A stretch of DNA of 61,227 nt from Patescibacteria group bacterium (GTDB lineage: Bacteria; Patescibacteriota; Microgenomatia; JBGSIU01): positions 1 to 61,227 of the forward strand of contig JBGSIU010000036.1 in the NCBI GenBank assembly GCA_041742375.1. The letters are read 5' to 3'. The translations under genes and the position numbers were made by a program. Positions 1-61,227 of the stretch are shown here, one piece after another. Every line of letters starts with the position of its first letter. Positions within the stretch are counted from its first letter, which is position 1. The notes below the pieces were generated by a model. It was not told the DNA's origin, did no database searches, and worked only from the letters and a program-made list of their open reading frames with translations.

Positions 1-93
1 ATGAACCTTAAGATCTGTTTTTGTATGCGCTCCCAATCGATATAATCTCATTTCCGTATCTTACCATATCAAACAAGAACGATAAAAATCTTA

Positions 94-134
94 CTTCGCC
101 TGAAGGCGAGGGGTTTTAACCATCCCCGCCAGAG
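94..134. repeat. degenerate GC-rich double hairpin downstream of secF
   Basis: cttcgcc-tgaa-ggcgag is followed by gggg-ttttaaccat-cccc and gccagag. The ending resembles the reverse orientation of the GTCATCCCCGC...GGGGATCCAGAG family. Confidence 0.5.
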
Positions 135-165
135 ATACTAATAAATAAAAATTAATTGGATAGCA

Positions 166-1041
166 TTAGTTAGTATTTTTTTTCCTTTCCATTTTTTCCC
201 AAAAATATAAAATCGGGGTTGCCACGAATGGCGAAGAATAAGTACCAGTTATTGTTCCAACAAGAAGGGCAAAGACAAACCATTTGACTGTTTCGCCGCC
301 AAGCAAAAATAATGCCAAAAGCATAAAAATAATCGTTAACGAATTATTAAGCGAGCGAACCATGGTTTGGGACATAGCAGAATTAATTGTATCATCAAGC
401 GAAAGCCCAGCATGAAGCCTTTTAGTTTCCCGGATGCGATCAAAAACCACAATTGTGTCATGAACTGAAGAAGACATTGTGGTGAGCAGTGCCGTCACAA
501 ACAATGAATCAACCTCAATTCCCAGAAGCTTTCCCAAAATTGCAAATACCCCAGTCAAAACCAACAAATCATGAAAAAGCGCGAGGACTGCGGACGCACC
601 ATATTTAAAATTTTTAAAAGCATATGCGACATATGCCAAAATTCCTAGAATTCCCAATCCTCCTCCAATTAAAGCTTTTCGTAAAAGTTCCGCGCCGATT
701 AGAGGCCCAACCGTTTCGAATCTCACTTCTTTAACACCTGAAAATTTTTTACTAATCCCCCCTAATATTTTTTGTTTCCCTTTTTCATCAATCGGCGCGG
801 TTTTTAAAATATATGTTTGATTACTAGTACTTTGCAAGGAAGAATAGGACGTTTTACCGGAAATTAAATATTTTTCAAGATTTATTTTTGTATATTTTTT
901 ATTAATCTGGAATTCGATTAAAGACCCGCCGGTAAAATCAACAGAAAGACGGAGCCCGAAACGCAACAGAAAAAACATGCCCGGAATTATAACAAGCGAT
1001 GAAATAAAAGCGTAGACAAATAAATATTTTGTAAATTTCAT
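166..1041 (-). CDS. secF: protein-export membrane protein SecF
   Basis: 291 aa polytopic protein with the SecF-type motif SVDFTGGSLIEF and a C-terminal SecDF transmembrane core. It lies directly downstream of secD on the same strand. Confidence 0.9.
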   Translation of the reverse strand: MKFTKYLFVYAFISSLVIIPGMFFLLRFGLRLSVDFTGGSLIEFQINKKYTKINLEKYLISGKTSYSSLQSTSNQTYILKTAPIDEKGKQKILGGISKKFSGVKEVRFETVGPLIGAELLRKALIGGGLGILGILAYVAYAFKNFKYGASAVLALFHDLLVLTGVFAILGKLLGIEVDSLFVTALLTTMSSSVHDTIVVFDRIRETKRLHAGLSLDDTINSAMSQTMVRSLNNSLTIIFMLLALFLLGGETVKWFVFALLVGTITGTYSSPFVATPILYFWEKMERKKNTN

Positions 1042-1046
1042 AATAA

Positions 1047-2396
1047 TTATTTTTTATAGAACATTCTGATAAATGTTCTTGTGACGACAAGTCCTGTAAA
1101 AAGCGATATTAGAACGCCAAGCGCCAGAGTTAAAGCAAATCCGCGGATCATGCCGGAAATGTTGAGAAATGACCAATTTAATGGATTAAATAAAATAAAG
1201 CATACCAAAAGCGTTGTGAAATTGGCGTCGCGAATTGAATCCCATGCTCGTCCAAAAGCCATTTCCATTGCGGAAACAGGATTTTGCCGTTTTTTTAATT
1301 CTTCTTTATATCTCTCAAAAATTAGAATGTTTGAATCAACCGCCATCCCGACCGAAAGAATAAAGCCCGCAATGCCAGGCAAAGTTAACGTGATGGGAAT
1401 TAATTTATAAATGGCAAGTGAAAGTACACCGTAAACTAAAAGTGATAAATCTGCCAAAAAGCCAAGACGGCCGTAAATCACAATCATAAAAATCGTTACG
1501 CAGCTTAAGCCGATAAGTCCACCGCGAACACTTTTATTAATAGAATCAACGCCAAGGGTTGGAGAAATCGTGTTTTGAGAAACCAGTTTAATTGGGACTG
1601 GAAGCGCCCCGGCGTTAAGTTGAGTGCTTAAACGTTTCGCATCGTCAAGCGTGAAATTTCCAGAAATAACTGCATTGCCGCCAAGAATTGCTTGATTGAT
1701 GCGGGGAGCGGACACGATTTGATCGTCTAAAAAAATCGCTAAAGATTTGCCAACATTATTTTTGGTGATATTTGCAAAAAACTGAGTGCCTTCTTTGTCA
1801 AACTCCAAAGATACTTGGGGAGATCCCGTGTTTTGATCGAAAACAACACTTGCCTTTTTTAAATTTTTTCCGGTGAGCTTGGTTAAAATTTTATAAGGAC
1901 CAAATTGAGGATCATTAGTTGCGGCTGACGGGCTTGCTTCTTCCAGACGAAAATTTAAAACTGCCGTTTTTCCAATCAAAGAAATTGCATCCTCCGTATT
2001 GGTTATGCCTGAAAGTTCCACAATCACTCTGAATTTGTCCTGAAGGCGTGAAGTCTGAATGTTAGGCTCGGCGACGCCAAATAAATTCACGCGCCTCTCA
2101 ATGTTGTCGCGCGTGGCATTGAGTGCGTCTTGGCGAGCGTTTTGCGCAATGCCTTTCATATCGGCTTCAAAAACAAGTTGTGAGCCGCCAGCCAAATCAA
2201 GACCTTTTTTAATTTCCAAATCACGTTTAAAATTTTGTCCTAAGAAAGTGAAATTAACATCTGGCGAAGAAAATGTTTGATAAACTTTTATTTTTCCAAT
2301 ATTAAATTTAATGCGCACATTTTTTGGGAAAGCAACAACGACAGCGAAGAATGTTAAAATGAGAATTAAATTAAAAACCCGTTGCGTTTTACTCAT
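1047..2396 (-). CDS. secD: protein-export membrane protein SecD
   Basis: 449 aa with an N-terminal TM segment, a periplasmic domain carrying GLDLAGGSQLVFEAD, and a C-terminal TM bundle containing GMAVDSNILIFERYKEE. Confidence 0.9.
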   Translation of the reverse strand: MSKTQRVFNLILILTFFAVVVAFPKNVRIKFNIGKIKVYQTFSSPDVNFTFLGQNFKRDLEIKKGLDLAGGSQLVFEADMKGIAQNARQDALNATRDNIERRVNLFGVAEPNIQTSRLQDKFRVIVELSGITNTEDAISLIGKTAVLNFRLEEASPSAATNDPQFGPYKILTKLTGKNLKKASVVFDQNTGSPQVSLEFDKEGTQFFANITKNNVGKSLAIFLDDQIVSAPRINQAILGGNAVISGNFTLDDAKRLSTQLNAGALPVPIKLVSQNTISPTLGVDSINKSVRGGLIGLSCVTIFMIVIYGRLGFLADLSLLVYGVLSLAIYKLIPITLTLPGIAGFILSVGMAVDSNILIFERYKEELKKRQNPVSAMEMAFGRAWDSIRDANFTTLLVCFILFNPLNWSFLNISGMIRGFALTLALGVLISLFTGLVVTRTFIRMFYKK

Positions 2397-2411
2397 GGAG
2401 CAAATTATAAC

Positions 2412-3104
2412 ATGAATTTATTAATAGCCACAAAAAACCCGGGCAAATTTAAAGAAATTAGCGCGTTTTTGCAAATGCCCGGCTTAAAATTATTATCGCT
2501 TTCCGACTTTCCAAAAGTAAAAGAGCCGGAAGAAACGGGCGCAACGTTTAAAGAAAATGCACGAATAAAAGCCGCGTATTATGCGAAAAAATTTAAAATT
2601 ATATCTCTTGCCGATGACGGAGGATTGGAAATAGAAATTTTTAATGGAGAACCGGGAGTGAAATCGCGGCGCTGGATTGACGGTGTGCATGAGGCGAGTG
2701 ATAAAGAGTTGATAGATTATTGTTTAGAGAAAATGAAGGGCGCTGGTAATAGAAAAGCAAAATTGACTGCGTGTTTATGTTTGTATATTTGTGGGGGCGG
2801 CCTTCCGCCCGCTTCGACGCGAGGCGAGCCGCCCATGGGCGCGGGAACCGCGCCCCTACAGTTATATGCCCAAGAATCAATTTCCGGCATCATTGCTGAA
2901 ACCCCTTCTGAAAATCGTTTCACCGGTTTTCCCTTTCGCAGCCTATTATGGATTCCAGAGATAAAAAAATTCTATAATGAAGATGAGCTGACATGGGAGG
3001 AGACAGTGAAGTATAATCATAGATACAAAGCGATCCAAGAAATCAAATATCAAATATCAAATATCAAATATCAAATATCAAAAATCAAAAATACAGGATG
3101 TTGA
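2412..3104 (+). CDS. rdgB: non-canonical purine NTP pyrophosphatase (RdgB/HAM1 family) carrying an in-frame GC-rich insertion and a repeat-encoded C-terminal tail
   Basis: MNLLIATKNPGKFKEI, EETGATFKENARIKA and ADDGGLEIEIFNGEPGVKSRRW are HAM1 signatures. The start is set at ATG 2412, although the ORF-track start is 2382. The last ~20 codons are translated from an (ATATCAA)n tract. Confidence 0.85.
   Translation: MNLLIATKNPGKFKEISAFLQMPGLKLLSLSDFPKVKEPEETGATFKENARIKAAYYAKKFKIISLADDGGLEIEIFNGEPGVKSRRWIDGVHEASDKELIDYCLEKMKGAGNRKAKLTACLCLYICGGGLPPASTRGEPPMGAGTAPLQLYAQESISGIIAETPSENRFTGFPFRSLLWIPEIKKFYNEDELTWEETVKYNHRYKAIQEIKYQISNIKYQISKIKNTGC
2790..2860. repeat. GC-rich palindromic element (GTGGGGGCGG...CGCCCCTACA family) inserted in-frame in rdgB
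   Basis: Two internal hairpins (gggcgg-cctt-ccgccc and ggcgcgg-gaa-ccgcgcc) with inverted ends tgtggggg/cccctaca. A GC-rich island inside an AT-rich gene. Confidence 0.8.
3041..3095. repeat. (ATATCAA)n heptamer tract, left arm of an AT-rich hairpin and translated as the rdgB C-terminal tail
   Basis: aatcaaatatcaaatatcaaatatcaaatatcaaaaatcaaaaata. A complementary ttgcattttgattta lies at 3211..3225, just before the serS start. Confidence 0.7.
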
Positions 3105-3111
3105 TTTTCCT

Positions 3112-3192
3112 GTCATCCCCGCGAAAGCGGGGATCCAGAGTCCTTATTAATTTTAGGAAGAACACTGGATCCCGGGTCAAGCCCGGGATGAC
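3112..3192. repeat. pair of inverted GTCATCC-hairpin elements
   Basis: gtcatccccgcgaaagcggggatccagag (3112..3140) and, in inverted orientation, ctggatcccgggtcaagcccgggatgac (3165..3192). Confidence 0.85.
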
Positions 3193-3231
3193 AAAAAGAG
3201 AAATCCCTTTTTGCATTTTGATTTAATTTAG

Positions 3232-4449
3232 GTGTTGAGTATTGATTTTATAAAACAAAATTTAGATTATGTAAAAGAATGTACTAAAAATAAGAGGAGA
3301 GAGGTTGATTTTGATAAACTTCTTGCACTTGATGAAGAAAAAAGAAAATTGCTCCATGAAATTGAGGAGTTACGTGCGCAGCGAAACCGTATTTCCGGAA
3401 AAGGAAAAGATCAAACCGAACAAGAAAAACAGCGCAACCGCGAAATTAAAGATAAGCTTAAAGAACTTGAGTCTCTTCTACAGACTACTGACTACAAGCT
3501 ACAAACTTTACTTTTGTCCGTCCCCAATGTCTACATTGAAGGTACGCCAATTGGCAAAGACGAAAAATCAAATGTCGAGATTCGCAAATGGGGAGAAGTG
3601 TCGCACTTTGATTTTCCAGTGAAAGATCATTTAGTGCTTGCCAAACTTAATGATTTAGTCGATTTTGAGCGAGGGAGCAAGGTTTCGGGGTTTCGCGGTT
3701 ATTTTTTGAAAAATGAAGCGGCGGCAATGCAATTTAAAATTTTGTCTTTTGCATTTAACCTTTTAATTAAAAAAGGCTACACGCCGCTTATTGCGCCAGC
3801 GCTCACAAAAGAATTTGCCTTTTTTGGCAACGGCCAATTTCCGTGGGGACGCGAGGAAGTTTATAATTTAGAAAAAGATAAACAATATTTGGCAGGAACC
3901 GCAGAAACACCGGTGACCGCATATTTTTCCGACGAAGTTTTGGAAGAAAAAGATTTACCAAAAAAGTTTGTGGCATTTTCTCCATGTTTCCGCCGCGAAG
4001 CCGGAAGTTATGGAAAAGACACGAAGGGTTTATACCGCGTCCATGAGTTTTGGAAAATTGAACAAGTAGTTTTCTGTAAAGCGGATTTAAACGAAGGATT
4101 GTCGATGTTTGATGAAATATTAAATAATTCAGAGGAAATTTTGCAGGCGTTGAAAGTTCCGTATCGCGTGATGCATCTTGCCACAGGCGAAATGGGCGAG
4201 CCGCAATTTAAAAAATATGACATTGAATCTTGGATGCCGAGCCGCGGAAGTTATGGCGAAACAATGTCTTGTTCGTTGATGACGGATTTTCAAGCCCGCA
4301 GGCTTAATATTCGCTACAAAACAAAAGACGGAAAAATAAAGCATGTGTTCACGTTGAACAACACGGCCGTGGCTTCGCCCCGCATTTTAATACCAGTAAT
4401 GGAGATTAATCAAACGAAAGAAGGGAAGATCGAATGGCCGGTTTTATAA
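3232..4449 (+). CDS. serS: seryl-tRNA synthetase
   Basis: N-terminal coiled-coil arm (LLALDEEKRKLLHEIEELRAQRN) followed by a class II core (FSPCFRREAGSYGKDTKGLYRVHEF, LNNTAVASPR). GTG start. Confidence 0.93.
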   Translation: MLSIDFIKQNLDYVKECTKNKRREVDFDKLLALDEEKRKLLHEIEELRAQRNRISGKGKDQTEQEKQRNREIKDKLKELESLLQTTDYKLQTLLLSVPNVYIEGTPIGKDEKSNVEIRKWGEVSHFDFPVKDHLVLAKLNDLVDFERGSKVSGFRGYFLKNEAAAMQFKILSFAFNLLIKKGYTPLIAPALTKEFAFFGNGQFPWGREEVYNLEKDKQYLAGTAETPVTAYFSDEVLEEKDLPKKFVAFSPCFRREAGSYGKDTKGLYRVHEFWKIEQVVFCKADLNEGLSMFDEILNNSEEILQALKVPYRVMHLATGEMGEPQFKKYDIESWMPSRGSYGETMSCSLMTDFQARRLNIRYKTKDGKIKHVFTLNNTAVASPRILIPVMEINQTKEGKIEWPVL

Positions 4450-4672
4450 AATCAAAACTCAAAAATCAAAGTTCAAAAATACAGATTAAAAATCAAAAAT
4501 ATATCTTGCGTGTCATTCCCGCCTCCGAGCGGGAATCCAGAGTTCTTAGAGCTCTTGTGGATTTTTTCATTTTTAATCTTTTATTTGTATTTTTAATTTT
4601 TGATGCTTCGACTTTGCTCAGCATCAATATTGAGCTTGTCGAATGTATTGATATTTGATTTTTGATTTTGTT
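4450..4672. repeat. composite nested hairpin region between serS and the methyltransferase gene
   Basis: Outer arms are (AAATCAA)-like at 4450..4500 and (TTGATTT)-like at 4647..4672. Inside are the GC hairpin gtcattcccgcctccgagcgggaatccagag (4512..4542) and a second hairpin, cgactttgctca...tgagcttgtcg (~4610..4642). Confidence 0.75.
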
Positions 4673-5348
4673 ACTGTTTTTTCAAAATTTTCTTCAATAT
4701 CTTTTTCCCCAACTAATCGAAACCCAAAATAGTAAATTTAGCGGGAATATTTCCGTTTACAAATTTCGCAATAAATATATTTTAAAAGCCGGCCAAGTTC
4801 ACCAAAGCGGCGGATGGGCAGACGCGCTATTTAAGCGCGTAATTTTCAAATTTCAAATTTCAAATTTCAAATTAAAACAAATTTTAATTTTGGGTCTGGC
4901 TGGCGGTACACTTGTAGAGCTTTTTACAAAAATAAATCCTAATGTAAAGATTACTGGCGTTGACATTGACCCCGTGATGGTTAACTTAGGCAATAAATAT
5001 TTTCACGTTTTAAAACGTGAAAACTTAAAGGTAATTATTGATGATGCATATTTGTTTGTGAAGAAAACAGAGAATAAGTTTGACTTGGTGTTTGTTGACA
5101 CGTTTCAAGGGGACTCAATGCCGAAAAAATTCACGGAAAAAGAACTTTTAAAAAACGTAATCCGCATGACTGATGATAAGGGATATATAATAATAAACCG
5201 TTTATATTTGCCAAAATTTAAAAAAGAGACAGACGAATATTATCAAAATCTTGACAGTTGGCAGAAAGAGATGAATTTTAAAATTAAAGATTATTATCAA
5301 AACATCGGCAATAAGGTGATTTTGCTCGCAAAACAAGGTAAAATATAA
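4662..5348 (+). CDS. spermidine-synthase-like SAM-dependent methyltransferase
   Basis: ILILGLAGGTLVE...VDIDPVMV...DLVFVDTF matches a Rossmann methyltransferase of spermidine-synthase type. The only canonical starts are TTG codons inside the upstream repeat arm. The gene contains an in-frame (TCAAATT)4 tract. Confidence 0.6.
   Translation: MILLLFFQNFLQYLFPQLIETQNSKFSGNISVYKFRNKYILKAGQVHQSGGWADALFKRVIFKFQISNFKLKQILILGLAGGTLVELFTKINPNVKITGVDIDPVMVNLGNKYFHVLKRENLKVIIDDAYLFVKKTENKFDLVFVDTFQGDSMPKKFTEKELLKNVIRMTDDKGYIIINRLYLPKFKKETDEYYQNLDSWQKEMNFKIKDYYQNIGNKVILLAKQGKI
4843..4873. repeat. (TCAAATT)4 tandem heptamer inside the methyltransferase CDS
   Basis: ttttcaaatttcaaatttcaaatttcaaatt, translated as FKFQISNFKL. 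This is the reverse complement of the AAATTTGA motif that flanks ftsE. Confidence 0.85.
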
Positions 5349-5366
5349 GAAGTTTATTTTATCTTT

Positions 5367-5393
5367 GTAGAGACGCGCGACCTCTCGTGTCTC
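5367..5393. repeat. GC-rich hairpin GTAGAGACGCG...CGTGTCTC
   Basis: The stems gagacgcg and cgtgtctc pair at 7 of 8 positions around the loop cgacctct. Located downstream of the methyltransferase stop. Confidence 0.6.
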
Positions 5394-5428
5394 ATCGTGA
5401 AGGTTAATAACGTAAAAACTGAGTTAGG

Positions 5429-5458
5429 ATACTTTAATGATTTAAATCATTAAAGTAT
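5429..5458. repeat. perfect 30-bp palindrome; candidate operator or terminator stem
   Basis: atactttaatgattt|aaatcattaaagtat, checked base by base with 15/15 pairs. It ends 17 nt upstream of the cupin TTG start. Confidence 0.9.
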
Positions 5459-5474
5459 ATGACTTCATTTTCTG

Positions 5475-5831
5475 TTGAAAAATAAATATTTTGTCGGGAA
5501 ATATAATAATCCGCAAGAATGTGGAGGATGGATTATTGGATCATTTTATGATCAAGGTGATCCTCGAAAAAATGATCAAATTGAAATTTTGTATAAGGAA
5601 CATAAAAAAGGTGATAAGACAAAACCCCACTTTCATAAAGAAAAAGTTGAGGTAGTGATTTTATTATCTGGGAAGGTGAAATACGTCGTTAATGATAAGG
5701 AAATCATTTTGAGTGGAGGAGAATTTATTTTTATTGATGTTGGCAATATAATTGCAATGGATGTTCTAGATGATTCGAAACTTTTTGCAATTCATAGTCC
5801 CAGTTTACCAAAAGATAAATTTATTCCATGA
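5475..5831 (+). CDS. cupin-domain protein
   Basis: 118 aa with HFHKEKVEVVILLSGKV...GEFIFID, a two-motif cupin pattern. TTG start. Confidence 0.55.
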   Translation: MKNKYFVGKYNNPQECGGWIIGSFYDQGDPRKNDQIEILYKEHKKGDKTKPHFHKEKVEVVILLSGKVKYVVNDKEIILSGGEFIFIDVGNIIAMDVLDDSKLFAIHSPSLPKDKFIP

Positions 5832-5877
5832 TTTTTAAATATTAATTTAGCAATATTATTATAATAATAAATAGAAA

Positions 5878-5924
5878 CTCTGGATTCCCGCTTTTCCTCA
5901 AGAGGACTATAGCGCGGGAATGAC
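5878..5924. repeat. GTCATTCC-family hairpin element, reverse orientation, immediately upstream of secA
   Basis: ctctggattcccgc-ttttcctcaagaggactatag-cgcgggaatgac. The terminal ggaATGac creates the ORF-track ATG at 5920. Confidence 0.8.
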
Positions 5925-5934
5925 AGCGAGGAAG

Positions 5935-8544
5935 ATGTTCAATATTTTTTCCAAAATATTTGATTCTAATTCGAGACAGTTGAAAAAAATTCAGCCGCGG
6001 GTGGCGGAGATAAACTCGTGGGAAGGAAAAGTTAAGAAATATACAGATAAACAACTGCAGAACAAGAAGCAAGAATTCCAAGCGAGAATAAAAACAAAAG
6101 GCGCGACACTGGATAGCCTACTCCCTGAAGTTTATGCTTGTGTGCGGGAAGCCGCGCGGCGCGTTTTAAATCAGCGCCATTTTGATGTCCAACTTTTGGC
6201 AGGAATTGTGCTTCATGAGGGGAAAATTGCTGAGCAAAAAACCGGTGAAGGAAAAACTCTAACTGCCACTTTACCGTTATACCTCAACGCTTTAAGCGGG
6301 CGCGGCGTGCATCTTGTGACAGTTAACGATTATTTGGCCCGGCGGGACTGCGGTTGGATGGGTCCGATATATCACGCAGTTGGCGCGACATGTGCCGCCA
6401 TCATTAATGATGCGCAGTTTATTTTTGACCCAGAATTTGATGACGAGTCACAAACCGACGAAAGATTAAAACATTTGCGTCCCATCACAAGAAAAGAAGC
6501 GTATCAAGCCGATATCACGTATGGCATTAATTCTGAATTTGGTTTTGATTATTTGCGTGACAACATGGCAACGTCAATTGAAGAACTGGTCCAGCGTGGT
6601 TTTTATTTCGCGATTGTTGATGAAGTTGATTCGGTTTTAATCGATGAAGCGCGTACTCCTCATGTGATCTCTGTTCCCGATGAAGAAGCACCCAGAAAAT
6701 ATGCTCAGTATGCCACAATTGTTCGCAAACTTAGCCGTGGGCTTGATTTTATAGTAGACGAAAAATTGCGCACAATTTCTTTGACTGACCATGGAGTTTT
6801 GAAAATTGAAAAACTTTTAGGAATTGAAAATATTTATGAAAAAGATTTCGCCGCGGTTCACCACATTGAAGCGGCACTGAAGGCTGAATATTTGTTTCGG
6901 CGCGAAAAAGATTACATTGTGCGGGGAGGCGAAGTGATGATTGTTGACGAGTTCACCGGCCGGATTTTGGAAGGCCGCCGGTTTTCCGAAGGAATTCATC
7001 AGGCAATTGAAGCTAAGGAAGGCGTGGCCGTGCAACAGGAAAGTAAAACCTTGGCGACAATTTCCCTCCAAAATTATTTTCGCATGTATGAAAAATTGGC
7101 TGGTATGACGGGAACCGCCCAAACTGAAGCTGAAGAATTTCACAAAATTTATAATTTAGAAACCAATGTTATTCCAACTCATCGTCAAATGATAAGACGC
7201 GATTTGCCGGACATGGTTTATAAAACAACTAAAGCGAAATACACCGCCGTAGCCCGCCAAGTTGAAGAATGCTTCGCAAAAGGCCAGCCGGTTTTAATCG
7301 GCACAACTTCAATTGAACACAATGAAGATGTGAGCAGTTTGCTGAAACGCAAAAAAATTCCCCATGAAGTACTAAATGCAAAAAATCATTTAAAAGAAGC
7401 GGCGATCATTGCTAAAGCTGGACAATTTAAAGCCGTCACAGTCGCCACCAACATGGCTGGTCGCGGTGTTGACATTGTTTTGGATGATAAGACAAAAGCC
7501 GCCGGCGGACTTTTTGTTATCGGCACAGAGCGCCATGAATCTCGCCGCATTGACAATCAGCTTCGAGGAAGGTCAGGCCGGCAAGGCGATGCTGGGACTT
7601 CCCGTTTCTTTGTTTCGCTTGAAGATGAGATGCTGCGGGTTTTTGGCGGCGACCAAGTGGCAAATTTAATGACCGTTTTTAAAATGCCGGAGGAAATCCC
7701 TCTTTCTCACCCGATGGTTAACCGTGCCATTGAGCAATCACAAGTCAAAGTTGAGGGTTTTCATTTTGACTCCCGTAAACATTTGGTTGAATATGATGAC
7801 GTAATGAACAAGCAAAGGACAATTATTTATAAACTCCGGCGCAAGTTTTTGGGAGTTAATGAGAATAGTGAAGAAATAAAAGATCAATCATTAAATAAAT
7901 ATGTTATGGACAAAATTTCTGCAGAAATTGAGAATATAGTCACCGCCTATTCTCAAGGCGGGTTTACAGAAGGTGAGAAAAAACAAATTATTGATGAATT
8001 TGCGACAATTATTCCCTTTGACGAAAATTCGAAGCACGAAATGCAAAGAGGCATTAAAGAAAAATATGCAAGAGAAGAACTAATTGAGTTTTTAAATAAC
8101 ATTGCCCGCCAGACTTATGATTTTCGGGAAAAACAACTTGGAGGAGAATTGATGCGCGATATTGAAAAATGGGTTTGCCTTCAGGTGATTGATAATTTGT
8201 GGACAGACCATTTGGAAGAAATTGATGATTTGAGGGAAGGCATTGGTCTTCGCGGTTACGCCCAGCGGGATCCGCTCGTTGAATACAAATCCGAGGCTTT
8301 TAACATGTTTGAAAAATTAATGGGAAACATTGAAAGCGAAATTGCCCACCGCATTTTTAAAGTCCAAGTGACGCAAAATCCGCAGGTGGTGAGGCCGCAA
8401 AGAATTCAAACAAATGCTGGACAAATCACAGGTGAAACGTCTAAGTCCGCTCCAGCGCAAAATTCAAAACATAAACTCGGCCGCAACGATCCCTGCTGGT
8501 GCGGAAGTGGCCGCAAATATAAGAAATGTCACTATCCAAATTAA
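5935..8544 (+). CDS. secA: preprotein translocase ATPase SecA
   Basis: MFNIFSKIFDSN N-terminus, a Walker A-like TGEGKT, a DEAD-like IVDEVDSVLIDEARTP, and the C-terminal zinc motif CWCGSGRKYKKCH. The ORF-track ATG at 5920 lies inside a repeat, so ATG 5935 is preferred. Confidence 0.95.
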   Translation: MFNIFSKIFDSNSRQLKKIQPRVAEINSWEGKVKKYTDKQLQNKKQEFQARIKTKGATLDSLLPEVYACVREAARRVLNQRHFDVQLLAGIVLHEGKIAEQKTGEGKTLTATLPLYLNALSGRGVHLVTVNDYLARRDCGWMGPIYHAVGATCAAIINDAQFIFDPEFDDESQTDERLKHLRPITRKEAYQADITYGINSEFGFDYLRDNMATSIEELVQRGFYFAIVDEVDSVLIDEARTPHVISVPDEEAPRKYAQYATIVRKLSRGLDFIVDEKLRTISLTDHGVLKIEKLLGIENIYEKDFAAVHHIEAALKAEYLFRREKDYIVRGGEVMIVDEFTGRILEGRRFSEGIHQAIEAKEGVAVQQESKTLATISLQNYFRMYEKLAGMTGTAQTEAEEFHKIYNLETNVIPTHRQMIRRDLPDMVYKTTKAKYTAVARQVEECFAKGQPVLIGTTSIEHNEDVSSLLKRKKIPHEVLNAKNHLKEAAIIAKAGQFKAVTVATNMAGRGVDIVLDDKTKAAGGLFVIGTERHESRRIDNQLRGRSGRQGDAGTSRFFVSLEDEMLRVFGGDQVANLMTVFKMPEEIPLSHPMVNRAIEQSQVKVEGFHFDSRKHLVEYDDVMNKQRTIIYKLRRKFLGVNENSEEIKDQSLNKYVMDKISAEIENIVTAYSQGGFTEGEKKQIIDEFATIIPFDENSKHEMQRGIKEKYAREELIEFLNNIARQTYDFREKQLGGELMRDIEKWVCLQVIDNLWTDHLEEIDDLREGIGLRGYAQRDPLVEYKSEAFNMFEKLMGNIESEIAHRIFKVQVTQNPQVVRPQRIQTNAGQITGETSKSAPAQNSKHKLGRNDPCWCGSGRKYKKCHYPN

Positions 8545-8567
8545 TCTTAAACCCGAATACAAAACAA

Positions 8568-8655
8568 GGCAACGCAGAAACACAGAATTAGGATTGAGAC
8601 ACAGAAGGGTTTTTTCTTTTCTGCGCCTCCGATTATTCTGCGTCTCTGTGTTGCC
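8568..8655. repeat. imperfect ~38-nt inverted repeat built from CACAGA/GCAGAA-like units
   Basis: ggcaacgcagaaacacagaattaggattgagacacagaa pairs with ttctgcgcctccgattattctgcgtctctgtgttgcc across a T-rich loop. It lies between the secA stop and the GxxExxY gene. Confidence 0.65.
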
Positions 8656-8784
8656 AAGAAAAGTATTCAAAGTTATACCGACAACTCGAGTTCTAATCAA
8701 TTAACCCAGCAGATCATTGGAATTGCCATCAATATTCACAAACAACTTGGTCCCGGTTTAGCCGAAAAAATTTACCAGAGAATC

Positions 8785-9051
8785 ATGTATTTGGAACTAA
8801 AAAGAACCAAGCTAAAAATTGATCGCGAGTATAAAATAACCGTCAGGTGGAATAAGTGTATTGTCGGCTACCATATTGTCGACTTCTTGATAAACGATGA
8901 ATTAATACTTGAATTAAAAGCGACCGGCGAAACTCAAGATTTGCATAAATATCAATTGTTGTCCTATTTGAAAGCGGCGGATATTCAATTAGGATTACTC
9001 CTTAATTTTGGTACGCCGGTATTAGGAATTAAAAGAGTAGTTAACAATTAA
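8785..9051 (+). CDS. GxxExxY-family protein (PD-(D/E)XK-like); family-like N-terminus continues upstream of the first ATG
   Basis: HIVDFLINDELILELKA and LLNFG resemble the GxxExxY family. The same frame is open back to 8551 and encodes LTQQIIGIAINIHKQLGPGLAEKIYQR, but has no ATG/GTG/TTG there. Confidence 0.6.
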   Translation: MYLELKRTKLKIDREYKITVRWNKCIVGYHIVDFLINDELILELKATGETQDLHKYQLLSYLKAADIQLGLLLNFGTPVLGIKRVVNN

Positions 9052-9057
9052 TAAAAT

Positions 9058-9600
9058 ATGATCATCAAAAAATTAATCCAAATCGATAACCCGTTACTAA
9101 AACAAAAAGTTCAAGCGGTGGAAAATTTTTGCACACCTGAGGTGACAAAAGTCATTAAAGACCTAATTGATTCAATGAGATTTCATGACTTGGTTGGCAT
9201 TGCCGCGCCGCAAATAGGCACACCGCTTAAAATGTTTATCACAGAAGTTCGAAAAACTAAGTTTCGAAACCCTCAAGAAGTTGATAAACTCCGAATTTTT
9301 ATTAATCCAAAAATCACTTGGGAATCCGAAGAGAAAAACGTAGTTTATGAGGGTTGTGGAAGTGTGAAAAAATCTCAAATTTTTGGTCTCGTGAAACGTC
9401 CAAAACAAGTTAAAATCAGAGCTCAAGATAAAAATGGTATTGAATTTTCTTTATCAGCCAGCGGACTTCTTGCTCGTGTCATTCAGCATGAAATTGATCA
9501 TTTAAATGGAATGGAATTTATCGACAAAGTTGCTGACAAAAAAGATTTAATAAGCAAAAAAGAATATCTCAAAAAAATAAAAGTACAAGTAAAAAAATAG
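9058..9600 (+). CDS. def: peptide deformylase
   Basis: All three PDF motifs are present: GIAAPQIG, EGCGS and HEIDHLNG. Confidence 0.9.
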   Translation: MIIKKLIQIDNPLLKQKVQAVENFCTPEVTKVIKDLIDSMRFHDLVGIAAPQIGTPLKMFITEVRKTKFRNPQEVDKLRIFINPKITWESEEKNVVYEGCGSVKKSQIFGLVKRPKQVKIRAQDKNGIEFSLSASGLLARVIQHEIDHLNGMEFIDKVADKKDLISKKEYLKKIKVQVKK

Positions 9601-9922
9601 AAATTGCGCAAAAGGCGAGGGAAAAAGTTTGATACAAAATATAAATTGCGTTGTTATCTAAATTAGTTAAACCGAAATCACGCGGCCGATATGTTTTTTC
9701 TCCGAATTGCTGAAGAAGCCAATAAATCATTTCCCCAAAATTTCGGATTGCCGCATAAATTAAAAATAAAATTAGAGCCAGTTTCCATGAAAAAAATGCC
9801 ATTATTAAGATGATAAGCAAAAAGGGAAAAAGGATAATCATATCGCCGCGGACATAAATAAAGATGAACCTCAGGAAAAAAGGAACTTCTTTAAAAAACC
9901 AATCTTTATTAATTTTTTTCAT
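9569..9922 (-). CDS. small hypothetical membrane protein
   Basis: 117 aa with 3-4 hydrophobic helices. Its ATG overlaps the stop of the upstream PRTase gene by 4 nt. No recognisable family. Confidence 0.45.
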   Translation of the reverse strand: MKKINKDWFFKEVPFFLRFIFIYVRGDMIILFPFLLIILIMAFFSWKLALILFLIYAAIRNFGEMIYWLLQQFGEKTYRPRDFGLTNLDNNAIYILYQTFSLAFCAISIFLLVLLFF

Positions 9923-10542
9923 ATTTCCTTTAAAATTTCAATGACTTGGTTGTCTTCCACCTGCGGAAAACTTGAATAATAAGCTCCCACCGAGCCAAGA
10001 TATTTAGGGTCAATATTTAAGCAGACAAATTCATCAACTTGTTTTTTGATATTTTCGGCTGAGTCAGCGGGGCAAACGGGAATTGCAACGATAAGTTTTT
10101 TCGGCGCATATCTCTTTAATTCGGCGATGGCAGACAACATCGTTAGTCCAGTTGCAATGCCGTCATCGATAAGAATGGCAATTTTATCTTTAGGAGACAA
10201 AAAATCATGAACGGAGTATTTTTTTCTTCGTCTTTTTGCTTCCGCAATTTGGCGTGTGACTTCTTCTTTAAACCAAAGCTTGTCAACTTGCGAAACTTCA
10301 TTTTCATTAGCAACTAACTCGCCATTTTCAGAAACGGCGGCAATTGCGTATTCCGGATTGGACGGATGGCCAATTTTACGCGTCACAATTAGATCAAGCG
10401 GTATTTTTAAATTCTCCGCCACTTCTTTTCCCGTCACTACCCCACCGCGGGGGAGAGCATAGACTATTGCATTTTCTCCTTGATGTTTTTTTAAACATTC
10501 GGCAATTTTTTTACCGGCTTCGCGGCGATCTTGAAAATACAT
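9919..10542 (-). CDS. phosphoribosyltransferase-family protein
   Basis: The PRPP-binding loop ILIDDGIATGLTM is present, and at 207 aa the size is typical of stand-alone putative PRTases. Confidence 0.75.
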   Translation of the reverse strand: MYFQDRREAGKKIAECLKKHQGENAIVYALPRGGVVTGKEVAENLKIPLDLIVTRKIGHPSNPEYAIAAVSENGELVANENEVSQVDKLWFKEEVTRQIAEAKRRRKKYSVHDFLSPKDKIAILIDDGIATGLTMLSAIAELKRYAPKKLIVAIPVCPADSAENIKKQVDEFVCLNIDPKYLGSVGAYYSSFPQVEDNQVIEILKEI

Positions 10543-10591
10543 ATTCTATAAAACTAATTATACTAATTAATTTTTTTTATATAGTTCGATC

Positions 10592-11842
10592 TTGACTTTG
10601 GGTTTTATTTGGGGTTTAATTAAATATACTATGTTTGGATTTAATTCGGTTTCTCCCACGGTTATGCATCTTGATATTAATTCTTGCTTTGCCAGCGTAG
10701 AGCAACTATATAATCCCGCCATCCGCGGCAAGCCAGTGGTTGTCGCCGCCTATAAAACTGATCGCGGTTGCATTTTAGCGGCATCGGCTGAAGCCAAAAA
10801 ATTGGGAGTGAAAACCGGCATGCGGGTTTTCGAAGGACGGAAATTTTGTCCGCAGTTAATCGTTCTTGAAACTGATCCGCCGAAATATCGCGAGGTTCAC
10901 AAGAAATTAAAAAATATTCTGAAAACCTACACGGAAAATCCGGTTGCCAAATCAATTGACGAGTTTGCTTTGGATCTAAACGGTTATCCGGCATTTCGTG
11001 CTGGCATGGTCAAAACCGCGCGTGAGATAAAAGCACGAATTAGAAAAGAAATTGGGGAATGTTTAACTGTTTCGATTGGCATTTCCACCAATCGCTATTT
11101 GGCAAAAGTTGCCTCGGATTTACAAAAACCAGACGGACTAGTCGAAATTAATAAAAATAATCATCAAGAAATTTTTCAAAAAATGAAGTTAATGGATTTA
11201 TGCGGGATTAAAAAAAGAAATGCAATAAGATTGCATAGCGTTGGTATTAAAAACATAGTTGACATGTATTGCTCGCCGATTTCCCGATTAAAGGCAGCGT
11301 TTAATGGGATCTGCGGCTATTATTGGTTTTTGCGGCTTCATGGTTTTGAAATTGACAGCATAAAATCAGAGCAAAAAAGTTTTGGCGCACAATATGTTCT
11401 GCCGCGCGCAACAAGCGACAAAAAAATTATCTTGCCGATCTTGCAAAAGCTCACAGAAAAAATGGGGAAAAGGTTAAGAGAGGCAGGAAAACAGGCAAAA
11501 GGCGTGCATCTCGCGGTTTTTTATGCTGACCATTCTTTTTTCCACCATGGTGAGAATTTCAGTAGCTACGTTTTTAATTCTCGTGATTTATACACGCGGG
11601 CAAAAGAAATATTTAAAAAAATAAGCATAGATTCCGGCGTGCGGGAAATCGCCGTCTCTTGTTTCAATGTGATAAAAAATGATATCTTGCAGGGTGAACT
11701 TTTTGAAAATGCGGCAAGAAAAAGTAAATTAACCGAGGCGCTGGATAAAATTAATGAAAAATTTGGCGATTATTACATTTCGCCGGCATCTTTATTTTTG
11801 GCGCCTGATGCCGTTCCCGACAGAATTGCTTTTGGAAAGTAG
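10592..11842 (+). CDS. dinB: DNA polymerase IV (Y-family)
   Basis: MHLDINSCFASVEQ, SIDEFALD and SIGISTNRYLAKVASD are present. The true start is probably ATG 10631 or 10664 rather than TTG 10592. Confidence 0.88.
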   Translation: MTLGFIWGLIKYTMFGFNSVSPTVMHLDINSCFASVEQLYNPAIRGKPVVVAAYKTDRGCILAASAEAKKLGVKTGMRVFEGRKFCPQLIVLETDPPKYREVHKKLKNILKTYTENPVAKSIDEFALDLNGYPAFRAGMVKTAREIKARIRKEIGECLTVSIGISTNRYLAKVASDLQKPDGLVEINKNNHQEIFQKMKLMDLCGIKKRNAIRLHSVGIKNIVDMYCSPISRLKAAFNGICGYYWFLRLHGFEIDSIKSEQKSFGAQYVLPRATSDKKIILPILQKLTEKMGKRLREAGKQAKGVHLAVFYADHSFFHHGENFSSYVFNSRDLYTRAKEIFKKISIDSGVREIAVSCFNVIKNDILQGELFENAARKSKLTEALDKINEKFGDYYISPASLFLAPDAVPDRIAFGK

Positions 11843-11859
11843 CAATTTTTTATATTTTT

Positions 11860-13068
11860 ATGAATAATATTCCTCTTGCTGAACAAATGAGGCCGAAAAA
11901 TTTTGATGAATTTATAGGCCAAGAACATTTAATTGGTAAAAACAAACCATTACGGCGGTTGATTGAAAGCGGACGGATTACTTCGTTTGTTTTGTGGGGA
12001 CCGCCTGGTTGTGGAAAAACATCTCTGGCGCGGCTTGCCGCAAGCTATATAAACGCCTATTTCGAACCTTTTTCAGCTGTTTCATCCGGAGTTGCCAATG
12101 TGCGAGAAGTTGTGGCGCGGGCAAAGGAAAGAATTGTAAAAGAGAATAAAGAGACGATTTTATTTATCGACGAAATTCACCGTTTTTCCAAGGCTCAACA
12201 AGATGCTTTTCTTCCTCACGTGGAAAACGGCACAATTGTCTTAATCGGTGCTACCACAGAAAATCCGTCGTTTGAAGTGATTTGGCCGCTCCTCTCGCGT
12301 ATGCAAATTTATGTGCTTTATCCGCTAAGCGATAAAGAAACAGAAATCCTCATTGACAGAATTTTAAAAACGAATAAAAAAATTGTATTGGAAAAAGATG
12401 CGCGTGATTTTTTAATTGAATATGCCGCGGGTGATGCAAGAAAAGCAATCAATGCAATAGAAATGTCAGTGGAGCTAAATACGCGAATAACAACGTTTCT
12501 TCTTGAAGAAGTTTTACAAAAAAAATATATTGGTTATGACAAAAAAGGAGAAAATCATTACGACACAATTTCCGCCTTCATTAAGTCACTGCGTGGCGGC
12601 GAACCAGATGCGGTTTTGCACTACTTGGCCCGCATGATAAAGGTGGGAGAGGATCCGATTTTCATTGCGCGCCGAATGGTGATTTTTGCCTCTGAAGATA
12701 TTGGTAATGCTCAACCGACGGCGCTTGTCGTGGCAACAAGCTGTATGCAGGCTGTACACATGGTTGGCATGCCGGAATCATCTCTTATTCTTGCGCAAAC
12801 TGCCACATATCTTGCAACTGCGAAAAAATCAATTGCGGCGACTTGCGGAATTCAGCAAGCTTTAAAAGATTTGGAAACAATGAAAGTTGATCCGATTCCT
12901 CTTCATTTAAGGAATGCGAGAACTTCATTACTGAAAAAAATGGGTTATGGTAGAAATCATATCCGTTATCCGTGGCTTGTGGAAAAACAAACCGGCAAAA
13001 AGATTGTTCAAGAATATTTGCCAAAAAATTTAAAGGGCAAAAAATATTACACCCCGGATTGGAAATAG
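11860..13068 (+). CDS. rarA: replication-associated recombination protein A (AAA ATPase)
   Basis: LAEQMRPKNFDEFIGQEHL, Walker A GPPGCGKTS, Walker B LFIDEIHRF, and a MgsA C-terminal domain (HYDTISAFIKSLRG, DPIFIARRM). Confidence 0.9.
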   Translation: MNNIPLAEQMRPKNFDEFIGQEHLIGKNKPLRRLIESGRITSFVLWGPPGCGKTSLARLAASYINAYFEPFSAVSSGVANVREVVARAKERIVKENKETILFIDEIHRFSKAQQDAFLPHVENGTIVLIGATTENPSFEVIWPLLSRMQIYVLYPLSDKETEILIDRILKTNKKIVLEKDARDFLIEYAAGDARKAINAIEMSVELNTRITTFLLEEVLQKKYIGYDKKGENHYDTISAFIKSLRGGEPDAVLHYLARMIKVGEDPIFIARRMVIFASEDIGNAQPTALVVATSCMQAVHMVGMPESSLILAQTATYLATAKKSIAATCGIQQALKDLETMKVDPIPLHLRNARTSLLKKMGYGRNHIRYPWLVEKQTGKKIVQEYLPKNLKGKKYYTPDWK

Positions 13069-13160
13069 AAATTCCCTTATTTCCAAATTTTACTTTTTAT
13101 GATATTATAAGTAATAATTAATATTATTAATATAAATTTCTGCCCAAAAATTATAAAAAT

Positions 13161-13892
13161 ATGTCAAGAAAAAAAACTCGAAGCTCCAAAAGAAAATTAA
13201 ATAAGAAACAAAAAAATCTCCTTGTTAAAAAGCAAGAAAATGTCCAAGGGGAAATTTCTCAAACAGAAGAACAAGAACCTCAGGTGACCGAAATTCCAAC
13301 CGCTTCTCCACGTGTTTCTTCAAAGCTTTTTTATTTTGCCGCCGTTTTTATTCTGGTTGCCGTGGCGATTTATCTTGGAGTTCAAAAATATGGCAATCAA
13401 ATTATGGTGGCTAAGGTTAATGGCCAGCCAATTTTCAAATTGACTCTGTGGCAGAAACTGGAAAAAAGATTTGGGAGCCAAATGATTGACGAGATGGTAA
13501 ACGAGGCTCTAATCCGTCAGGAAGCGGCAAAGAAAAATATTATTGTTTCTCAAAAAGACATCGATAAAAGTGTTAAAGACCTTGAGGCACGATTCAAAGG
13601 TAAGGAAGGGCTTGATCAAATGCTAGGTATGCAGGGAATGACTCGCGACGATTTGATTAACCAAATAAATTTGCAGTTAACGATTGAAAAAATCATCGGG
13701 GGGCCGGTAAAAGTGTCGGACAAAGAGATAAATGATGAATATGAAAAAAATCAGGCAAATTATGGTGAAGAATTGACAGCTGCGGTGAAGACGCAAATTA
13801 AAGACCAATTAACTCAGCAAAAGACAAGTAAAGCTTTTTCCGATTGGTTTGCCAAAGTCAAAAAGAGCGCGAAGATAAATAAATACCTTTAA
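13161..13892 (+). CDS. membrane-anchored SurA-N-like chaperone domain protein
   Basis: Lys-rich N-terminus, one TM segment, then a SurA/PrsA-type helical chaperone region (VNGQPI...EALIRQEA). No parvulin PPIase core was recognised. Confidence 0.55.
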   Translation: MSRKKTRSSKRKLNKKQKNLLVKKQENVQGEISQTEEQEPQVTEIPTASPRVSSKLFYFAAVFILVAVAIYLGVQKYGNQIMVAKVNGQPIFKLTLWQKLEKRFGSQMIDEMVNEALIRQEAAKKNIIVSQKDIDKSVKDLEARFKGKEGLDQMLGMQGMTRDDLINQINLQLTIEKIIGGPVKVSDKEINDEYEKNQANYGEELTAAVKTQIKDQLTQQKTSKAFSDWFAKVKKSAKINKYL

Positions 13893-13893
13893 G

Positions 13894-15015
13894 TTACTTC
13901 GCATACTTTCCGAGCTTTGAAAGAAGAACGGCGCCGGAGCCAAGGATGACAATTAAAACCTTAGAGATAAGCCCGAGATAGGGAATGAGTGAGACAATTT
14001 GCAGAATCGTCAGCCCCAAAAGAAGCGGCAAAAATTTGCTTTCCCCATCACTTAAAATCCGGCTGCCGATCAAAAGACCCACCACCACGCGGCTCACAAA
14101 AATCAAAAGAACAAGTAAAAATATAAATAAAAACGCGAGAGGAATGCCGATAATTGTTAAACCTAAAATTATTAACCCAAAAGGGATAAGGCAGTAAAAA
14201 ACTAGGCCAAAAATGAAAGACGCCAATGGTTTTTCTGCCAAGAATTTATTAATATTGCTGAATTGTTTTGGAAAAACAAAAACTAAAAGAAAACCAATGA
14301 TCAACGAGCACAGGTAATTTATCCACGAAATAAGAGATACTAATTTCAATCCAAGCTGTTTAAGATTCGTTGTTGGCAGATGCCCATTTCTTTTAACGAA
14401 AACCACATTTCCTTTAACTTGAGGTTTTAATGATGCGATCTGATTTACTGCTTGATATTCTAAATTTCCGCCAACTAAAAAATTATTACCAAAAGATATA
14501 TTATTCGAGATAAGTTTCGCATTTTGACCAGTTTTACCGTTGAAAAAAATGTTTGCAGCCGTGATTCGTGCTTCTCCATCGATTTTTCCCAGAATATTGG
14601 TGTTTCTTGAAAATTCAACAAGGTTTCCTTGGATTACAGCGTTTTTTTCAACCTCAGTTTGTCCGCCAAAAATTAAAGCATTCTTGCCAATATGCCCGGA
14701 TATAGAAACCGTTCCGCCGGCAAGTCTCACATTATCAGAAACATTGCCGTTAAACGTGACAGTGACACCTGTGGCGATGAGATCACCGTTAATATTGCCA
14801 TTAACAATAATGTTTTCCCCAATAAGATATGCTTCGCCATTCACCGTGCCGTCAATAGTGATTGTTCCTCCAGTTTTAAAATATAAATTATTGACAATTT
14901 CATTCTCTGGAAGATAAACCGTCTTCTGTTCTTTCGCATAAGCGAATCTAGTCGTAAAAAAGAAAAGAAATAAGGTTATAATAAGAAAAAGAAAACGCTT
15001 CATAAGTTTTGACAC
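13894..15015 (-). CDS. exported beta-helix repeat protein (bactofilin/DUF583-like repeats) with C-terminal polytopic membrane domain
   Basis: Signal peptide ending in AYA, repetitive G-x-I/V-x-G-N/D strands (VNGNINGDLIATGVTVTFNGNVSDNVRLAGGTVSISG), then about 5 TM helices. Confidence 0.5.
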   Translation of the reverse strand: MSKLMKRFLFLIITLFLFFFTTRFAYAKEQKTVYLPENEIVNNLYFKTGGTITIDGTVNGEAYLIGENIIVNGNINGDLIATGVTVTFNGNVSDNVRLAGGTVSISGHIGKNALIFGGQTEVEKNAVIQGNLVEFSRNTNILGKIDGEARITAANIFFNGKTGQNAKLISNNISFGNNFLVGGNLEYQAVNQIASLKPQVKGNVVFVKRNGHLPTTNLKQLGLKLVSLISWINYLCSLIIGFLLVFVFPKQFSNINKFLAEKPLASFIFGLVFYCLIPFGLIILGLTIIGIPLAFLFIFLLVLLIFVSRVVVGLLIGSRILSDGESKFLPLLLGLTILQIVSLIPYLGLISKVLIVILGSGAVLLSKLGKYAK

Positions 15016-15058
15016 TTAGATTATAAACGATTTTTATTAAAATCATGAGAAGAAAAGT

Positions 15059-16060
15059 ATGGAAGATTTAAAACAAAAGATTGACGCTCTTAAAGAAAAA
15101 ATAAACCTTGAAAAAATAAATAAGGAAATCTTCGCAATCCAAAAAGAATCTGAAGCATCAAATTTTTGGACCGATTATCAGATTGCTTCAAAAAAAATGA
15201 AACGGGTTGCCGATTTGCAAAAGTTAATTGAAAAAATTGAATATCTTGATCTTTTAGCTTCAGAAAATCAACCTCAAGAGTTTGAAAAAGAATATAAAGC
15301 AATTGAAATACAAATTTTTTTAAGCGGACCATATGACGGTTACGATTGTCTTTTTGGTATCCACGCCGGACAAGGGGGAACCGAAGCATGTGATTGGGCA
15401 GAAATGTTATATCGGATGTACACGCGTTATTTTGAAAAGAAAGGTTTTAAATATGAAATAATTGATGAAAGCCGCGGGGATGAAGCCGGGATAAAGTCTA
15501 TCGTGATGATTGTTCGAGGAGAAAATGCATTTGGCATGTTAAAGCATGAAGCCGGAGCTCATCGTTTAGTTCGCCAGTCACCATTTAATGCTGATAATCT
15601 TCGGCAGACTTCATTTGCCGGCGTTGAAGTAATGCCTCTTTTTGAAAACGCAAAAGAAACAGAAGTTAAAGAAGAAGAACTAGAATGGGATTTTTATCGA
15701 AGCGGTGGAAAAGGCGGCCAGAATGTTAACAAAGTATCAACTGCCGTTCGCTTAACGCATAAACCAAGCGGTATTGTTGTCACTTGTCAAACTGAAAGAT
15801 TACAAAATCAAAACCGTGAGTACGCTTTAAAAATGTTAAAAGCAAAATTGTGGCTGTTGTCGCAGGAAAAAAAGACAAATTTAGAAAAAGGGATAAAAGG
15901 AGAACATAAGATTGCCGGTTGGAGCAACCAGATCAGGAATTATGTCCTTCACCCGTATCATCTAGTGAAAGATTTACGAACAGGAGTTGAGACCTCAAAA
16001 ACGGAAGAGGTTTTAAATGGTGAAATCGATGACTTTATTGAAAAAGAGATTAGAATATAA
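15059..16060 (+). CDS. prfB: peptide chain release factor 2, encoded in a single frame
   Basis: The SPF tripeptide (RQSPFNA) and the GGQ motif (SGGKGGQNVNKVSTAVR) are present. No internal in-frame stop or frameshift site. Confidence 0.9.
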   Translation: MEDLKQKIDALKEKINLEKINKEIFAIQKESEASNFWTDYQIASKKMKRVADLQKLIEKIEYLDLLASENQPQEFEKEYKAIEIQIFLSGPYDGYDCLFGIHAGQGGTEACDWAEMLYRMYTRYFEKKGFKYEIIDESRGDEAGIKSIVMIVRGENAFGMLKHEAGAHRLVRQSPFNADNLRQTSFAGVEVMPLFENAKETEVKEEELEWDFYRSGGKGGQNVNKVSTAVRLTHKPSGIVVTCQTERLQNQNREYALKMLKAKLWLLSQEKKTNLEKGIKGEHKIAGWSNQIRNYVLHPYHLVKDLRTGVETSKTEEVLNGEIDDFIEKEIRI

Positions 16061-16075
16061 TAAAATAAAGAATAA

Positions 16076-16163
16076 CGATTGTTCCATTGTTCGATTGTTC
16101 CATTGCAAAAATTTTTATTTTTTTTAGCAATTGAGCAATTGAACAATTGAGTAATGAAACAAT
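16076..16163. repeat. AT-rich long hairpin with (ATTGTTC)/(CAATTGA)-type repeat arms
   Basis: Arms 16078..16106 and 16127..16155 give 29 paired positions: 23 Watson-Crick, 4 G-U and 2 mismatches, checked by hand. The loop is A/T only. The right arm ends at the ATG of 16164. Confidence 0.85.
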
Positions 16164-16592
16164 ATGGATAACGATCAAGTTATTAAACCGATGGAAGAAC
16201 CAAAACTAAGATCAGGGAATAAGAGTGGAATCTTGTTGATAGTTATTTTTTTTGCTGTGGTTTTTGGCGTGGCGAGCGGTTTTGGAATCGTAAAATTTAA
16301 AGGAGGTAATGGCATGGTTGGCGAAAAAATTAAAACTTCAAAAGAAGTTGGGATTAAAGACGAAAAGACATTTTCCGATTCGGCGGAAGGTAAACTGGTC
16401 AAAGGTGGAATTGAAGGGGAGGGAACACATCACTTGGAACGCGCCGGGGGCCCGAGCCAAAATGTTTATTTAAACTCATCAGTTGTTGATCTCAATCAAT
16501 TTGTTGGAAAAAAAGTTAAAGTGTATGGTCAAACAAACGCAGCAAAAACCGCCGGATGGCTGATGGATGTCGGACGGGTGGAAATAAAATAA
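16164..16592 (+). CDS. hypothetical membrane-anchored protein
   Basis: 142 aa with one N-terminal TM segment and a small extracytoplasmic domain. The ATG directly abuts the right arm of the upstream hairpin. Confidence 0.45.
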   Translation: MDNDQVIKPMEEPKLRSGNKSGILLIVIFFAVVFGVASGFGIVKFKGGNGMVGEKIKTSKEVGIKDEKTFSDSAEGKLVKGGIEGEGTHHLERAGGPSQNVYLNSSVVDLNQFVGKKVKVYGQTNAAKTAGWLMDVGRVEIK

Positions 16593-16620
16593 TTTAAAAT
16601 TTAAAATTTGAAATTAATTT
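16591..16620. repeat. AAATTTGA/AATTTAAA tandem tract upstream of ftsE
   Basis: aatttaaaatttaaaatttgaaattaattt, the same motif as the left arm downstream of ftsE. Confidence 0.6.
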
Positions 16621-16631
16621 AGTTGCCTGCC

Positions 16632-17309
16632 ATGATCAAATTTGAAGACGTTATTAAAAAATTTGGAACAAATACGGCTCTTAGCGGAGTCAATTTTGAG
16701 ATACAAGATAAAGAATTTGTATTTTTAGTTGGCCGTTCCGGTTGCGGAAAAACGACACTTTTTAAACTCCTAAATCGCGAATATCTTCCAACATCAGGAA
16801 AAATTTTTTTCAATGAATTGAACATCCCAAAAATATCTTCAGGTAAATTATGGCAGCACCGCCGCAAACTTGGGATTATCTTTCAAGACATGAAGCTTTT
16901 ATATGACCGTACTGCGTTTGAAAATATTGCTCTTGCGCTTAATATAAGAGGAGAAAAACAAGAAAATGTTAAGAAAAAAGTCAAGGAGATTATGGAACTT
17001 GTGGGTTTGAAAGGAAAAGATAATTTTTTTCCGAAAGAACTTTCAGGCGGCGAAGTGCAACGTGTGACAATTGCACGGGCGATAATCGGCAACCCGGAAG
17101 TGATTTTGGCTGATGAGCCAACTGCTGATCTTGATCAATCAACCGGATGGGAGATTATCCAGCTTCTAAAAATGTTAAACGACGCCGGAAAAACAGTGGT
17201 TATTGCCACTCATAATTTTGATATCGTTAATTCGCTGAAAAAACGGGTGATTCTTTTGGAAAAAGGAGCTGTGATTAAAGATGAGATTGGAAGAAAGATT
17301 AAAATTTGA
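16632..17309 (+). CDS. ftsE: cell-division ABC ATPase FtsE
   Basis: MIKFEDVIKKFG start, Walker A GRSGCGKTT, signature LSGGEVQR, Walker B ILADEPT. The ORF track starts at TTG 16623. Confidence 0.9.
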   Translation: MIKFEDVIKKFGTNTALSGVNFEIQDKEFVFLVGRSGCGKTTLFKLLNREYLPTSGKIFFNELNIPKISSGKLWQHRRKLGIIFQDMKLLYDRTAFENIALALNIRGEKQENVKKKVKEIMELVGLKGKDNFFPKELSGGEVQRVTIARAIIGNPEVILADEPTADLDQSTGWEIIQLLKMLNDAGKTVVIATHNFDIVNSLKKRVILLEKGAVIKDEIGRKIKI

Positions 17310-17410
17310 AATTTAAAATTTGAAATTTAAAATAAAAATAGGAATTTTTAATAATTAAAATTATTATTTTCTTTTATTCATTTCAAATTTCGAATTTCAA
17401 ATTAAAAATT
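17301..17410. repeat. AT-rich long hairpin bridging the ftsE stop and the ftsX start
   Basis: The left arm aaaatttgaaatttaaaatttgaaatttaaaat contains the ftsE TGA (17307..17309). The right arm tttcaaatttcgaatttcaaattaaaaatt runs into the ftsX TTG (17409). About 21 of 25 aligned positions are complementary. Confidence 0.8.
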
Positions 17411-18269
17411 GTTTTCTATTGCTTGGTCTCATATCCGTCGTTATCCTTATCAAGCCGTATCGGTGATTGCCGTTTTGGCACTTACATTTTTTGTGATTTC
17501 TCGGGTGACTTTGATTCTCATTGTATCCGAATTAACCCTTCGTAATCTTGAAGGAAAACCACAGATAACCCTTTTTCTTAAAGATAAAATTGAAGAGCGC
17601 GATATTCAATCTATTACCAAAGAATTAAAAAATAACCCCAAAGTTTTAAAAGTGAAATATGTTTCAAAAGAAGATGCTTTAAAAATATATCGTGAGCAAA
17701 ACAAGAAAGACCCGTTACTTCTTGAAATGGTAACCGCCAATATCTTGCCCGCGTCTATTGAAGCTTCGACTATCAAAATTGAAGATTTAAGTTCTCTTGC
17801 AAAATATTATAAAAATAATCCGGCAGTTGAAGAAATTTCCTTTCAGCAAGATGTAGTTCGGAATTTGTCGCGTTGGGCAAAAGCAGTTCGAGAAATTGGG
17901 CTGGAGCACATCGGATCACATCTTCTTTTATCTCTTTTTGTAATTATTCTTTTTATCAGCGCCAAAATTGCTGTTAAAAAGCAAGAGATTGAAATTTTGC
18001 AACTTTTGGGCGCCAGCCGCAGTTATATCCGCACACCTTTTATTTTAGAGGGGATGTTTTATGGATTTTTGAGTAGTTTTCTTGCCACTGCAGCTTTTCT
18101 CGCCGTCATTTTATCAGGGCATGATCCGTTAAATATTATTTTTAACGATCTAAGCATAGGCGTGTTTGAACCTTCAGTTTATGCCCTCTATTTTGGCGTT
18201 ACCATCGGTTTGGGATTAATTCTAGGTTGGTTATCAAGTTTGATTGCTGTTTTCCGTTTTCTAAAATGA
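17409..18269 (+). CDS. ftsX: cell-division permease-like protein FtsX
   Basis: TM1, an extracellular loop domain, then three C-terminal TM helices in an FtsX-type layout, directly after ftsE. The TTG start lies inside the hairpin arm. Confidence 0.8.
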   Translation: MFSIAWSHIRRYPYQAVSVIAVLALTFFVISRVTLILIVSELTLRNLEGKPQITLFLKDKIEERDIQSITKELKNNPKVLKVKYVSKEDALKIYREQNKKDPLLLEMVTANILPASIEASTIKIEDLSSLAKYYKNNPAVEEISFQQDVVRNLSRWAKAVREIGLEHIGSHLLLSLFVIILFISAKIAVKKQEIEILQLLGASRSYIRTPFILEGMFYGFLSSFLATAAFLAVILSGHDPLNIIFNDLSIGVFEPSVYALYFGVTIGLGLILGWLSSLIAVFRFLK

Positions 18270-19516
18270 GAAAAATTTGCGTTGCAATTGCCATTTTTTC
18301 ACTTCTTTTATTAGCTTCGTTTAAGCCCATTTTTGCCGCAGAATCTTGCGGCAGCTACCCAACGGAAGAGCTTAAGAAAAAATGCGAAGAGATAGAATCG
18401 CAAATTAAGGAATATGAAAAGAAGCTGCAAGCGGCGCAGGAAACGGAATCGGCATTAAAAAAAAATATTGAATACTATGATAACCAAATATATTTGGCCA
18501 AGCTTCGGATTAATGAATCAGAAATTATTATAGAAAAGAGAAAACAAGATGTTGAAAATCTCGTTAATAAAATTATTATTCTTGAAGATAGGCTTGATAA
18601 AAACACTAAACTATTCCTTAGGCGGATTAATTTAAGCTATCGAAAAGGCGCGCTTAAGCCATACATGGTCTTTTTAACTAAAGGGTCGTTATCTGACAAA
18701 GTGAGCCGTTATAAATATTTGCAGACGGTTCAAAGTGCAGATAGAAAATTTCTTTTTCGAGTTCAAGAAACGAAAAACAGTTATAGTGACCAGAAAAAAT
18801 TGGTGGCGGCAGAAAAAAAAGCGCTGGAAAACGAAAAGATTATTCTTGAAGCCCGGAAGACCGAATATAATAATCAAGTTAAAGAAAAAGAACTCGCGCT
18901 TTCTCAAACGCAAGATGAGGAGCAAGTTTTATCAGCAGAAATTGAGAATTTAAGGGCGCAAAGAAGCAATTTGATGGGAGGAGTTGTTTCTTTGGGATAT
19001 TCGTATGATCAAAATACCTGCCAAACATGGGCAGAAGATAATTTTTATTTTAATCAAACAGATTGTCGTTGGGGCGGTGTAAAAATTGGAAATGCTAATT
19101 GCCCCAATTGTTATGATTCGTTTATGGGTGATTATGGATGCGCAGTTACATCTTCTGCGATGGTTTTGAAAAAAAGCGGCAAAGATGTTAATCCGGGAAC
19201 AATTGCGGGTAACAGCAGTTATTTTTTATATCAATATGGTTATCAATGGGATCTTATTAATTGGGCAGCAGTAGGAAATTCTTTTTTCGGACATGAACCA
19301 ATAATTCATTGGTCGGCTGATTGGTCATTGATTGATACAAAACTTAATGAAGGAAAATGGGCGATTGTACATGTGCCTCTTGGTAAATGGGGACATTTCG
19401 TTGTTGTTACAGGCAAAGAAGGAAACGATTACAAAATTCACGACCCATTTTTTAAAGAGAAAACATTATTAATTAATTCATATGGAAGTATCGATCAAGT
19501 TGTTGTTTACGAGTAA
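18266..19516 (+). CDS. secreted coiled-coil protein with C-terminal papain-like (peptidase C39-like) Cys/His domain; candidate FtsEX-controlled cell-wall hydrolase
   Basis: ATG 18266 overlaps the ftsX stop (ATGA). Signal peptide, ~230 aa heptad-rich coiled coil, then GDYGCAVTSSAMVL...GHFVVVTGKEGNDYKIHDP. The ORF-track start is 18227. Confidence 0.65.
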   Translation: MRKICVAIAIFSLLLLASFKPIFAAESCGSYPTEELKKKCEEIESQIKEYEKKLQAAQETESALKKNIEYYDNQIYLAKLRINESEIIIEKRKQDVENLVNKIIILEDRLDKNTKLFLRRINLSYRKGALKPYMVFLTKGSLSDKVSRYKYLQTVQSADRKFLFRVQETKNSYSDQKKLVAAEKKALENEKIILEARKTEYNNQVKEKELALSQTQDEEQVLSAEIENLRAQRSNLMGGVVSLGYSYDQNTCQTWAEDNFYFNQTDCRWGGVKIGNANCPNCYDSFMGDYGCAVTSSAMVLKKSGKDVNPGTIAGNSSYFLYQYGYQWDLINWAAVGNSFFGHEPIIHWSADWSLIDTKLNEGKWAIVHVPLGKWGHFVVVTGKEGNDYKIHDPFFKEKTLLINSYGSIDQVVVYE

Positions 19517-19529
19517 TTCTAATTAGACA

Positions 19530-20507
19530 ATGTTAAAAAAACCTGCCTGTTTTATTTTTGGAATAATATTGTATTTTCTTTTTTCAGTTTCTTCGGTTTT
19601 TGCAATTGATTCTCTTCAAAACGGTGATTTCGAATCAGACACTATTTCCCCATGGGAAGCTGGATCAGCAAATCAAGATAGATTTCAGTTTACCATTGTT
19701 GATAGTGTAGCAAAAAATAATAGCAAATCGGTTTTGTTAAAAGCAAAAAGCGATTCATTTAGCTATTATTACTGCTTAAAGCAGAGAGTTTCAATCGCAA
19801 GCGAATTATTTAATAAACAGTTTAAAATATCTGGTTATATAAAAACAGGGAATAATGCAAATGGTGCGATTATCAGGGTTGCTTGGTATAAAAGTGGCGA
19901 TGATAAACAGAAAGATTCAACGGATTCAGAAATAATAACTTCTACTGATTGGACTCAGGTCTTAATTGATATTCCGCGCTACCAAGATTCAGATCAGATA
20001 GAAATTAGATTAATTGTGAAAGGAAACTCCAATGATTTCTTGGCTGAGTCTTATTTTGATGATTTAAGACTTGAAACATATGATCCTCCGACTCCAACTC
20101 CAACCCCGACAAACACGCCTGTCCCAACCGGAACTCCGATTCCTCCGACGAATACACCAAAACCTGCAAATACTCTTGTCCCTTCGCGCATTCCAACTCC
20201 TTCAAAAACTCCCACGCCTAAAAAAACTCCCACTCCGGCGAAAAAAACAACTCCAACAATAACTCCGGCAAAAAAAATGTCATTGGCTCCAACAAAAAAA
20301 GAGATTGCAAAAAATAATAATGTTTTGGGAGACACTACGAGTAAAAAAACTTCAACAATTGCATCAAGTGATTCCGGAACAGAAGTCGGCACCATGTTAA
20401 TATTAATTGGTGTTTTGTTTGGCGTGTCAAGTTTAGGCGCTTTTATTTATCAGAAATATCAAAAGCCGATTGATGAATTCTGGCGGAGAAAGTTTAAAAA
20501 AGAATAG
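19530..20507 (+). CDS. surface protein: signal peptide, CBM-like jelly-roll domain, Pro/Thr-rich linker, C-terminal TM anchor
   Basis: LQNGDFES...YFDDLRLE domain, PTPTPTPTNTPVPTGTP... linker, and a final hydrophobic helix followed by a basic tail. Confidence 0.6.
   Translation: MLKKPACFIFGIILYFLFSVSSVFAIDSLQNGDFESDTISPWEAGSANQDRFQFTIVDSVAKNNSKSVLLKAKSDSFSYYYCLKQRVSIASELFNKQFKISGYIKTGNNANGAIIRVAWYKSGDDKQKDSTDSEIITSTDWTQVLIDIPRYQDSDQIEIRLIVKGNSNDFLAESYFDDLRLETYDPPTPTPTPTNTPVPTGTPIPPTNTPKPANTLVPSRIPTPSKTPTPKKTPTPAKKTTPTITPAKKMSLAPTKKEIAKNNNVLGDTTSKKTSTIASSDSGTEVGTMLILIGVLFGVSSLGAFIYQKYQKPIDEFWRRKFKKE
20083..20275 (+). other. Pro/Thr/Lys-rich low-complexity linker coding tract
   Basis: Encodes DPPTPTPTPTNTPVPTGTPIPPTNTPKPANTLVPSRIPTPSKTPTPKKTPTPAKKTTPTITPAKK. 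Confidence 0.9.
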
Positions 20508-20516
20508 CTTAAAGCC

Positions 20517-22655
20517 ATGAAAACAAAATTATTCTTGCTATTTACAGCTATCGCGGTTGTTTTAATTCCGATAGCGTATGTTGCCGCGTTTTTTGTTTCA
20601 TCTGTGAAGATGGGAAAATTCAGTTTTTCCACTGGTTTTTGGGGTGCGCCGGCGGCGCCGTTATTAGTCAGGCCAATAAATGATTTAAAAACAAGAGAAG
20701 ATCAATATTTTGAATGGAACGAGCCTTTAGGTATTTCGTTCCAGCCGGTAACTTATAAAATTGAAGTTTATGATGCTGATCCTCTAATTTATTTTGATCC
20801 ATCTCATAAAGTTATTTCTCAAGAGGGAATTTATTTAACCCGTTATCCAGCAGAGGGAGCAGCGTTATTAATTGATGGCGATTATTGGTGGCGGGTGAAG
20901 GCAATTGACGCCCACGGAAAAGACGGCCTTTGGAGCGGAATTTGGAAATTTTCACTTGATAAAACACCGCCCTTAACCACGATTAGTGTGGAAAATTCAC
21001 CTCGTCGCAAAATGAACGAACAAATTAATGACGGAACATTTGAAAAATATCCGACAACAGAAGATGTGGCAGATGATTTTGGACTTTCGGGAGAAGTGAG
21101 CTTGGATCAAACAGGAGGATACACGGGAGAGAAGATGATTAGAATTGGGAAAACCAACTCTCAAAACGAAGGTTTGCTCTGGGAAAACAGTAAGCTTTCA
21201 TACACTTTTCCTAATGATTCAAAAACAATTTCTTTTTACTATAATTTATATTCTTCGGATATTTATCCATTTGACGAAAGCGCTTTTATCGTCAATGTGA
21301 ATGACCAGCCGATTTTACAAGTCGGTGCCGATGAAACATCGGGGATTGGAGAGGTGCAAACAACCGGTTGGCGCCAATTTTATTATGATATAAGTGATTT
21401 AGATAATGTCAAAATTGATTTTTTTGCCGGAAATTCTGAAGATATTTTTATGTCAAGCTGGGTTTACCTTGATGATATTCAAACAGGAAGAACAGTCGTT
21501 AATGAAAAAGCAAAATTTTATCTTGAATCAACGGAAGATGGCCAAAGATATTATTGCGTCGATGATTGTGATGGAAGCAGTGTTAATTGGCAGGAATATG
21601 CAGATCATTTTTCTCTTAATCTAGCTCACGGAGCGCACAATTTGTTTTTTTATAGCACTGATGAATTAGGAAATCAAGAAACTCCAAAAGTTAAATTTAT
21701 TTATTTTGACAACTCTCCGCCCCAAAAAATCACCGATCTTAATTTAAAAAATGTGGCAACCGATTCAGCAGAAATTGTTTTTACGGCACCTGCGCAAGAC
21801 GCTGCGACTGAATCTGGTAAGGTCGAAGGTTTTGAAATTAAATATTCGGAGAGTGTTGTGACTGACGCATCAACTTCTGGAGAAATCAATGATTGGTGGC
21901 AAAATGCGCTGCCGGTTAACACAGTTATTATTCCTGATTATCCGGGGTTTGCCCAAGAATTTGTAATTGGCAATTTATTCATTGATAAAACTTATTTTGC
22001 CGCAATAAGATCGCATGACGCCGCAGTTAATTATTCTGATGTGTCAAATATTCTAAAAATTGTTATGCCAACTCCAACGCCAACTTTGACTCTTACACCC
22101 ACTTTGACTCCAGAACCAACCGTAACCCCAACAGAAACTCCAATTCCAGAACCAACAATCGAAAACATTTTGGTTACTCCGACGCCAACTCCAACTCTTT
22201 CGTCCGGTTTACTGCAAAACGGGGGATTTGAAGATGAAATTAATTTTTGGGGCGATAGCGGAAGTATCAGTTCAATTATTTCGAACGAAAAACATTCAGG
22301 AAACAATTCAGTTTTAGTGACTGTAAGAAGTGATACTTTTACAAAATATTTAATCCATCAACGAATTCAGGGGATAAATATTAATAAGAAATACCGCGTG
22401 TCAGGATATATAAAAAGTGGGCTTGGATTAAATGGATCAATTATTCGAATAGGTTGGTATGGAGATACCGGAACTCAAAAACGAGCTGACGATTCAACTA
22501 TTATTTCTTCTTCTGATTGGACACTGGCAATAATAGATAAGCAGCCTCCTAGTGGAGCGACGCAGATGGAAGTCCGTTTGTCTCCAAAAGGATTTAATGA
22601 TATTTTTGATGCTTCTGCCTACTTTGACGATATTACGGTTGAAGAACACGACTAG
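20517..22655 (+). CDS. large surface protein: N-terminal TM, FN3-like and jelly-roll domains, Pro/Thr linker, C-terminal CBM-like domain paralogous to that of 19530..20507
   Basis: 712 aa with a PTPTPTLTLTPTLTPEPTVTPTETP linker. The C-terminal LQNGGFEDE...YFDDITVE aligns by eye with the neighbouring gene's domain. Confidence 0.6.
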   Translation: MKTKLFLLFTAIAVVLIPIAYVAAFFVSSVKMGKFSFSTGFWGAPAAPLLVRPINDLKTREDQYFEWNEPLGISFQPVTYKIEVYDADPLIYFDPSHKVISQEGIYLTRYPAEGAALLIDGDYWWRVKAIDAHGKDGLWSGIWKFSLDKTPPLTTISVENSPRRKMNEQINDGTFEKYPTTEDVADDFGLSGEVSLDQTGGYTGEKMIRIGKTNSQNEGLLWENSKLSYTFPNDSKTISFYYNLYSSDIYPFDESAFIVNVNDQPILQVGADETSGIGEVQTTGWRQFYYDISDLDNVKIDFFAGNSEDIFMSSWVYLDDIQTGRTVVNEKAKFYLESTEDGQRYYCVDDCDGSSVNWQEYADHFSLNLAHGAHNLFFYSTDELGNQETPKVKFIYFDNSPPQKITDLNLKNVATDSAEIVFTAPAQDAATESGKVEGFEIKYSESVVTDASTSGEINDWWQNALPVNTVIIPDYPGFAQEFVIGNLFIDKTYFAAIRSHDAAVNYSDVSNILKIVMPTPTPTLTLTPTLTPEPTVTPTETPIPEPTIENILVTPTPTPTLSSGLLQNGGFEDEINFWGDSGSISSIISNEKHSGNNSVLVTVRSDTFTKYLIHQRIQGININKKYRVSGYIKSGLGLNGSIIRIGWYGDTGTQKRADDSTIISSSDWTLAIIDKQPPSGATQMEVRLSPKGFNDIFDASAYFDDITVEEHD
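22065..22205 (+). other. Pro/Thr-rich low-complexity linker coding tract
   Basis: Encodes MPTPTPTLTLTPTLTPEPTVTPTETPIPEPTIENILVTPTPTPTL. Confidence 0.9.
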
Positions 22656-22694
22656 AATATGTTTCTAATAGTTGTTATACTAAATTGTTAAACT

Positions 22695-23564
22695 ATGCGA
22701 ACTCTCGATCATTTTATTCATCACTTTTTTCCTCACAAACACAATAATCATAAAGCCCATGCACTTCAAGCGCCGGTTCTTTTTCTGTACCTTCTTTTTT
22801 TTGTGATTTTTCAATTCGCGTCTCCGTTTCTTCTCAAGATGAAAGGGGATGTTTTGGGATATGCAACCAATATCGAAGAAGATAACCTTTTGATAATCAC
22901 TAATCAAAAACGCGCTGAGAAAGGTTTAAAACCTTTAACAAAGAACGAACAATTGGCATCGGCTGCCGCGGCGAAAGCCAAATATATGTTTACAAACAAC
23001 TTTTGGGCACATAATGCGCCGGATGGAACAACTCCTTGGAAATTTATTAATGATGCAAAATATGATTATATTTATGCAGGAGAAAACTTAGCGCGTGATT
23101 TTGAGAATTCAGAAGATGTGGTGGTTGCTTGGATGGATAGCCCATCTCATCGGGCAAATATTTTACAAGAGAAATATGAAGACATTGGTTTTGCCGTGGT
23201 AAACGGGGTATTAAACGGTGAAGAAACAACTTTGGTGGTCCAGATGTTTGGAACATTAGTTTCTCCCAACGTTCTTCCCGAAACCAGCACGGCGCCTCAG
23301 GTAAAAGAGGCGCAACCCGAGAATAATCTGGATATTTCCGTTAATATGAATCAAGAGAAAAATTTATCAATTACTAAATTTATTTTCACCAAAGAATTTT
23401 CACTAATGTTTATAGGATTTTTGCTACTGCTTTTGATAATTGACGGATTCATTATTTGGAAAAATAAAATTATCAGAATATCCAGTTATAATTTAGCTCA
23501 TTTTATGTTGCTTGCCAGTTTATTTTTGGTGGTTACTTTTCTGAAGACAGGATCAGTTTTATAA
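22695..23564 (+). CDS. membrane-anchored CAP/SCP (YkwD-like) domain protein
   Basis: NQKRAEKGLKPLTKNEQLASAAAAKAKYM...GENLA...WMDSPSHRANIL is a CAP-domain pattern, flanked by TM helices. Confidence 0.7.
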   Translation: MRTLDHFIHHFFPHKHNNHKAHALQAPVLFLYLLFFVIFQFASPFLLKMKGDVLGYATNIEEDNLLIITNQKRAEKGLKPLTKNEQLASAAAAKAKYMFTNNFWAHNAPDGTTPWKFINDAKYDYIYAGENLARDFENSEDVVVAWMDSPSHRANILQEKYEDIGFAVVNGVLNGEETTLVVQMFGTLVSPNVLPETSTAPQVKEAQPENNLDISVNMNQEKNLSITKFIFTKEFSLMFIGFLLLLLIIDGFIIWKNKIIRISSYNLAHFMLLASLFLVVTFLKTGSVL

Positions 23565-23565
23565 T

Positions 23566-23829
23566 ATGAACAAAAAGACAACTCTTATTATTTCGAACTA
23601 TCTTTTTCTCTTAATTATCCTTTTTGCCGGATTTTGGAGTATTTTATTTTTTCGACGCGATAAATTTATTCAAATATTTTCAGCAGGTTTAATGTGTTTT
23701 GGATACACTATGTGGGGAATTTTACACCATGTCTCTTTAAAGAACTTGCACCTTCGAATTGTGATAGAATACATCGTGTTTGCGATGATTGTGTTCAGTA
23801 TATTGACAATTCTTATCGCTCGATCATGA
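23566..23829 (+). CDS. small hypothetical membrane protein
   Basis: 87 aa with three hydrophobic helices, starting 2 nt after the previous stop. Confidence 0.4.
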   Translation: MNKKTTLIISNYLFLLIILFAGFWSILFFRRDKFIQIFSAGLMCFGYTMWGILHHVSLKNLHLRIVIEYIVFAMIVFSILTILIARS

Positions 23830-23834
23830 AGTAT

Positions 23835-23905
23835 AAATCAAAATGCAAAATCAAAAATATTTTTAATATTTAATTTGTGTTTTTGATCTTTGATATTTGA
23901 TTTTT
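23835..23905. repeat. AT-rich hairpin with (AAATCAA)/(TTGATTT)-type arms upstream of rmlA
   Basis: aaatcaaaatgcaaaatcaaaaatat pairs imperfectly with gtgtttttgatctttgatatttgattttt. Confidence 0.7.
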
Positions 23906-23913
23906 AATTTGTT

Positions 23914-24630
23914 ATGAAGGGGATTATTCTCGCTGGTGGTTTAGGTACTCGACTCTACCCTTTGACCTATGCCACAAATAAACATTTGCTTCCAATTTAT
24001 GACCAGCCAATGATTTTTTATCCAATTAAAACACTGGTTGATGCTGGGATAACATCAATTGCAATTGTAACTGGTGGTCCCCATGCCGGTCATTTCATGC
24101 GCGTCTTAAGGAATGGAAAAGCGCTTGGGATTAAACACTTGGAATTTTTATATCAAGAAAACGAAGGCGGCATTGCTGATGCTTTAAGACTCTGTGAAGA
24201 TTTTGCTGATAATGATAACATTGCGGTAATTTTGGGAGATAACACGACTGACATGGATATCTCTCCTCATGTAAAAAATTTTAAAACCGGAGCAATGGTT
24301 TTTTTAAAAAAAGTACCAGATCCTGAAAGATTTGGAGTGGCGGCTTTTTCTGGCGAGAAAATTGTTCATATTGATGAAAAATCAAAAAATCCAAAAAGTG
24401 ACTATGCAGTGACAGGTCTTTATATTTATGACAACAAAGTGTTTAGCTATATTCACAAAATAAAGCCTTCTGGTCGCGGGGAAATGGAAATTACAGATGT
24501 AAACAATTGCTATATCGACAATGGCAATAGCTTGCAATATACGAAGATGAAACATTATTGGTCAGATTGCGGAACTTTTGAGAGTTTATATGCTGCCAGC
24601 AAATTCTGGCACGACAAAAAGAAAATTTAA
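23914..24630 (+). CDS. rmlA: sugar-1-phosphate nucleotidyltransferase (short RmlA-like, probable glucose-1-phosphate thymidylyltransferase)
   Basis: MKGIILAGGLGTRLYPLTYATNKHLLPIYDQPMIFYPI is the RmlA-type N-terminus. Confidence 0.8.
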   Translation: MKGIILAGGLGTRLYPLTYATNKHLLPIYDQPMIFYPIKTLVDAGITSIAIVTGGPHAGHFMRVLRNGKALGIKHLEFLYQENEGGIADALRLCEDFADNDNIAVILGDNTTDMDISPHVKNFKTGAMVFLKKVPDPERFGVAAFSGEKIVHIDEKSKNPKSDYAVTGLYIYDNKVFSYIHKIKPSGRGEMEITDVNNCYIDNGNSLQYTKMKHYWSDCGTFESLYAASKFWHDKKKI

Positions 24631-24683
24631 AATTTTTAATTTAAAATTTGAAATGAAAACTAAATTTGAAAATTATAAAAATT

Positions 24684-24723
24684 GAAAATTCATTGAAAAT
24701 TAAAAATTGAAAATTGAAAATTG
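24684..24723. repeat. direct tandem (AAAATTG/GAAAATT)n tract, no complementary arm seen
   Basis: aattgaaaattcattgaaaattaaaaattgaaaattgaaaattg. The last unit supplies the TTG start of 24721. Confidence 0.7.
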
Positions 24724-25158
24724 GGACAATCGTTAATTGATAAGGTAAAAATCGAGGAATGCAAGAAAGTGCCAACTCGTGATTTAAGAGGTCAGGAGAA
24801 TGGTTTCCTTCAAGAAATGTTTGTCAAGAATGGAAAGACGCTTTGCTATCTTTCTGCAGCTCGCCCCGGGGCTTTTAAGGGTTATCATTTGCACAAAGTG
24901 CGCGCCGCCCGCTATGTTTGCGTGAAAGGCATAATGAAAGTGATTTTATATTATGATGGGAAGCGCGAAGAACACATTTTGTCCGTCGAAAATCGCAAAA
25001 GATTATACATTCCCCCAAATGTGCCAACTGGGCTTGAAAATATCGGAACTGAGGATGCCTGGCTCATTAATCTTCCTGATCCTCCATATGACCCAAATTT
25101 AAAAGATGAACAGGTGGATTATACACTTGAAGAAGTGGAAAATAATTTTATTAAATAA
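24721..25158 (+). CDS. RmlC-like cupin (NDP-4-keto-6-deoxy-sugar epimerase/isomerase family)
   Basis: 145 aa with GYHLHKVRAARYVCVKG and a cupin strand pattern, sitting among rml genes. The exact activity is not assignable. The TTG start lies inside a tandem repeat. Confidence 0.5.
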   Translation: MGQSLIDKVKIEECKKVPTRDLRGQENGFLQEMFVKNGKTLCYLSAARPGAFKGYHLHKVRAARYVCVKGIMKVILYYDGKREEHILSVENRKRLYIPPNVPTGLENIGTEDAWLINLPDPPYDPNLKDEQVDYTLEEVENNFIK

Positions 25159-25167
25159 AATTATTTT

Positions 25168-25220
25168 CCATCCTGAGCGATCCCGAGTGAGTAAAACGAA
25201 ACGAGGGAGAGTCGAAGGAT
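25168..25220. repeat. GC-rich element ATCCTGAGCG...GTCGAAGGAT
   Basis: ccatcctgagcgatcccgagtgagtaaaacgaaacgagggagagtcgaaggat has inverted ends atcct/aggat and an inner cccgag/cgaggg-like pairing. The structure is only approximate. Confidence 0.45.
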
Positions 25221-25230
25221 TATTTGCCCT

Positions 25231-25722
25231 ATGATTCAATGTCAATTTGAAAACGGCCGTCAAACCTTTCTTCGTCATGTGGTAGTTGATGCAATTGCTG
25301 TTAAAAATAATAAGATTCTTCTTATTAAACGTGCGATTAATTTAGTGCAAGGTGGAAAATATGCATTTCCCGGCGGATTTTTAGATCGCGACGAAACAAC
25401 TTCACAGGCAGTACTTCGTGAATTTCTTGAAGAAACTGGTTATCAAGGAAAAATAATAAGCCTTTTTCGAATAAAAGATGTTCCAAATCGTCGAGACTTT
25501 CCATCTTCAAAAGAAAAAGAAAGACAAAATGTTGGATTTTTCTTTATTGTTGAAATTGGTAAAAAGATTCAAGAAGCGGATAACGAGTCTTCGGAAGTTA
25601 AAATGTTCGATTTAGACAATCTTCCTTCTGAATCAGAATTTGCTTTTGATCATTATGAAAATATTCAATTATATTTAAAACATCTTCAAAAACCTTTTTC
25701 TCTGCCAATGTTCGGAAAATAA
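25231..25722 (+). CDS. NUDIX hydrolase
   Basis: The Nudix box GGFLDRDETTSQAVLREFLEETGY is present. Confidence 0.8.
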   Translation: MIQCQFENGRQTFLRHVVVDAIAVKNNKILLIKRAINLVQGGKYAFPGGFLDRDETTSQAVLREFLEETGYQGKIISLFRIKDVPNRRDFPSSKEKERQNVGFFFIVEIGKKIQEADNESSEVKMFDLDNLPSESEFAFDHYENIQLYLKHLQKPFSLPMFGK

Positions 25723-25750
25723 AAAGGGAAAATTATAGTAAAATTAATAT

Positions 25751-26749
25751 ATGAAACTTTTTGTGACAGGTGGCGCGGGTTTTATCGGCGCCAACTTTAT
25801 TCTCTATTGGTTAAAAAAATATCCAAACGACGAGATTGTAAATTTCGACGCGTTGACTTATGCGGGCAACCTTGAAAATCTAAAAAGCGTTGAAAAAAAC
25901 GAAAATTACAAATTTATAAAAGGTGATATCACGCGAGGAGAGGAAGTGGAAGAAGCGCTAGCGGATGATACGGATATTATCGTCCATTTTGCCGCCGAAT
26001 CCCATGTTGACCGCTCCATCGTGGGGCCTCAGAAATTTGTGTCCACAAATACGCTTGGTACCCAAGTTCTTCTTGATGCGGCAATTGCGAAAAGAATTCG
26101 TTTTCACCATATTTCAACCGATGAAGTTTTTGGTAGTTTAGAACTTGGTTCTAAAAATAAATTTAATGAAAAGACCAATTATAATCCTTCAAGCCCGTAT
26201 GCGGCGTCAAAAGCTGGATCAGATCATTTAGTGCGTGCGGCGCACCGAACCTACAATTTACCAATTACAATCACTAATTGTTCAAATAATTTTGGCCCAT
26301 TTCAATTTCCAGAAAAATTTGTGTCCCTGGCAATCACTAATTTGATTGAAGAAAAAAAAGTGCCGGTGTATGGTGACGGCTTAAATATACGCGATTGGTT
26401 ATATGTTGAAGATCACTGCGTGGCAATTGATCTTGTGATTAAACGCGGGAAAATTGGAGAAACATATTGTGTGGGCGGAATGACAAGTGATATTTCCAAT
26501 CTTGAAATTGTCAGGAAAATATTAAAAATCATGGGAAAAACAGAAGATAGTATTGAGTTTATTAAAGATAGGCCAGGACACGATAGAAAGTATGCAATCG
26601 ACTGGACAAAAATCAACAAAGAATTAGGATATAAACCACAATTCAGTTTTGACAAATATCTTGAAAAAACTGTGAAATGGTATTTTGACAATCAGGAATG
26701 GTGGAGACGTGTGAAGTCAGGCGAATATCAAAAACAAATTAATTTCTAA
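25751..26749 (+). CDS. rmlB: dTDP-glucose 4,6-dehydratase
   Basis: VTGGAGFIGANF, HFAAESHVDRS, ISTDEVFG and YAASKAG match the RmlB pattern over the full 332 aa. Confidence 0.92.
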   Translation: MKLFVTGGAGFIGANFILYWLKKYPNDEIVNFDALTYAGNLENLKSVEKNENYKFIKGDITRGEEVEEALADDTDIIVHFAAESHVDRSIVGPQKFVSTNTLGTQVLLDAAIAKRIRFHHISTDEVFGSLELGSKNKFNEKTNYNPSSPYAASKAGSDHLVRAAHRTYNLPITITNCSNNFGPFQFPEKFVSLAITNLIEEKKVPVYGDGLNIRDWLYVEDHCVAIDLVIKRGKIGETYCVGGMTSDISNLEIVRKILKIMGKTEDSIEFIKDRPGHDRKYAIDWTKINKELGYKPQFSFDKYLEKTVKWYFDNQEWWRRVKSGEYQKQINF

Positions 26750-26763
26750 GCACCTCCTCTTTT

Positions 26764-26843
26764 GTCATCCCAGATGAGGCTAACGACCTCAGTCTGGGAT
26801 CCAGAACACTGAGCCTGGATTCCCGCTCGGAGGCGGGAATGAC
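26764..26843. repeat. pair of inverted GTCATCC/GTCATTCC hairpin elements between rmlB and rmlD
   Basis: gtcatcccaga-tgaggctaacgacctca-gtctgggatccag is followed by the inverted copy ctggattcccgc-tcggag-gcgggaatgac. The last ATG is the rmlD start. Confidence 0.85.
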
Positions 26844-27753
26844 AAGGAGTTGTTGTTTTAGAAATTTATATATAAATATTTTAGCAACTGGTCTTTCTGG
26901 TTTAGTCGGCACCAGAATTAAGGAATTACTTCAAGATAAATATTCTTTCACCGATCTTTCTTTTTCAACAGGTGTTGATATCACAGATGAAAAAAAAGTA
27001 AGCGAAGCTTTTTCGAAAAGTGATGCCCAATGGGTTTTACACCTGGCGGCCTTGGCCGATGTTGATAAATGCGAGACTGAAAAAGAATTGGCTTATAAAA
27101 TTAATGTTTTAGGAACGAGAAATATTGCCCAGGCATGCAAAAAATTCAATAAAAAAATAATTCATATTTCAACTGATTTTGTTTTTTCTGGAGATGAATC
27201 GTCTGAATATTTTGAAGATAGTAAAAGAAAGTCATGTAATTATTATGCCGAAACAAAGATATTGGCGGAAGACGAGGTTATGAAAACTCTAGACAAAAAA
27301 AATTGGATAATCCTGCGAATCGCGCATCCATATAAAAAATTAGTTGAAGATGAACCAAAAAAATCGTTTTTCCAACGAATGTATGAGGTGTTAAAGAATG
27401 ATCAAGAATTAAAAGCGATTGAAGATTTTTACTCTCATCCCACATTTATTGACGATATTGCAAATTCCATAGATAAGCTGATAAAATTGAACTTTTCTGG
27501 TATATATCATTGTGTTGGAGATTCTTTTTTAAGCGGAGCGGAAGAAGCGGAAATAATTTGCGAAGTTTTTAATTTTGATAAAAGCCTGATTAAAAAGATA
27601 AAACTTAATAAGTTTTTTGAAGGGCGGGCAAAAAGGCCGCATCAGTTGAACTTAAATAATGATAAAATAAAAAAAGCAACGGGAATAAAATTGCATTCAT
27701 TTCGGGAAGGGCTGTTGCAGATTAGAGAGCAAATGAAAAAAATTAATTTCTAA
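26839..27753 (+). CDS. rmlD: dTDP-4-dehydrorhamnose reductase-like SDR
   Basis: ILATGLSGLVG, HLAALADVDKCE, HISTDFVFSG and YAETKILAE match the RmlD pattern. The only canonical start is the ATG inside the upstream GC hairpin. Confidence 0.75.
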   Translation: MTRSCCFRNLYINILATGLSGLVGTRIKELLQDKYSFTDLSFSTGVDITDEKKVSEAFSKSDAQWVLHLAALADVDKCETEKELAYKINVLGTRNIAQACKKFNKKIIHISTDFVFSGDESSEYFEDSKRKSCNYYAETKILAEDEVMKTLDKKNWIILRIAHPYKKLVEDEPKKSFFQRMYEVLKNDQELKAIEDFYSHPTFIDDIANSIDKLIKLNFSGIYHCVGDSFLSGAEEAEIICEVFNFDKSLIKKIKLNKFFEGRAKRPHQLNLNNDKIKKATGIKLHSFREGLLQIREQMKKINF

Positions 27754-27853
27754 TTTCTAATTTTTAATTTCTAAATAATGATTTAATTATTTAATTTTTT
27801 AACATTAAGTCATTAAAAATTGATTAAAAATTTAAAATTAAAAATTAAAAATT
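27742..27853. repeat. AT-rich hairpin with (AATTTCT)/(AAAAATT)-type arms bridging the rmlD stop and the ugd start
   Basis: The left arm aattaatttctaatttctaatttttaatttctaaat contains the rmlD TAA. The right arm cattaaaaattgattaaaaatttaaaattaaaaattaaaaatt ends 4 nt before the ugd ATG. Pairing is imperfect. Confidence 0.65.
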
Positions 27854-27857
27854 CGCG

Positions 27858-29150
27858 ATGATAATCGCGGTTATAGGTCATGGCTATGTTGGTTTAGTTT
27901 CGGCGGCGGTTTTTGCCGATCTTGGCAATACTGTTTGGTGTGTTGGCCGAGACCCTCAAAAAATTGCAAGATTAAACCAGGGAGAAACGCTTTTTTATGA
28001 GCCAGGTCTTTCCGAACTGGTAAAACGTAATCTCGCAGCCAATCGACTTAATTTCACACTTGATTATGCCCAAGCGGTAAAAGATGCTAGGGTGGTTTTT
28101 ATTTGCGTGGGGACACCGTCTTCGGAAACAGGGCATGCTGATTTAACCCAGGTTTTAAAAGTTGCGGAAAAAATTGGAGAATCAATTAAAAATAATGCGG
28201 TCGTGGTATGTAAAAGTACCGTACCTGTCGGAACTAATCGCAGGGTAGCTGAAATCATAAATTCTGTAAAAAAGAAAAATATTAAATTCTTTAGCGCTTC
28301 CTGTCCGGAATTCTTAAGAGAAGGTACGGCTCTTTCCGACACTCTCCATCCTGACCGAATCGTAATTGGGGCAGATTCAGAAGAGGCTTTTAAAGTTCTT
28401 ATTGAAGCACATAAGCCGATTGATGGCAAGCTGGTTTTAACTTCGATTGAAACCGCGGAGATGATTAAATACACGGCGAATTCATTTCTGGCGACGAAAA
28501 TTTCTTTTGCCAATGCCATTGCTGAGCTTTGTGAAAAAGTCGGGGCGGATGTGGAAAAAGTCATGGAAGGAATAGGGCTTGATAGGCGAATTGGCAGAAG
28601 ATTTTTATATCCCGGAGTAGGTTATGGCGGCAGTTGTTTCCCAAAAGATGTAAAAGCTTTAATTGCAATTGCAGAGGTGCACGGGTATAACTTTGAACTT
28701 TTAAAAGAAGTTGAAGCGATTAATAAACAAGCAGTTGCCAATTTTAATAATAAAATTAAAAAACACCTTAAAAGTCTGAAAGGAAAAAAAATAGCCGTTC
28801 TTGGGCTTGCATTTAAACCCGACACTGACGATATGAGAGAAGCTCCCTCGATTAAAATTATTAATTTCCTCCAAAAAGAAGGAGCGGAAATTTTTGCATA
28901 TGATCCAATTGCAAAGGAAACCGCTAGTCGCGTTCTCTCAAATACTCATTTTTGTGATGATATTTTTAACTGTGTGGAAAATAAGGATGCAGCAATTTTC
29001 ATCACAGAATGGAATGAGTTTAAACAGTTAGATTTGTTAGCTTTAAAGAAAAAATTAAAAACGCCGCTTGTTTTTGATGGGCGAAATATTTATGATCCGG
29101 AAAAAATGAGAAAAATGGGGTTTACTTATTATTCGGTTGGAAGGAAATAA
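27858..29150 (+). CDS. ugd: UDP-glucose 6-dehydrogenase
   Basis: IAVIGHGYVGLV, the catalytic GYGGSCFPKDV, and GLAFKPDTDDMREAP. Confidence 0.9.
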   Translation: MIIAVIGHGYVGLVSAAVFADLGNTVWCVGRDPQKIARLNQGETLFYEPGLSELVKRNLAANRLNFTLDYAQAVKDARVVFICVGTPSSETGHADLTQVLKVAEKIGESIKNNAVVVCKSTVPVGTNRRVAEIINSVKKKNIKFFSASCPEFLREGTALSDTLHPDRIVIGADSEEAFKVLIEAHKPIDGKLVLTSIETAEMIKYTANSFLATKISFANAIAELCEKVGADVEKVMEGIGLDRRIGRRFLYPGVGYGGSCFPKDVKALIAIAEVHGYNFELLKEVEAINKQAVANFNNKIKKHLKSLKGKKIAVLGLAFKPDTDDMREAPSIKIINFLQKEGAEIFAYDPIAKETASRVLSNTHFCDDIFNCVENKDAAIFITEWNEFKQLDLLALKKKLKTPLVFDGRNIYDPEKMRKMGFTYYSVGRK

Positions 29151-29153
29151 TAT

Positions 29154-29269
29154 GTAAAAAAATCAAAATGCAAAAATCAAAAGTCAAAATGACTGTTTAA
29201 AATGCAAAATTAAAGACGTTTTTTATTTTACATTGTCATTTTTCATTTTGAGTTTTACATTTTTAATTT
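29154..29269. repeat. AT-rich hairpin with (AAAATCA/AAAATGC)-type arms between ugd and the Gmd/Rmd-like gene
   Basis: gtaaaaaaatcaaaatgcaaaaatcaaaagtcaaaatgac pairs imperfectly with ttttattttacattgtcatttttcattttgagttttacatttttaattt. Confidence 0.6.
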
Positions 29270-29273
29270 ATTC

Positions 29274-30230
29274 ATGAAAAAGAAGGCATTAATAACCGGG
29301 ATTACCGGTTTTGTCGGTAGTCATCTTGCCGAGTTTCTTTTAAGCGAAGGGCTGGAAGTTTCTGGTACTAGCCGTTGGCGAAGCAAAATGGATAATGTGG
29401 AAAAGATAAAAGATCAAATACATCTTCACGAAGCCGATCTTCTTGATGCGCATTCGATCTACCAAATTATCGATGAAATTAAACCAGATTTTATTTTTCA
29501 TTTAGCTGCTCAATCATACGTTGTTTCAAGTTGGCAGTCGCCGGCAAACACAATTGAAGTTAACACAACAGGTACGATAAATCTTTTCGAGGCGGTAAGA
29601 AAAACGGAACTTAAATGCCCGGTTCAGATCGCTTGCTCTTCAGAAGAATACGGAAAAGTTTATCCAAATGAAGTTCCGATCAAAGAGACAAATCCTTTGC
29701 GCCCGCTTTCGCCATACGCTGTTTCAAAGCTAGCAATGGATTATTTAGGTTATCAGTATCATGAAAGTTACGGGATTAATATCATAAGGACAAGAGGATT
29801 TAACCACACTGGTCCTCGTCGCGGTGAAGTTTTTGCTGAAAGTACGTTTGCTAAACAAATTGCCGAAATTGAAAAAAAGAAGAAAGAACCAGTGGTTTTC
29901 GTTGGAAATCTAGAAGCAAAACGTGATTATACTGACGTTCGCGATATGGTTAAAGCATATTATTTGGCTGCGCAAAAATGTGAACCAGGGGAAGTATATA
30001 ACATTTGCACCGGCCGTGCATGGTCGATAGGCGATGTGCTTAAGCATCTTATTAAACTTTCAAAGGTTAAAATTCAAGTTAAAAAAGATCCCGCGCGTAT
30101 GCGGCCATCCGATGTACCGATACTTTTGGGAGACAATTCAAAATTTGTCGCCAAAACAGGTTGGAAACCAGAAATTCCGTTTGAAAAAACACTTGAAGAC
30201 TTATTAAATTATTGGCGAGAAAAAGTATAA
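29274..30230 (+). CDS. Gmd/Rmd-family SDR (GDP-mannose 4,6-dehydratase or GDP-4-keto-6-deoxymannose reductase-like)
   Basis: ITGITGFVGSHLAEFLL, SPYAVSKL, FNHTGPRRGEVF, GNLEAKRDYTDVRD and LLGDNSKFVAKTGWKPEI. At 318 aa it is the short form. Confidence 0.72.
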   Translation: MKKKALITGITGFVGSHLAEFLLSEGLEVSGTSRWRSKMDNVEKIKDQIHLHEADLLDAHSIYQIIDEIKPDFIFHLAAQSYVVSSWQSPANTIEVNTTGTINLFEAVRKTELKCPVQIACSSEEYGKVYPNEVPIKETNPLRPLSPYAVSKLAMDYLGYQYHESYGINIIRTRGFNHTGPRRGEVFAESTFAKQIAEIEKKKKEPVVFVGNLEAKRDYTDVRDMVKAYYLAAQKCEPGEVYNICTGRAWSIGDVLKHLIKLSKVKIQVKKDPARMRPSDVPILLGDNSKFVAKTGWKPEIPFEKTLEDLLNYWREKV

Positions 30231-30237
30231 CAAAAAT

Positions 30238-31176
30238 ATGCAAACGTGTTTAATTACAGGAGGCGCCGGGTTTATCGGGTCAAATTTGATTAAAAGGTTG
30301 CTAGACGACAATTATCGCGTAATTTGTTTGGACAACTTATTAACCGGTGATGAAAAAAACATTGAAGAATTTAGAAATCGCGATAACTTTCAGTTTATTA
30401 AACAAGATGTAATCAAGGATTTTGAATTAAAAGACAAAATTGATTATATTTTCCATTTTGCCTCGCCAGCATCGCCGGTCGATTATCAGAATTATCCGAT
30501 TGAAACGCTTCTTGTGAATTCTGTCGGAACAAAAAATTGCCTTGACCTTGCAGTACAAAATAATGCTGTAGTCATGTTTGCCTCAACATCGGAAGTATAC
30601 GGGGATCCAAAAGTTCACCCCCAGACGGAAACATATTGGGGCAACGTTAATCCGAATGGAGTTAGGAGCTGTTATGATGAAGCAAAAAGATTCGGCGAAA
30701 GCATTGTGACCGTTTATCAGCGAAAATTTAAGCTGATAACAAAAATAATTCGCATTTTTAATACTTATGGTCCCAAGATGCAGAAAGATGACGGTCGGGT
30801 AATTTCTAATTTTGTTAATCAGGCAATCAGGAATAAAGCAATAACTGTCAATGGCAGAGGTGAGCAAACGCGATCTTTTTGTTTTGTTGATGATTTGGTT
30901 GACGGAATAATGAAAATAATGTTTTCCAAAAAAACTGATAATCAGGTTATTAACCTAGGGAATCCTGACGAGTATACAATTTTTGACATAGCCAGAAAAA
31001 TTATCAAGCTTACAAATAGTAAATCCAAAATAGTTTTTAATCCCCTTCCCGCTGATGATCCGCAAAGAAGAAAACCAAACATATCAAAAGTTAAAGGTTT
31101 AGTAGGTTGGAATCCAAAAATATCTCTTCAGGAAGGGTTACTTAAAACTATAGAATACTTTAAGTCAATAAAATAA
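30238..31176 (+). CDS. UDP-glucuronate decarboxylase (UDP-xylose synthase-like)
   Basis: ITGGAGFIGSNL, ASTSEVYGDPKVHPQTETYWGNVNPNGVRSCYDEAKR and RIFNTYGP are typical UXS strings. Confidence 0.85.
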   Translation: MQTCLITGGAGFIGSNLIKRLLDDNYRVICLDNLLTGDEKNIEEFRNRDNFQFIKQDVIKDFELKDKIDYIFHFASPASPVDYQNYPIETLLVNSVGTKNCLDLAVQNNAVVMFASTSEVYGDPKVHPQTETYWGNVNPNGVRSCYDEAKRFGESIVTVYQRKFKLITKIIRIFNTYGPKMQKDDGRVISNFVNQAIRNKAITVNGRGEQTRSFCFVDDLVDGIMKIMFSKKTDNQVINLGNPDEYTIFDIARKIIKLTNSKSKIVFNPLPADDPQRRKPNISKVKGLVGWNPKISLQEGLLKTIEYFKSIK

Positions 31177-31182
31177 ATAAAG

Positions 31183-32295
31183 ATGAGAAAAGTTGTTATT
31201 CTTCTACCAACGTATAACGAAAAAGAAATAATTGAAACAACAATTGGTGAAGTCATAAAATATATTTCCAAAATTACTGATTTTAATATATGTGTTTTAA
31301 TCGTTGATAGCGTTTCTCCCGACGGGACGGGAAAAATCGTTGAAGAAATAAGTAAAAAGGACAATAGGGTGGAACTGCTTTCTGTTAAAGAAAGAGGATT
31401 AGGTTTAGGTTTGGTAAAAGGATATGAATATGCTTTTAATAAATTGGGTGCTGAAATTGTTCTTCAGATGGATGCTGATTTGCAGCATAATCCGGCTGAT
31501 ATCCCCAAATTGCTTGCCCCGTTTAATAAAGATTATGATTTTGTTCAAGGATCAAGATTTATTAAAGGAGGAGGGAACAATTTAGAGCCGCATCGGAGAT
31601 TTTTATCTTGGGCGGCAAATCTAACAGCAAGAATACTATTCGGTGCTTTAGGGATACATGAATTTACCACTTCTTTTCGCGCTTTCCGGAAAAGAGTCTG
31701 GCAAAAAATTGATTTTTCCCGTGTACCGCATCGCGGTAAAAGTTTTATTTTCCAACCTGCCTTTCTTCAGGCGGTTTTGCAGCAAAATATAAAAATTATT
31801 GAAGTGCCGATCATTTTCACCGACCGTCGTAAAGGTTATTCGAAAATGGATATGGTTCAATATTCATATGAACTTTTAAGATATGGTTTGAAAATTAGAA
31901 CAAAGATGCACGCTAAATTTATTAAGTTTTGTATCGTTGGAACAAGCGGAGCGCTAATCCAATCAATAATATATGGATTGTTTAAGGAAATTATTCATCC
32001 ATCTGGCGCAATTATGATTGGAGCGGAACTTGCCATTATTAACGGATTTATTTGGAATAACCGCTGGACTTATCGCGACCGGCAAATAATAGGAAATAAG
32101 ATGGGCAAATTTATTCAATATAATGTTGGGAGCTTAGGTTCTCTGGTAATTCAAGGCGCAACCGTTGGGATTGGTATAGCGATGTTCGGTCGAAGCCAAT
32201 TAACAGACTGGTTTTTTGCTTGTTTGGGGATAGGCATTGGTCTAATTTGGAATTTTGTATTTTATAGCAAAGTTGTATGGAAAAAAAATCAATAG
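31183..32295 (+). CDS. polyprenyl-phosphate sugar synthase-type GT2 (DPM1-like) fused to a GtrA-like membrane domain
   Basis: LLPTYNEKE...VDSVSPDGT...QMDADLQHNP...GSRF is followed by a 4-TM C-terminus containing FCIVGTSGALIQ...WNNRWTYRD. Confidence 0.8.
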   Translation: MRKVVILLPTYNEKEIIETTIGEVIKYISKITDFNICVLIVDSVSPDGTGKIVEEISKKDNRVELLSVKERGLGLGLVKGYEYAFNKLGAEIVLQMDADLQHNPADIPKLLAPFNKDYDFVQGSRFIKGGGNNLEPHRRFLSWAANLTARILFGALGIHEFTTSFRAFRKRVWQKIDFSRVPHRGKSFIFQPAFLQAVLQQNIKIIEVPIIFTDRRKGYSKMDMVQYSYELLRYGLKIRTKMHAKFIKFCIVGTSGALIQSIIYGLFKEIIHPSGAIMIGAELAIINGFIWNNRWTYRDRQIIGNKMGKFIQYNVGSLGSLVIQGATVGIGIAMFGRSQLTDWFFACLGIGIGLIWNFVFYSKVVWKKNQ

Positions 32296-33755
32296 CTCTC
32301 ACAAAAAATAAAAATCTATACCTTCTTATTCTACTAGCGATTACTTGCCTTGCCTTTTTTTTGCGGTTTTATAGGCTTCGCGATTATATTATTTTCCTTG
32401 GTGATCAGGGGCGTGATGTGTGGGTGGTGAAAAAAATGGTACTTGATGGAAAATTCACACTTCTTGGCCCGGTCGCGTCCGTCGGCGGATTTTATCTAGG
32501 GCCTCTTTATTATTATCTAATTACTCCGTTTTTAATCCTCGCTGGGTTTGATCCGATCGGTCCGGCGATTTTCATTGCTGGTCTTGGCGTGATTACCGTC
32601 GCAGTCATTTTTTTATTTGTCAAAAGTCAATTTTCATTAGGAGTTTCGGTAATAAGCGCTTTTTTATATGCAATTTCACCCATATTAATTGAATCTAATC
32701 GCTTCTCATGGAATCCCAATGCTGTTCCGTTTTTCTCGGTTTTGTTCTACATCTTTTTATTTTTTGGAATTACAAAATTAAAAATTAAGCACATTTTTAT
32801 TGCCGGTGTCCTCCTCGGCGTTTTGTTTCAGTTGCACTATCTCGCTTTTTTGTTTTTGCCCGCCACGCTAATCATTTTATTTTGGGAAAACAGAATAAAA
32901 ATAAAAGACGCATTGATTCTTTCCGTTTTTCTAATGCTGGGTCTTATTGTTGGTTGGTTGCCATTTATCATCTATGAGCTTCGTCATTCATTTCAAAATT
33001 TTTCAGGACTTTATTTTTTTATGACAAAAAGCGAAGCTAACACGGTGGGATTAGATTTTTCACATCTTGCGTCATCAATCAGAACTGATTCCGACCTCAT
33101 AATTTCCAATCTCTTTCATGTTCCAAGTATTATAAATTCATTAATGCGACTTAGTATTGCGTTCTATATTGCTGTTAATATTTTTTCAAAAAACAACGTT
33201 CGCCGTTTTTTGAGTTTGTTTGTCTTTTCTGTTTTTGCTGGTCTAGTTTTTTACAAGGGAAGAATGGAAGCTCACTATCTAAATATAATCTATGTATTCG
33301 TGATTATTATAATTGCCGATATATTAATTTATTTTTCAAAAATTCGTTATGCAATTCCCGTTGCCTGCTTATTGATAATTTGTTATTTTTCATACCCGAC
33401 ATATTTTTTTCATAGGTTGGCAAACAAGCAGCTTGATCAAACAATTGATATCTCCAGATTTATAATGGATAAGGTTGGTAAAGAAAAATTCAATTTTGCG
33501 TTAATAACAAAAACAAACAGCGATAACGCCTATCGCTATTTCTTTGATCTTTGGGGAAATGAATCTGTAGAGATAAAACCCGATGATAAGTCAAGCGTTG
33601 CAAGCGTTCTCTTTGTTCTTTGTGAACCATTGACCAAAGATTGTGATCCTATAAAAAATCCTCTTTGGGAAATCGTTGGATTTGGCCGCGCTAAAATTAT
33701 ACAAAAATGGGAAAGAGGGGTATATAAGCTTTATCGATTGGAACATATAAAATAA
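32277..33755 (+). CDS. polytopic GT-C-like glycosyltransferase (PMT/ArnT superfamily, divergent)
   Basis: 492 aa with more than 10 TM helices. The first loop is FLGDQGRDVWVVKKMVLDGKFTLLGP. It is paralogous to the partial ORF at 60337. Confidence 0.55.
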   Translation: MEKKSIALTKNKNLYLLILLAITCLAFFLRFYRLRDYIIFLGDQGRDVWVVKKMVLDGKFTLLGPVASVGGFYLGPLYYYLITPFLILAGFDPIGPAIFIAGLGVITVAVIFLFVKSQFSLGVSVISAFLYAISPILIESNRFSWNPNAVPFFSVLFYIFLFFGITKLKIKHIFIAGVLLGVLFQLHYLAFLFLPATLIILFWENRIKIKDALILSVFLMLGLIVGWLPFIIYELRHSFQNFSGLYFFMTKSEANTVGLDFSHLASSIRTDSDLIISNLFHVPSIINSLMRLSIAFYIAVNIFSKNNVRRFLSLFVFSVFAGLVFYKGRMEAHYLNIIYVFVIIIIADILIYFSKIRYAIPVACLLIICYFSYPTYFFHRLANKQLDQTIDISRFIMDKVGKEKFNFALITKTNSDNAYRYFFDLWGNESVEIKPDDKSSVASVLFVLCEPLTKDCDPIKNPLWEIVGFGRAKIIQKWERGVYKLYRLEHIK

Positions 33756-34511
33756 ATGAATACAAATATTTTTTTATCAATTATAATTCCTTGTTTTAAT
33801 GAAGAAAATAATTTAAAAAATCATTGCCTAGACAGTGTCATTGAGTATTTTAAAAATCAAGATTTCTTGTATGAGATTATTGTCATTAACGATGCTTCAA
33901 CAGATAAAAGTAAAAAAATTCTTGAAGCATATGAATATCGTCAAGAGATTAAGCTGATTAACAAAAACCATTCCTTTAAGGCAGGAACTGTTATTCGCGG
34001 AATTAGGGAAGCAAAAGGAGAATATATTCTTATGACAGATATGGACCAAGCGACGCCAATTGCAGAATTCGATAAATTTCTGCCATTATGCAGAAAAAAA
34101 AATGATATCGTCATAGGATCACGTAAAGATGAGAGACGGGGGGCGCCGATATCGAGAAAAATAATGGCTAAAGGATTTATTTTTCTTCGTAATTTAATTT
34201 TGGGACTCAACGAAATTAAGGACACGCAATGTGGGTTTAAAGTTTTTAAAAGAGAAGTTATTTTGAAGATCGTAAACAAATTAAAATTATTTATGGAAAG
34301 TAAAATTGTGAGCAAAACATCAAAGGTAACGGCGGGTTTTGATGTCGAAATCTTATTTTTAGCGAAAAAAATGGGGTATAAAATTATCGAAATTCCAGTT
34401 ATTTGGAACTATGTTGAAACAAGGAGGGTAAATCCACTCAGAGACTCGATAGAAGGTCTTTTAGATATGCTTAGAATTCGCTTATTTAATATTTTGAAAA
34501 AATATGATTGA
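33756..34511 (+). CDS. GT2 glycosyltransferase, dolichyl/polyprenyl-phosphate glucosyltransferase-like
   Basis: IIIPCFNEE, VINDASTDKS, TDMDQATP and GSRKDERRGAPISRK. Confidence 0.78.
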   Translation: MNTNIFLSIIIPCFNEENNLKNHCLDSVIEYFKNQDFLYEIIVINDASTDKSKKILEAYEYRQEIKLINKNHSFKAGTVIRGIREAKGEYILMTDMDQATPIAEFDKFLPLCRKKNDIVIGSRKDERRGAPISRKIMAKGFIFLRNLILGLNEIKDTQCGFKVFKREVILKIVNKLKLFMESKIVSKTSKVTAGFDVEILFLAKKMGYKIIEIPVIWNYVETRRVNPLRDSIEGLLDMLRIRLFNILKKYD

Positions 34512-35220
34512 CTTTGAAATTGTAATTCCGGTATATAACGAAGCAATTCAGTTGCCGGAGAGCATCCATAAGCTGGTTAAATTTTTAGAACTAAGCTTTA
34601 CCGATAAAAAATGGAGGATCACGATTTCCGATAATGCATCAATTGATAAGACGCCAGATGTGGCGCGCGCGTTGTGTTGTGAAGATAACCGAGTTAATTA
34701 TTTTCGTTTAGAGCAAAAAGGTAGAGGAAGAGCTTTGAAAAAGACATGGGAAAGATCCCAGGCAAAGGTAGTTTCCTACATGGATGTTGATTTGTCGACA
34801 CATATTAAACATATTCCTGAGCTTATCAACATACTTCTCCACGATCGATCTGATATTGCCATTGGTTCCCGGCTTTTACCGGGATCGCGTACCGTAAGAT
34901 GTTTAAAACGCGAAATAATATCGCGGTTATATAATTTGATTGTTAAAATTTTGCATCAAACAAAATTTTCTGATGCTCAGTGTGGTTTTAAAGCAATAAA
35001 AACAAATTTATTCAGAAAGATATTGCCTTTAATTAAAAATAACGAATGGTTTTTTGATAGCGAAATGTTAATCATCGGAGAAAAAATGGGATTTAAAATT
35101 CATGAAATTCCTGTTGAATGGAATGAAGACATGGGTTCAACCGTGAAAATCATCCCGACGGCTCTTGAGGATCTAAAAGGTTTATGGAGACTATATCGGG
35201 AAAAACCTTGGCGAAAATGA
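34504..35220 (+). CDS. GT2 glycosyltransferase, polyprenyl-phosphate sugar synthase-like
   Basis: VIPVYNEA, SDNASIDKT, YMDVDLSTH, GSRLLPGS and DAQCGFK. Confidence 0.78.
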   Translation: MIDFEIVIPVYNEAIQLPESIHKLVKFLELSFTDKKWRITISDNASIDKTPDVARALCCEDNRVNYFRLEQKGRGRALKKTWERSQAKVVSYMDVDLSTHIKHIPELINILLHDRSDIAIGSRLLPGSRTVRCLKREIISRLYNLIVKILHQTKFSDAQCGFKAIKTNLFRKILPLIKNNEWFFDSEMLIIGEKMGFKIHEIPVEWNEDMGSTVKIIPTALEDLKGLWRLYREKPWRK

Positions 35221-35228
35221 GTTCTATT

Positions 35229-35255
35229 GTCATTCCGGCGAAAGCAGGAATCTAT
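35229..35255. repeat. GTCATTCC-family hairpin element
   Basis: gtcattccggc-gaaa-gcaggaatctat, with one stem mismatch. It lies between the GT2 stop (35220) and the GT39-like start (35283). Confidence 0.75.
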
Positions 35256-35282
35256 ATTATATTTAAGTGTAGATTCTAGTTT

Positions 35283-36932
35283 TTGTTAGATTGCCAAAAA
35301 CATATCAAGAAAATCGTTCTTTTATTTTTAATCATTTTTCTTGCATTCTTTCTTCGTTTTTTTTATCTCGGCCAAGTCCCGGCAGGTTTTGATTCGGATG
35401 AAGCAGAGTTTGCTTTTAATTCGTACACGCTCTCAAAATATTTGATAAACGAAAATAATCAGTTTTTACCTTTTCAAGTTAATACGTATGGGAATTATAG
35501 ACCTCTTGCTCTTCCATACATGATTGCTATTTCTTTAAAAATTTTCGGAAACACAATTTTTGCAGTGCGTGCGCCAGATGCGCTTTTTGGCGTCTTATCT
35601 GTTCTCTTGACATATATTTTTGTCAAAATGCTGGTTAAAAAAACGCGGCTTGCACTGCTTTCTGCTTTTTTAATGAGTTTGTCGCCATGGAGTGTTTTTT
35701 TGTCGCGCGGCACAGCCGAGCCTATTATGGCATTTTGTTTCATTTTAATAAGCTTTATTTTTCTCGTTAAGTTTTGGCAAGCCGGCGGGTTAATAAAGCT
35801 ATTATTAATATATCTTTCATTTTTTGTTGCCTTCTTCACATATACTGGTGTGCTGCCCTTGATTTTTTTAATGTCCGGAGCCTTGATTTTATACTTAGCA
35901 TATAAAACCCATGTCTTTCGCAGAGAAATAATTCTGCCGTTTTTGTTTTTAATGATCTTTCCAATTTTTGTGGTGTATAAAACCACACCCGGCTATTTAA
36001 ATGGCCGTTTCAAACAAGTAAGCCTGCTTGAAGAAAAAGGTCAGTTTGGAATAGAGCTCGTGACAGCGGAGCAAATTAGGGAAAACGCTTACAACAGAAC
36101 AGAATATCAAAATCTTGTCACACAATTTTTTCATAATATGTCCATTAATACCGCAAACTCAATTTTAGACAATCTAACAAAACACTTTTCATTCGACTAT
36201 CTATATTTTAAAGGTGGAGAACCTAATCGTCTTCAAGTTCCAAATGTGGGAGTTTTTCTTTTAATTGAGTTTTTGTTTTTGTCGGGAGGAGCACTTTTAC
36301 TTTTTAGACACGGTAAATTTAAACTGCTTACACTTTCCGTTTTTTTCATCATTGTCGGATTTCTTCCAGCTGGTTTGACTTTTGAAGAAGTACCATCAAC
36401 TCACCGACCGATTTTCACAACGATCGGTTTTTTTCTCATCGAAGCATATTTTTTATATCAGCTTTCAAAAAGATTAAAATCTTTACCATCTAAGTTGTTA
36501 TGCGCCGCCATATTTTTAATTTTTGCATACGAAATGTCTTTTTATCTACATAATTATTTAGTGCTTCAACCGCGGCACCAGAATTTATTCCGGCATTCGG
36601 AAATGAATACGGTGGCACGTGATCTTTATCTAAAGCAAAATCAATATGACGCAATCTATATCACGAAAAATAGTACTGAACCGGCATATTTTTATTATTT
36701 TTTCAATAATCTCGATCCAAAATTAATGATCGAAAGTACAGGTAAAAATAACCTGCAAAGCTGGACTGACGGAAAAATTCACTATCTACATATGCCGTGC
36801 GCAGACGTTGTGATGAAAGAAAAAAGAGTTTTGGTGATTGAAGGGGCGGCTTTTTGTCAAACTGGCGGCAATGTCATTAAATATATCTATAACTCCGACG
36901 GGTCAAAAATATACCGCGTCGTTGCTAAATGA
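35283..36932 (+). CDS. PMT/ArnT-family (GT39-like, PMT_2) polytopic glycosyltransferase
   Basis: LRFFYLGQVPAGFDSDEAEFAFNSYTL first loop, ~12 TM helices and a soluble C-terminal domain. TTG start. Confidence 0.7.
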   Translation: MLDCQKHIKKIVLLFLIIFLAFFLRFFYLGQVPAGFDSDEAEFAFNSYTLSKYLINENNQFLPFQVNTYGNYRPLALPYMIAISLKIFGNTIFAVRAPDALFGVLSVLLTYIFVKMLVKKTRLALLSAFLMSLSPWSVFLSRGTAEPIMAFCFILISFIFLVKFWQAGGLIKLLLIYLSFFVAFFTYTGVLPLIFLMSGALILYLAYKTHVFRREIILPFLFLMIFPIFVVYKTTPGYLNGRFKQVSLLEEKGQFGIELVTAEQIRENAYNRTEYQNLVTQFFHNMSINTANSILDNLTKHFSFDYLYFKGGEPNRLQVPNVGVFLLIEFLFLSGGALLLFRHGKFKLLTLSVFFIIVGFLPAGLTFEEVPSTHRPIFTTIGFFLIEAYFLYQLSKRLKSLPSKLLCAAIFLIFAYEMSFYLHNYLVLQPRHQNLFRHSEMNTVARDLYLKQNQYDAIYITKNSTEPAYFYYFFNNLDPKLMIESTGKNNLQSWTDGKIHYLHMPCADVVMKEKRVLVIEGAAFCQTGGNVIKYIYNSDGSKIYRVVAK

Positions 36933-38062
36933 TAATCATTTATCTCGTTCTCGCATTTTTATTAAGCACTTATTCCTTTAGTCAGGTTGATCTAAATCTT
37001 AACCTTTCGAAAAATGAAATTTATCTTTGGTTTGAAGATCAAATGAAATATTTGGGTTATTATGAACGCAATTTGTCGTTTTGGATTTTTCTCACTCTTT
37101 CACTAATTTTAATTATTCTTTACGGAGTAATAATAAAAGGAAAGTTAAAAACTTTTTCCATTCCCCGCATTTTTTATTTTTTATTTTTTATTTTTTATTT
37201 GTTGTCGTATCCCGCCTTTCTTTCCTACGATATATTTAACTATTTTTTTGACGCGCGCATCGTTGTGAAATATCACGAGAATCCGTATTTATATTCCGCT
37301 GGTCGTTACATTTTTGACGAATGGCTCCGGTTCATGCGCTGGACGCACCGCGTGTATCCGTATGGTCCGGTTTGGTTGTTATTGACGATTATTCCGACTG
37401 CTTTGGGATTTGGAAAGCTTGTGCCGACGATTTTATTCTTCAAAATGTTTAATTTCCTCATTTTTTTAGGATCTGTGAAATTTATTCAAAAACTAACCAA
37501 TGCAAAAAATAACTGGCTGCTTTTTGCCCTGCACCCGATTGTGATTTATGATTTTCTGATTTCCATGCACAATGAAGGCTTGATGCTTTTCTTTTTGCTC
37601 GCGAGTATTTACTGCTTAATTAGAAAAAGAAAATGGCTCACGATATTTTTTCTTGCATTATCGATTGGCGTGAAATTTGTGACAGTCGTGTTTTTACCCA
37701 TTTTACTTTTTCTTTGGTGGCGTAAAATTGATGTTAAAAAAAAGTTGCCGCAGATTTTGAGGATGGCATGGATATTAATAGTACTCGCTCTTATTCCGGT
37801 CTTTATACAGCGGGAAATTTACAGTTGGTATTTTATTTTGCCGATTGGCATCATGGTAATTATTCCTTCGAAACTCGAAAAAATCATACTTATTATGTTA
37901 TCATTTCTTATTCTTCGCTACGCACCGTTCATTCTCATTGGCGAATATAATCAAATCGTTCTCTTTTGGCAAACAGGGATTTCATACGTTGTCTTATTAT
38001 TTGTAGTAATAGCCTTGGGAGCTAATTACTCCCTAAAAAGGATAAATTTCCAAAAGCGTTAA
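36929..38062 (+). CDS. polytopic membrane protein, DUF2029/PimE-like GT-C candidate
   Basis: 377 aa with DIFNYFFDARIVVKYHENPY...YPYGPVW, a pattern typical of GT87/DUF2029-type mannosyltransferases. ATGA overlap with the upstream gene. Confidence 0.45.
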   Translation: MIIIYLVLAFLLSTYSFSQVDLNLNLSKNEIYLWFEDQMKYLGYYERNLSFWIFLTLSLILIILYGVIIKGKLKTFSIPRIFYFLFFIFYLLSYPAFLSYDIFNYFFDARIVVKYHENPYLYSAGRYIFDEWLRFMRWTHRVYPYGPVWLLLTIIPTALGFGKLVPTILFFKMFNFLIFLGSVKFIQKLTNAKNNWLLFALHPIVIYDFLISMHNEGLMLFFLLASIYCLIRKRKWLTIFFLALSIGVKFVTVVFLPILLFLWWRKIDVKKKLPQILRMAWILIVLALIPVFIQREIYSWYFILPIGIMVIIPSKLEKIILIMLSFLILRYAPFILIGEYNQIVLFWQTGISYVVLLFVVIALGANYSLKRINFQKR

Positions 38063-39511
38063 ATAGTTATTCCCAATTCCACGTCTCACTTTTAAAACTT
38101 CTTTGGTATTAATTTGTGTCGTAGGATGAAGGGTGTCTTTGTAGATAAAATAAGTTTTTTGGTCGCGCGCTTTTTCGCGTACTTCATCCGGAATATCTTT
38201 TACTGGCCAATAACCTTTAACCGCAACATTATTGTTGCCGACAAAATAAAGTTCAAGGGCATAGGGGAAAAGGCCCTGCGTACCTTCGGTGGCCAAATAT
38301 ACTTTTTCGGTTTTTGACTGTTTAGTGATATAAGTGACCACCTCTTTGACGCCATATCCAGCCGGCCAACTGTTTAGAAGCTGTTCGGATTCAATTGATG
38401 GGAGAGAAGCGGCCGTAGGTTGGAAAAGGATATAAAAAGAGTTAACCAGAGGATATACAGAAATAATAAAAATTAATGTAATTTTGGCGAGTGGATTTTT
38501 TAAACCCTGCATTAACATGAATGATGTATATGCAATAATCGGTAAAAGCGGCAAAATCATAAAGAAAATAAAACGGGGGTAAACCAGGCGGCCGAAAACA
38601 GTAAGCGCAAAAAAAGGGATAAAAAAGATTAAAAATAAATATAAAATGCGCCATTCTTTTTTTTTAATACCCATAAATAGTCCAATAATAATTATGATTA
38701 TCCATATTATGCCGAAATACGGCGGGAAATAACTCAAGAGTTGTGGCAAGTTTGTTTGCAAAGGGCTCAATGGATTTTGCAGGAATTCAGGCAATGTGTA
38801 AACAAAAACTTCGTTTTTCATATTGATCATGCCACGTAGTGGCGAAGTGAATAAAATTGAACTGATTGCCAAGGCAATTGTGGCGGCGAGTCCAAATAAT
38901 TTGGACCATTGGAGAACAGCAGTTTTCTTTTTCTCTTTGAGAAACATGAGAGAAAAAGGAGCAAGAATGATGAAAAAAATTGCCGAAGATTTAGTGAGTA
39001 ATCCCAGTCCCATCATTACTCCGGCAAGCATGGCATTTTTTATATTAAGTTGTTTAATTAGCTTCAACTGAAAATATAATGTGCTAATAAACGTTGTGGC
39101 AAGTAATGAATCCATCAACGCCAACCGGTCATAAACCGCGGCAAAGGGAAAAGTGATGTATAAAATCGCCGACAAAAATGAGATTCTACGATTTTTGAAG
39201 ATCTCGTTCGTCAACAAATATAAAAAAATCATCGTCGTGAGTCCGGCGAGAACGGAGACTAAACGTCCGGCAATAAGAGGATCATTCATAAATTTCACAA
39301 AAGGATAAGTGAGCCAAATAAAAAGCGGTTGCTTTCCGTCAATGAGAGAAATAAACAGATATTTTTGCGGTTCACCAAATCCCCATTGCGCCCAGCGCAG
39401 ATACATCGCTTCATCAGTGAAAATAGGGATGATAGTTAAGTTGATTAGACGAAAACTGAAATATCCTATAGTTAGAATAATTAATGGATGTTTTAAGGCG
39501 AGTTTAAGCAA
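38033..39511 (-). CDS. PMT/ArnT-family polytopic glycosyltransferase
   Basis: FRLINLTIIPIFTDEAMYLRWAQ first loop and ~12 TM helices. It overlaps the convergent gene 36929..38062 by 30 nt. Confidence 0.68.
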   Translation of the reverse strand: MLKLALKHPLIILTIGYFSFRLINLTIIPIFTDEAMYLRWAQWGFGEPQKYLFISLIDGKQPLFIWLTYPFVKFMNDPLIAGRLVSVLAGLTTMIFLYLLTNEIFKNRRISFLSAILYITFPFAAVYDRLALMDSLLATTFISTLYFQLKLIKQLNIKNAMLAGVMMGLGLLTKSSAIFFIILAPFSLMFLKEKKKTAVLQWSKLFGLAATIALAISSILFTSPLRGMINMKNEVFVYTLPEFLQNPLSPLQTNLPQLLSYFPPYFGIIWIIIIIIGLFMGIKKKEWRILYLFLIFFIPFFALTVFGRLVYPRFIFFMILPLLPIIAYTSFMLMQGLKNPLAKITLIFIISVYPLVNSFYILFQPTAASLPSIESEQLLNSWPAGYGVKEVVTYITKQSKTEKVYLATEGTQGLFPYALELYFVGNNNVAVKGYWPVKDIPDEVREKARDQKTYFIYKDTLHPTTQINTKEVLKVRRGIGNNYLTLLEIYPF

Positions 39512-39515
39512 AGTT

Positions 39516-39590
39516 CATTGCTTCATTGTTTTATTGTTTTATTGCTATTTTTGTTCTTAGCAATGGAGCAATTGAGCAATGGAGCAATCG
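39516..39590. repeat. AT-rich long hairpin with (CATTGTT)/(GCAATGG)-type arms in a divergent spacer
   Basis: 31 paired positions (39517..39547 with 39558..39588): 24 Watson-Crick, 6 U-G wobbles and 1 mismatch when read as plus-strand RNA, checked by hand. Confidence 0.85.
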
Positions 39591-39617
39591 TGTAGTTTGC
39601 GCTATAATTATACCTAA

Positions 39618-41309
39618 ATGAAAGAAAAATTGAAAACTGTGATTGCAGTTTGCGTGTTAATTCTGCTTGCCTGGCCGATTTATAGGCCTATTTTGGATTA
39701 TGGATTTTTCCCGGTTCACGATGATCTTCAAATCCAACGAATCTATGAAATGGCGAACGCCTTGAAGGATGGTCAATTTCCCGTTCGTATTATAAAAGAT
39801 TTTGGATATGGCTATCATTACGCTCTTTTTAACTTTTACGCCCCTTTGCCATATTATTTCGGCGCTTTTTTCAATTTAATCGGAGTCAGTTATTTATTTT
39901 CCGGTAAAATTCTGTTTTTTATTCCTAATTTTCTTTCGATCGTGTTTATGTTTTGCCTTGCCAAAAAAATCACCAAAAGTAATTTAATCGCCTTTTTTGC
40001 CGGAGTGCTATATGCGTATTTTCCCTACCGTGCGGCCGATAATTATGTCCGCGGGGTGATAGGAGAACTTTTTGTCATGATGTTTTTGCCCTTGCTTCTC
40101 CTGGGAATTTATGAAATGTTATCATCAAAAAAAATAAATTTGCTATACACTTTTTCTTTAGCAGGAATAATTTTGTCTCACAATATCTATGCCTATCTTG
40201 TTTGTCTTGGACTTCTGATTTTCGCAATATCATGTTCTGTTGTTGGTATTTTCAAAAAGAAGAAAGCATATTTTGTCAACTTGATCCATTTAATTTTCAT
40301 GTCGATACTTTCTCTTGGTTTAACCGCGTTCTTCTGGCTCCCAGCATTTATAGAAAATAAATTCACTCATATTGAGAAAATTAGTGAGTCGGGATATTAT
40401 TTTGGGAATTTTTTTGTTTCCATAAAAAATCTTTGGCAAAGCGAATGGGGCTATGGAGGGGCAGGGGGAGGAATGACATTCATGATAGGTAAGATACACA
40501 TCCTTTTAGCCGCCGCCGCATTAACCGTTTATTTATATAACTTGATAAAATCAAAAAAGCTAAATTTAGCACCAATATTGTTTTTATTTTTTTCCGTATT
40601 TTGTACTTTTCTAACAAACCATAGATCATTCTTTCTTTGGAAATTAATTCCGCTTCTCAATTTAACTCAGTATCCCATGAGATTAATTTTTTTCATTGTT
40701 TTTTCTTTAATTATGTTTATTATTTTATCTATCAAGGATATTTTTCAAAAATTTAATAAAAATTTTTTATTTGCGATTGTGGTTATTTCATCAGTTTATA
40801 TAATTTTCAGAAATGTTGGTTTTTATAAGTCTGCCTATAACTATGAATTCACTGAACAGCAATATCTGTCGGAAAAATATCTAAAATGGGACTCAACGAT
40901 AAGAGGCGACGAATATCTTCCAAAGAAGTTTGTTATTCCCATCAAACAAGATGAAATTTCTGATGGGTCGGTTAAAACGAATAAGGCAATTGATGTTAAA
41001 ATTCTTTCTCACACATCAAACGAAATGGTAGTTATTATTGAGAGCAAATTCAATGACGTGAAAATTAATTTTCCTATCACCAATTTTCCCGGGTGGAAGA
41101 TGTTTGTTAACGGAAAAGAGCAAGAGATTATGTCAAGAACTAAGTATAATTTAATTTCCGGCGATTTTGGGAAAGGAAAATTTAATGTTTTAGTTAAATT
41201 TGTTAATACCCCAGTTCGTTTTTTTGGCAATTTGATAAGTCTTATAAGCCTGATAGGTTTTATATATTTTTTTGTTAAACGTTTTCAAATTTATGGAAGA
41301 AAATCATGA
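39618..41309 (+). CDS. polytopic membrane protein, YfhO/PTPS-related-like GT-C candidate
   Basis: 563 aa with FFPVHDDLQIQRIYEMANALKDGQFPVRII...FNFYAPLPYY, many TM helices and a beta-rich C-terminal domain. The family assignment is tentative. Confidence 0.5.
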   Translation: MKEKLKTVIAVCVLILLAWPIYRPILDYGFFPVHDDLQIQRIYEMANALKDGQFPVRIIKDFGYGYHYALFNFYAPLPYYFGAFFNLIGVSYLFSGKILFFIPNFLSIVFMFCLAKKITKSNLIAFFAGVLYAYFPYRAADNYVRGVIGELFVMMFLPLLLLGIYEMLSSKKINLLYTFSLAGIILSHNIYAYLVCLGLLIFAISCSVVGIFKKKKAYFVNLIHLIFMSILSLGLTAFFWLPAFIENKFTHIEKISESGYYFGNFFVSIKNLWQSEWGYGGAGGGMTFMIGKIHILLAAAALTVYLYNLIKSKKLNLAPILFLFFSVFCTFLTNHRSFFLWKLIPLLNLTQYPMRLIFFIVFSLIMFIILSIKDIFQKFNKNFLFAIVVISSVYIIFRNVGFYKSAYNYEFTEQQYLSEKYLKWDSTIRGDEYLPKKFVIPIKQDEISDGSVKTNKAIDVKILSHTSNEMVVIIESKFNDVKINFPITNFPGWKMFVNGKEQEIMSRTKYNLISGDFGKGKFNVLVKFVNTPVRFFGNLISLISLIGFIYFFVKRFQIYGRKS

Positions 41310-42735
41310 GATCTATAAAAAACGAGCGGTAAAAAATATATTTGTTCTGATTTTTCGATCGGGGTTATTATATGTCGTTAATTTTGGAGGTAATTTTATT
41401 CTTACGATAATTTTGGGTTTACAAACTTTTGGTGTTTATATTTTGATTTCCGCTTTGGTAAACTTTCTGAATTATTTTTCCGATATTGGTTTTGCTGCGG
41501 CTTTAGTGCAAAAAAAAGAAGCAGTTGAAGACGATGAGCTAAAAGGAATATTCACTATTCAGCAGATTTTGGTTTTAACTTTTTGTGCAGTTGCAATCAT
41601 TATTTCACCAATGATTAAAAATTTTTACGGTCTGGACAGCCACGCAATGTGGCTTTTTTACGCTTGTCTGGTTTCGTTTTTTCTGTCTTCTTTAAAAACA
41701 ATCCCTTCTGTGCTTTTAGAGCGTGAACTCCATTTTGAAAAAATGGTACCAGTCCAGGTGATAGAAGCGTTATTTTTTAATGTGACCGCGATAATTCTTG
41801 CCCTCTTGCATTATGAAGTGCTCGCTTTTGCCTGGGCAGTTTTTACGCGCGCAATTGCAGGATTAATCGCGATATATATTGTCAAGCCGTGGCGAATAGG
41901 TTTTAATTTAAATTTTAATAAATTCAAAAAACATCTTAAATTTGGTGTACCTTTTCAGATGAATAGTTTTCTTGCCATGATTAAAGATGATTTGCTAACT
42001 ATTATTCTTGGAAAAATATTGCCTTTATCGACGCTTGCTCTTATTGGTTGGGGACAAAAATGGGCATTTATGCCATTAAGGTTTATCCTTGATAATGTGG
42101 CGAAAATTGCCTTTTCGGCATTAAGCCGTATTCAGGGGGATAAAGAAAAACTGGGGCTTGCGGTTAATAAAGCAATTTTTGGCACGAGTTTTTTAACTTT
42201 TCCGATACTCACGATAATAAACGTGGCGGCGCAATTTTTAGTGGTGGCTGTTCCAAGATATCAAAAATGGATTCCGGCTTTGCCGTTTCTGGCATTTTTT
42301 TCACTGAATGCGGCCATGGCCTGTGTTTTTATTACTTTGGTTAATCTGTTAAATTCAGTTGGTAAAGTAAAGCTTACTTTGAAACTGATGTTTTTTTGGA
42401 CGGCTTTAAGCTGGATTCTTAATTTATCGCTTATCTATCTTGTAGGTTCAATAGGCGTGGGTATTGCTTCGCTTCTTATGGGGTTTGCGAGCTTGGTGGT
42501 AATATATTTTGCACGCCAGATAATAAAAATTGACCACACAAGTTATATCTACCCGGCTTTCTCTGCGGGAATTGTCACTCTTGGATCATACCAACTTTTG
42601 CCCTATGTGGGAAAAACATATATAAATATGTTTATTGTTTGTTTTTTAATGGGCGTCGCATATCTGCTCACATCAATTTTGCTATTCAGAAAAAAACTAT
42701 TTAATGAAATAAAGTTTTTAAGAACCAGCTTATGA
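41293..42735 (+). CDS. wzx: Wzx-type oligosaccharide/polysaccharide flippase (MOP superfamily)
   Basis: About 14 TM helices with an N-terminus like FGVYILISALVNFLNYFSDIGFAAALVQKKE. Start set at ATG 41293; the ORF-track start is 41272. Confidence 0.72.
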   Translation: MEENHEIYKKRAVKNIFVLIFRSGLLYVVNFGGNFILTIILGLQTFGVYILISALVNFLNYFSDIGFAAALVQKKEAVEDDELKGIFTIQQILVLTFCAVAIIISPMIKNFYGLDSHAMWLFYACLVSFFLSSLKTIPSVLLERELHFEKMVPVQVIEALFFNVTAIILALLHYEVLAFAWAVFTRAIAGLIAIYIVKPWRIGFNLNFNKFKKHLKFGVPFQMNSFLAMIKDDLLTIILGKILPLSTLALIGWGQKWAFMPLRFILDNVAKIAFSALSRIQGDKEKLGLAVNKAIFGTSFLTFPILTIINVAAQFLVVAVPRYQKWIPALPFLAFFSLNAAMACVFITLVNLLNSVGKVKLTLKLMFFWTALSWILNLSLIYLVGSIGVGIASLLMGFASLVVIYFARQIIKIDHTSYIYPAFSAGIVTLGSYQLLPYVGKTYINMFIVCFLMGVAYLLTSILLFRKKLFNEIKFLRTSL

Positions 42736-44441
42736 AAGTTTTCATGAAATATAAAATACTATTATTAATAATTATTATCGTGGCCGCAGCTCTTAGATTT
42801 TGGCAAATTGACAAAATTCCTCCGGGATTAAATCGGGATGAAGCAGCCATTGGGTATACGGCCTATTCGCTATTAAAAACAGGAAAAGATGAATATGGTG
42901 TTAAATTTCCTTTATCTCTTAAATCGTTTGGCGACTGGAAACTATCCCTATATCCATATTTAACAATCCCTCCTATTTTCGTTTTCGGCTTGACGGAATT
43001 CGCTGTTAGATTTTCTTCCGCTCTATTTGGAATATTGACGGTAATAATCGTCTATTTAATAGCTAAGGAGTTATTTCCCCGCTTGTCCTCGGCTTATCAT
43101 TTGTTGCCGGCAGCATTGCTCGCAATTTCTCCTTGGCATATGTTTTTTTCCCGGACCGCTTCGGAAGCAAATACCGCCGTTTTTTTCACTGCCCTCGGCT
43201 TTTGGCTTTTTCTAATAAGTTTAAAAAAAGAGAAGTTTTTTCCCTTGGCGTTTGTTTGTCTGGCCCTGCCTTTTTATACTTACCATGGAAACCATATTTT
43301 TACTCCATTTTTTCTTTTGGGTTTGCTGATTTTCTACTGGAAAAAAATTAAAAAGAATGCATTTTTTTGGGCAGGAAGTTTAATTTTTTTAATTCTATTT
43401 ACATTTATTTCGTTTCAGACTTTATTATCAGCTGATAAAACGAAAATTTCCGGACTGTTGCTAATTTCAGACAGATCGCTTGTATACGAAAAAATTGTAC
43501 TAGACAAAGTTGAGCATCAAGATCAGTCGGGTTTAAGTTCAAAAATTTTCCACAACAAGATGATATTTTTAGGCAATAATATAATTCAGAATTATTTAAA
43601 AAGTTTTTCCGCCCAGTTTCTTTTTATTCAGGGAGGATCAAACGTTCAACACAATATTCCTGATTTTGGCAATTTATATCTTTGGCAAGCCCCCTTTTTA
43701 GTTTTAGGCATAATATTTCTGATCAAGAATCGGGAAAGTAATTTTCATTTTCTCCTTTGGTGGTTGTTAATCTCGCCGATTCCCGGCATCTTGACGCGTG
43801 ATGCGCCTCACTCGGCCCGAATGGCGGCAATTTTGCCTTTGCCGGAAATAATTATTGCTTATGGCGTAGGAAAAAGCATAGGATTATTTGTAAATATGAT
43901 GCAAAAAAAGATTGTTGTCTTGGCGATTTTATTGCCTACGATTTTCTACCTCTCTTTTTTTATCGATCGGTATTTTCTTCATTTTCCGTACAAAAGCGCT
44001 TCCGCATGGGGTTACCCTTATAAAAAATTAGTTGAGAGGGTAATGCCAATTCAAAATAATTATAAAGAAGTCATCATGTCAAAACCCGATTATTCTCCAT
44101 ATATTTATTTTGCTTTTTATCAAAAAATTTCTCCGGAGAAACTACAAACAGAAATGAAGCATTATCCGTTAACCGATGAAGGATTCGAGCATGTTAAGCA
44201 ACTTGGTAATCTACATTTCAGAAAAATAATTTGGGAAAAAGATTTACGGGTGCCGAATCGTTTGCTTATAGATTGGGTTGATAAAGAACTTCCGTCAGGA
44301 GCAACGCAAAGTGCAGTTTTATTATCTGACGATCCTAATGATAAAAGAAGAATTATGAGCAAATTAGTTGATACAATCAGACTTCCCAACGGACAACCCT
44401 ATTTTTATGTTATCGAAACTTTTTTAAAAATAATTAAGTAA
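42732..44441 (+). CDS. PMT/ArnT-family (GT39-like, PMT_2) polytopic glycosyltransferase
   Basis: LRFWQIDKIPPGLNRDEAAIGYTAYSLLKTGKDEYGVKFPL. ATGA overlap with wzx. Confidence 0.8.
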   Translation: MKVFMKYKILLLIIIIVAAALRFWQIDKIPPGLNRDEAAIGYTAYSLLKTGKDEYGVKFPLSLKSFGDWKLSLYPYLTIPPIFVFGLTEFAVRFSSALFGILTVIIVYLIAKELFPRLSSAYHLLPAALLAISPWHMFFSRTASEANTAVFFTALGFWLFLISLKKEKFFPLAFVCLALPFYTYHGNHIFTPFFLLGLLIFYWKKIKKNAFFWAGSLIFLILFTFISFQTLLSADKTKISGLLLISDRSLVYEKIVLDKVEHQDQSGLSSKIFHNKMIFLGNNIIQNYLKSFSAQFLFIQGGSNVQHNIPDFGNLYLWQAPFLVLGIIFLIKNRESNFHFLLWWLLISPIPGILTRDAPHSARMAAILPLPEIIIAYGVGKSIGLFVNMMQKKIVVLAILLPTIFYLSFFIDRYFLHFPYKSASAWGYPYKKLVERVMPIQNNYKEVIMSKPDYSPYIYFAFYQKISPEKLQTEMKHYPLTDEGFEHVKQLGNLHFRKIIWEKDLRVPNRLLIDWVDKELPSGATQSAVLLSDDPNDKRRIMSKLVDTIRLPNGQPYFYVIETFLKIIK

Positions 44442-44448
44442 TAAAATT

Positions 44449-45393
44449 ATGACAAAAATTGCGATTATTATTGTTAATTATAATGGAGAAAAAGACACGA
44501 AGGAACTGTTAGAGAGTCTAAAAAGCATTAAAAAGGTAGATTTTGAACTTGATGTGATTATCGTTAACAACGATTTCCGTAGGGGCGGGTTTTTCCTGCC
44601 CGCCATTGCTACGCGCAGGCGTTGGCAGGCGGGCAACCCGCCCCATGGGGAGGGTCAAAAAAAGACCCCCCCCTACGAAATAAAGATAATTAATAACGAA
44701 ACAAATGTAGGTTTTGCACGAGCATGCAATCAGGGGATTCAATATTCTTTGAAAAATGGCTCAGACTATATTTGTCTTCTGAATAATGACACAGTAGTAA
44801 AACCAGATTTTTTAATTAATTTACTTAATATCTTTCAGATAGAAAAAGATTGCGGTATCGTGTCTCCAAAAATATATTTTTATCCCGGTCAAGAGTTCCA
44901 TAAATCGCGATATATAAAAGAGAATTTAGGAAAAGTAATTTGGTACGCCGGAGGAATATTTGATTGGGATAATATTTATGGAAGTCATCGGGGTGTGGAT
45001 GAAGTTGATACGGGTCAATATAACAAGGTACAAACTACCGATTATGCCACCGGTTGTTGCATGTTTATCAAGCGCAAAGTCATCGAAAAAATCGGAATGC
45101 TTGATGAAAAATATTTCGCCTATCTTGAAGATGTTGATTGTTGCGTCCGGGCAAAAAAAGCGGGGTATGAGATATATTATCAGCCTCATGCAGTAATCTG
45201 GCATAAAAACGCTTCGTCTTCCGGTGGTCCGGGTTCAAAATTGCATTATTTCCTTCAGGAAAGAAACAGAATATATTTTGGATTAAAATACGCCTCGTTA
45301 AAAACTAAAATACATTTGCTGATTAATGCAATTCAGTTTTTATTTTCCAGTAATTACAAAATTGCTCTATCTTTGATAAAAATGTCGCTATGA
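44449..45393 (+). CDS. GT2 glycosyltransferase (rhamnosyltransferase-like) with in-frame ~100-nt GC-rich insertion
   Basis: IIIVNYNGEKDT, NVGFARACNQG and LLNNDTVV. The segment FRRGGFFLPAIATRRRWQAGNPPHGEGQKKTPPY interrupts the VIIVNND...IINNE region. Confidence 0.8.
   Translation: MTKIAIIIVNYNGEKDTKELLESLKSIKKVDFELDVIIVNNDFRRGGFFLPAIATRRRWQAGNPPHGEGQKKTPPYEIKIINNETNVGFARACNQGIQYSLKNGSDYICLLNNDTVVKPDFLINLLNIFQIEKDCGIVSPKIYFYPGQEFHKSRYIKENLGKVIWYAGGIFDWDNIYGSHRGVDEVDTGQYNKVQTTDYATGCCMFIKRKVIEKIGMLDEKYFAYLEDVDCCVRAKKAGYEIYYQPHAVIWHKNASSSGGPGSKLHYFLQERNRIYFGLKYASLKTKIHLLINAIQFLFSSNYKIALSLIKMSL
44577..44677. repeat. GC-rich palindromic element (CCGTAGGGGCGGG...CCCCTACG) inserted in-frame in a GT2 gene
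   Basis: Inverted ends tttccgtagggg/cccctacgaaa, and internal hairpins ggcggg-tttttcct-gcccgcc, ggcggg-caa-cccgcc and gggtc-aaaaaaa-gaccc. Confidence 0.85.
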
Positions 45394-47051
45394 AAAAAAT
45401 AATTATTTTTTGTTTGTTAATGATTCTATGTATAATTCTCCGATTTTATAAATTAGGAGATTTTCCGGATGGAGTTCATATTGACGAAGCCGCATTTGGA
45501 TATAATGCTTATTCCATATTAAAAACCGGTAAAGATCAATTTGGAAATTCATTTCCATTTTTCTTTGAATCGGAAGGCGATTATAAACTTCCGGTTCATG
45601 TATATTTGTCAACTTTGTCGGTTTCTTTTTTTGGATTAAATTCATTTTCTGTACGATTTACGACACTTCTCATGGGCTATCTTTTGGTGATATCAATTTT
45701 TATCTTGACTTATCAAATTACACATTCTTACAAAAAATCGGTTCTCGCGGCGTTTTTGTTGTCAATTTCTCCTTGGCATTTCCTTTTTTCGCGCCAGGGA
45801 ACTGAAGTGGTGACCTGTGCCGTTTTTTCTTGCCTTTCGTTAATTTTTTTCATCCAGTTCGTACGCCGCGAGGGAATGATAAATATTATTTTATTTTTGG
45901 GAACGGCGTTACTCGCCATGTTTACGTATCGCACAGCAACCATTTTTATCATAATTTTTTATGCATTATTTTTTCTTTTAATTTCAGCAAATTATAAAAA
46001 ACGAAAGAAGTTTGCTCTGGCGATTTCATATACAATCCTTTTCCTGCTTTTTTTATTACTTACAACTTCCCTGCTGAAACGATACACTGATGTTAAGTTG
46101 TTTGATTCGCAGGAATTACGGGTAGTCACTGATTTAAACCTACGCGAAGATGGTACTTTTTCAAGACCGCTTAATAACCAATTTGTTCCGCGAATTTTTC
46201 ACAACAAACTTGAAAATTTAATTATCAGCGTGCAGAAAAACTTTTGGTCACAGCTTGATTACTCAACGCTTTTTTTCAAAGGAGATAATCTTAACAACTC
46301 AATTCCGAATTTGGGGAATATGTATTTTTTCGAGGTAACACTTTTTATCGTATTTTTATTTTTTTTAAAAAAACTAACGGAAAAGAATATTTTTTTTATA
46401 ATTCCCATGCTATGGATTTTTTCCTCGATTTTGCCCTCATCGATCACGCTCGACGCGGTTAATTCTTCGCGTACGTTTCAAGCGAGTATTGGATATGTGT
46501 TAGCAATAAGCATAGGATTAATAATTATTATCAACTTATTGAATAATCACAATTTTAAGTTTTTATTTAAGGGCATGGTGGTTATTCTATATGCTTATGG
46601 TTTATTCACAATGTTGCACTCATATTTTGTTCATAAGCCGATGAGAACTCCGTGGTATCGCGATGTGGGTTTAAACGAGGCGGTTTCATACATCGAAAAT
46701 CATAAAAACCAATATGAAAAAATTATTTTCGGAAATGACATATACACTCTCTATGCATATCGTGCAAAATTAGATCCGGCGTTTCTGCAAAAAAGAATCG
46801 CAGGCATCACGGATAATCGTGAAAAAAGAACGATGAAGAGGTTGGATGATAAATTCGTGACCGACGTGCAAAATTGTAATCTCAAAGAAGGGGAGGCGAA
46901 TGTTCTCTATGTTTGTTTTGGTCGGAAAATTCCAATTACCGGTCAAATAATAAAAACCTTTACCTTTCGGGACGGTCAGCCGAATGTGACTCTCTATGAA
47001 TATGATTCAAAGTCAAAAGTGAACCGTCCCATTAATATGGAGTATTATTAA
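45390..47051 (+). CDS. PMT/ArnT-family (GT39-like, PMT_2) polytopic glycosyltransferase
   Basis: LRFYKLGDFPDGVHIDEAAFGYNAYSILKTGKDQFGNSFPFFF. ATGA overlap with the upstream GT2. Confidence 0.8.
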   Translation: MKKIIIFCLLMILCIILRFYKLGDFPDGVHIDEAAFGYNAYSILKTGKDQFGNSFPFFFESEGDYKLPVHVYLSTLSVSFFGLNSFSVRFTTLLMGYLLVISIFILTYQITHSYKKSVLAAFLLSISPWHFLFSRQGTEVVTCAVFSCLSLIFFIQFVRREGMINIILFLGTALLAMFTYRTATIFIIIFYALFFLLISANYKKRKKFALAISYTILFLLFLLLTTSLLKRYTDVKLFDSQELRVVTDLNLREDGTFSRPLNNQFVPRIFHNKLENLIISVQKNFWSQLDYSTLFFKGDNLNNSIPNLGNMYFFEVTLFIVFLFFLKKLTEKNIFFIIPMLWIFSSILPSSITLDAVNSSRTFQASIGYVLAISIGLIIIINLLNNHNFKFLFKGMVVILYAYGLFTMLHSYFVHKPMRTPWYRDVGLNEAVSYIENHKNQYEKIIFGNDIYTLYAYRAKLDPAFLQKRIAGITDNREKRTMKRLDDKFVTDVQNCNLKEGEANVLYVCFGRKIPITGQIIKTFTFRDGQPNVTLYEYDSKSKVNRPINMEYY

Positions 47052-47060
47052 ATAACCAAC

Positions 47061-47816
47061 ATGATTTCTGCAATCGTGATCACAAAAAACGAAGAAAAAA
47101 TGATTAAAGACTGTTTGGAAAGCCTAAGATTCTGCGATGAAATAGTTGTGGTTGATTGTGGTTCGGTCGATGAAACACTGAGAATTGTACGTGAGTTTAC
47201 GGATAAAATTTATCAAATAAAAACGGATGATTTTTCCGAAATGAGAAATTTTGGTAAAGAAAAAGCAAGCGGTAATTGGCTATTATATATTGATGCCGAT
47301 GAACGAGTTAACGATTCTTTGAGGAAAAAAATACGTGAACTGGTTAATAATCCGAAATATGCGGGTTTTGAGATAAAAAGGAAGAATAATTTTTTGGGAA
47401 AGTGGATGGAATATGGCGGTTGGGAAAACGAGTATCTCTTAAGACTGATGCAAAAAGAAAAGCTCATTCAATGGTTTGGAAAATTGCATGAAACCGCGAA
47501 AGTTAACGGCAAAATTGGAAAAATAGACGAGGAGATTTTACATTTCTCGCACCGCAACATTTTTGATATGGTCGAAAAAACGAATAATTGGAGCAAGTTG
47601 GAAGCCGATTTGAGATTTAACAATCATCATCCGCAGATGACCGCGCCGCGATTTATAAAATTATTTATCAAAGATTTATTGACACGATTTTTCGTAAAAC
47701 AAGCACATAGAGATGGAGTTGTGGGAATTATTGAAGCGATTTATCAACCCTATAGTTTATTGATTACATATCTAAAGCTTTGGGAAAAACAAAACACCTT
47801 GTTATTCCGTGCTTGA
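47061..47816 (+). CDS. GT2 glycosyltransferase
   Basis: ISAIVITKNEEKMIKDCLESL, VVVDCGSVDET and YIDADERV. Confidence 0.75.
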   Translation: MISAIVITKNEEKMIKDCLESLRFCDEIVVVDCGSVDETLRIVREFTDKIYQIKTDDFSEMRNFGKEKASGNWLLYIDADERVNDSLRKKIRELVNNPKYAGFEIKRKNNFLGKWMEYGGWENEYLLRLMQKEKLIQWFGKLHETAKVNGKIGKIDEEILHFSHRNIFDMVEKTNNWSKLEADLRFNNHHPQMTAPRFIKLFIKDLLTRFFVKQAHRDGVVGIIEAIYQPYSLLITYLKLWEKQNTLLFRA

Positions 47817-47845
47817 CACAGAATCTATATAATTCTTTTTATCAT

Positions 47846-47872
47846 ATAGATTCCGGCCTGCGCCGGAATGAC
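47846..47872. repeat. GTCATTCC-family hairpin element, reverse orientation
   Basis: atagattccggc-ctgc-gccggaatgac. It is preceded by the 10-bp inverted repeat gaatctatat/atatagattc (47821..47853). Confidence 0.8.
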
Positions 47873-47883
47873 GGAAGGAAAAA

Positions 47884-48942
47884 TTGACAATAGGTCTATA
47901 TTCTCCATATTGGGATACATTGGGCGGGGGAGAGAAATATCTTTTTGATATCGTACGTTGTTTTCCCGAAGATAAGATCACTTTTCTAAGTGAAGATAGG
48001 GAAGTACTGGAGCAAGCAAAAGAGAGATTCAATTTTAAGCATAAACACATTCAAATTATTACTAATTTTAAAAAAGCTGACGGAAAAATAGATAAAAATA
48101 TTGTGCGACACATGGATATATTTTTTTATCAGTGTGATGGAAGCTTATTTTTTGGTCCGGCGAAAAAAAATATTCTTCTTATTCAATCTCCTGCACATAC
48201 GCCAAAGTTCAGCTGGTTGAACAAGTTGAAATCTCTAACTTGGCAAAAAATTGTCTGCAATTCTGATTTCACGGCACATTTTATCAGACAAAAAATGTTA
48301 GTAAGTCCAATTTTGTTAAATCCGGCGGTCATGCCGATCCCATCGCTTTTGAAAAAAAACACGATTCTTGCCGTGGGACGATTTTTTCCGCACCTGCACT
48401 CAAAAAAACAAGAAGTATTGATTGAGGTGTTTAAAAATATGTGCGGTTGTTATTCCAGCCTACAGTCCCCTTGGGGAGAAGGCTGGAATCTTATGCTTGC
48501 CGGTTCTGTGGTAGAAAGTGACAGGGAATATTTGAGTAAGATGAAAAAGCAGGCGGCGGGCTTCCCAATTGATTTTTATGAAAATGTGCCCTTCTCAAAA
48601 ATTACCGAACTGTATGGCGCGGCTAAAATTTTCTGGCATGCCGCCGGATATAGTGAAGATTTAAATAAATATCCGGAACGTGCCGAACATTTTGGGATTT
48701 CGACCATTGAAGCAATTTCTGCGGGTTGCTATCCCCTAGTTTTTAAAGCCGGCGGGCAAACAGAAATATTGAGTAATCATGATGAATTTTACTGGACAAC
48801 AAAAAAAGAATTGGTAAATAAAACCTTAGAATTGATTAATAACGGAGAATTAGCAATAAGCAATCTGAAAAAAATTCAAGATATTCCCCAACGCTACTCG
48901 TTTAATAATTTTAGGAAAAAACTTTATGAAATCATTGCGTGA
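47884..48942 (+). CDS. GT4 (GT-B fold, group 1) glycosyltransferase with in-frame hairpin-element insertion
   Basis: YWDTLGGGEKYLFD N-terminus and FGISTIEAISAGCYPLVFKAGGQTEIL, which is EX7E-like. TTG start. The CYSSLQSPWGEGWNL segment is encoded by the repeat. Confidence 0.75.
   Translation: MTIGLYSPYWDTLGGGEKYLFDIVRCFPEDKITFLSEDREVLEQAKERFNFKHKHIQIITNFKKADGKIDKNIVRHMDIFFYQCDGSLFFGPAKKNILLIQSPAHTPKFSWLNKLKSLTWQKIVCNSDFTAHFIRQKMLVSPILLNPAVMPIPSLLKKNTILAVGRFFPHLHSKKQEVLIEVFKNMCGCYSSLQSPWGEGWNLMLAGSVVESDREYLSKMKKQAAGFPIDFYENVPFSKITELYGAAKIFWHAAGYSEDLNKYPERAEHFGISTIEAISAGCYPLVFKAGGQTEILSNHDEFYWTTKKELVNKTLELINNGELAISNLKKIQDIPQRYSFNNFRKKLYEIIA
48449..48492. repeat. GTCATTCC-family nested hairpin element inside the GT4 CDS
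   Basis: gttattccagcc-tacag-tcccc-tt-gggga-gaa-ggctggaatctt. It matches 48944..48987 at 42 of 44 positions. Confidence 0.9.
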
Positions 48943-50905
48943 TGTCATTCCAGCCTACAGTCCCCTTGGGGAGAAAGCTGGAATCTTGTATCCTTTTCTT
49001 GTTTTTTTTATTTCTGTGCTTCTCTTCTGGAAATTTTTTATCCGCGGATTAATTCCTCTTCCGGCGGATACAATTGTGGGCATGTATCATCCGTGGCGCG
49101 ATCTATATGCCAAAGAATATCCCAATGGAATTCCATACAATAATCCTTTAATTACCGATCCGGTACGTCAGCAGTTTGTTTGGAAAAAACTGGTGCTCGA
49201 TTCATATAAAAAAGGCGAGTTACCCGTGGAAAATAAATATTCTTTTTCCGGTTATCCTCTTCTTGCCAATTTTCAAAGCGGCGCGTTTTACCCCCTGAAT
49301 TTATTATTTTTTATTCTTCCGTTTAATCTTGCGTGGGGAGGATATATTTTCCTCCAATTTTTTCTGGGCGCAATTTTTATGTTTGCATTTTTACAAAATA
49401 TATTAAGTAAAAATGCAAATCCTGAAGGAATTTCAACGACTGAAGGATCCTCTCATCAACAAATAGCATTCATTGGGGCCATCGTCTGGATTCTTTCCGG
49501 TTTCTGGGTTGCTTGGGCAGAGTGGGGGAATATTCTGCACACGGCCTTGTGGTTGCCATTAATTCTGTTAGCGATTGATAAAATTTCTATCAGCTTTGTC
49601 ATTCCGGCCCCGCAACGGAGTGCGGGGTCAACTCCAGCCGGAACCCAGAAAATATTCTTTTGGTCTTTTGTCTATCTTTTTTCACTCGTCTTTTCTTTCT
49701 TCGCCGGCCATCTCCAGACATTTTTCTATCTCTACATATTTTCCTTTTTTTATTTTTTCTACCGTCTACGTACCACCCCGCCTTTGGCGGGGCAGGCTCC
49801 CTACAAACTACGTACTTTTCTTCTATTTTTAATTATTAATTTTTCATTATTAATTATTACTATTCCTCAGTGGTATCCGACGTTTCAATTCATTCTCCAA
49901 AGCGCGCGTATCACCGATGTCAAAAACACTCTCACCCGTCCTGATTGGTTTATTCCATACCAACATTTAATCCAACTTTTTATTCCCGATTACTTTGGTA
50001 ATCCGGCAAAAGGTAACTACTGGGGTATTTGGAATTATGGTGAATTCTTATCATATATTGGTATTATCCCGTTCTTTTATGCAATGTTCTCAATTTTTCA
50101 ATCAATAAAAACAAGAAAAAATCTTTTTTGGGTGATTACATTATTAGTAGTTATACTTTTTGCTACAAAGAACCCGATTTCACAAATTCCATATCGCCTT
50201 CAAATTCCATTTTTCTCAACCGCCCAACCTTCACGCCTAATTTTCCTGTTAGACTTTTTGCTGATAATCTTTTTTTGTAAATCTCTTATGTTATTCCGGC
50301 GAAGGCCGGAATCTATCCTTATTTTCCTCACATTTTTATTTTTTTCCGTGATAGTTTTTTTTCAACCAGAATATCAACAAATTATTCTTCGCAATTCAAT
50401 CCAGCCAATTGCTATATTTATAATTTTTTCCCTGATTTCCCTCATTTCCCCAATTCCCCTTTTTCGAAAATTAGTCCTGCCAGCAATTTTCCTTCTCATC
50501 CTTTTTGACCAATCCCGCGTTTTTTGGCGCTACAACACTTTTGCGAGTGAAAAATATATCTTTCCCGAAACAAAAATCACGAGATTTTTGCGAGTTGAAT
50601 TAAAAAAAAGTTTTTTCAGGATTTCTTCTCTCGATGCGCGCATTATACCTCCCAATTTTTCCGCATATTACGAAATTCCGTCAATTGATGGTTATGATCC
50701 CTTATATCTGCAAACATATGCTGAAAAAATACGCGGCGGAAAAAGTACTGGTTTTAATCGCATTATTCAGCTTGATTCTCCCAACATCGAGCTTTATAAA
50801 GAATTAAGAGTTAAATATGTTTTAGCATTTACGGAAATTGATGGAGACGATTTTAAACTGGTTATGCAAGAAGGGAAGACTCTGCTTTATGAATTCAAAA
50901 AATAA
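48926..50905 (+). CDS. YfhO-like polytopic membrane protein (GT-C candidate) carrying four hairpin-element insertions
   Basis: DPVRQQFVWKKLVLDSYKKGELPVENKYSFSGYPLLANFQSGAFYPLN is a YfhO-type N-terminal region. It is a paralog of 53265..55232. Confidence 0.62.
   Translation: MKSLRDVIPAYSPLGEKAGILYPFLVFFISVLLFWKFFIRGLIPLPADTIVGMYHPWRDLYAKEYPNGIPYNNPLITDPVRQQFVWKKLVLDSYKKGELPVENKYSFSGYPLLANFQSGAFYPLNLLFFILPFNLAWGGYIFLQFFLGAIFMFAFLQNILSKNANPEGISTTEGSSHQQIAFIGAIVWILSGFWVAWAEWGNILHTALWLPLILLAIDKISISFVIPAPQRSAGSTPAGTQKIFFWSFVYLFSLVFSFFAGHLQTFFYLYIFSFFYFFYRLRTTPPLAGQAPYKLRTFLLFLIINFSLLIITIPQWYPTFQFILQSARITDVKNTLTRPDWFIPYQHLIQLFIPDYFGNPAKGNYWGIWNYGEFLSYIGIIPFFYAMFSIFQSIKTRKNLFWVITLLVVILFATKNPISQIPYRLQIPFFSTAQPSRLIFLLDFLLIIFFCKSLMLFRRRPESILIFLTFLFFSVIVFFQPEYQQIILRNSIQPIAIFIIFSLISLISPIPLFRKLVLPAIFLLILFDQSRVFWRYNTFASEKYIFPETKITRFLRVELKKSFFRISSLDARIIPPNFSAYYEIPSIDGYDPLYLQTYAEKIRGGKSTGFNRIIQLDSPNIELYKELRVKYVLAFTEIDGDDFKLVMQEGKTLLYEFKK
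48944..48987. repeat. GTCATTCC-family nested hairpin element at codons 7-21 of the YfhO-like CDS
   Basis: gtcattccagcctacagtccccttggggagaaagctggaatctt, read in a different frame from the copy at 48449. Confidence 0.9.
49598..49648. repeat. GTCATTCC-family nested hairpin element inside the YfhO-like CDS
   Basis: gtcattccggc-cccgca-acggag-tgcggg-gtcaactcca-gccggaacccag, translated as VIPAPQRSAGSTPAGTQ. Confidence 0.85.
49766..49815. repeat. GC hairpin insertion flanked by an 8-bp direct repeat inside the YfhO-like CDS
   Basis: ctacgtac-caccccgcctttggcggggcaggctccctacaaa-ctacgtac, with the core hairpin ccccgcc-ttt-ggcgggg. Confidence 0.8.
50290..50316. repeat. GTCATTCC-family hairpin element inside the YfhO-like CDS
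   Basis: gttattccggc-gaa-ggccggaatctat, translated as LFRRRPESI. Confidence 0.85.
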
Positions 50906-50923
50906 TAAAGATATAATCATTCT

Positions 50924-52444
50924 ATGAAAAATAAACTAATTGCTTTAACCCTGACTATTTTCTTTTTTATTGCCATGATAAAACCCCTCGAAAATCGAAT
51001 TTTTTCAATTAAATTTGTCGACGAAGAAGATAATTTTTTAATCGGTAAATGGATTAATGAAGGAAGAAAACCATATAAGGACATATTTTATAATCATCAG
51101 CCATATCCGATGATAATTAGTTCCGTTATTCAAAAAGTAACAAGACCAAACAGCCCCTTTCTTTTGGTCAAGCGTCACCGGGAATTTATTTTTTTCCTGT
51201 CATTACTATTCGCCTCATATCTTTCTCTAAAATACGGTTTAATGGGTTTCTTAACATTGGTTGCAATTAAATCCTTCGAATCAATTTTTCTTGGAAATCT
51301 TTTTATTGCTGAATCGCTGATTATTTATCCGACAATTCTGTCAATTTTAATCATGTTTAACGTGTTTAAGTCGAAAAAAATCTCCACGCTTGATTTAATC
51401 TTATCCTCACTCATATTAACATTTATTCCGTTGACCCTTATACCGCTGGCATTTTATGCAATTTTTTGCATGCTTTATATTTTATGGCGCGCAAAGCGAA
51501 AGCAGAAAATCATCTTCATAAGCCTTATTCTGGCTCACCTTATATCAATTTTTTCATTTATTCCATTTAAAAATTATTTTTTCGATACAATCTATATGAA
51601 CTTATATTATTTCATTCCCACGACCTCGAGCATATCAAATCCTTTTCTTCTGATTTATTATTCACTATTAAAACCTTTATCAATGATTTTTTCATCGAAT
51701 TTACCATTATCGATATATCTTTTGAACATTTTTTTTCTTTATGAAACAACAATCTTAATTAATTTGAAAAAAATAAAAAAAGTAATTTTTATTATTACTC
51801 TAATTTTTCTTTTAAATCTACGACCCCAACCTGATGGCGTGTATTACGAAGGGTTTCATCTTTTGCCTCTTTTTTGCGGATTAACCGTGATGACTTTCAT
51901 TATGGCAAAGGACATATTACAATTTCCGTCAATTGTCGGGAAAAAATTGTACAAATTATTGATTTATCTGGCAATAGCAATAATCCTTTTTGTCTCGGCA
52001 AACAGTCTTTTTATAAACTATTTTAAAGATCTAAGCAACAGGCAGCAAAACGATTTTTACATTAATTATTCCAATTCATATACTTATGCGGATGCGATAA
52101 ATATTTTAAAAACGAACGATCATAATACTTTTTATTCGGTAACTCAAAGATCTTTAATATATTGGCAAACAAATTTACGTCCCCCTTTCAGATATTTCTT
52201 TCTATTTTCTTTCATGATAAAGGAACCTTCTATAAAATCAGATTTTTCCAATGTTTTTGCCAAGAATCCGCCGGACTTTTTGTATCTGGAAACGGGAATA
52301 AAGGAAATCAATGATAGAAAAATTTATTACCATCTGAATAAAAATGGGGAATATTCCTCGCTTTTTATTAAAAAAGTAATCTGGAATAAAATTGATAAAT
52401 CAAAAAAGGAATTGATCAAAAAAAAACACGGTTTTTATCTATAA
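50924..52444 (+). CDS. polytopic GT-C-like membrane protein
   Basis: 506 aa with first loop VDEEDNFLIGKWINEGRKPYKDIFYNHQP, shared with 55224..56915. Confidence 0.5.
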   Translation: MKNKLIALTLTIFFFIAMIKPLENRIFSIKFVDEEDNFLIGKWINEGRKPYKDIFYNHQPYPMIISSVIQKVTRPNSPFLLVKRHREFIFFLSLLFASYLSLKYGLMGFLTLVAIKSFESIFLGNLFIAESLIIYPTILSILIMFNVFKSKKISTLDLILSSLILTFIPLTLIPLAFYAIFCMLYILWRAKRKQKIIFISLILAHLISIFSFIPFKNYFFDTIYMNLYYFIPTTSSISNPFLLIYYSLLKPLSMIFSSNLPLSIYLLNIFFLYETTILINLKKIKKVIFIITLIFLLNLRPQPDGVYYEGFHLLPLFCGLTVMTFIMAKDILQFPSIVGKKLYKLLIYLAIAIILFVSANSLFINYFKDLSNRQQNDFYINYSNSYTYADAINILKTNDHNTFYSVTQRSLIYWQTNLRPPFRYFFLFSFMIKEPSIKSDFSNVFAKNPPDFLYLETGIKEINDRKIYYHLNKNGEYSSLFIKKVIWNKIDKSKKELIKKKHGFYL

Positions 52445-52455
52445 TAATTTAAGAT

Positions 52456-53268
52456 ATGCAAGTAAGTATTGTTATCCCAAATTACAATGGTCTTGAAAAT
52501 TTAAAAAGAAACCTTCCTAAAGTGATCGAAGCCACGGAGGGTTTTTCTGAAGAGACAGAAATTGTTGTTGTGGATGATGCGTCAAATGATAAAAGCGTAG
52601 ATTTTCTCCAGAGTGAACAGTTGAAGAGGTTGACGGTGATTCCCAATAAGAAGAATGTTGGTTTTGCAGAAGGTTGTAATGTTGGGGTAAAAAACGCTAA
52701 GGGAGAAATTGTAGTCCTCTTAAATTCGGATGTATACCCCGAGATAAACTTTCTTAAATATCTTATGCCGCACTTTCAAGATGAAAAAGTTTTTGCCGTT
52801 AGTTGTTTGGAGAAAACTTTGAATGAAGAAGATGAGATTATCGGAGAACGCGGCGCAGGGAAGATCTTTTTTAAAGACGGGCTTTATCAGCACTCGGCCG
52901 GTGATTTGAATTCACGTGAAACCGACTGGGTATGCGGTGGGTCCGGCGCTTTCAGGAGGAGTATTTTCCTCAAGCTTGGTGGATTTGACAAAAATTTCGC
53001 ACCTTTTTACTGGGAAGACGTTGACTTGTCATACCGCGCCAAAAAGGCAGGCTATAAATTGCTATTTGAGAAAAGATCAATTGTTTACCACAAACACACG
53101 GAAGGTGCAATTAAGAAAAAATATTCTAAACAACAAATTGAAAAGATATCGTTTGCAAACCAGCTGAAGTTCACCAGAAAGCATGTTAATTCAGTAAGCC
53201 AGTTTGCCGATTTTACTATTTTTCTACTCAAATTTTATTTGAAGAAAATTTTTGCGAAAGACATATGA
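52456..53268 (+). CDS. GT2 glycosyltransferase
   Basis: VSIVIPNYNG, VVDDASNDKS, NVGFAEGCNVG, LLNSDV and WEDVDLSYR. Confidence 0.8.
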   Translation: MQVSIVIPNYNGLENLKRNLPKVIEATEGFSEETEIVVVDDASNDKSVDFLQSEQLKRLTVIPNKKNVGFAEGCNVGVKNAKGEIVVLLNSDVYPEINFLKYLMPHFQDEKVFAVSCLEKTLNEEDEIIGERGAGKIFFKDGLYQHSAGDLNSRETDWVCGGSGAFRRSIFLKLGGFDKNFAPFYWEDVDLSYRAKKAGYKLLFEKRSIVYHKHTEGAIKKKYSKQQIEKISFANQLKFTRKHVNSVSQFADFTIFLLKFYLKKIFAKDI

Positions 53269-55232
53269 AAGATATAATAGTAAAACAAAAAACCAAGGCA
53301 ATAATTTTATTCTTCCTGATAATTTCCCTGCTTCCTTTTTGGAAATATTTTATAAAAAGAGAAATCCCGTTTAACGGTAATTATCTGGTTTCCACTTATG
53401 AACCGTTTAAAACGGACACAGCTAAAAAATTTCCCAACGGTTTGCCGTCAAAACCATATTTTGACGATCAATTGCGGCAATATTTTCCCTATCTTGAATT
53501 CACGAGGCGAAGCTTTGTTAAAGGTGAATTTCCCGCTTGGAATCCATATCAATTCTCCGGGGTTCCCTTTGCCGCCAATTGGCAAACCGCGATATATTTC
53601 CCAACAAAAATTCTCTTGTTTTTTATGAGCACCGCCGATTATTGGAGTGTCACGCGGATGATCCCGTTTTTTCTCTGTCTGGTTTTTTCTTTTCTGTATT
53701 TCAAAACTTTAAAATTTAAAACCATATCGTCGGTTTTTGGAGGCGTCCTATACGCGTTTTCCGGAACCTTTATCACCTATTCGCAGGAAACCATATACAA
53801 CGATTATATTTTTGCATCTCTTCCTTTGTCTCTCATGGCTCTTGAAAAATATTGGCAGGCAGAACAAAAGCGGTATTTATTTGTTCTGTTTTTTGCGTTG
53901 CTGTTATCCATCTTAGCCGGTTTTATCCAGCAAGCTTTTTATCTTTTTTCTTTCGTTATCCTATATTTTGTCTGCAAGTTATTTGCTCAAAAAGGCGCCG
54001 TGAGAAATAAACAGAAACGAAACATGGCAATTTTTGCCACGATTGCATTATCCGTCATACTTTCTCTTCCTTTTCTTATCCCCGGATTTGAATTCTATAA
54101 TCTCTCGGCAAGAAAATTTGCCGATTATACGCCGCAGATTAAAGAATACCTTTTGCCGTATTATTCTTTTTTCACATTTTTTTTCCCCGACTTTCTTGGA
54201 AATCCCGGAACCAGAAATTGGTTTGGATTTAATATCGGCGCATATGACGAGCGTGCAGTTTGGATTCCGTCGGTGTTTGTGGTTTTTTTCATATATTTTA
54301 TGATTGATTATTTATTTGGTAAGAAAAATGAATCTTTATCCAAATTTTTCCTCGGGAGTTTCATGCTGACACTTGTTTTTATTTTCAGAAATCCAGTTTC
54401 GTATTATATCGTGTCGATGAAAGTTCCGGTTGTGGGAACCGCCATGTTCAATCGGCTGATTTTTCTCAACACATTTTCTCTTGTTTTTTTGACGGTGGTC
54501 GGATTTGAAAAAGTAATCTTTGAACGAATTAAAGTTATTAAAATGTTTTTTGCGTTGACTGTCACCGCGGGAATAATTTTAACCTCTTTTCTCTATGCGA
54601 AATATTTTTCACTGGCGCCGTATTCGGGCGAGTTGTCAAAAAATCTCATTTCTCAAAGAAACATGATCTTTCCGGCCATCTCAATCTTATTCTCGCTCGT
54701 GATCGTTTATTCTTATAAAATTTCGAAAAAACCGCAAATATTATCATTAATCATTGCTCTTGGATTTCTACAAAGCTTATATTTTTTTGACAAATATGTT
54801 CCTTTTTCCGAAAGGAAATATTTTTATCCGGAAAATCCTTTAATAAAATATCTCAAGCGAGAATCGCAAAAAAGCGCATGCCGGGTGTATTTTCTTGATG
54901 AAAATTTGGAATATGTATTTAATGATCTGGCAACTTTTTACGAGATTCCCGTAATTTCGGGTTATGATCCTCTAAATTACAAAAAATACAATGACCTTTT
55001 GTTTTATCTTGAGCATCCGAAAACCGAAGTGAATAACCGGCGCTACGATGCTGGTCTGGCAAATCTGACCATAAATTTTGATGAAAAAATGAAAATGTTC
55101 AAAACCTATGATGTTTGTTTGGTGGTTACCCTTGCCGGTGAAAAAAAACGATACGATCCAGAATTCCCCGATCTTTTTCAGAAAACATATCAATATGAAA
55201 AATTTGAAGTTTGGAAAAGAAGATTATTTTAA
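53265..55232 (+). CDS. YfhO-like polytopic membrane protein (GT-C candidate)
   Basis: DDQLRQYFPYLEFTRRSFVKGEFPAWNPYQFSGVPFAANWQTAIYFP. ATGA overlap with the upstream GT2. Confidence 0.65.
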   Translation: MKDIIVKQKTKAIILFFLIISLLPFWKYFIKREIPFNGNYLVSTYEPFKTDTAKKFPNGLPSKPYFDDQLRQYFPYLEFTRRSFVKGEFPAWNPYQFSGVPFAANWQTAIYFPTKILLFFMSTADYWSVTRMIPFFLCLVFSFLYFKTLKFKTISSVFGGVLYAFSGTFITYSQETIYNDYIFASLPLSLMALEKYWQAEQKRYLFVLFFALLLSILAGFIQQAFYLFSFVILYFVCKLFAQKGAVRNKQKRNMAIFATIALSVILSLPFLIPGFEFYNLSARKFADYTPQIKEYLLPYYSFFTFFFPDFLGNPGTRNWFGFNIGAYDERAVWIPSVFVVFFIYFMIDYLFGKKNESLSKFFLGSFMLTLVFIFRNPVSYYIVSMKVPVVGTAMFNRLIFLNTFSLVFLTVVGFEKVIFERIKVIKMFFALTVTAGIILTSFLYAKYFSLAPYSGELSKNLISQRNMIFPAISILFSLVIVYSYKISKKPQILSLIIALGFLQSLYFFDKYVPFSERKYFYPENPLIKYLKRESQKSACRVYFLDENLEYVFNDLATFYEIPVISGYDPLNYKKYNDLLFYLEHPKTEVNNRRYDAGLANLTINFDEKMKMFKTYDVCLVVTLAGEKKRYDPEFPDLFQKTYQYEKFEVWKRRLF

Positions 55233-56915
55233 AGTTTTTTCTATTAATCCAAGTTTAATAAGCTGTGATAATATTTCTTCTTTCCGCGATTTATCGAAAT
55301 TAAAACTTTGGGCAAGATTAAAATTAATTGTGTCACCGATTTTCCATTTGTACTCATACTTTTTATCCGACTTATCGAGATCAATAAGTCGAAAATAATT
55401 CTTGTCTAAATAGTCAGTGAAGAAATAATTAAAATCATGGGCGATGCCGCCCCAGGGAGCGTAGTCTCTTTGAAAAACAATAACTTTGGCTTTATTTTTT
55501 TCAAAATCACCAATCATTTCGTCTTTGATTTTGGAAGTTGCCGCATGTTGGAGGAACCAATGATAGCGTGAGGGCATTTTTGCATTGAGGTAGAGGATTT
55601 CTTTAAATTCAAAGGGTCCGACCCATGCATAGTCATTTTTATCCGCGATCAGGTTGACAACTGATGCGATCTGGGGGCGATTGTAAATCAGAGGTGCCTC
55701 GCCCATGTATTTCTTATAGAATTTTTGCATGGAATTTAAACCCAAATACGAATAAGCAAAAAGGGAATGAACCAATAAAATAATCAGCATGAACGAAGCG
55801 ATGATTTTTTCCGACAAACGGTTTTCAACGTGATTAATGAAGTTGCGTAAAAAATATATTGCCGTCACGCCGTTAAAAAAAGCAAGCATGGTATAAACGC
55901 TGGACTGGTAGTCCGTTTCGTCAACGCCGACCGGATTACTGCGTGCGCAGGCGAAGGCTAAACAGAAGATAACGAAAATTGCCGCGGAAAATTGTCTTGA
56001 AATAATAAGAAAAATGATTATGGCTAAATTTGAAGCGGTAAGGAGCGGGATAATTGAGTTTGAAGGATTTAGATCTTTTAAAAAGCCCAGCGCCGAAAAA
56101 AAGTTATTGAAGAAGGTCATGGCAATTGTGATGGCATAGCGCATTGGATTCACTGCTTTTCCGATTTCATGTGCGGCGTTGTAAATATAATAATTTTGGT
56201 TATATGTAAAAGCCGCGAAATAATAGTCTCTTAAACTTCCGGTGATAAGCAAAAATATCAAGAAAATGATATATGGCGGCAGCATCATTTTGGCAATAGC
56301 TAAGACAGAGCGGGAAAAAGGGACATGATTTTTGGCGCTTTTTAAGAAGAGATATATCGCAAATAGATTAATACCGATGACTAAATAAATGTATGTCATT
56401 GATGTCCACCAGGCGAAAAATGTAAAAAGATTTGTGATGAATAAATCTTTGGCGTCAAATTTTTCATGCAAAACCAACTTTAGTAAAACCAGCGCATATG
56501 CAGGAATGAGTAAATATGCGGAGAGAGTGTCGGCAAGGAGCATTTGCCACCAGAAGAAGGTGCCGGCGATTGCCACGAAAAAAATAAAAACGAGATAAAA
56601 ATTCAGGTTAATTTTGTTATACGCAAGCCTTCTCTTCAGAACAAAATAACCGCTTATATTTATCAGAAAAAACACGATGGCTAAAATAATTCTGAATTTA
56701 ACAAAATTAATTCCGGAAAAAGGAAGAATAAGAGCTGAGAGAACATATGCCCCCGGTTGATGATGCTGGAACCAATCACGGTATGGAACTTTACCTTGGG
56801 CAATAAATTTCCCGCCGACAATGCTGTCGTATTCATCCGGATATTCTTCATGAAAAGTATTAACAAAAAAAATCGCAAAGATGATTAAGAACGCGATGAA
56901 GAGTGTTTTTTTCAT
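55224..56915 (-). CDS. polytopic GT-C-like membrane protein
   Basis: 563 aa with first loop EEYPDEYDSIVGGKFIAQGKVPYRDWFQHHQP. It overlaps the convergent gene 53265..55232 by 9 nt. Confidence 0.5.
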   Translation of the reverse strand: MKKTLFIAFLIIFAIFFVNTFHEEYPDEYDSIVGGKFIAQGKVPYRDWFQHHQPGAYVLSALILPFSGINFVKFRIILAIVFFLINISGYFVLKRRLAYNKINLNFYLVFIFFVAIAGTFFWWQMLLADTLSAYLLIPAYALVLLKLVLHEKFDAKDLFITNLFTFFAWWTSMTYIYLVIGINLFAIYLFLKSAKNHVPFSRSVLAIAKMMLPPYIIFLIFLLITGSLRDYYFAAFTYNQNYYIYNAAHEIGKAVNPMRYAITIAMTFFNNFFSALGFLKDLNPSNSIIPLLTASNLAIIIFLIISRQFSAAIFVIFCLAFACARSNPVGVDETDYQSSVYTMLAFFNGVTAIYFLRNFINHVENRLSEKIIASFMLIILLVHSLFAYSYLGLNSMQKFYKKYMGEAPLIYNRPQIASVVNLIADKNDYAWVGPFEFKEILYLNAKMPSRYHWFLQHAATSKIKDEMIGDFEKNKAKVIVFQRDYAPWGGIAHDFNYFFTDYLDKNYFRLIDLDKSDKKYEYKWKIGDTINFNLAQSFNFDKSRKEEILSQLIKLGLIEKTLK

Positions 56916-56945
56916 AGGTATAATAATTATACTGCGACATTTACA

Positions 56946-58676
56946 TTAATTGTTAGGTATGATTTTCTCCACCCATTGATCCGTGGCAATTATCAAAGCC
57001 TCTTTTCCGTTCGGGTAATAAATTGATTTGACCGTGTTTAGAGTTCGGACCAAGTTGTGTTTGTTGTCGACGGCTTTTATGATAATCGGTTGAAAATCTT
57101 CCGGCCAGGCGACGATTAATATGTCACCGTTGCCATTAATATCTTTTTGATCGAAAAGGATAAATTCATATTTATCAAAGCTTTCATTGGCGCGAAAGTC
57201 ACCGGATTTTGTACCTTTATCTACGTATAAGTATGTTGCCGGATCATACTTGGAATAGAAAAGCCAATGCATGTATTGCCAGTCGGTCCGGTTATTCGAA
57301 ATCAATACTTTTTTATATTTATTTTTAACCGATTCGGTATATGCAACAGCTTCTTTTTTTCCATAAAACCAGTCTTTCGCATATTCATAATTCAAGTGCA
57401 CATAATACTGGTGCAGATATGCGGAGAAGGCCCAGCAAAAACAAGCAGTCAATAAAAGATAATATGTGCCTCGATATAAATTGGTGCGCCATTTATTCAC
57501 AATCCACGCTCCGGTATAAATAATCCCGATTGCGGTAAACAGTTGCATTAACGGTAGGACAATAAGGGAGCGAACTGACGAAGGGGCCTGCACGACAAGT
57601 GCCGCGGGGACAAAAGATAATAAAAACCAAATGATAATAAATAAATTGTTTCGGCAGCGCAGATATTTTAAATAACAGAAGATGCCAATCAGGGAAAAAA
57701 ACGGTTCAAAAAATAATATCAAACCAAAATCGGGCGCATGATACATTTTGTTTATATCTCCATGAAAGTAAAAATCAGGATTGAAATGCGAGAGGTAGCT
57801 TAAAAGAAATTTTTTGACATCGGTATAATTAAGCATGAGGAAACGGCGATTATGAAAAATTTTTGCGGAATATGAGAGGCCTTCATTGGATTCCCGCAGG
57901 ATCGTGTTTGTTGAATCACTAATTTGTTGCTCCAGATTAAAAATGTTCATGGTGGTAAATCTCATTTGGATTTCTTTCGAACTCCCAAACGGCAAAAAAA
58001 GTAATATAAAAACACCAAAAACCGCAAGGGAGATCAGAGACAATCGTTTTGTCAGTAGTAACTGTTTGTAGTTTGTAAACATGAGAAATATAAGTATTAA
58101 GGGCGAAACAATTTTCGCCGAGTGGTATGTGAACAACGTTAAGCCGAAAAGAAAAAAAGAGACAACCAGCAAATAGTTGTTTTTCCTTAGTCCTCTGAGA
58201 AAACAAAGAATCGCGGCAACATTCAGCATCGTGGCCACATTGGCTTCAAATGCACCTCTTGAAAATTGAAGATGCCAGGGGGAAACTGATAGTAAAAAAG
58301 AAACCAAAATCGCAATTTTTTGTTTTTTGTTTGTATTTCTGAACACTTCACTTATTAAAAAATACGAAAGCAGAATTGTCGCGATGCCGGCAATGGCCGA
58401 AGGTAAGCGGACGGCGAACGCGTTCAAACCAAATGCTTTAATTGAGGTTATGGAAAGATATACGTAGAGAGGCATTTTATAATCATTGGTTGAGCGGAAT
58501 GTCAAAGGCATGGAGGCGCCGAACTGGTCCCGCCCGGTTTTCAAAACAGAATATGCGTCATAACCGATGGCTGCCTCATCGAGATTGACGCTTCCCGGAA
58601 CGGTGCCAAGCTTATAAAATCGCAGCAGTATGGAAAAAATCGCGATCGCCACCAAGATGACTCTAATTTTATTCAT
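56946..58676 (-). CDS. PMT/ArnT-family (GT39-like, PMT_2) polytopic glycosyltransferase
   Basis: LRFYKLGTVPGSVNLDEAAIGYDAYSVLKTGRDQFGASMPLTF. Confidence 0.8.
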   Translation of the reverse strand: MNKIRVILVAIAIFSILLRFYKLGTVPGSVNLDEAAIGYDAYSVLKTGRDQFGASMPLTFRSTNDYKMPLYVYLSITSIKAFGLNAFAVRLPSAIAGIATILLSYFLISEVFRNTNKKQKIAILVSFLLSVSPWHLQFSRGAFEANVATMLNVAAILCFLRGLRKNNYLLVVSFFLFGLTLFTYHSAKIVSPLILIFLMFTNYKQLLLTKRLSLISLAVFGVFILLFLPFGSSKEIQMRFTTMNIFNLEQQISDSTNTILRESNEGLSYSAKIFHNRRFLMLNYTDVKKFLLSYLSHFNPDFYFHGDINKMYHAPDFGLILFFEPFFSLIGIFCYLKYLRCRNNLFIIIWFLLSFVPAALVVQAPSSVRSLIVLPLMQLFTAIGIIYTGAWIVNKWRTNLYRGTYYLLLTACFCWAFSAYLHQYYVHLNYEYAKDWFYGKKEAVAYTESVKNKYKKVLISNNRTDWQYMHWLFYSKYDPATYLYVDKGTKSGDFRANESFDKYEFILFDQKDINGNGDILIVAWPEDFQPIIIKAVDNKHNLVRTLNTVKSIYYPNGKEALIIATDQWVEKIIPNN

Positions 58677-58739
58677 ATTATTTAAACATATTGTATCAAG
58701 AATTTAATCGATGGTGATAAAATCTTAATATACAAGCAA

Positions 58740-60350
58740 ATGAAAATTAAAATCATCATATTCCTAATTATACTCTTATCTCTTTTTCTAAGATTCTATC
58801 GGGGCGATCAAAGTCCGGGTTCTCTTTATTGGGATGAAGTCTCGATTGGATATAACGCGTATTCTGTTCTCCAAACAGGGAAAGACGAGTGGGGGAGAAT
58901 AATTCCATGGTTTTTTGAAGCTTTTGGTGAGTTTAAATTTCCGGCGGCGATATATTTAACGGTGATTCCCATTAAAATTTTTGGCCTCACCGATTTTGCC
59001 GTGCGCTTTCCCAGCGCACTCTTTGGTGGTTTATCGGCTTTGATGATATATTTTTTGGGAATGCAAATTTTTCAAAAGAGAAAAATCGCGCTTCTCTCGG
59101 CTTTTTTGTTTTGCATTTCTCCCTGGAGCATCCAATTTTCAAGAGCCATGTTTGAGTCGAATCTCGCGGTTCTTTTCCTGATTGCGGCGTTGTATTTTTT
59201 ATTTCTGATCCTTAAAAAAAATACTTTCATTCGTGTTTTTTGTTATCTTGCCTCATCTTTCTTTTGCATTTATTCATATGCCACGATGCTGGTTGTTCTT
59301 CCACTGCTTACAGTTTTGACTGTTTTTGTATTTACTCCACATAAAATCACGGAAAAGATTAAAAGAACATTCCTGCTATCGATAATTATTCTTCCGTTAT
59401 ATATCCCTTTCGTGCTGCATGTTCAACAGGATTCGTATTTGAGGTTTAATCAGGTTTCAATTTTTTCACAAAATCCCGTTCTTGAAAAGGTAATCAATCT
59501 CCGAGCACAATACGGCGGGATAAGTAAGATTATTTTAAATCAATACTCGGCCGCTTTGATTAATTTCGGAAAAAATTTTATCGATCACATTAATCCTCAA
59601 TTTTTGTGGCCCGGAAAAGATGGTAATCCGCGTCATTACAATGGTTTTGGTCTGATATATCCAATCGAATTCATTTTTTTGCTGGCGGGGACCATATTCC
59701 CGTTCTTATCAAAAAGAAAAATTGCGGTATATTTGATTATTTTTTTTATGATTCCTCTTGCCGTGAGTTCTTTCACTAAGGATTCTCCGCACGCCCTGCG
59801 ATCGCTGAGCTGTGTTATTCCTGTAAGCTTAATTGCGGCCGAGAGGATTTCTTTCTTGTTAAAAAAGAAAATAACGAAAATTTTGACAATTTTTGCCTAC
59901 CTGATTCTCATAAATTTTTATCTTGTGAAATATTATGACAATTCACGTCAAACATTTTCCGCTTGGGGAATGGAAAATAAACTGATGATGCAGGAGGCAA
60001 AAAAAATAAACTTAAAAAATAAAACCGTATATTTCACGGGAGATTATTGGCGGCCGTATATTTATTATTATTTTTATTATAAAATTGATCCGTCGTTTGT
60101 CATGAGAAATAATAATTCCACGAGAATCGGAAATGTCTGGTTTGGTTATGCCAAATGGGATAAGGCCGACAGAAGATATGATTTTAATTTTAAACCGGAA
60201 AATTTATTTTCAAAAAAGAATCCGGTTCTATTTTTATCCGCGAGCGAAAAAACATTTTTTTCAAAACAACTCACTCAGAATAACATATGTCTAGACCGCG
60301 ATTATTATTTTAATGATCGCTATCTGTTTTCAATATATGAAAAAAAATAA
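58740..60350 (+). CDS. PMT/ArnT-family (GT39-like, PMT_2) polytopic glycosyltransferase
   Basis: LRFYRGDQSPGSLYWDEVSIGYNAYSVLQTGKDEWGRIIPWFFEAFGEFK. Confidence 0.8.
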   Translation: MKIKIIIFLIILLSLFLRFYRGDQSPGSLYWDEVSIGYNAYSVLQTGKDEWGRIIPWFFEAFGEFKFPAAIYLTVIPIKIFGLTDFAVRFPSALFGGLSALMIYFLGMQIFQKRKIALLSAFLFCISPWSIQFSRAMFESNLAVLFLIAALYFLFLILKKNTFIRVFCYLASSFFCIYSYATMLVVLPLLTVLTVFVFTPHKITEKIKRTFLLSIIILPLYIPFVLHVQQDSYLRFNQVSIFSQNPVLEKVINLRAQYGGISKIILNQYSAALINFGKNFIDHINPQFLWPGKDGNPRHYNGFGLIYPIEFIFLLAGTIFPFLSKRKIAVYLIIFFMIPLAVSSFTKDSPHALRSLSCVIPVSLIAAERISFLLKKKITKILTIFAYLILINFYLVKYYDNSRQTFSAWGMENKLMMQEAKKINLKNKTVYFTGDYWRPYIYYYFYYKIDPSFVMRNNNSTRIGNVWFGYAKWDKADRRYDFNFKPENLFSKKNPVLFLSASEKTFFSKQLTQNNICLDRDYYFNDRYLFSIYEKK

Positions 60351-61227
60351 AAATTACCCTGTTCTAATAATTGCCTTATTATTATTTGGATTTGCGGCGC
60401 GGGTTTTCCGCATTAATGAAAGATTAATTTTCTTTTATGATCAGGCATGGATTTCACAAAAAATATACGATCTGGTACTGAAACATGATTTCAAACTTGT
60501 CGGCTTTGCAACGGATTTGCCGGGGGTGTTCAGCGGCCCGCTTTTATTTTACCTTTTTGCGCCGATTTACTATCTGTCGCATTTTAATGTCGTTGCGCCG
60601 GCGATTTTTTGCATTTTGGCAAATTTACTTTGCGGCATTTTGCTGTTTGAATTCTGCCGTGTGCTTTTTAAGAATAAAAAAATCAGTCTGTTGGCGCTTT
60701 TGTTTTGGACGGTTTCCTTTGCCGAGCTTAATTTTTCCAAGCTCATAGGGATTTGTAGTTTTGTCCCCGTTTTTGTCACGCTGTTTTATTTAGGTTTAGC
60801 CATGTACATTTTTCAAAAAAAGGAAAAGGGGTTAATGCTAAGCGCCGTGGGCTATGCCTTGGCGTTCCAACTGAATCCTTATCTAATTTATCTGGGGATT
60901 TTTTATCCGATTTTATATTCTATCCATCATGTCAAGGTGAAATGGCGGACAATTGCAATCAGTGCGGCCGTCTTTATCGCCCTCTCGATTAATTACTACC
61001 TTGCCGAGATAAAATGGAATTTTTCAGGAACAAAAAGTTTGCTTAAATATTTAGTCGGACAGACGGGCTCAAGTCCGGTGGCCGACAATATGGCCGCGTA
61101 TCTGCAAAAAATGACGGAAAGCGTCTATTATTCATTTTTTTCTTTTAATATGTTCTTCGCTTTTTTGATTTTTGTTTTACTTCTCATATATGTTTTTAAA
61201 ACATGCAAGCAGAAAAAAGAAATGATA
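60337..61227 (+). CDS. partial (3'-truncated by the window edge) polytopic GT-C-like membrane protein; not in the ORF track
   Basis: My own translation from ATG 60337 runs for 297 codons with no stop to the last base: MKKNKNYPVLIIALLLFGFAARVFRINERLIFFYDQAWISQKIYDLVLKHDFKLVGF... It resembles the N-terminus of 32277..33755 and overlaps the previous gene by 14 nt. Confidence 0.55.
   Translation, partial: MKKNKNYPVLIIALLLFGFAARVFRINERLIFFYDQAWISQKIYDLVLKHDFKLVGFATDLPGVFSGPLLFYLFAPIYYLSHFNVVAPAIFCILANLLCGILLFEFCRVLFKNKKISLLALLFWTVSFAELNFSKLIGICSFVPVFVTLFYLGLAMYIFQKKEKGLMLSAVGYALAFQLNPYLIYLGIFYPILYSIHHVKVKWRTIAISAAVFIALSINYYLAEIKWNFSGTKSLLKYLVGQTGSSPVADNMAAYLQKMTESVYYSFFSFNMFFAFLIFVLLLIYVFKTCKQKKEMI

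Follow-up and report, generated by a model that had tools for sequence, protein, structure and literature searches.

Intergenic hairpins with heptamer-array arms in a Patescibacteria genome: candidate REP-like minisatellites

In a 61,227-nucleotide stretch of DNA from a Patescibacteria group bacterium (contig JBGSIU010000036.1; the whole stretch is referred to here as the window), many short spacers between genes are filled by long hairpins whose arms are themselves tandem arrays of 7- to 8-nt units. We regard these elements, with modest confidence, as probable REP-like, self-complementary heptamer minisatellites, in which two short tandem arrays stand in inverted orientation and which behave like interspersed extragenic palindromes of a REP/BIME- or MITE-like sort. 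Whole hairpins, arms and inner stem included, recur at different gene junctions as sequence families, and at any one junction they are gained, lost, decayed, or swapped for another family between relatives, behavior unlike that of a conserved regulatory signal.

Repeat-armed hairpins in the window

The preliminary description of this DNA listed seven spacers as repeat-armed hairpins. Six were confirmed, with TRF detecting 7- to 8-nt arrays in both arms and an inverted-repeat search confirming that the arms pair (Table 1). In the seventh, between rdgB and serS, the left (ATCAAAT)x6.9 array lacks its match: it is mostly unpaired, the right arm holds only ~2 units, and the excess folding of the region is owed to two GC-rich palindromes. 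This array (3042-3089, 97% identity) is the C-terminal tail of the RdgB/Ham1 ORF, in which the Pfam domain stops at residue 222 of 240. Two further hairpins were found beyond the listed spacers, at 24621-24723 and 39517-39588. Elements made up roughly one third of the scarce noncoding DNA of the window genome. The direct array before ftsE shares its unit family with the ftsE-ftsX left arm; it has no complementary partner within its own spacer and no excess folding relative to shuffled sequence.

Table 1. Repeat elements of the window, with folding z scores against 200 dinucleotide-preserving shuffles (+ strand / - strand where both are given)
Flanking genes	Element	Strand	Left arm or array	Right arm	Interval folded	z	Remarks
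rdgB / serS	3042..3228	.	(ATCAAAT)x6.9	short, near 3195-3228	3030-3235	-5.3 / -6.9	GC-rich palindromes between arms, 3111-3140 and 3165-3193
serS / methyltransferase	4446..4672	.	outer 4448-4469; inner 4459-4500	outer 4648-4669; inner 4563-4604	4440-4675	-6.3 / -6.4	composite, nested; inverted arms, TRF arrays; GC-rich palindrome 4511-4542 in loop; another hairpin at 4604-4647
prfB / 142-aa ORF (hyp)	16078..16155	.	16078-16105, (ATTGTTCC)x3.5	16126-16155, (AGCAATTG)x3.8	16061-16166	-6.4 / -4.6	family b; TRF arrays; 32 pairs (21 A-U, 7 G-C, 4 G-U)
5' of ftsE	16591..16615	.	(AATTTAA)x3.6			-0.3	direct heptamer array
ftsE / ftsX	17299..17410 (paired 17303-17403)	.	14-mer TTAAAATTTGAAAT x2.5, 100% identity	(ATTTCAA)x3.4, ending at ftsX TTG	17295-17415	-4.3 / -4.8	inverted arms, TRF arrays
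87-aa ORF (orf87, 23566-23829) / rmlA	23835..23903	.	AAATCA units	TTGATTT units	23825-23916	-2.1 / -3.3	family a
rmlA / fdtA	24621..24723	.	(GAAAATT)x15 with complementary 5' part		24615-24725	-3.2	array
rmlD / ugd	27743..27848	.	(TAATTTC)x4.4	(ATTAAAA)x4.4	27740-27860	-5.3 / -4.9	
ugd / UDP-glucuronate decarboxylase-like gene (uxs)	29156..29272	.	AAAAATC/AAAATGC units	TTTTACA/TTTTTCA units	29151-29276	-2.7 / -5.0	family a
divergent spacer	39517..39588	.	(TTCATTGC)x4.1	(AGCAATGG)x3.8	39512-39617	-7.9 / -2.5	second family b copy

Most hairpins folded far better than the shuffled controls (z of -4 to -8), supporting the preliminary description in this respect; two, orf87-rmlA and ugd-uxs, were weaker on the + strand. 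Arrays of period 6 to 9 were concentrated between genes, with 13 of 31 in the 4.9% noncoding fraction (p = 7e-10), and 8 to 9 of the 10 spacer arrays had a complementary partner in the same gap. Period 7 was the commonest in the window (24.5 arrays per 100 kb by TRF), followed by 12 (14.7) and 8 (13.1), and exceeded its density in non-CPR control loci (2.9 per 100 kb) ~8-fold. An assembly artifact was ruled out by independent assemblies with identical sequence: within each near-identical set (L001; L121-124; L035/36; L038/39; L125/126), assemblies were 99.98 to 100% identical, hairpins included. Rfam gave no match at the gathering threshold and, in E-value mode, only subthreshold miRNA-precursor-like matches on 16077-16161, which reflect the generic shape of a long hairpin; the tRNA/tmRNA search returned none.

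Position relative to genes and turnover at orthologous junctions

The span from upstream stop codon to downstream start codon had been proposed as a functional device. However, element-free co-directional gaps had a median length of 7 nt, and subtracting the hairpin from occupied gaps left a residue of -9 to 25 nt. Because an element of 80 to 100 nt added to a ~7-nt gap must fill the spacer almost end to end, addition alone suffices, and the span is a by-product of lodging such a palindrome where a 95%-coding genome leaves hardly any gap. Stop geometry was likewise less consistent than proposed. The upstream stop lies within the stem in three cases (ftsE-ftsX, rmlD-ugd, and rmlA-fdtA), and the ftsE TGA (17307-17309) and rmlD TAA do sit inside left arms, as originally noted; in three others (prfB-hyp, ugd-uxs, and orf87-rmlA), the stem starts 5 to 17 nt past the stop. 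To have the right arm of the prfB spacer end at the ATG was slightly generous: that stem begins 17 nt past the prfB stop, and its 3' end falls 8 nt short of the ATG. Stem 3' ends were consistently -2 to 10 nt from the downstream start, and no Shine-Dalgarno-like sequence was visible in the hairpin gaps. One element occupies a divergent spacer, where it is followed by TATAAT, a likely -10 box, 9 nt 5' of the + strand gene start.

Orthologous junctions differed widely among relatives. Between ftsE and ftsX, the window carries AAATTTGA units, L120 (FtsX 84% identical) carries GTAGTCN units, and L125/126 (56%) carry ACGAATCT units, whereas L121-124 (67%) have a 10-nt gap and no hairpin. Among nine more distant CPR relatives, eight have the two genes overlapping, which is the ancestral arrangement. 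The rmlD-ugd hairpin was present in the window, L035, and L037, weak in L034, and absent from L038, where the gap is 5 nt; the gap orthologous to rmlA-fdtA measured 1 nt in L034 and 5 nt in L035. All five relatives with DNA available carried an element at ugd-uxs, decayed in L034, as did 3 of 3 at prfB-hyp, and the sequences at these junctions had turned over completely. If a hairpin were selected at these two sites, their persistent occupancy would be explained as well. A scan of representative genomes for FtsE returned only relatives at ≤50% identity, and a scan of metagenomes for ugd only matches at ≤63%. Absence of the hairpin at ftsE-ftsX of L121-124 and at rmlD-ugd of L038 indicates that the elements are dispensable. 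Free variation in length and sequence between close strains, which the preliminary description had named as evidence against function, took a mixed form: no length variation was seen between 100%-identical strains, and turnover was complete between relatives at 56 to 84% protein identity. The former suggests that slippage is not fast, as unit number did not vary among the strain pairs at 100% identity.

Hairpins of this architecture were also found in a phage contig (L129; GC 60%, encoding a major head protein), which carries six heptamer-armed hairpins of three families. Four are placed immediately between one gene's stop and the start of the next, and the other two occur as a tandem pair upstream of the gene for the major head protein. 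Among 24 CPR hairpins, the sense strand folded better in 17, with 71 G-U pairs in sense against 50 in antisense. This bias hints at RNA-level constraint, part of it being predicted by the G>C skew of the window; the phage hairpins showed no strand bias.

These observations bear on an alternative in which the hairpin is a selected intercistronic RNA device. Folding would place stop and start side by side so that a terminating ribosome melts the stem base and either unmasks the downstream start or reinitiates there, regaining the coupling that disappeared once the genes no longer overlapped, or the stem would be an RNase III or stabilizer site setting cistron stoichiometry. The stops in the stem base, the narrow range of 3' ends, the lack of Shine-Dalgarno-like sequence, the continued occupancy of ugd-uxs and prfB-hyp across relatives at 56 to 84% identity, the mild sense-strand bias, and the phage copies flanking the major head gene are all consistent with such a device, and intercistronic stem-loops in Clostridium cellulolyticum do set subunit stoichiometry (PMC4423207). 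However, three stems begin only past the stop, one element lies upstream of a likely -10 box in a divergent spacer, close relatives have the same junctions without hairpins, and the phage copies are unbiased in strand. From the ribosome footprint, a stem 14 to 17 nt past the stop is at or beyond the reach of a terminating ribosome. The arms moreover homogenize internally, carry periodic mismatches, and include unmatched expansions. We therefore consider a selected device unlikely.

Intrinsic transcription termination or attenuation by an unusual long A-U type of hairpin is the least probable reading, and we give it very little credence. Five or six elements resemble bidirectional terminators in pairing an A-rich left arm with a T-rich right arm, and one phage copy is followed by TTTTT. 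However, a terminator scan placed none in these spacers; the A-U-rich stems of 25 to 45 bp mostly lack a T run, with none after the stems ending at 16155, 17403, and 27848; the elements separate genes that serve a common pathway or complex (ftsEX, rml-ugd); and convergent gene ends in the window overlap without any hairpin at all.

A role at the DNA level, with the palindrome acting as a cruciform, a promoter, or a site for nucleoid, regulatory, or gyrase-type proteins, appears very unlikely. REP/BIME elements bind gyrase and IHF, many units here contain TTGA, and a divergent promoter region holds one of the elements. TTGAAAT/TTAAAAT units create a promoter-like TTGAAA-N16-TAAAAT in the ftsE-ftsX left arm, and similar sites occur in the 16579-16636 and 24648-24721 arrays. 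Overall, however, promoter-like sites were not significantly above expectation (61 versus 49 +/- 8 in shuffles), and a single sequence-specific binder is difficult to reconcile with at least three unrelated unit families in one genome and with the GC-rich units (GTAGTCA, GAGGGGC) seen elsewhere.

Sequence families, slippage, and a proposed mechanism

The two family b hairpins, 16078-16155 and 39517-39588, are 83% identical (z 16.8), and family a (AAATCAA) recurs at four junctions (z 5-20). Across genomes and junctions, the L120 ftsE-ftsX hairpin and the L037 rmlD-ugd hairpin, both of GTAGTCA units, share 82% identity, inner stem included, and L071 has four spacers with one family. Only 2 to 4 copies per family are visible within 61 kb. 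The arms are AT-rich in the window, as first described; AT-richness is not essential, since relatives carry GTAGTCA and ACGAATCT units.

Recent perfect duplications within single arms and heptamer arrays inside ORFs point to slippage. The perfect 14-mer duplication in the ftsE-ftsX left arm is confined to that arm, its first copy taking in the last ftsE codons and the TGA; the rdgB array lacks a matching right arm; in L037, a left arm of perfect (GTAGTCA)x3 faces a diverged right arm; and a perfect heptamer array lies within an ORF at 4844-4873. Heptanucleotides are the commonest long SSR in prokaryotes and have been ascribed to polymerase slippage, according to the work cited in PMC4679880. 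A purely local mutational origin would have slippage and inverted duplication by template switching act in place, with neither copying between loci nor effect on expression. Its case lies in the ftsE-ftsX left arm, which perfectly duplicates the native 3' end of ftsE, the arrays inside ORFs, the high diversity of units across loci and genomes, and a Y-family polymerase gene in the window. It does not account for copies 82 to 83% identical at unrelated junctions that share arms, wobble positions, and inner stems, for genome-specific families, or for inverted pairing of 8 to 9 of 10 arrays here compared to 1 of 170 in Beggiatoa (PMC4679880), and we rate it as rather improbable.

The elements, which we read as REP-like heptamer minisatellites with units of 7 to 8 (sometimes 9) nt of the heptamer LSSR/STRR type, have been added to ordinary ~7-nt gaps or to formerly overlapping gene ends. 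By analogy with published heptanucleotide work, their arms would grow and shrink by replication slippage of the unit, and the shared families suggest that copies spread between loci by some copying process. Among the 50 window ORFs of at least 100 aa, Pfam searches revealed no mobilizing enzyme, and no target-site duplication was visible at the elements. When transcribed, an element would fold into a duplex of 25 to 45 bp, mostly A-U, that buries the spacer. Such a duplex would be expected to be both an RNase III target and a block to 3' exonucleases, with an outcome on the flanking cistrons like that of REPs or of "selective RNA processing and stabilisation." Translational coupling may also be kept by those elements that have the stop codon in the base of the stem. 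Any such RNA effects would be side effects or weak modulation rather than the cause of sequence conservation. A more ambitious hypothesis is a general functional class of intercistronic RNA spanning CPR, Xanthomonas, and phages, with multiregister "slippery zipper" arms that fold robustly, tolerate indels, set segmental mRNA stability or coupling, and are generated or copied by a dedicated mechanism; we view it as doubtful at present.

Genes that ancestrally overlapped and were translationally coupled, ftsE and ftsX among them, have been split by the elements. Should these be neutral or selfish, then even 1-Mb symbiont-type genomes sustain turnover of palindromic minisatellites, and annotators should be warned that such arrays give rise to gene tails, stops, and starts. 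Should they instead act as RNA, they would offer cheap, sequence-independent tuning of operon expression, and their occurrence in CPR, phage, and Xanthomonas would join STRRs, heptamer LSSRs, and inverted GGGAATC arrays as one phenomenon.

Comparison with known systems

Several element classes were considered and rejected. For MITEs, no duplication flanks the two family b copies and no transposase is encoded in the window. For integron attC sites, no RYYYAAC ... GTTRRRY core pair occurs within the hairpin spacers, the neighbors are housekeeping genes, and no integrase was found. TIGR arrays have 36-nt units with variable spacers and adjoin a tas (Nop-domain) gene (PMC12045711), whereas the 7- to 8-nt units here lack spacers, which also sets them apart from CRISPR, and the window encodes no Nop or Cas domain.

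The REPs, BIMEs, and REPINs of enterobacteria and pseudomonads (PMC3733652) resemble the window elements as interspersed extragenic imperfect palindromes, often within operons and flanked by co-directional genes, in genome-specific families gained and lost between relatives; REP/BIME elements are known as mRNA 3' stabilizers. Recurrence as families was found here for family b (two copies), family a (four junctions), and GTAGTCA (two junctions in relatives). To this extent the earlier REP-like label was apt, but the conserved tag and unit are missing. REPs are 20 to 40 nt with a conserved consensus, a 5' GTAG/CGTC tag, hundreds of copies, and linkage to RAYT, whereas the window elements are 70 to 110 nt without such ends and have internally tandem-repetitive arms in stems of 25 to 45 bp. 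GTAG was seen only in the L120/L037 family, inside every unit, and no RAYT (Y1 transposase) was detected by Pfam among the 50 window ORFs.

Phage T7 RNase III sites are intercistronic processing hairpins. They and the stem-loops of the Clostridium cellulolyticum cip-cel operon (PMC4423207), which are also long hairpins between cistrons of one operon, differ from the window elements in being individually conserved, experimentally mapped, and without tandem-unit arms. RNA processing or stabilization as in cip-cel would be the most plausible action of those elements that are transcribed.

The arms themselves belong with heptamer repeats. Cyanobacterial STRR heptamers were reportedly described by Mazel et al. 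in 1990. As in the long-SSR class (Mrazek 2007), the arms are head-to-tail arrays of 5- to 11-nt units, with period 7 dominant, and are strongly enriched between genes. Intergenic direct heptamer repeats include TAACTGA, abutting start codons in Beggiatoaceae, cyanobacteria, and Bacteroidetes (PMC4679880), and (TTTTGAA)n in Nostoc (bioRxiv 10.1101/2022.06.06.494920); such repeats have been suggested, though not demonstrated, to function in translation or RNA binding (S1, Csp, CsrA). These systems share with the window 7-nt units in 2 to 6 or more copies, ends a few nucleotides before starts, occasional supply of the stop of the upstream ORF, and no Shine-Dalgarno. Inversion is rare in them (1 of 170 in Beggiatoa, "only a few" in Nostoc), whereas here the complement is almost always present and yields a long hairpin.

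Closest are Xanthomonas campestris and X. axonopodis, which carry 70 to 75 inverted GGGAATC-array pairs per genome (Rehm et al. 2015, PMC4692102). These arrays are 89 to 93% intergenic, mostly between co-directional ORFs and near the upstream ORF; the pairs are convergent and can form a stem-loop or cruciform, and related species do not carry them at the same genes (PMC4692102). Convergent, close arrays of the same unit were likewise the rule in the window (8 to 9 of 10 spacer arrays), and the intergenic position between co-directional ORFs and the lack of conservation between relatives are shared features. The Xanthomonas arrays, studied as a G-quadruplex motif, form one G-rich family in each genome, whereas the window genome has several unrelated, mostly A/T-rich families with 7- and 8-nt units that fill gaps end to end in a ~95%-coding genome. 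The preliminary description had taken the architecture to be undescribed. Given the start-abutting arrays of Beggiatoaceae and cyanobacteria and, above all, the inverted heptamer-array pairs already reported in Xanthomonas, the architecture is already on record.

Folding and tandem structure of the hairpins

The heptamer-armed hairpins in the window are real. We listed all inter-ORF gaps of at least 25 nt and folded the spacers on both strands against 200 dinucleotide-preserving shuffles; most of the spacers named in the preliminary description folded far better than these controls (see the table; z is folding energy relative to the shuffles, more negative being more stable). At rdgB-serS, the architecture claimed was only partly present: the (ATCAAAT)x6.9 array (3042-3089) was mostly unpaired, and two GC-rich palindromes dominated the fold. 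Two additional hairpins were found, one of them in a divergent spacer, so the hairpins are not confined to same-strand gaps. The tandem-unit arms were confirmed, with TRF detecting 7-8-nt arrays in both. Thirteen of 31 arrays of period 6-9 lay within the 4.9% of DNA that is non-coding (p = 7e-10), and period-7 arrays were ∼8-fold denser in the window than in non-CPR control loci totaling 312 kb. Strong fold and tandem array coincided in none of >100 control spacers. The sequence was identical in independent assemblies.

Hairpins, palindromes, and arrays in the window and in three viral contigs (L129-L131)
Sequence	Coordinates	Feature	Remark
Window	16061-16166	Hairpin	z -6.4
Window	17295-17415	Hairpin	z -4.3
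Window	27740-27860	Hairpin	z -5.3
Window	4440-4675	Hairpin	z -6.3
Window	23825-23916	Hairpin	z -2.1 (+ strand); stronger on - strand
Window	29151-29276	Hairpin	z -2.7 (+ strand); stronger on - strand
Window	24621-24723	Additional hairpin	
Window	39517-39588	Additional hairpin	Divergent spacer
Window	3111-3140; 3165-3193; 4511-4542; 26763-26805; 26815-26843; ~35228-35252; ~47850-47875; ~5880-5919	GC-rich palindromes	Both orientations
Window	37169-37200; 49825-49859	Arrays in membrane-protein ORFs	(ATTTTTT)x4.6 and (ATTATTA)x5
L129	4469-4557; 4640-4718; 6092-6162; 6600-6687; 9147-9229; 11564-11639	Hairpins	
L130	2355-2447; 4205-4311	Hairpins	GTAGTCN type
L131	4774-4838; 5651-5717	Hairpins	GTAGTCN type

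Several arrays bore signatures of slippage. The left arm of the ftsE-ftsX hairpin consists of 2.5 copies of a 14-mer at 100% identity, the first of which covers the final ftsE codons with the TGA, and the (ATCAAAT)x6.9 array, which has no matching right arm, forms a 20-residue RdgB tail beyond the Pfam domain. At rmlD-ugd of a relative (locus L037), a perfect (GTAGTCA)x3 makes up the left arm, and the right arm has diverged. Arm mismatches recur at the identical position in successive units. A perfect heptamer array, (TTTCAAA)x4.3, also lies within the methyltransferase ORF (4844-4873), where it encodes FKFQISNFKLK immediately ahead of the SAM-binding motif. The window also has, at 10592-11842, a gene for a Y-family (DinB/IMS) translesion polymerase, which may contribute to mutation of the slippage type in this heptamer-array-rich genome.

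Gap occupancy and turnover at orthologous junctions

The host is a Microgenomates-type Patescibacteria (CPR) bacterium, with annotated FtsE and Ugd relatives in Shapiro-, Levyi-, Gottesman-, and Woesebacteria; the window is ∼36% G+C and 95% coding. Pfam supported the gene names assigned earlier (Ham1/RdgB, SerS, methyltransferase, class-I release factor, FtsE, FtsX, RmlA, FdtA-like, RmlD, Ugd, and epimerase/decarboxylase). Co-directional gaps without an element had a median length of 7 nt, and hairpin-containing gaps measured 90-212 nt; one 349-nt gap, which contains an 87-aa ORF, reduces to 84 nt. The non-stem portion of occupied gaps totaled only -9 to 25 nt. Hairpins thus fill their gaps almost from stop to start, as originally described, but this calls for no functional explanation, since an 80-100-nt palindrome in a tiny gap must fill it. 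In three cases the stem included the stop codon, and in three others it began 5-17 nt beyond the stop, positions inconsistent with a single designed geometry. The distance from stem end to start codon (-2 to 10 nt) was more uniform.

At ftsE-ftsX, the window carries a hairpin of AAATTTGA units; among relatives, L120 (FtsX 84% identical, FtsE C-terminal length the same) has a GTAGTCN-unit hairpin, L125/L126 (56%) have ACGAATCT/ATTCGTA units, and in L121-124 (67%) the gap is just 10 nt. The two genes overlap by 1-8 nt in eight of nine more distant CPR relatives; from this comparison, therefore, the hairpin is derived, having been added to a pair of genes with classical coupling. At rmlD-ugd, the hairpins of the window, L035, and L037 are mutually unrelated, that of L034 is weak, and L038 has a 5-nt gap. 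Between ugd and the downstream UDP-glucuronate decarboxylase-like gene, all five relatives with DNA to examine were occupied; the hairpins of L037 and L038 are homologous, and that of L034 has decayed (weaker than z -3).

Other features of the spacers were also observed. Direct copies of an AATTTRA array bracket ftsE (16591-16615 versus 17299-17333 and 17380-17410); since the downstream right arm at ftsE-ftsX is complementary to both, pairing that would enclose the entire ftsE cistron is formally possible. Two stretches counted as spacer hold ORFs: an 87-aa membrane ORF at 23566-23829, where L034 and L125 have an 86-aa gene called, and an 88-aa ORF at 8785-9051 (probably longer, with a non-ATG start) within 8545-9057, preceded by a GC-rich hairpin at ~8570-8650. 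Hairpins accumulate at co-directional rather than convergent junctions; convergent pairs (38033-38062, 55224-55232, and 13892-13894) overlap or abut with neither hairpin nor terminator between them. TATAAT-like hexamers 5-10 nt upstream of several starts (39603-39617, 56916-56945, 58720-58739, and 25740-25750), together with no visible Shine-Dalgarno-like sequence in the window spacers, suggest frequent leaderless or SD-independent initiation.

Sequence families and phage contigs

Alignments indicate that the hairpins form families. The stretches 16078-16155 and 39517-39588 are 83% identical and share wobble positions (local-alignment z 16.8 versus shuffles), and four junctions have the AAATCAA/TTGATTT type (alignment z 5-20 versus shuffles). 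Among relatives, (GTAGTCA)n arms are shared by the L120 hairpin at ftsE-ftsX and the L037 hairpin at rmlD-ugd, which are 82% identical across arms and inner stem. One family occupies four of four spacers in L071, and another is common to L075 and L087.

The window also holds a second family of extragenic palindromes, this one GC-rich (consensus TGTCATYCC(C)GC...GCGGGRATCCAGA), whose members are frequently nested in AT-rich hairpin loops; the rmlD ATG comes from the copy at 26815-26843. Relatives carry related GC palindromes (CCTGCCTGCCGGCAGGCAGG in L060 and L071; GTCATTCTGA...GAATC in L058 and L060), and GGGAATC, the Xanthomonas heptamer, is present in the family core. Spacer 5349-5474 (z -3.7) holds a third kind of intergenic hairpin, formed by two simple non-tandem palindromes: GAGACGCGCGACCTCTCGTGTCTC and, at 5416-5471, a near-perfect AT-rich one of 56 nt.

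Scanning viral contigs for (GTAGTCN)2GTAG...CTACNGACTACNNACTAC returned three contigs of 54-60% G+C. One of them, the phage contig L129 (IMG/VR UViG 3300047160_017344; 60% G+C), has genes for a major head protein and a head-tail adaptor. Its six hairpins with heptamer arms fall into three families (GTAGTCA, GAGGGGC, and GTCATTR). Four sit immediately between one gene's stop and the next gene's start (for 6092-6162, gene end 6086 and next start 6170; for 11564-11639, 11564 and 11655), and the remaining two are arranged in tandem ahead of the major head gene. These hairpins occupy gaps of the structural operon and flank that gene. AT richness, part of the original definition, is thus not essential, and the architecture is neither AT-specific nor CPR-specific.

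Level of action and relation to known systems

Folding favored the sense strand in 17 of 24 CPR hairpins; G-U pairs numbered 71 versus 50, an excess predicted in part by the G>C skew of the window. Ten phage hairpins built in the same way had no strand bias. Rfam gave no match to the hairpins beyond sub-threshold miRNA-precursor-like ones on 16077-16161. A scan of the window detected no excess of promoter-like sites, the hairpin spacers contained no terminators, and Pfam found no transposase, integrase, RAYT, Nop, or Cas domains among 50 window ORFs. TIGR arrays were considered as an identity for the hairpin arrays and rejected.

We propose that the hairpins are REP-like, family-forming, slippage-shaped elements inserted in ordinary tiny gaps. 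What is established about RNase III and about REP and selective-processing stem-loops (PMC4423207) suggests that their molecular effect would probably match that of any other intercistronic duplex of 25-45 bp: cutting by RNase III, a block to exonucleases, and in some cases coupling through unmasking.

Our literature search found no paper on heptamer-armed hairpins in CPR bacteria. Mazel et al. reportedly described cyanobacterial STRR heptamers in 1990, and Jackman and Mulligan are said to have described "highly variable but structured" nif intergenic regions in 1995. For Nostoc, the regulatory effects of (TTTTGAA)3-type arrays close to starts are modest and unresolved (bioRxiv 10.1101/2022.06.06.494920). 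TAACTGA arrays end 1 nt before start codons and provide upstream stops (MacGregor, PMC4679880); according to a finding cited there, heptanucleotides are the commonest long SSR, ascribed to polymerase slippage. Although the preliminary description knew of no such class, inverted heptamer-array pairs have been reported in Xanthomonas, where ∼185 GGGAATC arrays per genome are 89-93% intergenic, mostly between co-directional ORFs, at a mean of 28 nt after the upstream ORF (Rehm et al., PMC4692102). Among them are 70-75 convergent, stem-loop-capable pairs per genome, which between species are not conserved at the same genes (PMC4692102). The most fitting description of the hairpins is that of inverted heptamer-array palindromes in a variant found in CPR bacteria (and phage).

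Follow-up and report, generated by a model that had tools for sequence, protein, structure and literature searches.

What does a bacterium of the CPR/Patescibacteria, with its tiny genome, build with a glycan gene cluster of ~37 kb? Such a cluster fills the right part of the window (the whole 61,227-nucleotide stretch analyzed) in a member of the Microgenomates group, and is cut on its right side by the contig end. Pfam and NCBIfam profile searches gave family assignments to 30 genes of the locus. Two claims of an initial sequence-only reading were borne out, namely the coordinates of its open reading frames and the glycan-related character of the island throughout. The unusual feature is the number of GT-C membrane glycosyltransferases gathered in one place. 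We favor, with a probability of roughly 55%, the view that the cluster is the main cell-surface glycosylation locus, working by a polyprenyl-phosphate-sugar/GT-C route toward a surface-glycoprotein and/or wall-glycopolymer acceptor.

The first eight genes are predicted to yield activated sugars:

23914..24630, plus strand: RmlA-like glucose-1-phosphate thymidylyltransferase (NTP_transferase E 4e-55)
24721..25158, plus strand: FdtA/WxcM-type cupin, NDP-4-keto-6-deoxy-sugar isomerase/epimerase-like (PF05523 38.4 bits, cut-off 23)
25231..25722, plus strand: NUDIX hydrolase within the sugar-nucleotide block (PF00293 E 1e-18)
25751..26749, plus strand: RmlB, dTDP-glucose 4,6-dehydratase (TIGR01181 461 bits, above the equivalog cut-off of 365)
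26839..27753, plus strand: RmlD-like reductase (RmlD_sub_bind E 1e-59)
27858..29150, plus strand: UDP-glucose 6-dehydrogenase, Ugd/TuaD-like (TIGR03026 471 bits, above the cut-off of 190)
29274..30230, plus strand: Gmd-like NDP-hexose 4,6-dehydratase, an SDR (GDP_Man_Dehyd E 4e-89)
30238..31176, plus strand: UXS/ArnA-C-like SDR, probable UDP-glucuronate decarboxylase (NF008872 108 bits, under cut-off)

Ugd is made up of three UDPG_MGDP_dh domains. Scores under the respective cut-offs were returned for the RmlA-like protein (TIGR01207 rmlA, 234 bits, equivalog cut-off), the RmlD-like protein (TIGR01214, 185 bits against 224), the Gmd-like protein (TIGR01472, 212 bits) and the SDR at 30238 against the C-terminal half of ArnA (105 bits). 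The earlier list of these genes holds for the rmlA-like, rmlB, rmlD-like, ugd, Gmd-like and UXS-like members; it had overlooked the NUDIX gene, and its RmlC-like cupin was rejected as such, since the protein matches the FdtA/WxcM family while the RmlC family gives no match. Among PDB sequences, a WxcM-like protein and the C-terminal part of Cap5F match this cupin weakly. Together these enzymes would provide a dTDP-6-deoxyhexose (via RmlA, RmlB, the FdtA-type cupin and the RmlD-like reductase), UDP-glucuronate (via Ugd), a UDP-pentose or 4-keto-pentose (via the UXS/ArnA-C-like SDR) and another 6-deoxyhexose (via the Gmd-like SDR). Genes for GDP-mannose supply were not found within the window.

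Three GT2 proteins would then charge polyprenyl phosphate with single sugars at the inner membrane face:

31183..32295, plus strand: DPMS-type GT2 with a fused GtrA/DPMS transmembrane domain, predicted polyprenyl-phosphate-sugar synthase (Glycos_transf_2 E 7e-26)
33756..34511, plus strand: soluble DPMS/GtrB-like GT2, probable polyprenyl-phosphate-sugar synthase (5mlz E 2e-17; GtrB 5ekp E 1e-15)
34504..35220, plus strand: soluble DPMS-like GT2, probable polyprenyl-phosphate-sugar synthase (5mlz E 2e-8)

Consistent with the synthase-like character first read from the letters, the closest solved structures are DPMS 5mlz, GtrB 5ekp and ArnC. Specifically, 31183 aligns to Pyrococcus furiosus DPMS (5mlz) over residues 3-326 in a search of PDB sequences (E 4e-35), with ArnC also matched, and its C-terminal part matches GtrA_DPMS_TM (E 6e-18). 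The top NCBIfam matches of 33756 are PgfS, ArnC and AglJ; those of 34504, for which 5mlz is the sole PDB match, are a dolichyl-P-hexose transferase and AglJ. The lipid-linked sugars would subsequently be flipped to the outer face; a stand-alone GtrA flippase was not found in the locus.

The remainder of the island is dominated by 14 polytopic proteins, each with ~6-15 hydrophobic segments, which sum to 7,387 amino acids; in the 29-kb span from 32277 to 61227 their genes take up ~22 kb. As the sequence-only reading proposed, all 14 resemble GT-C enzymes, with no transporter among them, judging from profile searches, homolog HMMs and a structure model of family D. They comprise eight ArnT/PMT-like (PMT_2), three YfhO-type, one MptA/GT87-like and two family D proteins, and in every one alignment and sequence reading place an acidic motif directly past the first transmembrane helix. 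The PMT_2 members are as follows:

32277..33755, plus strand: PMT_2 GT-C, paralog group B (PMT_2 38.5 bits; first-loop motif GDQGRD, read from sequence)
35283..36932, plus strand: PMT/PMT_2 GT-C, group A, DE motif (PMT_2 41.6 bits, PMT 25.4 bits)
38033..39511, minus strand: PMT/PMT_2 GT-C, stand-alone type (PMT_2 63.7 bits, PMT 43.2 bits; motif TDEAMY)
42732..44441, plus strand: PMT/PMT_2 GT-C, group A (PMT_2 44.8 bits, PMT 32.3 bits)
45390..47051, plus strand: PMT_2 GT-C, group A (PMT_2 35.8 bits)
56946..58676, minus strand: PMT_2 GT-C, group A (PMT_2 39.8 bits)
58740..60350, plus strand: PMT/PMT_2 GT-C, group A (PMT_2 43 bits, PMT 29.5 bits)
60337..61227, plus strand: PMT_2-like GT-C, group B, incomplete at the contig end (PMT_2 21.9 bits)

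Seven of the eight (32277, 35283, 38033(-), 42732, 45390, 56946(-) and 58740) exceed the Pfam gathering cut-off of 26.1 bits. The truncated 60337, which scores under it, is paralogous to 32277 (E 3.7e-15 in BLASTP), and its counterparts in relatives have full lengths of 532-540 amino acids, with orthologs 69-90% identical. The first-loop string noticed earlier in five PMT-like proteins proved real: in alignment A1 of 35283, 42732, 45390, 56946(-) and 58740, residues L18, R19, F20, P27, D33, E34 and Y42 are invariant.

Three proteins rather than the two first counted are YfhO-like, and a further one resembles MptA:

36929..38062, plus strand: MptA/GT87-like GT-C, 377 amino acids (TIGR03459 E 1.8e-9, 37 bits, far under the cut-off of 439)
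39618..41309, plus strand: YfhO/PTPS_related GT-C, motif HDDLQIQR (YfhO 40.3 bits, cut-off 28.5; PTPS_related 36.7 bits)
48926..50905, plus strand: YfhO-type GT-C, group C (homologs ~44% identical carry PF09586 and are named YfhO)
53265..55232, plus strand: YfhO-type GT-C, group C (29% identical to 48926; YfhO-homolog HMM E 9e-93)

Although 48926 has no direct Pfam match, it is recovered at E 6e-223 by an HMM from its YfhO homologs; its AF2 model (pLDDT 82.5) finds AftA as best PDB match at a modest TM-score of 0.32. An ortholog 65% identical to 36929 bears PF26314 (MptA_B_family). Several assignments in the locus, this one included, reach family level and fall well short of equivalog cut-offs.

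The final two proteins form a family apart, designated family D, which no Pfam or NCBIfam model represents:

50924..52444, plus strand: divergent family D paralog, GT-C-like, motif DEED (family D HMM E 6e-13, residues 6-456)
55224..56915, minus strand: family D, GT-C fold predicted by modeling, motif DEYD (AF2 pLDDT 93.4)

The family D HMM was built with window sequences excluded. Searches of Pfam, NCBIfam and PDB sequences with 55224(-) gave no match, nor did Pfam match any of 51 family D members. The top 13 Foldseek matches of the 55224(-) model are GT-C enzymes (PglB, STT3, AglB, Pmt4, ArnT, Emb) and the GT-C-like PIGU, at modest TM-scores of 0.41-0.44. An N-terminal GtrA domain occurs in nine of 48 distant family members according to Pfam, as confirmed by phmmer (E 1.6e-9), and one of the 48 has a PMT_2 match; this fusion points to monosaccharide-phosphate-lipid donors.

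Interspersed among the GT-C genes is a second set of glycan genes, whose GT2, GT4 and flippase assignments, first made by eye, agree with Pfam:

41272..42735 (start also given as 41293), plus strand: Wzx-type MOP flippase (Polysacc_synt_3 E 2e-46)
44449..45393, plus strand: Leloir GT2, weakly GlfT2-like
47061..47816, plus strand: GT2 nearest the protein/peptide-glycosylating GmaR (E 1.3e-24) and SunS (SunS-type E 4e-11)
47884..48942, plus strand: GT4, Glycos_transf_1 (PF00534 E 3e-14)
52456..53268, plus strand: Leloir GT2 (Glycos_transf_2 E 7e-24; PDB matches to generic GT2 only)

The flippase scores ~100 bits against the NCBIfam MOP flippase and O-glycosylation flippase models, under their cut-offs, and 44449 contains an in-frame, GC-rich insert of 23 amino acids. 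Packing is operon-like, with four GT2/GT4 genes overlapping the GT-C gene downstream by 4-19 nt (31183 into 32277 by 19, 44449 into 45390 by 4, 47884 into 48926 by 17 and 52456 into 53265 by 4). In this branch, to which the sequence-only reading gave too little weight, three Leloir GT2s, the GT4 and Wzx would probably assemble an oligosaccharide on a lipid carrier and flip it, such that the initiating phosphoglycosyl transferase (PGT) must be encoded elsewhere. The reported absence of an initiator, Wzy or ligase from the window stands: models for PGT, Wzy_C, Wzz, O-antigen ligase (WaaL) and LCP matched none of its 50 ORFs of at least 120 amino acids. A canonical set just beyond the right edge, envisaged earlier, is likewise not seen, as PGT, Wzy, Wzz, WaaL and LCP are all missing past that end in a relative; there, four further PMT_2-type genes, giving a full island of ~18 GT-C genes against 14 in the window, precede an SDR gene and restriction-modification genes that end the island.

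Comparable islands were found at 63 loci in Gottesman-, Roizman- and Levybacteria genomes (~60 Microgenomates-group genomes), where each ~21 kb carries a median of seven and a maximum of 12 genes for polytopic GT-C-like proteins. Formerly unclassified neighbors in these loci are mostly Wzx, GT87, PIG-V, PMT_2 and DUF2079 (membrane proteins) or GT4 and methyltransferases (soluble proteins). Gene content varies among close relatives, with island genes gained and lost, and identity to relatives is 86-87% for family D, 85% for 53265 and only 44% for the 58740 counterpart. We think that the conserved enzymes (family D, 53265, 60337, 38033(-) and 36929) make a common core, to which the strain-variable ArnT/PMT-like paralogs would add variable outer residues.

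Candidate O-glycosylation acceptors lie directly upstream of the island:

19530..22655, plus strand: two secreted/anchored CBM_4_9-type proteins with long Pro/Thr linkers (CBM_4_9 matches and sequence; PT-richness 0.73 in 30-aa windows)

In Actinobacteria, Ser/Thr-linker CBM proteins receive up to 65 hexoses via GT-39 enzymes, for which the DE motif is needed (PMC11727336). Pro/Thr-rich proteins adjoin the island in only two of the loci examined. Most likely, the acceptor is a surface glycoprotein, such as these linker proteins, and/or a wall-linked glycopolymer, onto which the GT-C array, assigned by fold and motifs, would transfer sugars outside the membrane; donors, acceptors and step order are those we infer.

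It is also possible, if doubtful, that each GT-C acts in parallel in the manner of GtrC or YfhO, adding one sugar from ~3 lipid-phosphate-sugar pools to a target or site of its own (on pilins, linker or S-layer proteins or teichoic-like polymers), so that the array would equal a serotype-type diversity cassette. The presence of only three synthase-like GT2s against 14 GT-Cs fits this proposal, as do the ArnT/PMT-like paralogs, whose sequence and presence differ most from one close relative to the next, and the restriction-modification genes flanking the island in a relative, which suggest a variable region; the YfhO, GtrC and GacL enzymes known so far all act as decorators that add one sugar. 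However, ~60 species retain a median of seven GT-Cs per locus, the MptA-like 36929 is of a polymerizing type, and the 25-33% identity shared by group A paralogs marks them as old rather than recent duplicates.

Two further proposals fare less well. That a repeat-unit polysaccharide is made conventionally by Wzx together with the Leloir GT2 and GT4 enzymes, with at least one "GT-C-like" protein serving as polymerase or ligase, the initiator elsewhere and the other GT-Cs accessory, is unlikely despite the presence of Wzx, GT4 and three Leloir GT2s and of further Wzx and many GT4 genes in related islands. Streptococcal and mycobacterial wall-polysaccharide systems do have an initiator encoded outside the cluster; nevertheless, Wzy_C, Wzz, WaaL and PGT/Bac_transf are absent not only from the window ORFs but also from the families listed for 164 neighbor proteins from relatives. 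The top structural matches of family D are oligosaccharyltransferases (PglB, STT3, AglB), which transfer en bloc, but their Foldseek E-values (1.6e-4) lie too near those of Pmt4/ArnT (1e-3 to 4e-3) to discriminate between them, and the GtrA fusion argues for monosaccharide donors. Very improbable is an Arn-like pathway that modifies the head group of a membrane lipid or lipoglycan, altering surface charge and thereby conferring antimicrobial peptide resistance. Ugd, the UXS/ArnA-C-like SDR, ArnC as a PDB match of the GT2s and members of the ArnT superfamily (PMT_2) would suit it, yet the Arn components ArnB aminotransferase, ArnA formyltransferase domain, ArnD and ArnE/F were not found in the window, the ArnT equivalog model gives 15 bits where its cut-off is 567, and 14 GT-Cs are left unexplained. 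CPR bacteria are also not known to have lipid A.

The sequence-only reading is thus supported in part: its claims on gene families and absences largely hold, while its suggestions of one sequential assembly line and of an undescribed system are not established, the latter given the many Microgenomates-group genomes with such islands and public annotation that already names island genes "glycosyltransferase family 39 protein" or "YfhO family protein." Apart from family D, all enzyme types are already known, and the logic fits known systems. In mycobacteria, few lipid-phosphate-sugar donors supply many GT-C enzymes (PMC12041525), a logic shared by the island, which also matches that of the known three-component GtrA/GtrB/GT-C systems. 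Taken together, the locus is most likely an expanded system of this GtrA/GtrB/GT-C type with an added Wzx branch.

The open reading frames of the island, which runs from position 23914 to the right end of the window, lie where the sequence-only reading had placed them, and its description of 14 large multi-pass membrane proteins as GT-C-like enzymes rather than transporters was borne out by profile searches, HMMs built from homologs, and AlphaFold and Foldseek analyses. Each of these proteins, named here by start coordinate, contains approximately 6-15 hydrophobic segments, and acidic motifs (DE, DQ, D..Q or DExD) come after the first transmembrane segment (TM1) across the set. The proteins fall into the following families and paralog groups:

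35283, 42732, 45390, 56946(-) and 58740: group A, PMT_2 above the Pfam cut-off, 25-33% full-length identity
32277 and 60337 (partial): group B, PMT_2, mutual identity 29%, with 60337 at 21.9 bits against a cut-off of 26.1
38033(-): stand-alone PMT/PMT_2 protein, PMT_2 63.7 bits, PMT 43.2 bits
39618: YfhO/PTPS_related, direct Pfam match above the cut-off (YfhO 40.3 bits against 28.5)
48926 and 53265: group C, mutual identity 29%, no direct Pfam match
50924 and 55224(-): group D (family D), no direct Pfam or NCBIfam match
36929: MptA-like, sole match TIGR03459 (MptA; E 1.8e-9, 37 bits, cut-off 439)

The first-loop string that had been quoted as shared by five of the proteins is present in the five members of group A, the alignment of which (A1) shows LRF, P, DE and Y to be invariant. 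PMT (PF02366, cut-off 22.7 bits) is matched by 35283 (25.4 bits), 38033(-) (43.2), 42732 (32.3) and 58740 (29.5); PMT_4TMC and MIR domains found no Pfam match in any of the 14 proteins, and 38033(-) matched nothing among PDB sequences. For the five proteins without a direct assignment, searches of Pfam and NCBIfam to an E-value of 10 returned noise, with the exception of the MptA match. Group C has 1,922 homologs, of which those approximately 44% identical carry PF09586 and the NCBI name YfhO family protein, and an HMM constructed from the PF09586-carrying homologs alone recovers both 48926 (E 6e-223) and 53265 (E 9e-93). For 48926, an AlphaFold model (pLDDT 82.5) yielded only two credible PDB matches, AftA, the best, and PIGU, both with low TM-scores. 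AftA and PIGU are each structural homologs of PimE, and while AftA is classed as GT-C_A, PIGU stands outside the GT-C family though the fold is shared (PMC12041525). Judged by its homologs, group C is YfhO-type. Similarly, a 65%-identical ortholog of 36929 in a relative carries PF26314 (MptA_B_family), by which 36929 may be described as MptA-like, with similarity at the family level only. Shallow profile alignments, built from two sequences each, gave indecisive probabilities in comparison with group A, 67% for group C and 0.6% for group D. Because the five directly unassigned proteins were resolved through homologs and structure prediction, all 14 carry GT-C evidence, and none resembles a transporter.

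Family D comprises 50924 and 55224(-). Homologs sharing sequence words with it number 145, all of them unnamed CPR proteins; none of 51 family members matched Pfam, and comparison of the family profile with PDB sequences returned only chance matches to GABA receptors. An exhaustive profile search, run to E <= 1e-3, recovered 2,191 cluster representatives, and 50924 matches an HMM from which the window sequences had been excluded over nearly its full length (E 6e-13). Residues D27, E28 and D30, immediately after TM1, are invariant. The AlphaFold model of 55224(-) (pLDDT 93.4, pTM 0.91) displays predicted features of the GT-C fold, namely a core of many helices, acidic residues in the first loop and a C-terminal domain on the outer side. 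The best 13 Foldseek matches in the PDB comprise the GT-C enzymes PglB, STT3, AglB, Pmt4, ArnT and EmbA together with the GT-C-like PIGU; Emb, Pmt1/2 and AftD appear lower in the list, and the probability is 1.00 for most matches, with TM-scores to oligosaccharyltransferases, Pmt4 and ArnT of approximately 0.37-0.44.

Given that oligosaccharyltransferases head this list, family D was considered as an oligosaccharyltransferase itself. The reading was dropped because the Foldseek E-values of ArnT and Pmt4 lie close to those of the oligosaccharyltransferases and fusions to GtrA point to monosaccharide donors. Specifically, among 48 distant family D members, nine have GtrA_DPMS_TM at the N-terminus (best E 2e-26) and one matches PMT_2, and phmmer comparison of the fusion N-termini with the GtrA domain of 31183, a GT2 of the island, gave E-values down to 1.6e-9. 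The GtrA-GT-C fusion thus provides a direct genomic link from family D to polyprenyl-phosphate-monosaccharide donors. The distant members with additional N-terminal domains measure approximately 670-760 aa. GtrA-fused representatives include P0421, P0425, P0428, P0435, P0459 and P0502; other N-terminal domains occur in P0416, P0417 and P0419, and some distant members possess a soluble domain of approximately 200 aa behind a signal-like segment. The predicted structure and these fusions suggest that family D, for which the databases searched hold no model, is a GT-C branch.

The genes that would supply such enzymes are found alongside them. Three GT2s, 31183, 33756 and 34504, have P. furiosus DPMS (5mlz) as best PDB relative (E 4e-35, 2e-17 and 2e-8, respectively), followed by GtrB and ArnC. 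The best NCBIfam matches of these synthase-like GT2s are PgfS, AglJ, dolichyl-phosphate-hexose transferase, ArnC and PpgS, all of them lipid-phosphate-sugar synthases and all matched below their equivalog cut-offs, with PgfS the best match for two window GT2s. By sequence similarity, then, the three are candidate polyprenyl-phosphate-monosaccharide synthases. GtrA_DPMS_TM is matched at the C-terminus of 31183 (E 6e-18), and the window holds no stand-alone GtrA gene; the DPMS-like GT2s are present in the window, but ManB and ManC are not among its genes. The remaining GT2s are ordinary Leloir types, 44449 being weakly GlfT2-like and 52456 generic. The third of them, at 47061-47816, is most like GmaR, the flagellin O-GlcNAc transferase of Listeria (E 1.3e-24), and SunS-type peptide S-glycosyltransferases, a faint indication that one step encoded in the island may glycosylate protein in the cytoplasm. 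The Wzx flippase (41272-42735) matches Polysacc_synt_3 at E 2e-46. The genes are packed in an operon-like manner, and GT2 31183, GT2 44449, GT4 47884 and GT2 52456 each overlap the next GT-C gene by 4-19 nt. The list of sugar-nucleotide genes drawn up earlier holds for the most part, except that the cupin is FdtA/WxcM/Cap5F-like and cannot be demonstrated to be RmlC, and it had overlooked a NUDIX gene in the sugar-nucleotide block.

A classical initiator, polymerase and ligase had been described as lacking, and the searches agree: among the 50 window ORFs there is no match to a phosphoglycosyl transferase of the WecA/MraY type (PF00953) or WbaP/PglC type (PF02397), nor to Wzy_C, Wzz, O-antigen ligase or LCP profiles. 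All 14 large polytopic proteins are assigned to GT-C families, although Wzy sequences vary so much that profile methods may miss them. ArnB, the ArnA formyltransferase domain, ArnD and ArnE/F are likewise missing among the window ORFs, and neither Emb/Aft arabinosyltransferases nor the decaprenyl-phosphate-arabinose pathway found a Pfam or NCBIfam match, AftA appearing only as a weak structural match.

On the left, the island is preceded by 23.5 kb of housekeeping genes (SecDF, SerRS, SecA, peptide deformylase, DinB, MgsA, RF2, FtsEX), the order at the edge being FtsEX, a coiled-coil peptidase-like protein, two carbohydrate-binding module (CBM) proteins with Pro/Thr linkers, a CAP-domain protein and RmlA. 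The segment 16623-19516 encodes FtsE, FtsX and then a secreted protein that begins with a long coiled coil and ends in a Peptidase_C39_2-like domain, a layout like that of the FtsEX-controlled wall hydrolases PcsB, CwlO and RipC with a different catalytic domain. The CAP/SCP-domain protein, within 22695-23829, has a C-terminal membrane anchor and is followed in the window by an 87-aa three-helix membrane protein (23566-23829); a CAP/SCP protein also stands at the left island edge in two Levybacteria-type loci, L040 and L054.

On the right, the window ends with its contig, and a search for identical copies of its last complete protein yielded nothing but a 3.6-kb contig that stops at the same base. 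The boundary was therefore read in relatives, namely GCA_040961665.1 (a 1.03-Mb contig with orthologs approximately 41-70% identical) and two metagenome contigs, the family D proteins of which share 86-87% identity with 55224(-). Past the equivalent of 60337 the island carries on with PMT_2-type genes in all three, the additional proteins in GCA_040961665.1 measuring approximately 500, 525 and 490 aa, and the full island probably contains about 17-18 GT-C genes. In GCA_040961665.1 it ends with an SDR epimerase, an Mrr nuclease, a GT2, a type IIG restriction-modification enzyme and a Dam-like methylase. No phosphoglycosyl transferase occurs in the 10 kb past the right end there, and the right flanks read in relatives revealed no canonical initiator/Wzy/ligase set just beyond the window, a possibility that the sequence-only reading had raised against itself. 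The defence-gene patch of this genome (L069, 12452-21470) directly adjoins the variable glycosylation genes.

Almost all homologs of the island proteins come from Patescibacteria, among them Levy-, Gottesman- and Roizmanbacteria, which places the host organism in the Microgenomates group of CPR bacteria. A survey with the family D profile, using one genome per GTDB species and classifying ORFs against the annotated window proteins, recovered 63 loci, the named records being Gottesman-, Roizman- or Levybacteria or "Patescibacteria group" with three exceptions: weak outliers from Saccharibacteria and "Eubacteriales", and an entry under the name Acidiferrales. Numerous records bear the title "uncultured Gammaproteobacteria" (L004, L005, L008, L013 and others), the gene order of which matches Gottesman-/Levybacteria loci at 35-52% identity, and these titles look like placeholders or wrong taxonomy. 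Polytopic GT-C-like genes number a median of 7 and a maximum of 12 per locus of approximately 21 kb, and the 63 loci together hold 185 PMT_2-like, 117 YfhO-like, 134 GT2 and 22 GT4 genes. Pfam matches among 65 unclassified polytopic neighbours include Wzx-type (11), GT87 (8), PIG-V (4), PMT_2 (4), DUF2079 (3) and acyltransferase_3 (3). The sole Glycos_transf_4 match is probably MraY, given the Mur-ligase and FtsW/RodA matches in the same census. Unclassified soluble neighbours include GT4s (30 of 99) and methyltransferases (16 of 99). Phosphoglycosyl transferases and Wzy are not among the 25 commonest neighbour families listed, where rare copies may go unseen, and are clearly not regular components of such islands. 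In L004-L020 and similar Gottesmanbacteria-type loci (at approximately 9000-9950), the gene for a soluble protein of approximately 287-300 aa always immediately precedes that for family D; this protein may be among the 16 SAM methyltransferases, which are family counts only, and would then suggest sugar methylation.

Conservation within the island is uneven, as comparison with the two metagenome contigs demonstrates.

Identity of window proteins to their counterparts in the two metagenome contigs
55224(-), family D: 86-87%
53265: 85%
60337: 77-90%
56946(-): 60-74%
58740 (positional counterpart): 44%

In addition, GCA_040961665.1 is without 42732, 45390, 50924 and 53265, and three other GT-C genes stand there. 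Uneven identity and gene turnover fit a conserved core with a diversifying periphery, a pattern also seen in surface-antigen loci. Horizontal acquisition of the island was considered and rejected, as the GC content of the island (0.32-0.38) is like that of the housekeeping part of the window, approximately 35% throughout, and the island is thus not compositionally foreign. Evidence for phase variation was unconvincing, the candidate tracts being limited to four A/T runs of 9 nt and a single C8 run located in an in-frame insert. Rfam and tRNA scans of the window found no RNAs. Four stretches of 60-68% GC interrupt this 35% GC genome, three of them genic (2767-2889, 44562-44685 and 49585-49663, in frame within Ham1, GT2 44449 and YfhO-type 48926, respectively) and one intergenic (26775-26849). 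They form hairpins with DNA fold z-scores of -3.2 to -6.1, and that in 44449 adds 23 aa relative to a 62%-identical ortholog; like the palindromic elements of Rickettsia, they appear to be very small palindromic insertions that the coding genes accommodate without loss of frame.

The best-supported reading of these data is an expanded GtrA/GtrB/GT-C, or three-component, system with a Wzx branch attached. Under this reading, nucleotide sugars would be made by the encoded enzymes, lipid-phosphate-monosaccharides would be formed at the inner membrane face by the candidate synthases and presumably flipped to the outer face, and many GT-Cs, their fold assigned by homology and prediction, would pass the sugars on outside the membrane. 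In parallel, Leloir glycosyltransferases would build a lipid-linked oligosaccharide for Wzx to flip, with the initiator encoded elsewhere. The supply of nucleotide sugars, the charging of the lipid and the transferase fold are based on homology and structure prediction; the flipping, the donor and acceptor identities and the sequence of events are inferred. Between successive action of the GT-Cs, for which mycobacterial LM/LAM synthesis is a model (PMC12041525), and parallel action as independent decorators, a mixed picture may tentatively be favoured.

Candidate acceptors lie just upstream of the island. Between its signal peptide and its C-terminal membrane anchor, protein 19530 has a CBM-like domain and a Pro/Thr stalk of approximately 90 aa, and 20517 has a Pro/Thr linker of approximately 45 aa followed by a CBM_4_9 domain. 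In Cellulomonas and Corynebacterium, GT-39 enzymes attach as many as 65 hexoses to CBM proteins that bear Ser/Thr linkers, and in C. glutamicum GT-39 the DE motif is required (PMC11727336). Since the adjacency of Pro/Thr-linker proteins recurs in just one examined locus besides the window, L040, the proposal is a lead rather than a finding. A more far-reaching scenario, tentative and on balance improbable, is that Microgenomates-group bacteria assemble a complex LAM-like surface glycan, or a protein coat dense in glycans, with nearly all steps outside the membrane, from few polyprenyl-phosphate-sugars by approximately 18 clustered GT-Cs including the hitherto unrecognised family D, a strain-variable subset of which would write a surface "glycan code" for host attachment or phage evasion in epibiotic ultra-small cells.

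As every component other than family D belongs to a described family, the mechanism is of a known kind, expanded rather than new, and public annotation already names many genes of this island type GT39 or YfhO family proteins. What is unusual is how densely five GT-C types are packed into a single operon-like array of a genome of approximately 1 Mb, conservation of the island across a whole CPR class, and the unannotated GT-C branch that family D represents. A limited literature search found no earlier description of this island type, and a prior report is possible. Membrane families enriched in Microgenomates, mostly hypothetical, were described by Méheust et al. (2019), in the main text of which glycosyl- and mannosyltransferase terms do not occur (PMC6744442), and the island may account for some of them. 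CPR bacteria have genomes of approximately 1 Mb, depend upon other cells and possess a surface chemistry that is almost unknown; a locus occupying approximately 4% of such a genome and conserved class-wide points to a major uncharacterised surface glycoconjugate, and offers as handles three candidate lipid-sugar synthases, a conserved GT-C family without annotation and two candidate acceptors.

Comparison with known systems places the island nearest to, yet apart from, several of them. As in the Arn pathway (Ugd-ArnA-ArnB-ArnC-ArnD-ArnE/F-ArnT), the island encodes Ugd, a decarboxylase-like SDR, an ArnC-like GT2 and ArnT-superfamily GT-Cs; the window, however, is without ArnB, a formyltransferase domain, ArnD or ArnE/F, equivalog models are unmet (38033(-) reaches 15 bits against the ArnT model NF009784, cut-off 567), and lipid A is not expected in CPR bacteria. 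The GT39 protein O-mannosylation of Actinobacteria and fungi shares with the island PMT domains above the cut-off and an invariant first-loop DE, and the Pro/Thr-linker CBM proteins adjoining the island recall the heavily mannosylated CBM-linker proteins of Cellulomonas, but those systems employ one PMT whereas the island has many paralogs, without PMT_4TMC or MIR and with no GDP-mannose supply genes in the window. Where mycobacteria and corynebacteria assemble PIM/LM/LAM and arabinogalactan, by means of Ppm1 with PimE, MptA/B/C, Emb and Aft, a small number of lipid-phosphate-sugar donors serve a large set of GT-C enzymes, which construct a complex glycan on the outer side of the membrane (PMC12041525). 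The island resembles this set in one member with family-level similarity to MptA and in AftA being the top structural match of the YfhO-type model, and differs in having neither Emb/Aft domains nor the decaprenyl-phosphate-arabinose pathway and in being clustered, the mycobacterial genes being scattered, with mostly ArnT/PMT_2 and YfhO types. Three-component systems are exemplified by CsbB-GtcA-YfhO, which glycosylates teichoic acid in Bacillus and Listeria, GacI/GacL of group A Streptococcus and PgfS/PgfM of S. mutans. Unlike these systems, each with one GT-C, the island has 14-18 GT-Cs of five types in one locus, carries GtrA only as a GT2-fused domain, incorporates a Wzx/GT4/Leloir-GT2 branch in the array, and resides in a CPR bacterium of approximately 1 Mb. 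Like them, it combines a DPMS/GtrB-like GT2, a GtrA-family domain and a polytopic YfhO/PMT_2 GT-C, and its family D is also found fused to GtrA.

Follow-up and report, generated by a model that had tools for sequence, protein, structure and literature searches.

Probable REP-type hairpin repeats, and one separate hairpin insertion, in the loops of a YfhO-family glycosyltransferase

The window analysed here, the whole 61,227-nt stretch of DNA, contains at positions 48926-50905 an open reading frame that an earlier note, made from the letters alone, had described as a YfhO-like gene carrying four in-frame hairpin insertions. The gene assignment holds: the frame is intact and runs uninterrupted through all four segments, and its product has 1892 homologs at E <= 1e-10, most of which carry the PF09586 (YfhO) domain, with E-values down to 1e-145. 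The window protein itself gave no Pfam match at E <= 0.001; it retains all 37 of the 37 invariant columns in a 69-sequence alignment. An AF2 model (pTM 0.90) has the GT-C fold, the best PDB matches being ArnT (5f15, E 5.7e-4), STT3 and AglB. The upstream neighbour is a GT1 gene (47884-48942, stop codon at 48940-48942), and the YfhO start codon (ATG) is conserved in loci L001, L002 and L005, as is the 17-nt stretch in which the GT1 and YfhO genes overlap. The features of the gene are the following.

48926-50905, + strand: host gene, intact, encoding a YfhO-family GT-C membrane glycosyltransferase of 659 aa (homology, alignment, model)
48943-48988, + strand: ins1, probable long-loop copy of a CGTC-REP/SRM-like family (residues 8-20 extra relative to 67 homologs)
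49597-49648, + strand: ins2, probable long-loop copy (codon gain relative to orthologs, fold, model loop)
49766-49773 and 49808-49815, + strand: two copies of CTACGTAC bracketing ins3 (codon alignment with five orthologs and protein P0003)
49775-49798, + strand: ins3, 21-nt in-frame insertion with a hairpin, singleton (residues 285-291 extra relative to 67 homologs)
50289-50316, + strand: ins4, probable short-form copy (near-match to the NTS consensus, fold, model loop)

Perfect GC-rich hairpins are enriched in the window, with 17 found against 3.25 +/- 2.2 in Markov shuffles. The peptides and DNA of the four segments are as first reported to within 1 nt, the one correction being that LFRRRPESI lies at 50291-50317. 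All four had been called extra relative to the paralog at 53265, which is clearly so for ins1 and ins2 and not clearly so for ins3 and ins4. In ins1, a TGTC tag that begins with the very next base after the GT1 stop codon is followed by an 8-bp outer stem, ATTCCAGC/GCTGGAAT (48947-48984), enclosing an inner hairpin TCCCC-TT-GGGGA, and by a CTT tail; the segment is translated as VIPAYSPLGEKAGI. It is a clean gain of 39-42 nt relative to 67 homologs (residues 8-20, nt 48947-48985, occupancy 0.01), and its unit from GTC to the closing C measures 42 nt. The second segment, ins2, has a TGTC tag, an outer stem ATTCCGGC/GCCGGAAC (49601-49644, 7 of 8 pairs), an inner hairpin CCCCGC-N8-GCGGGG and a CCAG tail, encodes VIPAPQRSAGSTPAGTQ, and adds about 39 nt (12-13 codons net) relative to P0002, P0004, P0006 and P0007. 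Its DNA folds at -13 kcal/mol (z -2.7); the long form recurs in L001 (2076-2119), and the outer stem with the inner hairpin (49594-49628) recurs with 5 mismatches in a contig of run X3. The short ins4 consists of a TGTT tag, a stem ATTCCGGC/GCCGGAAT with the loop GAAG (50293-50312) and a CTA tail, is translated as LFRRRPES, folds at -9.2 kcal/mol (z -4.2) and has 5 mismatches to the 28-nt Neisseria NTS consensus. Its net length gain relative to orthologs is zero, and because the window protein is shorter than the orthologs at this point, a net insertion is not demonstrable there.

In the AF2 model all four segments fall in non-helical stretches outside the transmembrane helices, in agreement with the loop location proposed earlier and with the suggestion that polytopic proteins tolerate loop insertions. 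The model places ins1 in a non-helical N-terminal tail (pLDDT < 50), ins2 between helices 210-223 and 238-259, ins3 between helices 263-283 and 293-325, and ins4 between helices 435-457 and 464-478. The short loops are rich in K/R, which fits the cytoplasmic side, and the loops holding ins1 to ins4 are predicted to be cytoplasmic.

The four segments had been taken for insertions of one element. Instead, we found three copies of one family (ins1, ins2 and ins4) and one unrelated singleton (ins3). The family has an oriented form, (T/C)GTC followed by an 8-bp stem starting with AT, a loop, the returning stem and C(CA/TA), and numbers at least 13 copies in the 61-kb window, ins1, ins2 and ins4 included. 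The copies elsewhere in the window are as follows.

3111-3193, 3111-3138 + strand and 3165-3193 - strand: intergenic tags-outward dimer (SRM pattern exact in both copies; three-way fold, -22 kcal/mol, z -5.3)
4511-4540, + strand: single intergenic copy, 3' of a seryl-tRNA synthetase gene
5880-5925, - strand: long-loop copy with an ins1-like inner module (inner stem TCCTC/GAGGA, not TCCCC/GGGGA)
26763-26844, no single strand: intergenic tags-outward dimer, first member long-loop (DNA fold -23.3 kcal/mol, z -5.5)
35228-35255, + strand: single copy, 8 nt past the stop of a GT2 gene
47800-47873, 47800-47828 + strand and 47846-47873 - strand: intergenic tags-outward dimer separating a GT2 from a GT1 gene (an overlapping pair in L001 and L002)
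48448-48493, + strand: copy within the upstream GT1 gene, sister to ins1 (46 nt compared, 2 mismatches)

Three arrangements were thus seen: tags-outward dimers between genes (three), singlets just past stops, and singlets inside two adjacent envelope-glycosylation genes (four intragenic singlets). The stem is 8 bp long and starts with AT(T/C)CC in 13 of 13 copies, and a C stands right after the palindrome in all of them. The tag bases are GTC in ten copies and GTT in three (ins4, the GT1 copy and the 47800 copy), preceded by T in 12 copies and by C in one (47873, minus strand), and the 3' tail is CCA in seven copies and CT(A/T) in six. Loops measure 4-6 nt in nine copies and 18-28 nt in four (5884, 26767, 48452/48947 and 49601), the long-loop copies enclosing a nested hairpin. 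Counted as GTC + palindrome + C, the minimal unit measures 24, 42 or 48 nt in the intragenic copies and has no stop codon in any frame of the sense orientation. The family also occurs in related genomes. GTAG-tagged hairpin pairs are present in the window as well, in frame, in Ham1 and GT2 genes. Scanning the window against Rfam and for tRNAs returned nothing.

Insertion rather than slippage, as the earlier note had proposed, is supported by the recurrence of the 46-nt ins1 sequence in another reading frame at 48448-48493, where it encodes YSSLQSPWGEGWNL and gives the GT1 gene a net gain of 10 codons relative to L001, L002 and L004, and by the intergenic copies. It is unlikely that the hairpins arose in place, through slippage, quasi-palindrome correction or replication template switching, and were never inserted as units: the copies share 24-46 nt, non-palindromic tag and tail included; ins1 and its sister copy, each read in a frame of its own, have only 2 mismatches in 46 nt; and the same 27-nt motif occurs in many phyla. 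Such an origin would agree with the singleton status of ins3, with the absence of a net length gain at ins4 and at the ins2 loop of P0003 (peptide SFSRRRES), and with the differing GC-rich hairpins at one and the same loop in the window, L004 and P0003 (P0003 judged by its peptide), but it could apply to ins3 alone. Nevertheless, since ins4 and the SFSRRRES segment came without net gain, a history of insertions only fails for some copies.

The four intragenic copies use three different frames. That the segments are functional loop peptides under selection, with the hairpins incidental, is hard to reconcile with the data and highly improbable: every segment does lie in a loop of an intact, conserved protein, but the same DNA gives unrelated peptides in three frames, identical units lie in intergenic DNA, 67 of 67 homologs lack the segments, and pLDDT is low at ins1. 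The contigs of the single run that holds the sequence (about 10x, no variants) contained no empty-site allele, so that the case for insertion draws on orthologs at only 58-65% identity. This depth of only about 10x is also the one point in favour of the segments being artefacts (misassembly or chimerism) of a metagenome at low coverage, an explanation we regard as extremely improbable, as Logan contigs of the source run, an independent assembly, covered 48400-50135 and 50117-50921 with 0 differences, the frame is kept through all four segments, and related genomes contain the same family.

The remaining segment, ins3, forms the hairpin CCCCGCC-TTT-GGCGGGG (49776-49792), is translated as PPLAGQA, and adds 21 nt at about nt 49778-49798 (residues 285-291; occupancy 0.01 across 67 homologs). 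Further copies were found neither within the window nor across 157 loci, and its similarity to other GC-rich inserts was not significant. A relation to the GTAG-type inserts of the Ham1 and GT2 genes was rejected, since the alignment scores lay inside the shuffle range. The segment thus stands apart from the family of ins1, ins2 and ins4 as an unclassified GC-rich hairpin insertion of 21 nt.

The perfect 8-bp direct repeat reported around ins3 exists, its two CTACGTAC copies lying 42 nt apart from start to start. Repeat plus insert had been counted as 42 nt or 14 codons added by a target-site duplication, a figure that is wrong because ins3 is limited to residues 285-291; the net gain relative to 67 homologs is 21 nt or seven codons. 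Both copies encode L-R-T at positions also occupied in hairpin-less orthologs (window LRTT[PPLAGQA]PYKLRT, P0003 LRTTNYVLRT, P0004 VRNTKYVIRN; P0003 compared as protein only). A single CTACGTAC had been predicted in such orthologs; instead, both halves are present, seven codons apart, and P0004 has at this site, without a hairpin, an 11-nt perfect direct repeat, TACGTAATACG...TACGTAATACG, 21 nt apart.

MITEs make target-site duplications, and the segments could in principle be MITE-like transposons, with the CTACGTAC pair as the mark left by a 34-nt element. In favour of this, the hairpin is flanked by a perfect repeat, and only 0.9% of random sites of the same geometry show a flanking repeat of at least 8 nt. 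At that rate, however, a single match among 17 hairpins is not significant (probability of one chance match about 14%), and the window contains 198 direct repeats of 8-mers spaced 20-70 nt apart, 46 of them with at least 3 G/C. The earlier note had proposed inspecting other copies for flanking repeats, and none of at least 6 nt was found at the other 16 hairpins of the window (0/16). The single-copy ins3 moreover defines no repeated element. With both L-R-T stretches already present in the orthologs, a transposon footprint is very unlikely, and the codon alignment indicates that the repeat is older coding sequence, not an insertion footprint.

In our assessment ins1, ins2 and ins4 are probably copies of a dispersed, non-coding and non-autonomous REP-type hairpin (CGTC-REP/dRS3/NTS/RPE-6/SRM), with ins3 separate and its flanking repeat ancestral. 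Copies of such a repeat may land anywhere, selection retaining only in-frame, stop-free ones situated in a short loop or tail on the cytoplasmic side. The position of ins1 would then be the usual site just past a stop, relative to the upstream GT1 gene, and it sits in YfhO codons 7-20 because the GT1 and YfhO genes overlap by 17 nt. Targeted insertion into YfhO, which had been suggested, finds no support. The copies do cluster regionally, 6 of the 13 occupying 2.5 kb of the YfhO/GT1 locus. Spread could depend on the hairpin in its single-stranded form and on an enzyme that acts in trans and whose gene lies elsewhere. The likeliest candidate is an Ssn-type GIY-YIG nuclease, and no target-site duplication would be produced; TGTCATTCC hairpins on either side of an ssn gene in the host genome would fit such a mechanism.

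In another reading, the Ssn-type hairpins of this CPR-like lineage would be more than neutral passengers: like NTS in Neisseria, they would act as single-stranded DNA restriction or recombination-boundary signals, concentrated in an envelope-glycosylation locus, and intragenic copies would be retained for shaping exchanged tracts. Hints in this direction come from the clustering, from a tract of about 220 nt that matches one ortholog at 93-97% identity, against about 70% outside the tract, and that stops about 40 nt before ins2, and from the ortholog's own hairpin at the ins2 loop. We consider this reading quite unlikely.

Under the preferred reading of a dispersed REP-type hairpin, a repeat class known mainly from Proteobacteria and a few other phyla now extends to a small-genome, CPR-like hot-spring bacterium. 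YfhO offers a clean case of one membrane enzyme tolerating three copies and another hairpin in short, apparently cytoplasmic loops. Such units show up in predicted proteins as peptides that recur (VIPAxAGI, SF/LFRRRxES and HS..GN), can lower domain-model scores, as in the window protein that lacks the Pfam match of its homologs, and can pass for target-site duplications or protein motifs. A search with diagnostic peptides among the 120 YfhO homologs listed gave no convincing further case, and the pattern also missed SFSRRRES of P0003. The YfhO finding leaves knowledge of how the repeats move unchanged.

Among known elements, bacterial MITEs (Correia/NEMIS, RUP; PMC10969869) resemble the YfhO segments as small non-autonomous repeats in or beside genes. 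They measure 70-300 bp and have terminal inverted repeats (PMC3733652), whereas the segments show neither terminal inverted repeats nor target-site duplications. GTAG REPs and REPINs, which are mobilised by RAYTs, share hairpins, inverted dimers and the absence of target-site duplication (PMC3116915, PMC3733652), but the tag of the YfhO family is GTC, not GTAG, and neither a RAYT nor another candidate mobilising gene was seen in the 61-kb window. Rickettsia palindromic elements (RPE-1 and relatives; cited in PMC3733652, PMC10969869) are described as selfish DNA residing within protein-coding genes. The likeness lies in palindromic repeats inserted in frame into tolerant protein regions of genes that stay functional. 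RPE-1 type elements, of about 100-150 bp, are described as longer palindromic insertions, whereas the window units measure 24-48 nt.

The SRM pattern, HGTCWYN(0-2)YYVSBRHN(0-5)WNVSBRGN(0-2)RNCYNB (PMC11893778), has 3 exact matches in the window against 0.07 +/- 0.26 in 100 shuffles; the remaining copies, which include all those inside YfhO, fail the strict pattern solely by loop length or by the GTT tag. Four window copies differ from the 28-nt NTS consensus CGTCATTCCCGCGMAVGCGGGAATCYRG by 3-5 mismatches. Like NTS, the window repeats are oriented, cluster near particular genes and keep the C after the palindrome, which is the base weighing most in SsnA binding, three nucleotides on the 5' side being conserved for cleavage; loop extension of NTS leaves Ssn cleavage intact (PMC11893778). 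NTS are, however, described around genes and not within them, whereas the window has intragenic copies and no ssn gene. The cognate Ssn is a cd10448 GIY-YIG single-strand DNA nuclease of about 95 aa, usually flanked by the repeats (PMC11893778). The exact 27-nt motif occurs in more than 120 species of many phyla, CPR groups among them, and 10 of the 120 loci listed have a GIY-YIG gene of some 95 aa near it, most of these genes having hairpins on both sides within tens of nucleotides; at one of the ten, L144, the match consists only of two fragments of about 48 aa. A motif scan and tblastn searches using three Ssn-like proteins detected no GIY-YIG gene in the 61-kb window, 37 Microgenomates-type loci likewise yielded none, and a search for Ssn-like proteins gave no CPR-named match among the best 120 of at least 7984, the few named ones being Ignavibacteria.

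The window copies also closely resemble the CGTC REPs, which have CGTC at one end of the palindrome, a stem of 8-9 bp opening with two A-T pairs, a 4-5 nt loop and a short unpaired 3' tail with the consensus CCA, and which form mostly HH (tags-outside) intergenic dimers and some intragenic units (PMC3733652). CGTC-1 corresponds to Neisseria dRS3 and Rickettsia conorii RPE-6, and CGTC-4 to RPE-4 (Di Nocera et al. 2013, PMC3733652). The window copies share tags ending in GTC at one end (ten of 13 copies), the 8-bp stem from AT, short-form loops of 4-5 nt, the CCA tail (seven copies), a predominance of tags-outward dimers between genes, sites near the 3' ends of ORFs and in-frame intragenic units. 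They differ, and to that extent speak against the preferred reading, in a tag that is mostly TGTC (GTT in three) rather than CGTC and in the 18-28 nt loops of four copies, which enclose a nested hairpin; the tail is CTA/CTT in six, the host, apparently a Microgenomates-like CPR bacterium, would belong to a phylum outside the list in PMC3733652, and one ORF has three copies. In-frame palindromic repeats are already known from Rickettsia RPEs and intragenic REPs; what is new here is the host, the long-loop variants and the three copies in one gene.

The four GC-rich segments (ins1-ins4) lie in a YfhO-family gene that is intact. Its protein had 1892 homologs at E ≤1e-10, and those with names, at 41-47% identity, were from Levybacteria and other Microgenomates, names that suggest a CPR / Microgenomates-like host; the window comes from a hot-spring metagenome and has a GC content of ~36%. 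The six nearest orthologs (P0002-P0007) are 58-65% identical to it, each of the 37 invariant positions in an alignment of 69 sequences is retained, and the ATG with its 17-nt overlap with the upstream gene, GT1, is conserved in three orthologous loci. The top PDB matches of the AlphaFold2 model (pTM 0.90) were the GT-C enzymes ArnT, STT3, and AglB. No Pfam match at E ≤0.001 was obtained for the window protein, although most homologs carry PF09586 (YfhO); the precomputed PF09586 match is also missing in P0003, P0005, and P0007, three of these six orthologs.

The segments had been described in the earlier note as hairpin-element insertions. All are present, each with a hairpin, the coordinates of ins4 having been one base off, and the window contains 17 perfect GC-rich hairpins versus 3.25 in shuffles (~five-fold enrichment). 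Net gain was judged by aligning the gene codon by codon with the DNA of five orthologs and from gap occupancy across 67 homologs, and positions relative to helices were taken from the AlphaFold2 model.

48926-50905, plus strand: YfhO-family gene, open reading frame of 659 aa
ins1, plus strand: residues 8-20, nt 48947-48985, absent from every ortholog compared; in the model, residues 8-17, ahead of helix 18-33
ins2, plus strand: residues 224-237, between helices 210-223 and 238-259; net gain of 12-13 codons versus orthologs
ins3, plus strand: only residues 285-291 (PPLAGQA, 21 nt) are extra versus orthologs; in the model, residues 284-292, between helices 263-283 and 293-325
ins4, plus strand: residues 458-463, a variable loop between helices 435-457 and 464-478; window protein shorter than orthologs, no net gain

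All four are non-helical, and if helices are counted from an N-terminus in the cytoplasm, the arrangement in GT-C enzymes, they are predicted to be cytoplasmic; K and R are abundant in the short "in" loops of the model. Compared with the paralog, a YfhO-like gene at 53265, ins1 and ins2 are clearly extra, while ins3 and ins4 are not clearly so. The view that these are hairpin elements inserted in tolerant loops holds for three or four of the segments, and as a whole the observation is partly confirmed.

The proposal that the 8-bp direct repeat around ins3, CTACGTAC at 49766 and 49808, is a target-site duplication was refuted by the comparisons that the earlier note itself had named as decisive against it, with orthologs for a single copy and with the other hairpins for a repeat. 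The two copies encode L-R-T twice, and both align with residues of hairpin-free orthologs (window LRTT[PPLAGQA]PYKLRT; P0003 LRTTNYVLRT; P0004 VRNTKYVIRN; P0007 FRGKDNKLRA). The P0004 DNA at this site reads TACGTAATACG-AAATACGTAA-TACGTAATACG, a perfect direct repeat of 11 nt whose copies are spaced 21 nt apart, nothing having been inserted. The L-R-T pairs and the P0004 repeat therefore indicate that the repeat is older than the hairpin, whose insertion placed 21 nt, with a 7-bp stem, between the two copies. None of the 16 other hairpins in the window has a flanking repeat of at least 6 nt; 8-mer repeats at 20-70 nt spacing number 198 in the window, and flanking repeats of at least 8 nt occur at 0.9% of random sites. 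Neither the window nor 157 fetched loci yielded a second copy of ins3, and its resemblance to the other GC-rich inserts was not significant; it may have arisen locally or may belong to a family whose other copies lie beyond the window.

The segments ins1, ins2, and ins4 share an oriented architecture, (T/C)GT(C/T) - AT(T/C)CCnnn - loop - nnnGG(A/G)AT - C(CA/TA/TT). This GTC/GTT-tagged hairpin family has 13 copies in the window, four with long loops holding a nested hairpin.

3111-3193, 26763-26844, and 47800-47873: dimers between genes, tags outward
4511, 5880, and 35228: singlets near gene ends
Four intragenic singlets: one in GT1 (47884-48942), three in YfhO

The copies are clustered, with six of the 13 within 47800-50316 (Poisson probability ~2e-5 per 2.5-kb window); for the three in YfhO alone, p is ~0.009 before correction for 51 genes. 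The intragenic units (GTC + palindrome + C) measure 24, 42, 42, and 48 nt, are free of stop codons in all sense frames, and are oriented as their host gene; they use three different reading frames, which argues against selection on peptides. A sister copy of ins1 in GT1, 495 nt upstream, differs by 2 mismatches in 46 nt, is read in another frame, and adds 10 codons versus three of four orthologs and 5 versus the fourth (L005). The tag of ins1 starts at the base right after the GT1 stop codon (48940-48942); this is the usual REP position, directly downstream of an ORF, and it falls within YfhO because the two genes overlap. The full long form of ins2 also occurs in the orthologous locus L001, and part of it (outer stem and inner hairpin, 49594-49628, 5 mismatches) on a contig of another run of the same study. 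The inner module of ins1 is found again at 5884, where both sides of its stem are changed (TCCCC/GGGGA versus TCCTC/GAGGA); the module common to 5884-5921 (minus strand) and 48947-48984 (plus strand) reads CTA(C/T)AGTCC(C/T)CTTG(G/A)GGA(G/A)AA. This compensatory change hints that the inner hairpin of long-loop forms may itself be constrained. New copies would be acquired with no duplication of the target, and the only ones kept would be those that sit in loops and leave the frame intact.

Further variation was seen in and around these genes. The outward-tagged dimer at 47800-47884 fills the junction between GT1 and the preceding glycosyltransferase (GT2) gene, at which the corresponding genes of L001 and L002 share 4 nt, and changes the C-terminal sequence of that GT2 protein; the start codon of GT1 is apparently TTG. 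In the ins2 loop, L004 carries a different GC-rich hairpin (1971-1986, CGGACC-AGGA-GGTCCG), and P0003, without any gain in length, has SFSRRRES at about residue 225, a peptide typical of a CGTC-REP read in frame two. Across lineages, this loop has repeatedly served as a site where hairpins land or are tolerated; the lack of net gain in P0003, as in ins4, may reflect accompanying deletions or unreliable variable-loop alignment. A ~220-nt tract at 49330-49560 is 93-97% identical in DNA to the ortholog in L004 (~1730-1960), which is from another sample, the genes overall being at ~67-72%; it stops ~40 nt before ins2 and resembles the product of recombination or gene conversion. Within the tract lies a fifth variable in-frame segment of 45 nt, 49406-49450 (SKNANPEGISTTEGS), which contains an imperfect tandem repeat of 18 nt and no hairpin and falls in a low-pLDDT loop; the window, P0002, P0003, and P0005 have this segment, and P0004 and P0006 lack it. 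The Ham1-family gene at 2382-3104 (Pfam match of 210 residues versus a 184-position profile) has an in-frame GC-rich insert of ~80 nt at 2783-2867 (GGGLPPASTRGEPPMGAGTAPLQ), which on the minus strand holds a GTAG-tagged REP hairpin, GTAG-GGGCGCGG-TTC-CCGCGCCC, and a second hairpin. A GT2 gene at 44449-45393 has an in-frame ~100-nt insert (44575-44680) of two GTAG-tagged hairpins, tags outward and REPIN-like (DNA fold -38.6 kcal/mol, z -7), interrupting the N-terminal part of the glycosyltransferase domain.

A scan for GTCATTCCNGC-N3-6-GCNGGAATCTAT, with one genome per species, yielded at least 120 loci. The matches listed include Bacteroidota, Proteobacteria (among them Rickettsia, Legionella, and Coxiellaceae), Planctomycetota, Chloroflexota, and Nitrospirota, as well as the CPR groups Saccharibacteria, Berkelbacteria, Peribacteria, Collierbacteria, and Paceibacteria; ~8% of the elements among them lie within long open frames, for example a Saccharibacteria ORF reading VIPAQAGI. 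The exact bacterial motif was also seen in one Bathyarchaeota MAG (L059, 522-548). A GIY-YIG gene (PF01541, ~95 aa) occurs within the 8-kb locus in 10 among the 120 matches listed, mostly with hairpins on both flanks at 10-100 nt, the exceptions being L135 (one side only) and L144 (just two ~48-aa fragments). This association reproduces the published one for exactly this subfamily. The small Ssn-like GIY-YIG genes flanked by 24-nt hairpins (L062, L077, L104, L107, L110, L111, L112, L135, and L149) encode proteins with 42-68% identity across distant phyla, and their database homologs are mostly on very short contigs, which fits a mobile or repeat-flanked gene. No Ssn-type gene was found in the 61-kb window, and involvement of such a nuclease in the biology of the hairpin repeats is a tentative, rather doubtful suggestion.

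CGTC-tagged REPs were defined by Di Nocera et al. 2013 (PMC3733652) as having an 8-9 bp stem starting with A-T pairs, a 4-5 nt loop, and a CCA tail, occurring mostly as HH dimers but also within genes, and having no known transposase; CGTC-1 is the same repeat as dRS3 of Neisseria and RPE-6 of R. conorii (PMC3733652). A 2025 paper on Ssn defined the 28-nt NTS CGTCATTCCCGCGMAVGCGGGAATCYRG and a degenerate SRM pattern, and reported that the hairpin, in single-stranded form, is bound and cleaved by a small GIY-YIG nuclease, that the three bases preceding the palindrome and the C following it are critical, and that the loop is extendable (PMC11893778). Three window copies match the strict SRM pattern versus 0.07 in shuffles, four are within 3-5 mismatches of NTS, and in each of the 13 the palindrome is followed by the C. 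In-frame hairpin insertion as a phenomenon is already known from REP and RPE; new here are the lineage of the host, the variants with long loops, and how many copies a single ORF carries.
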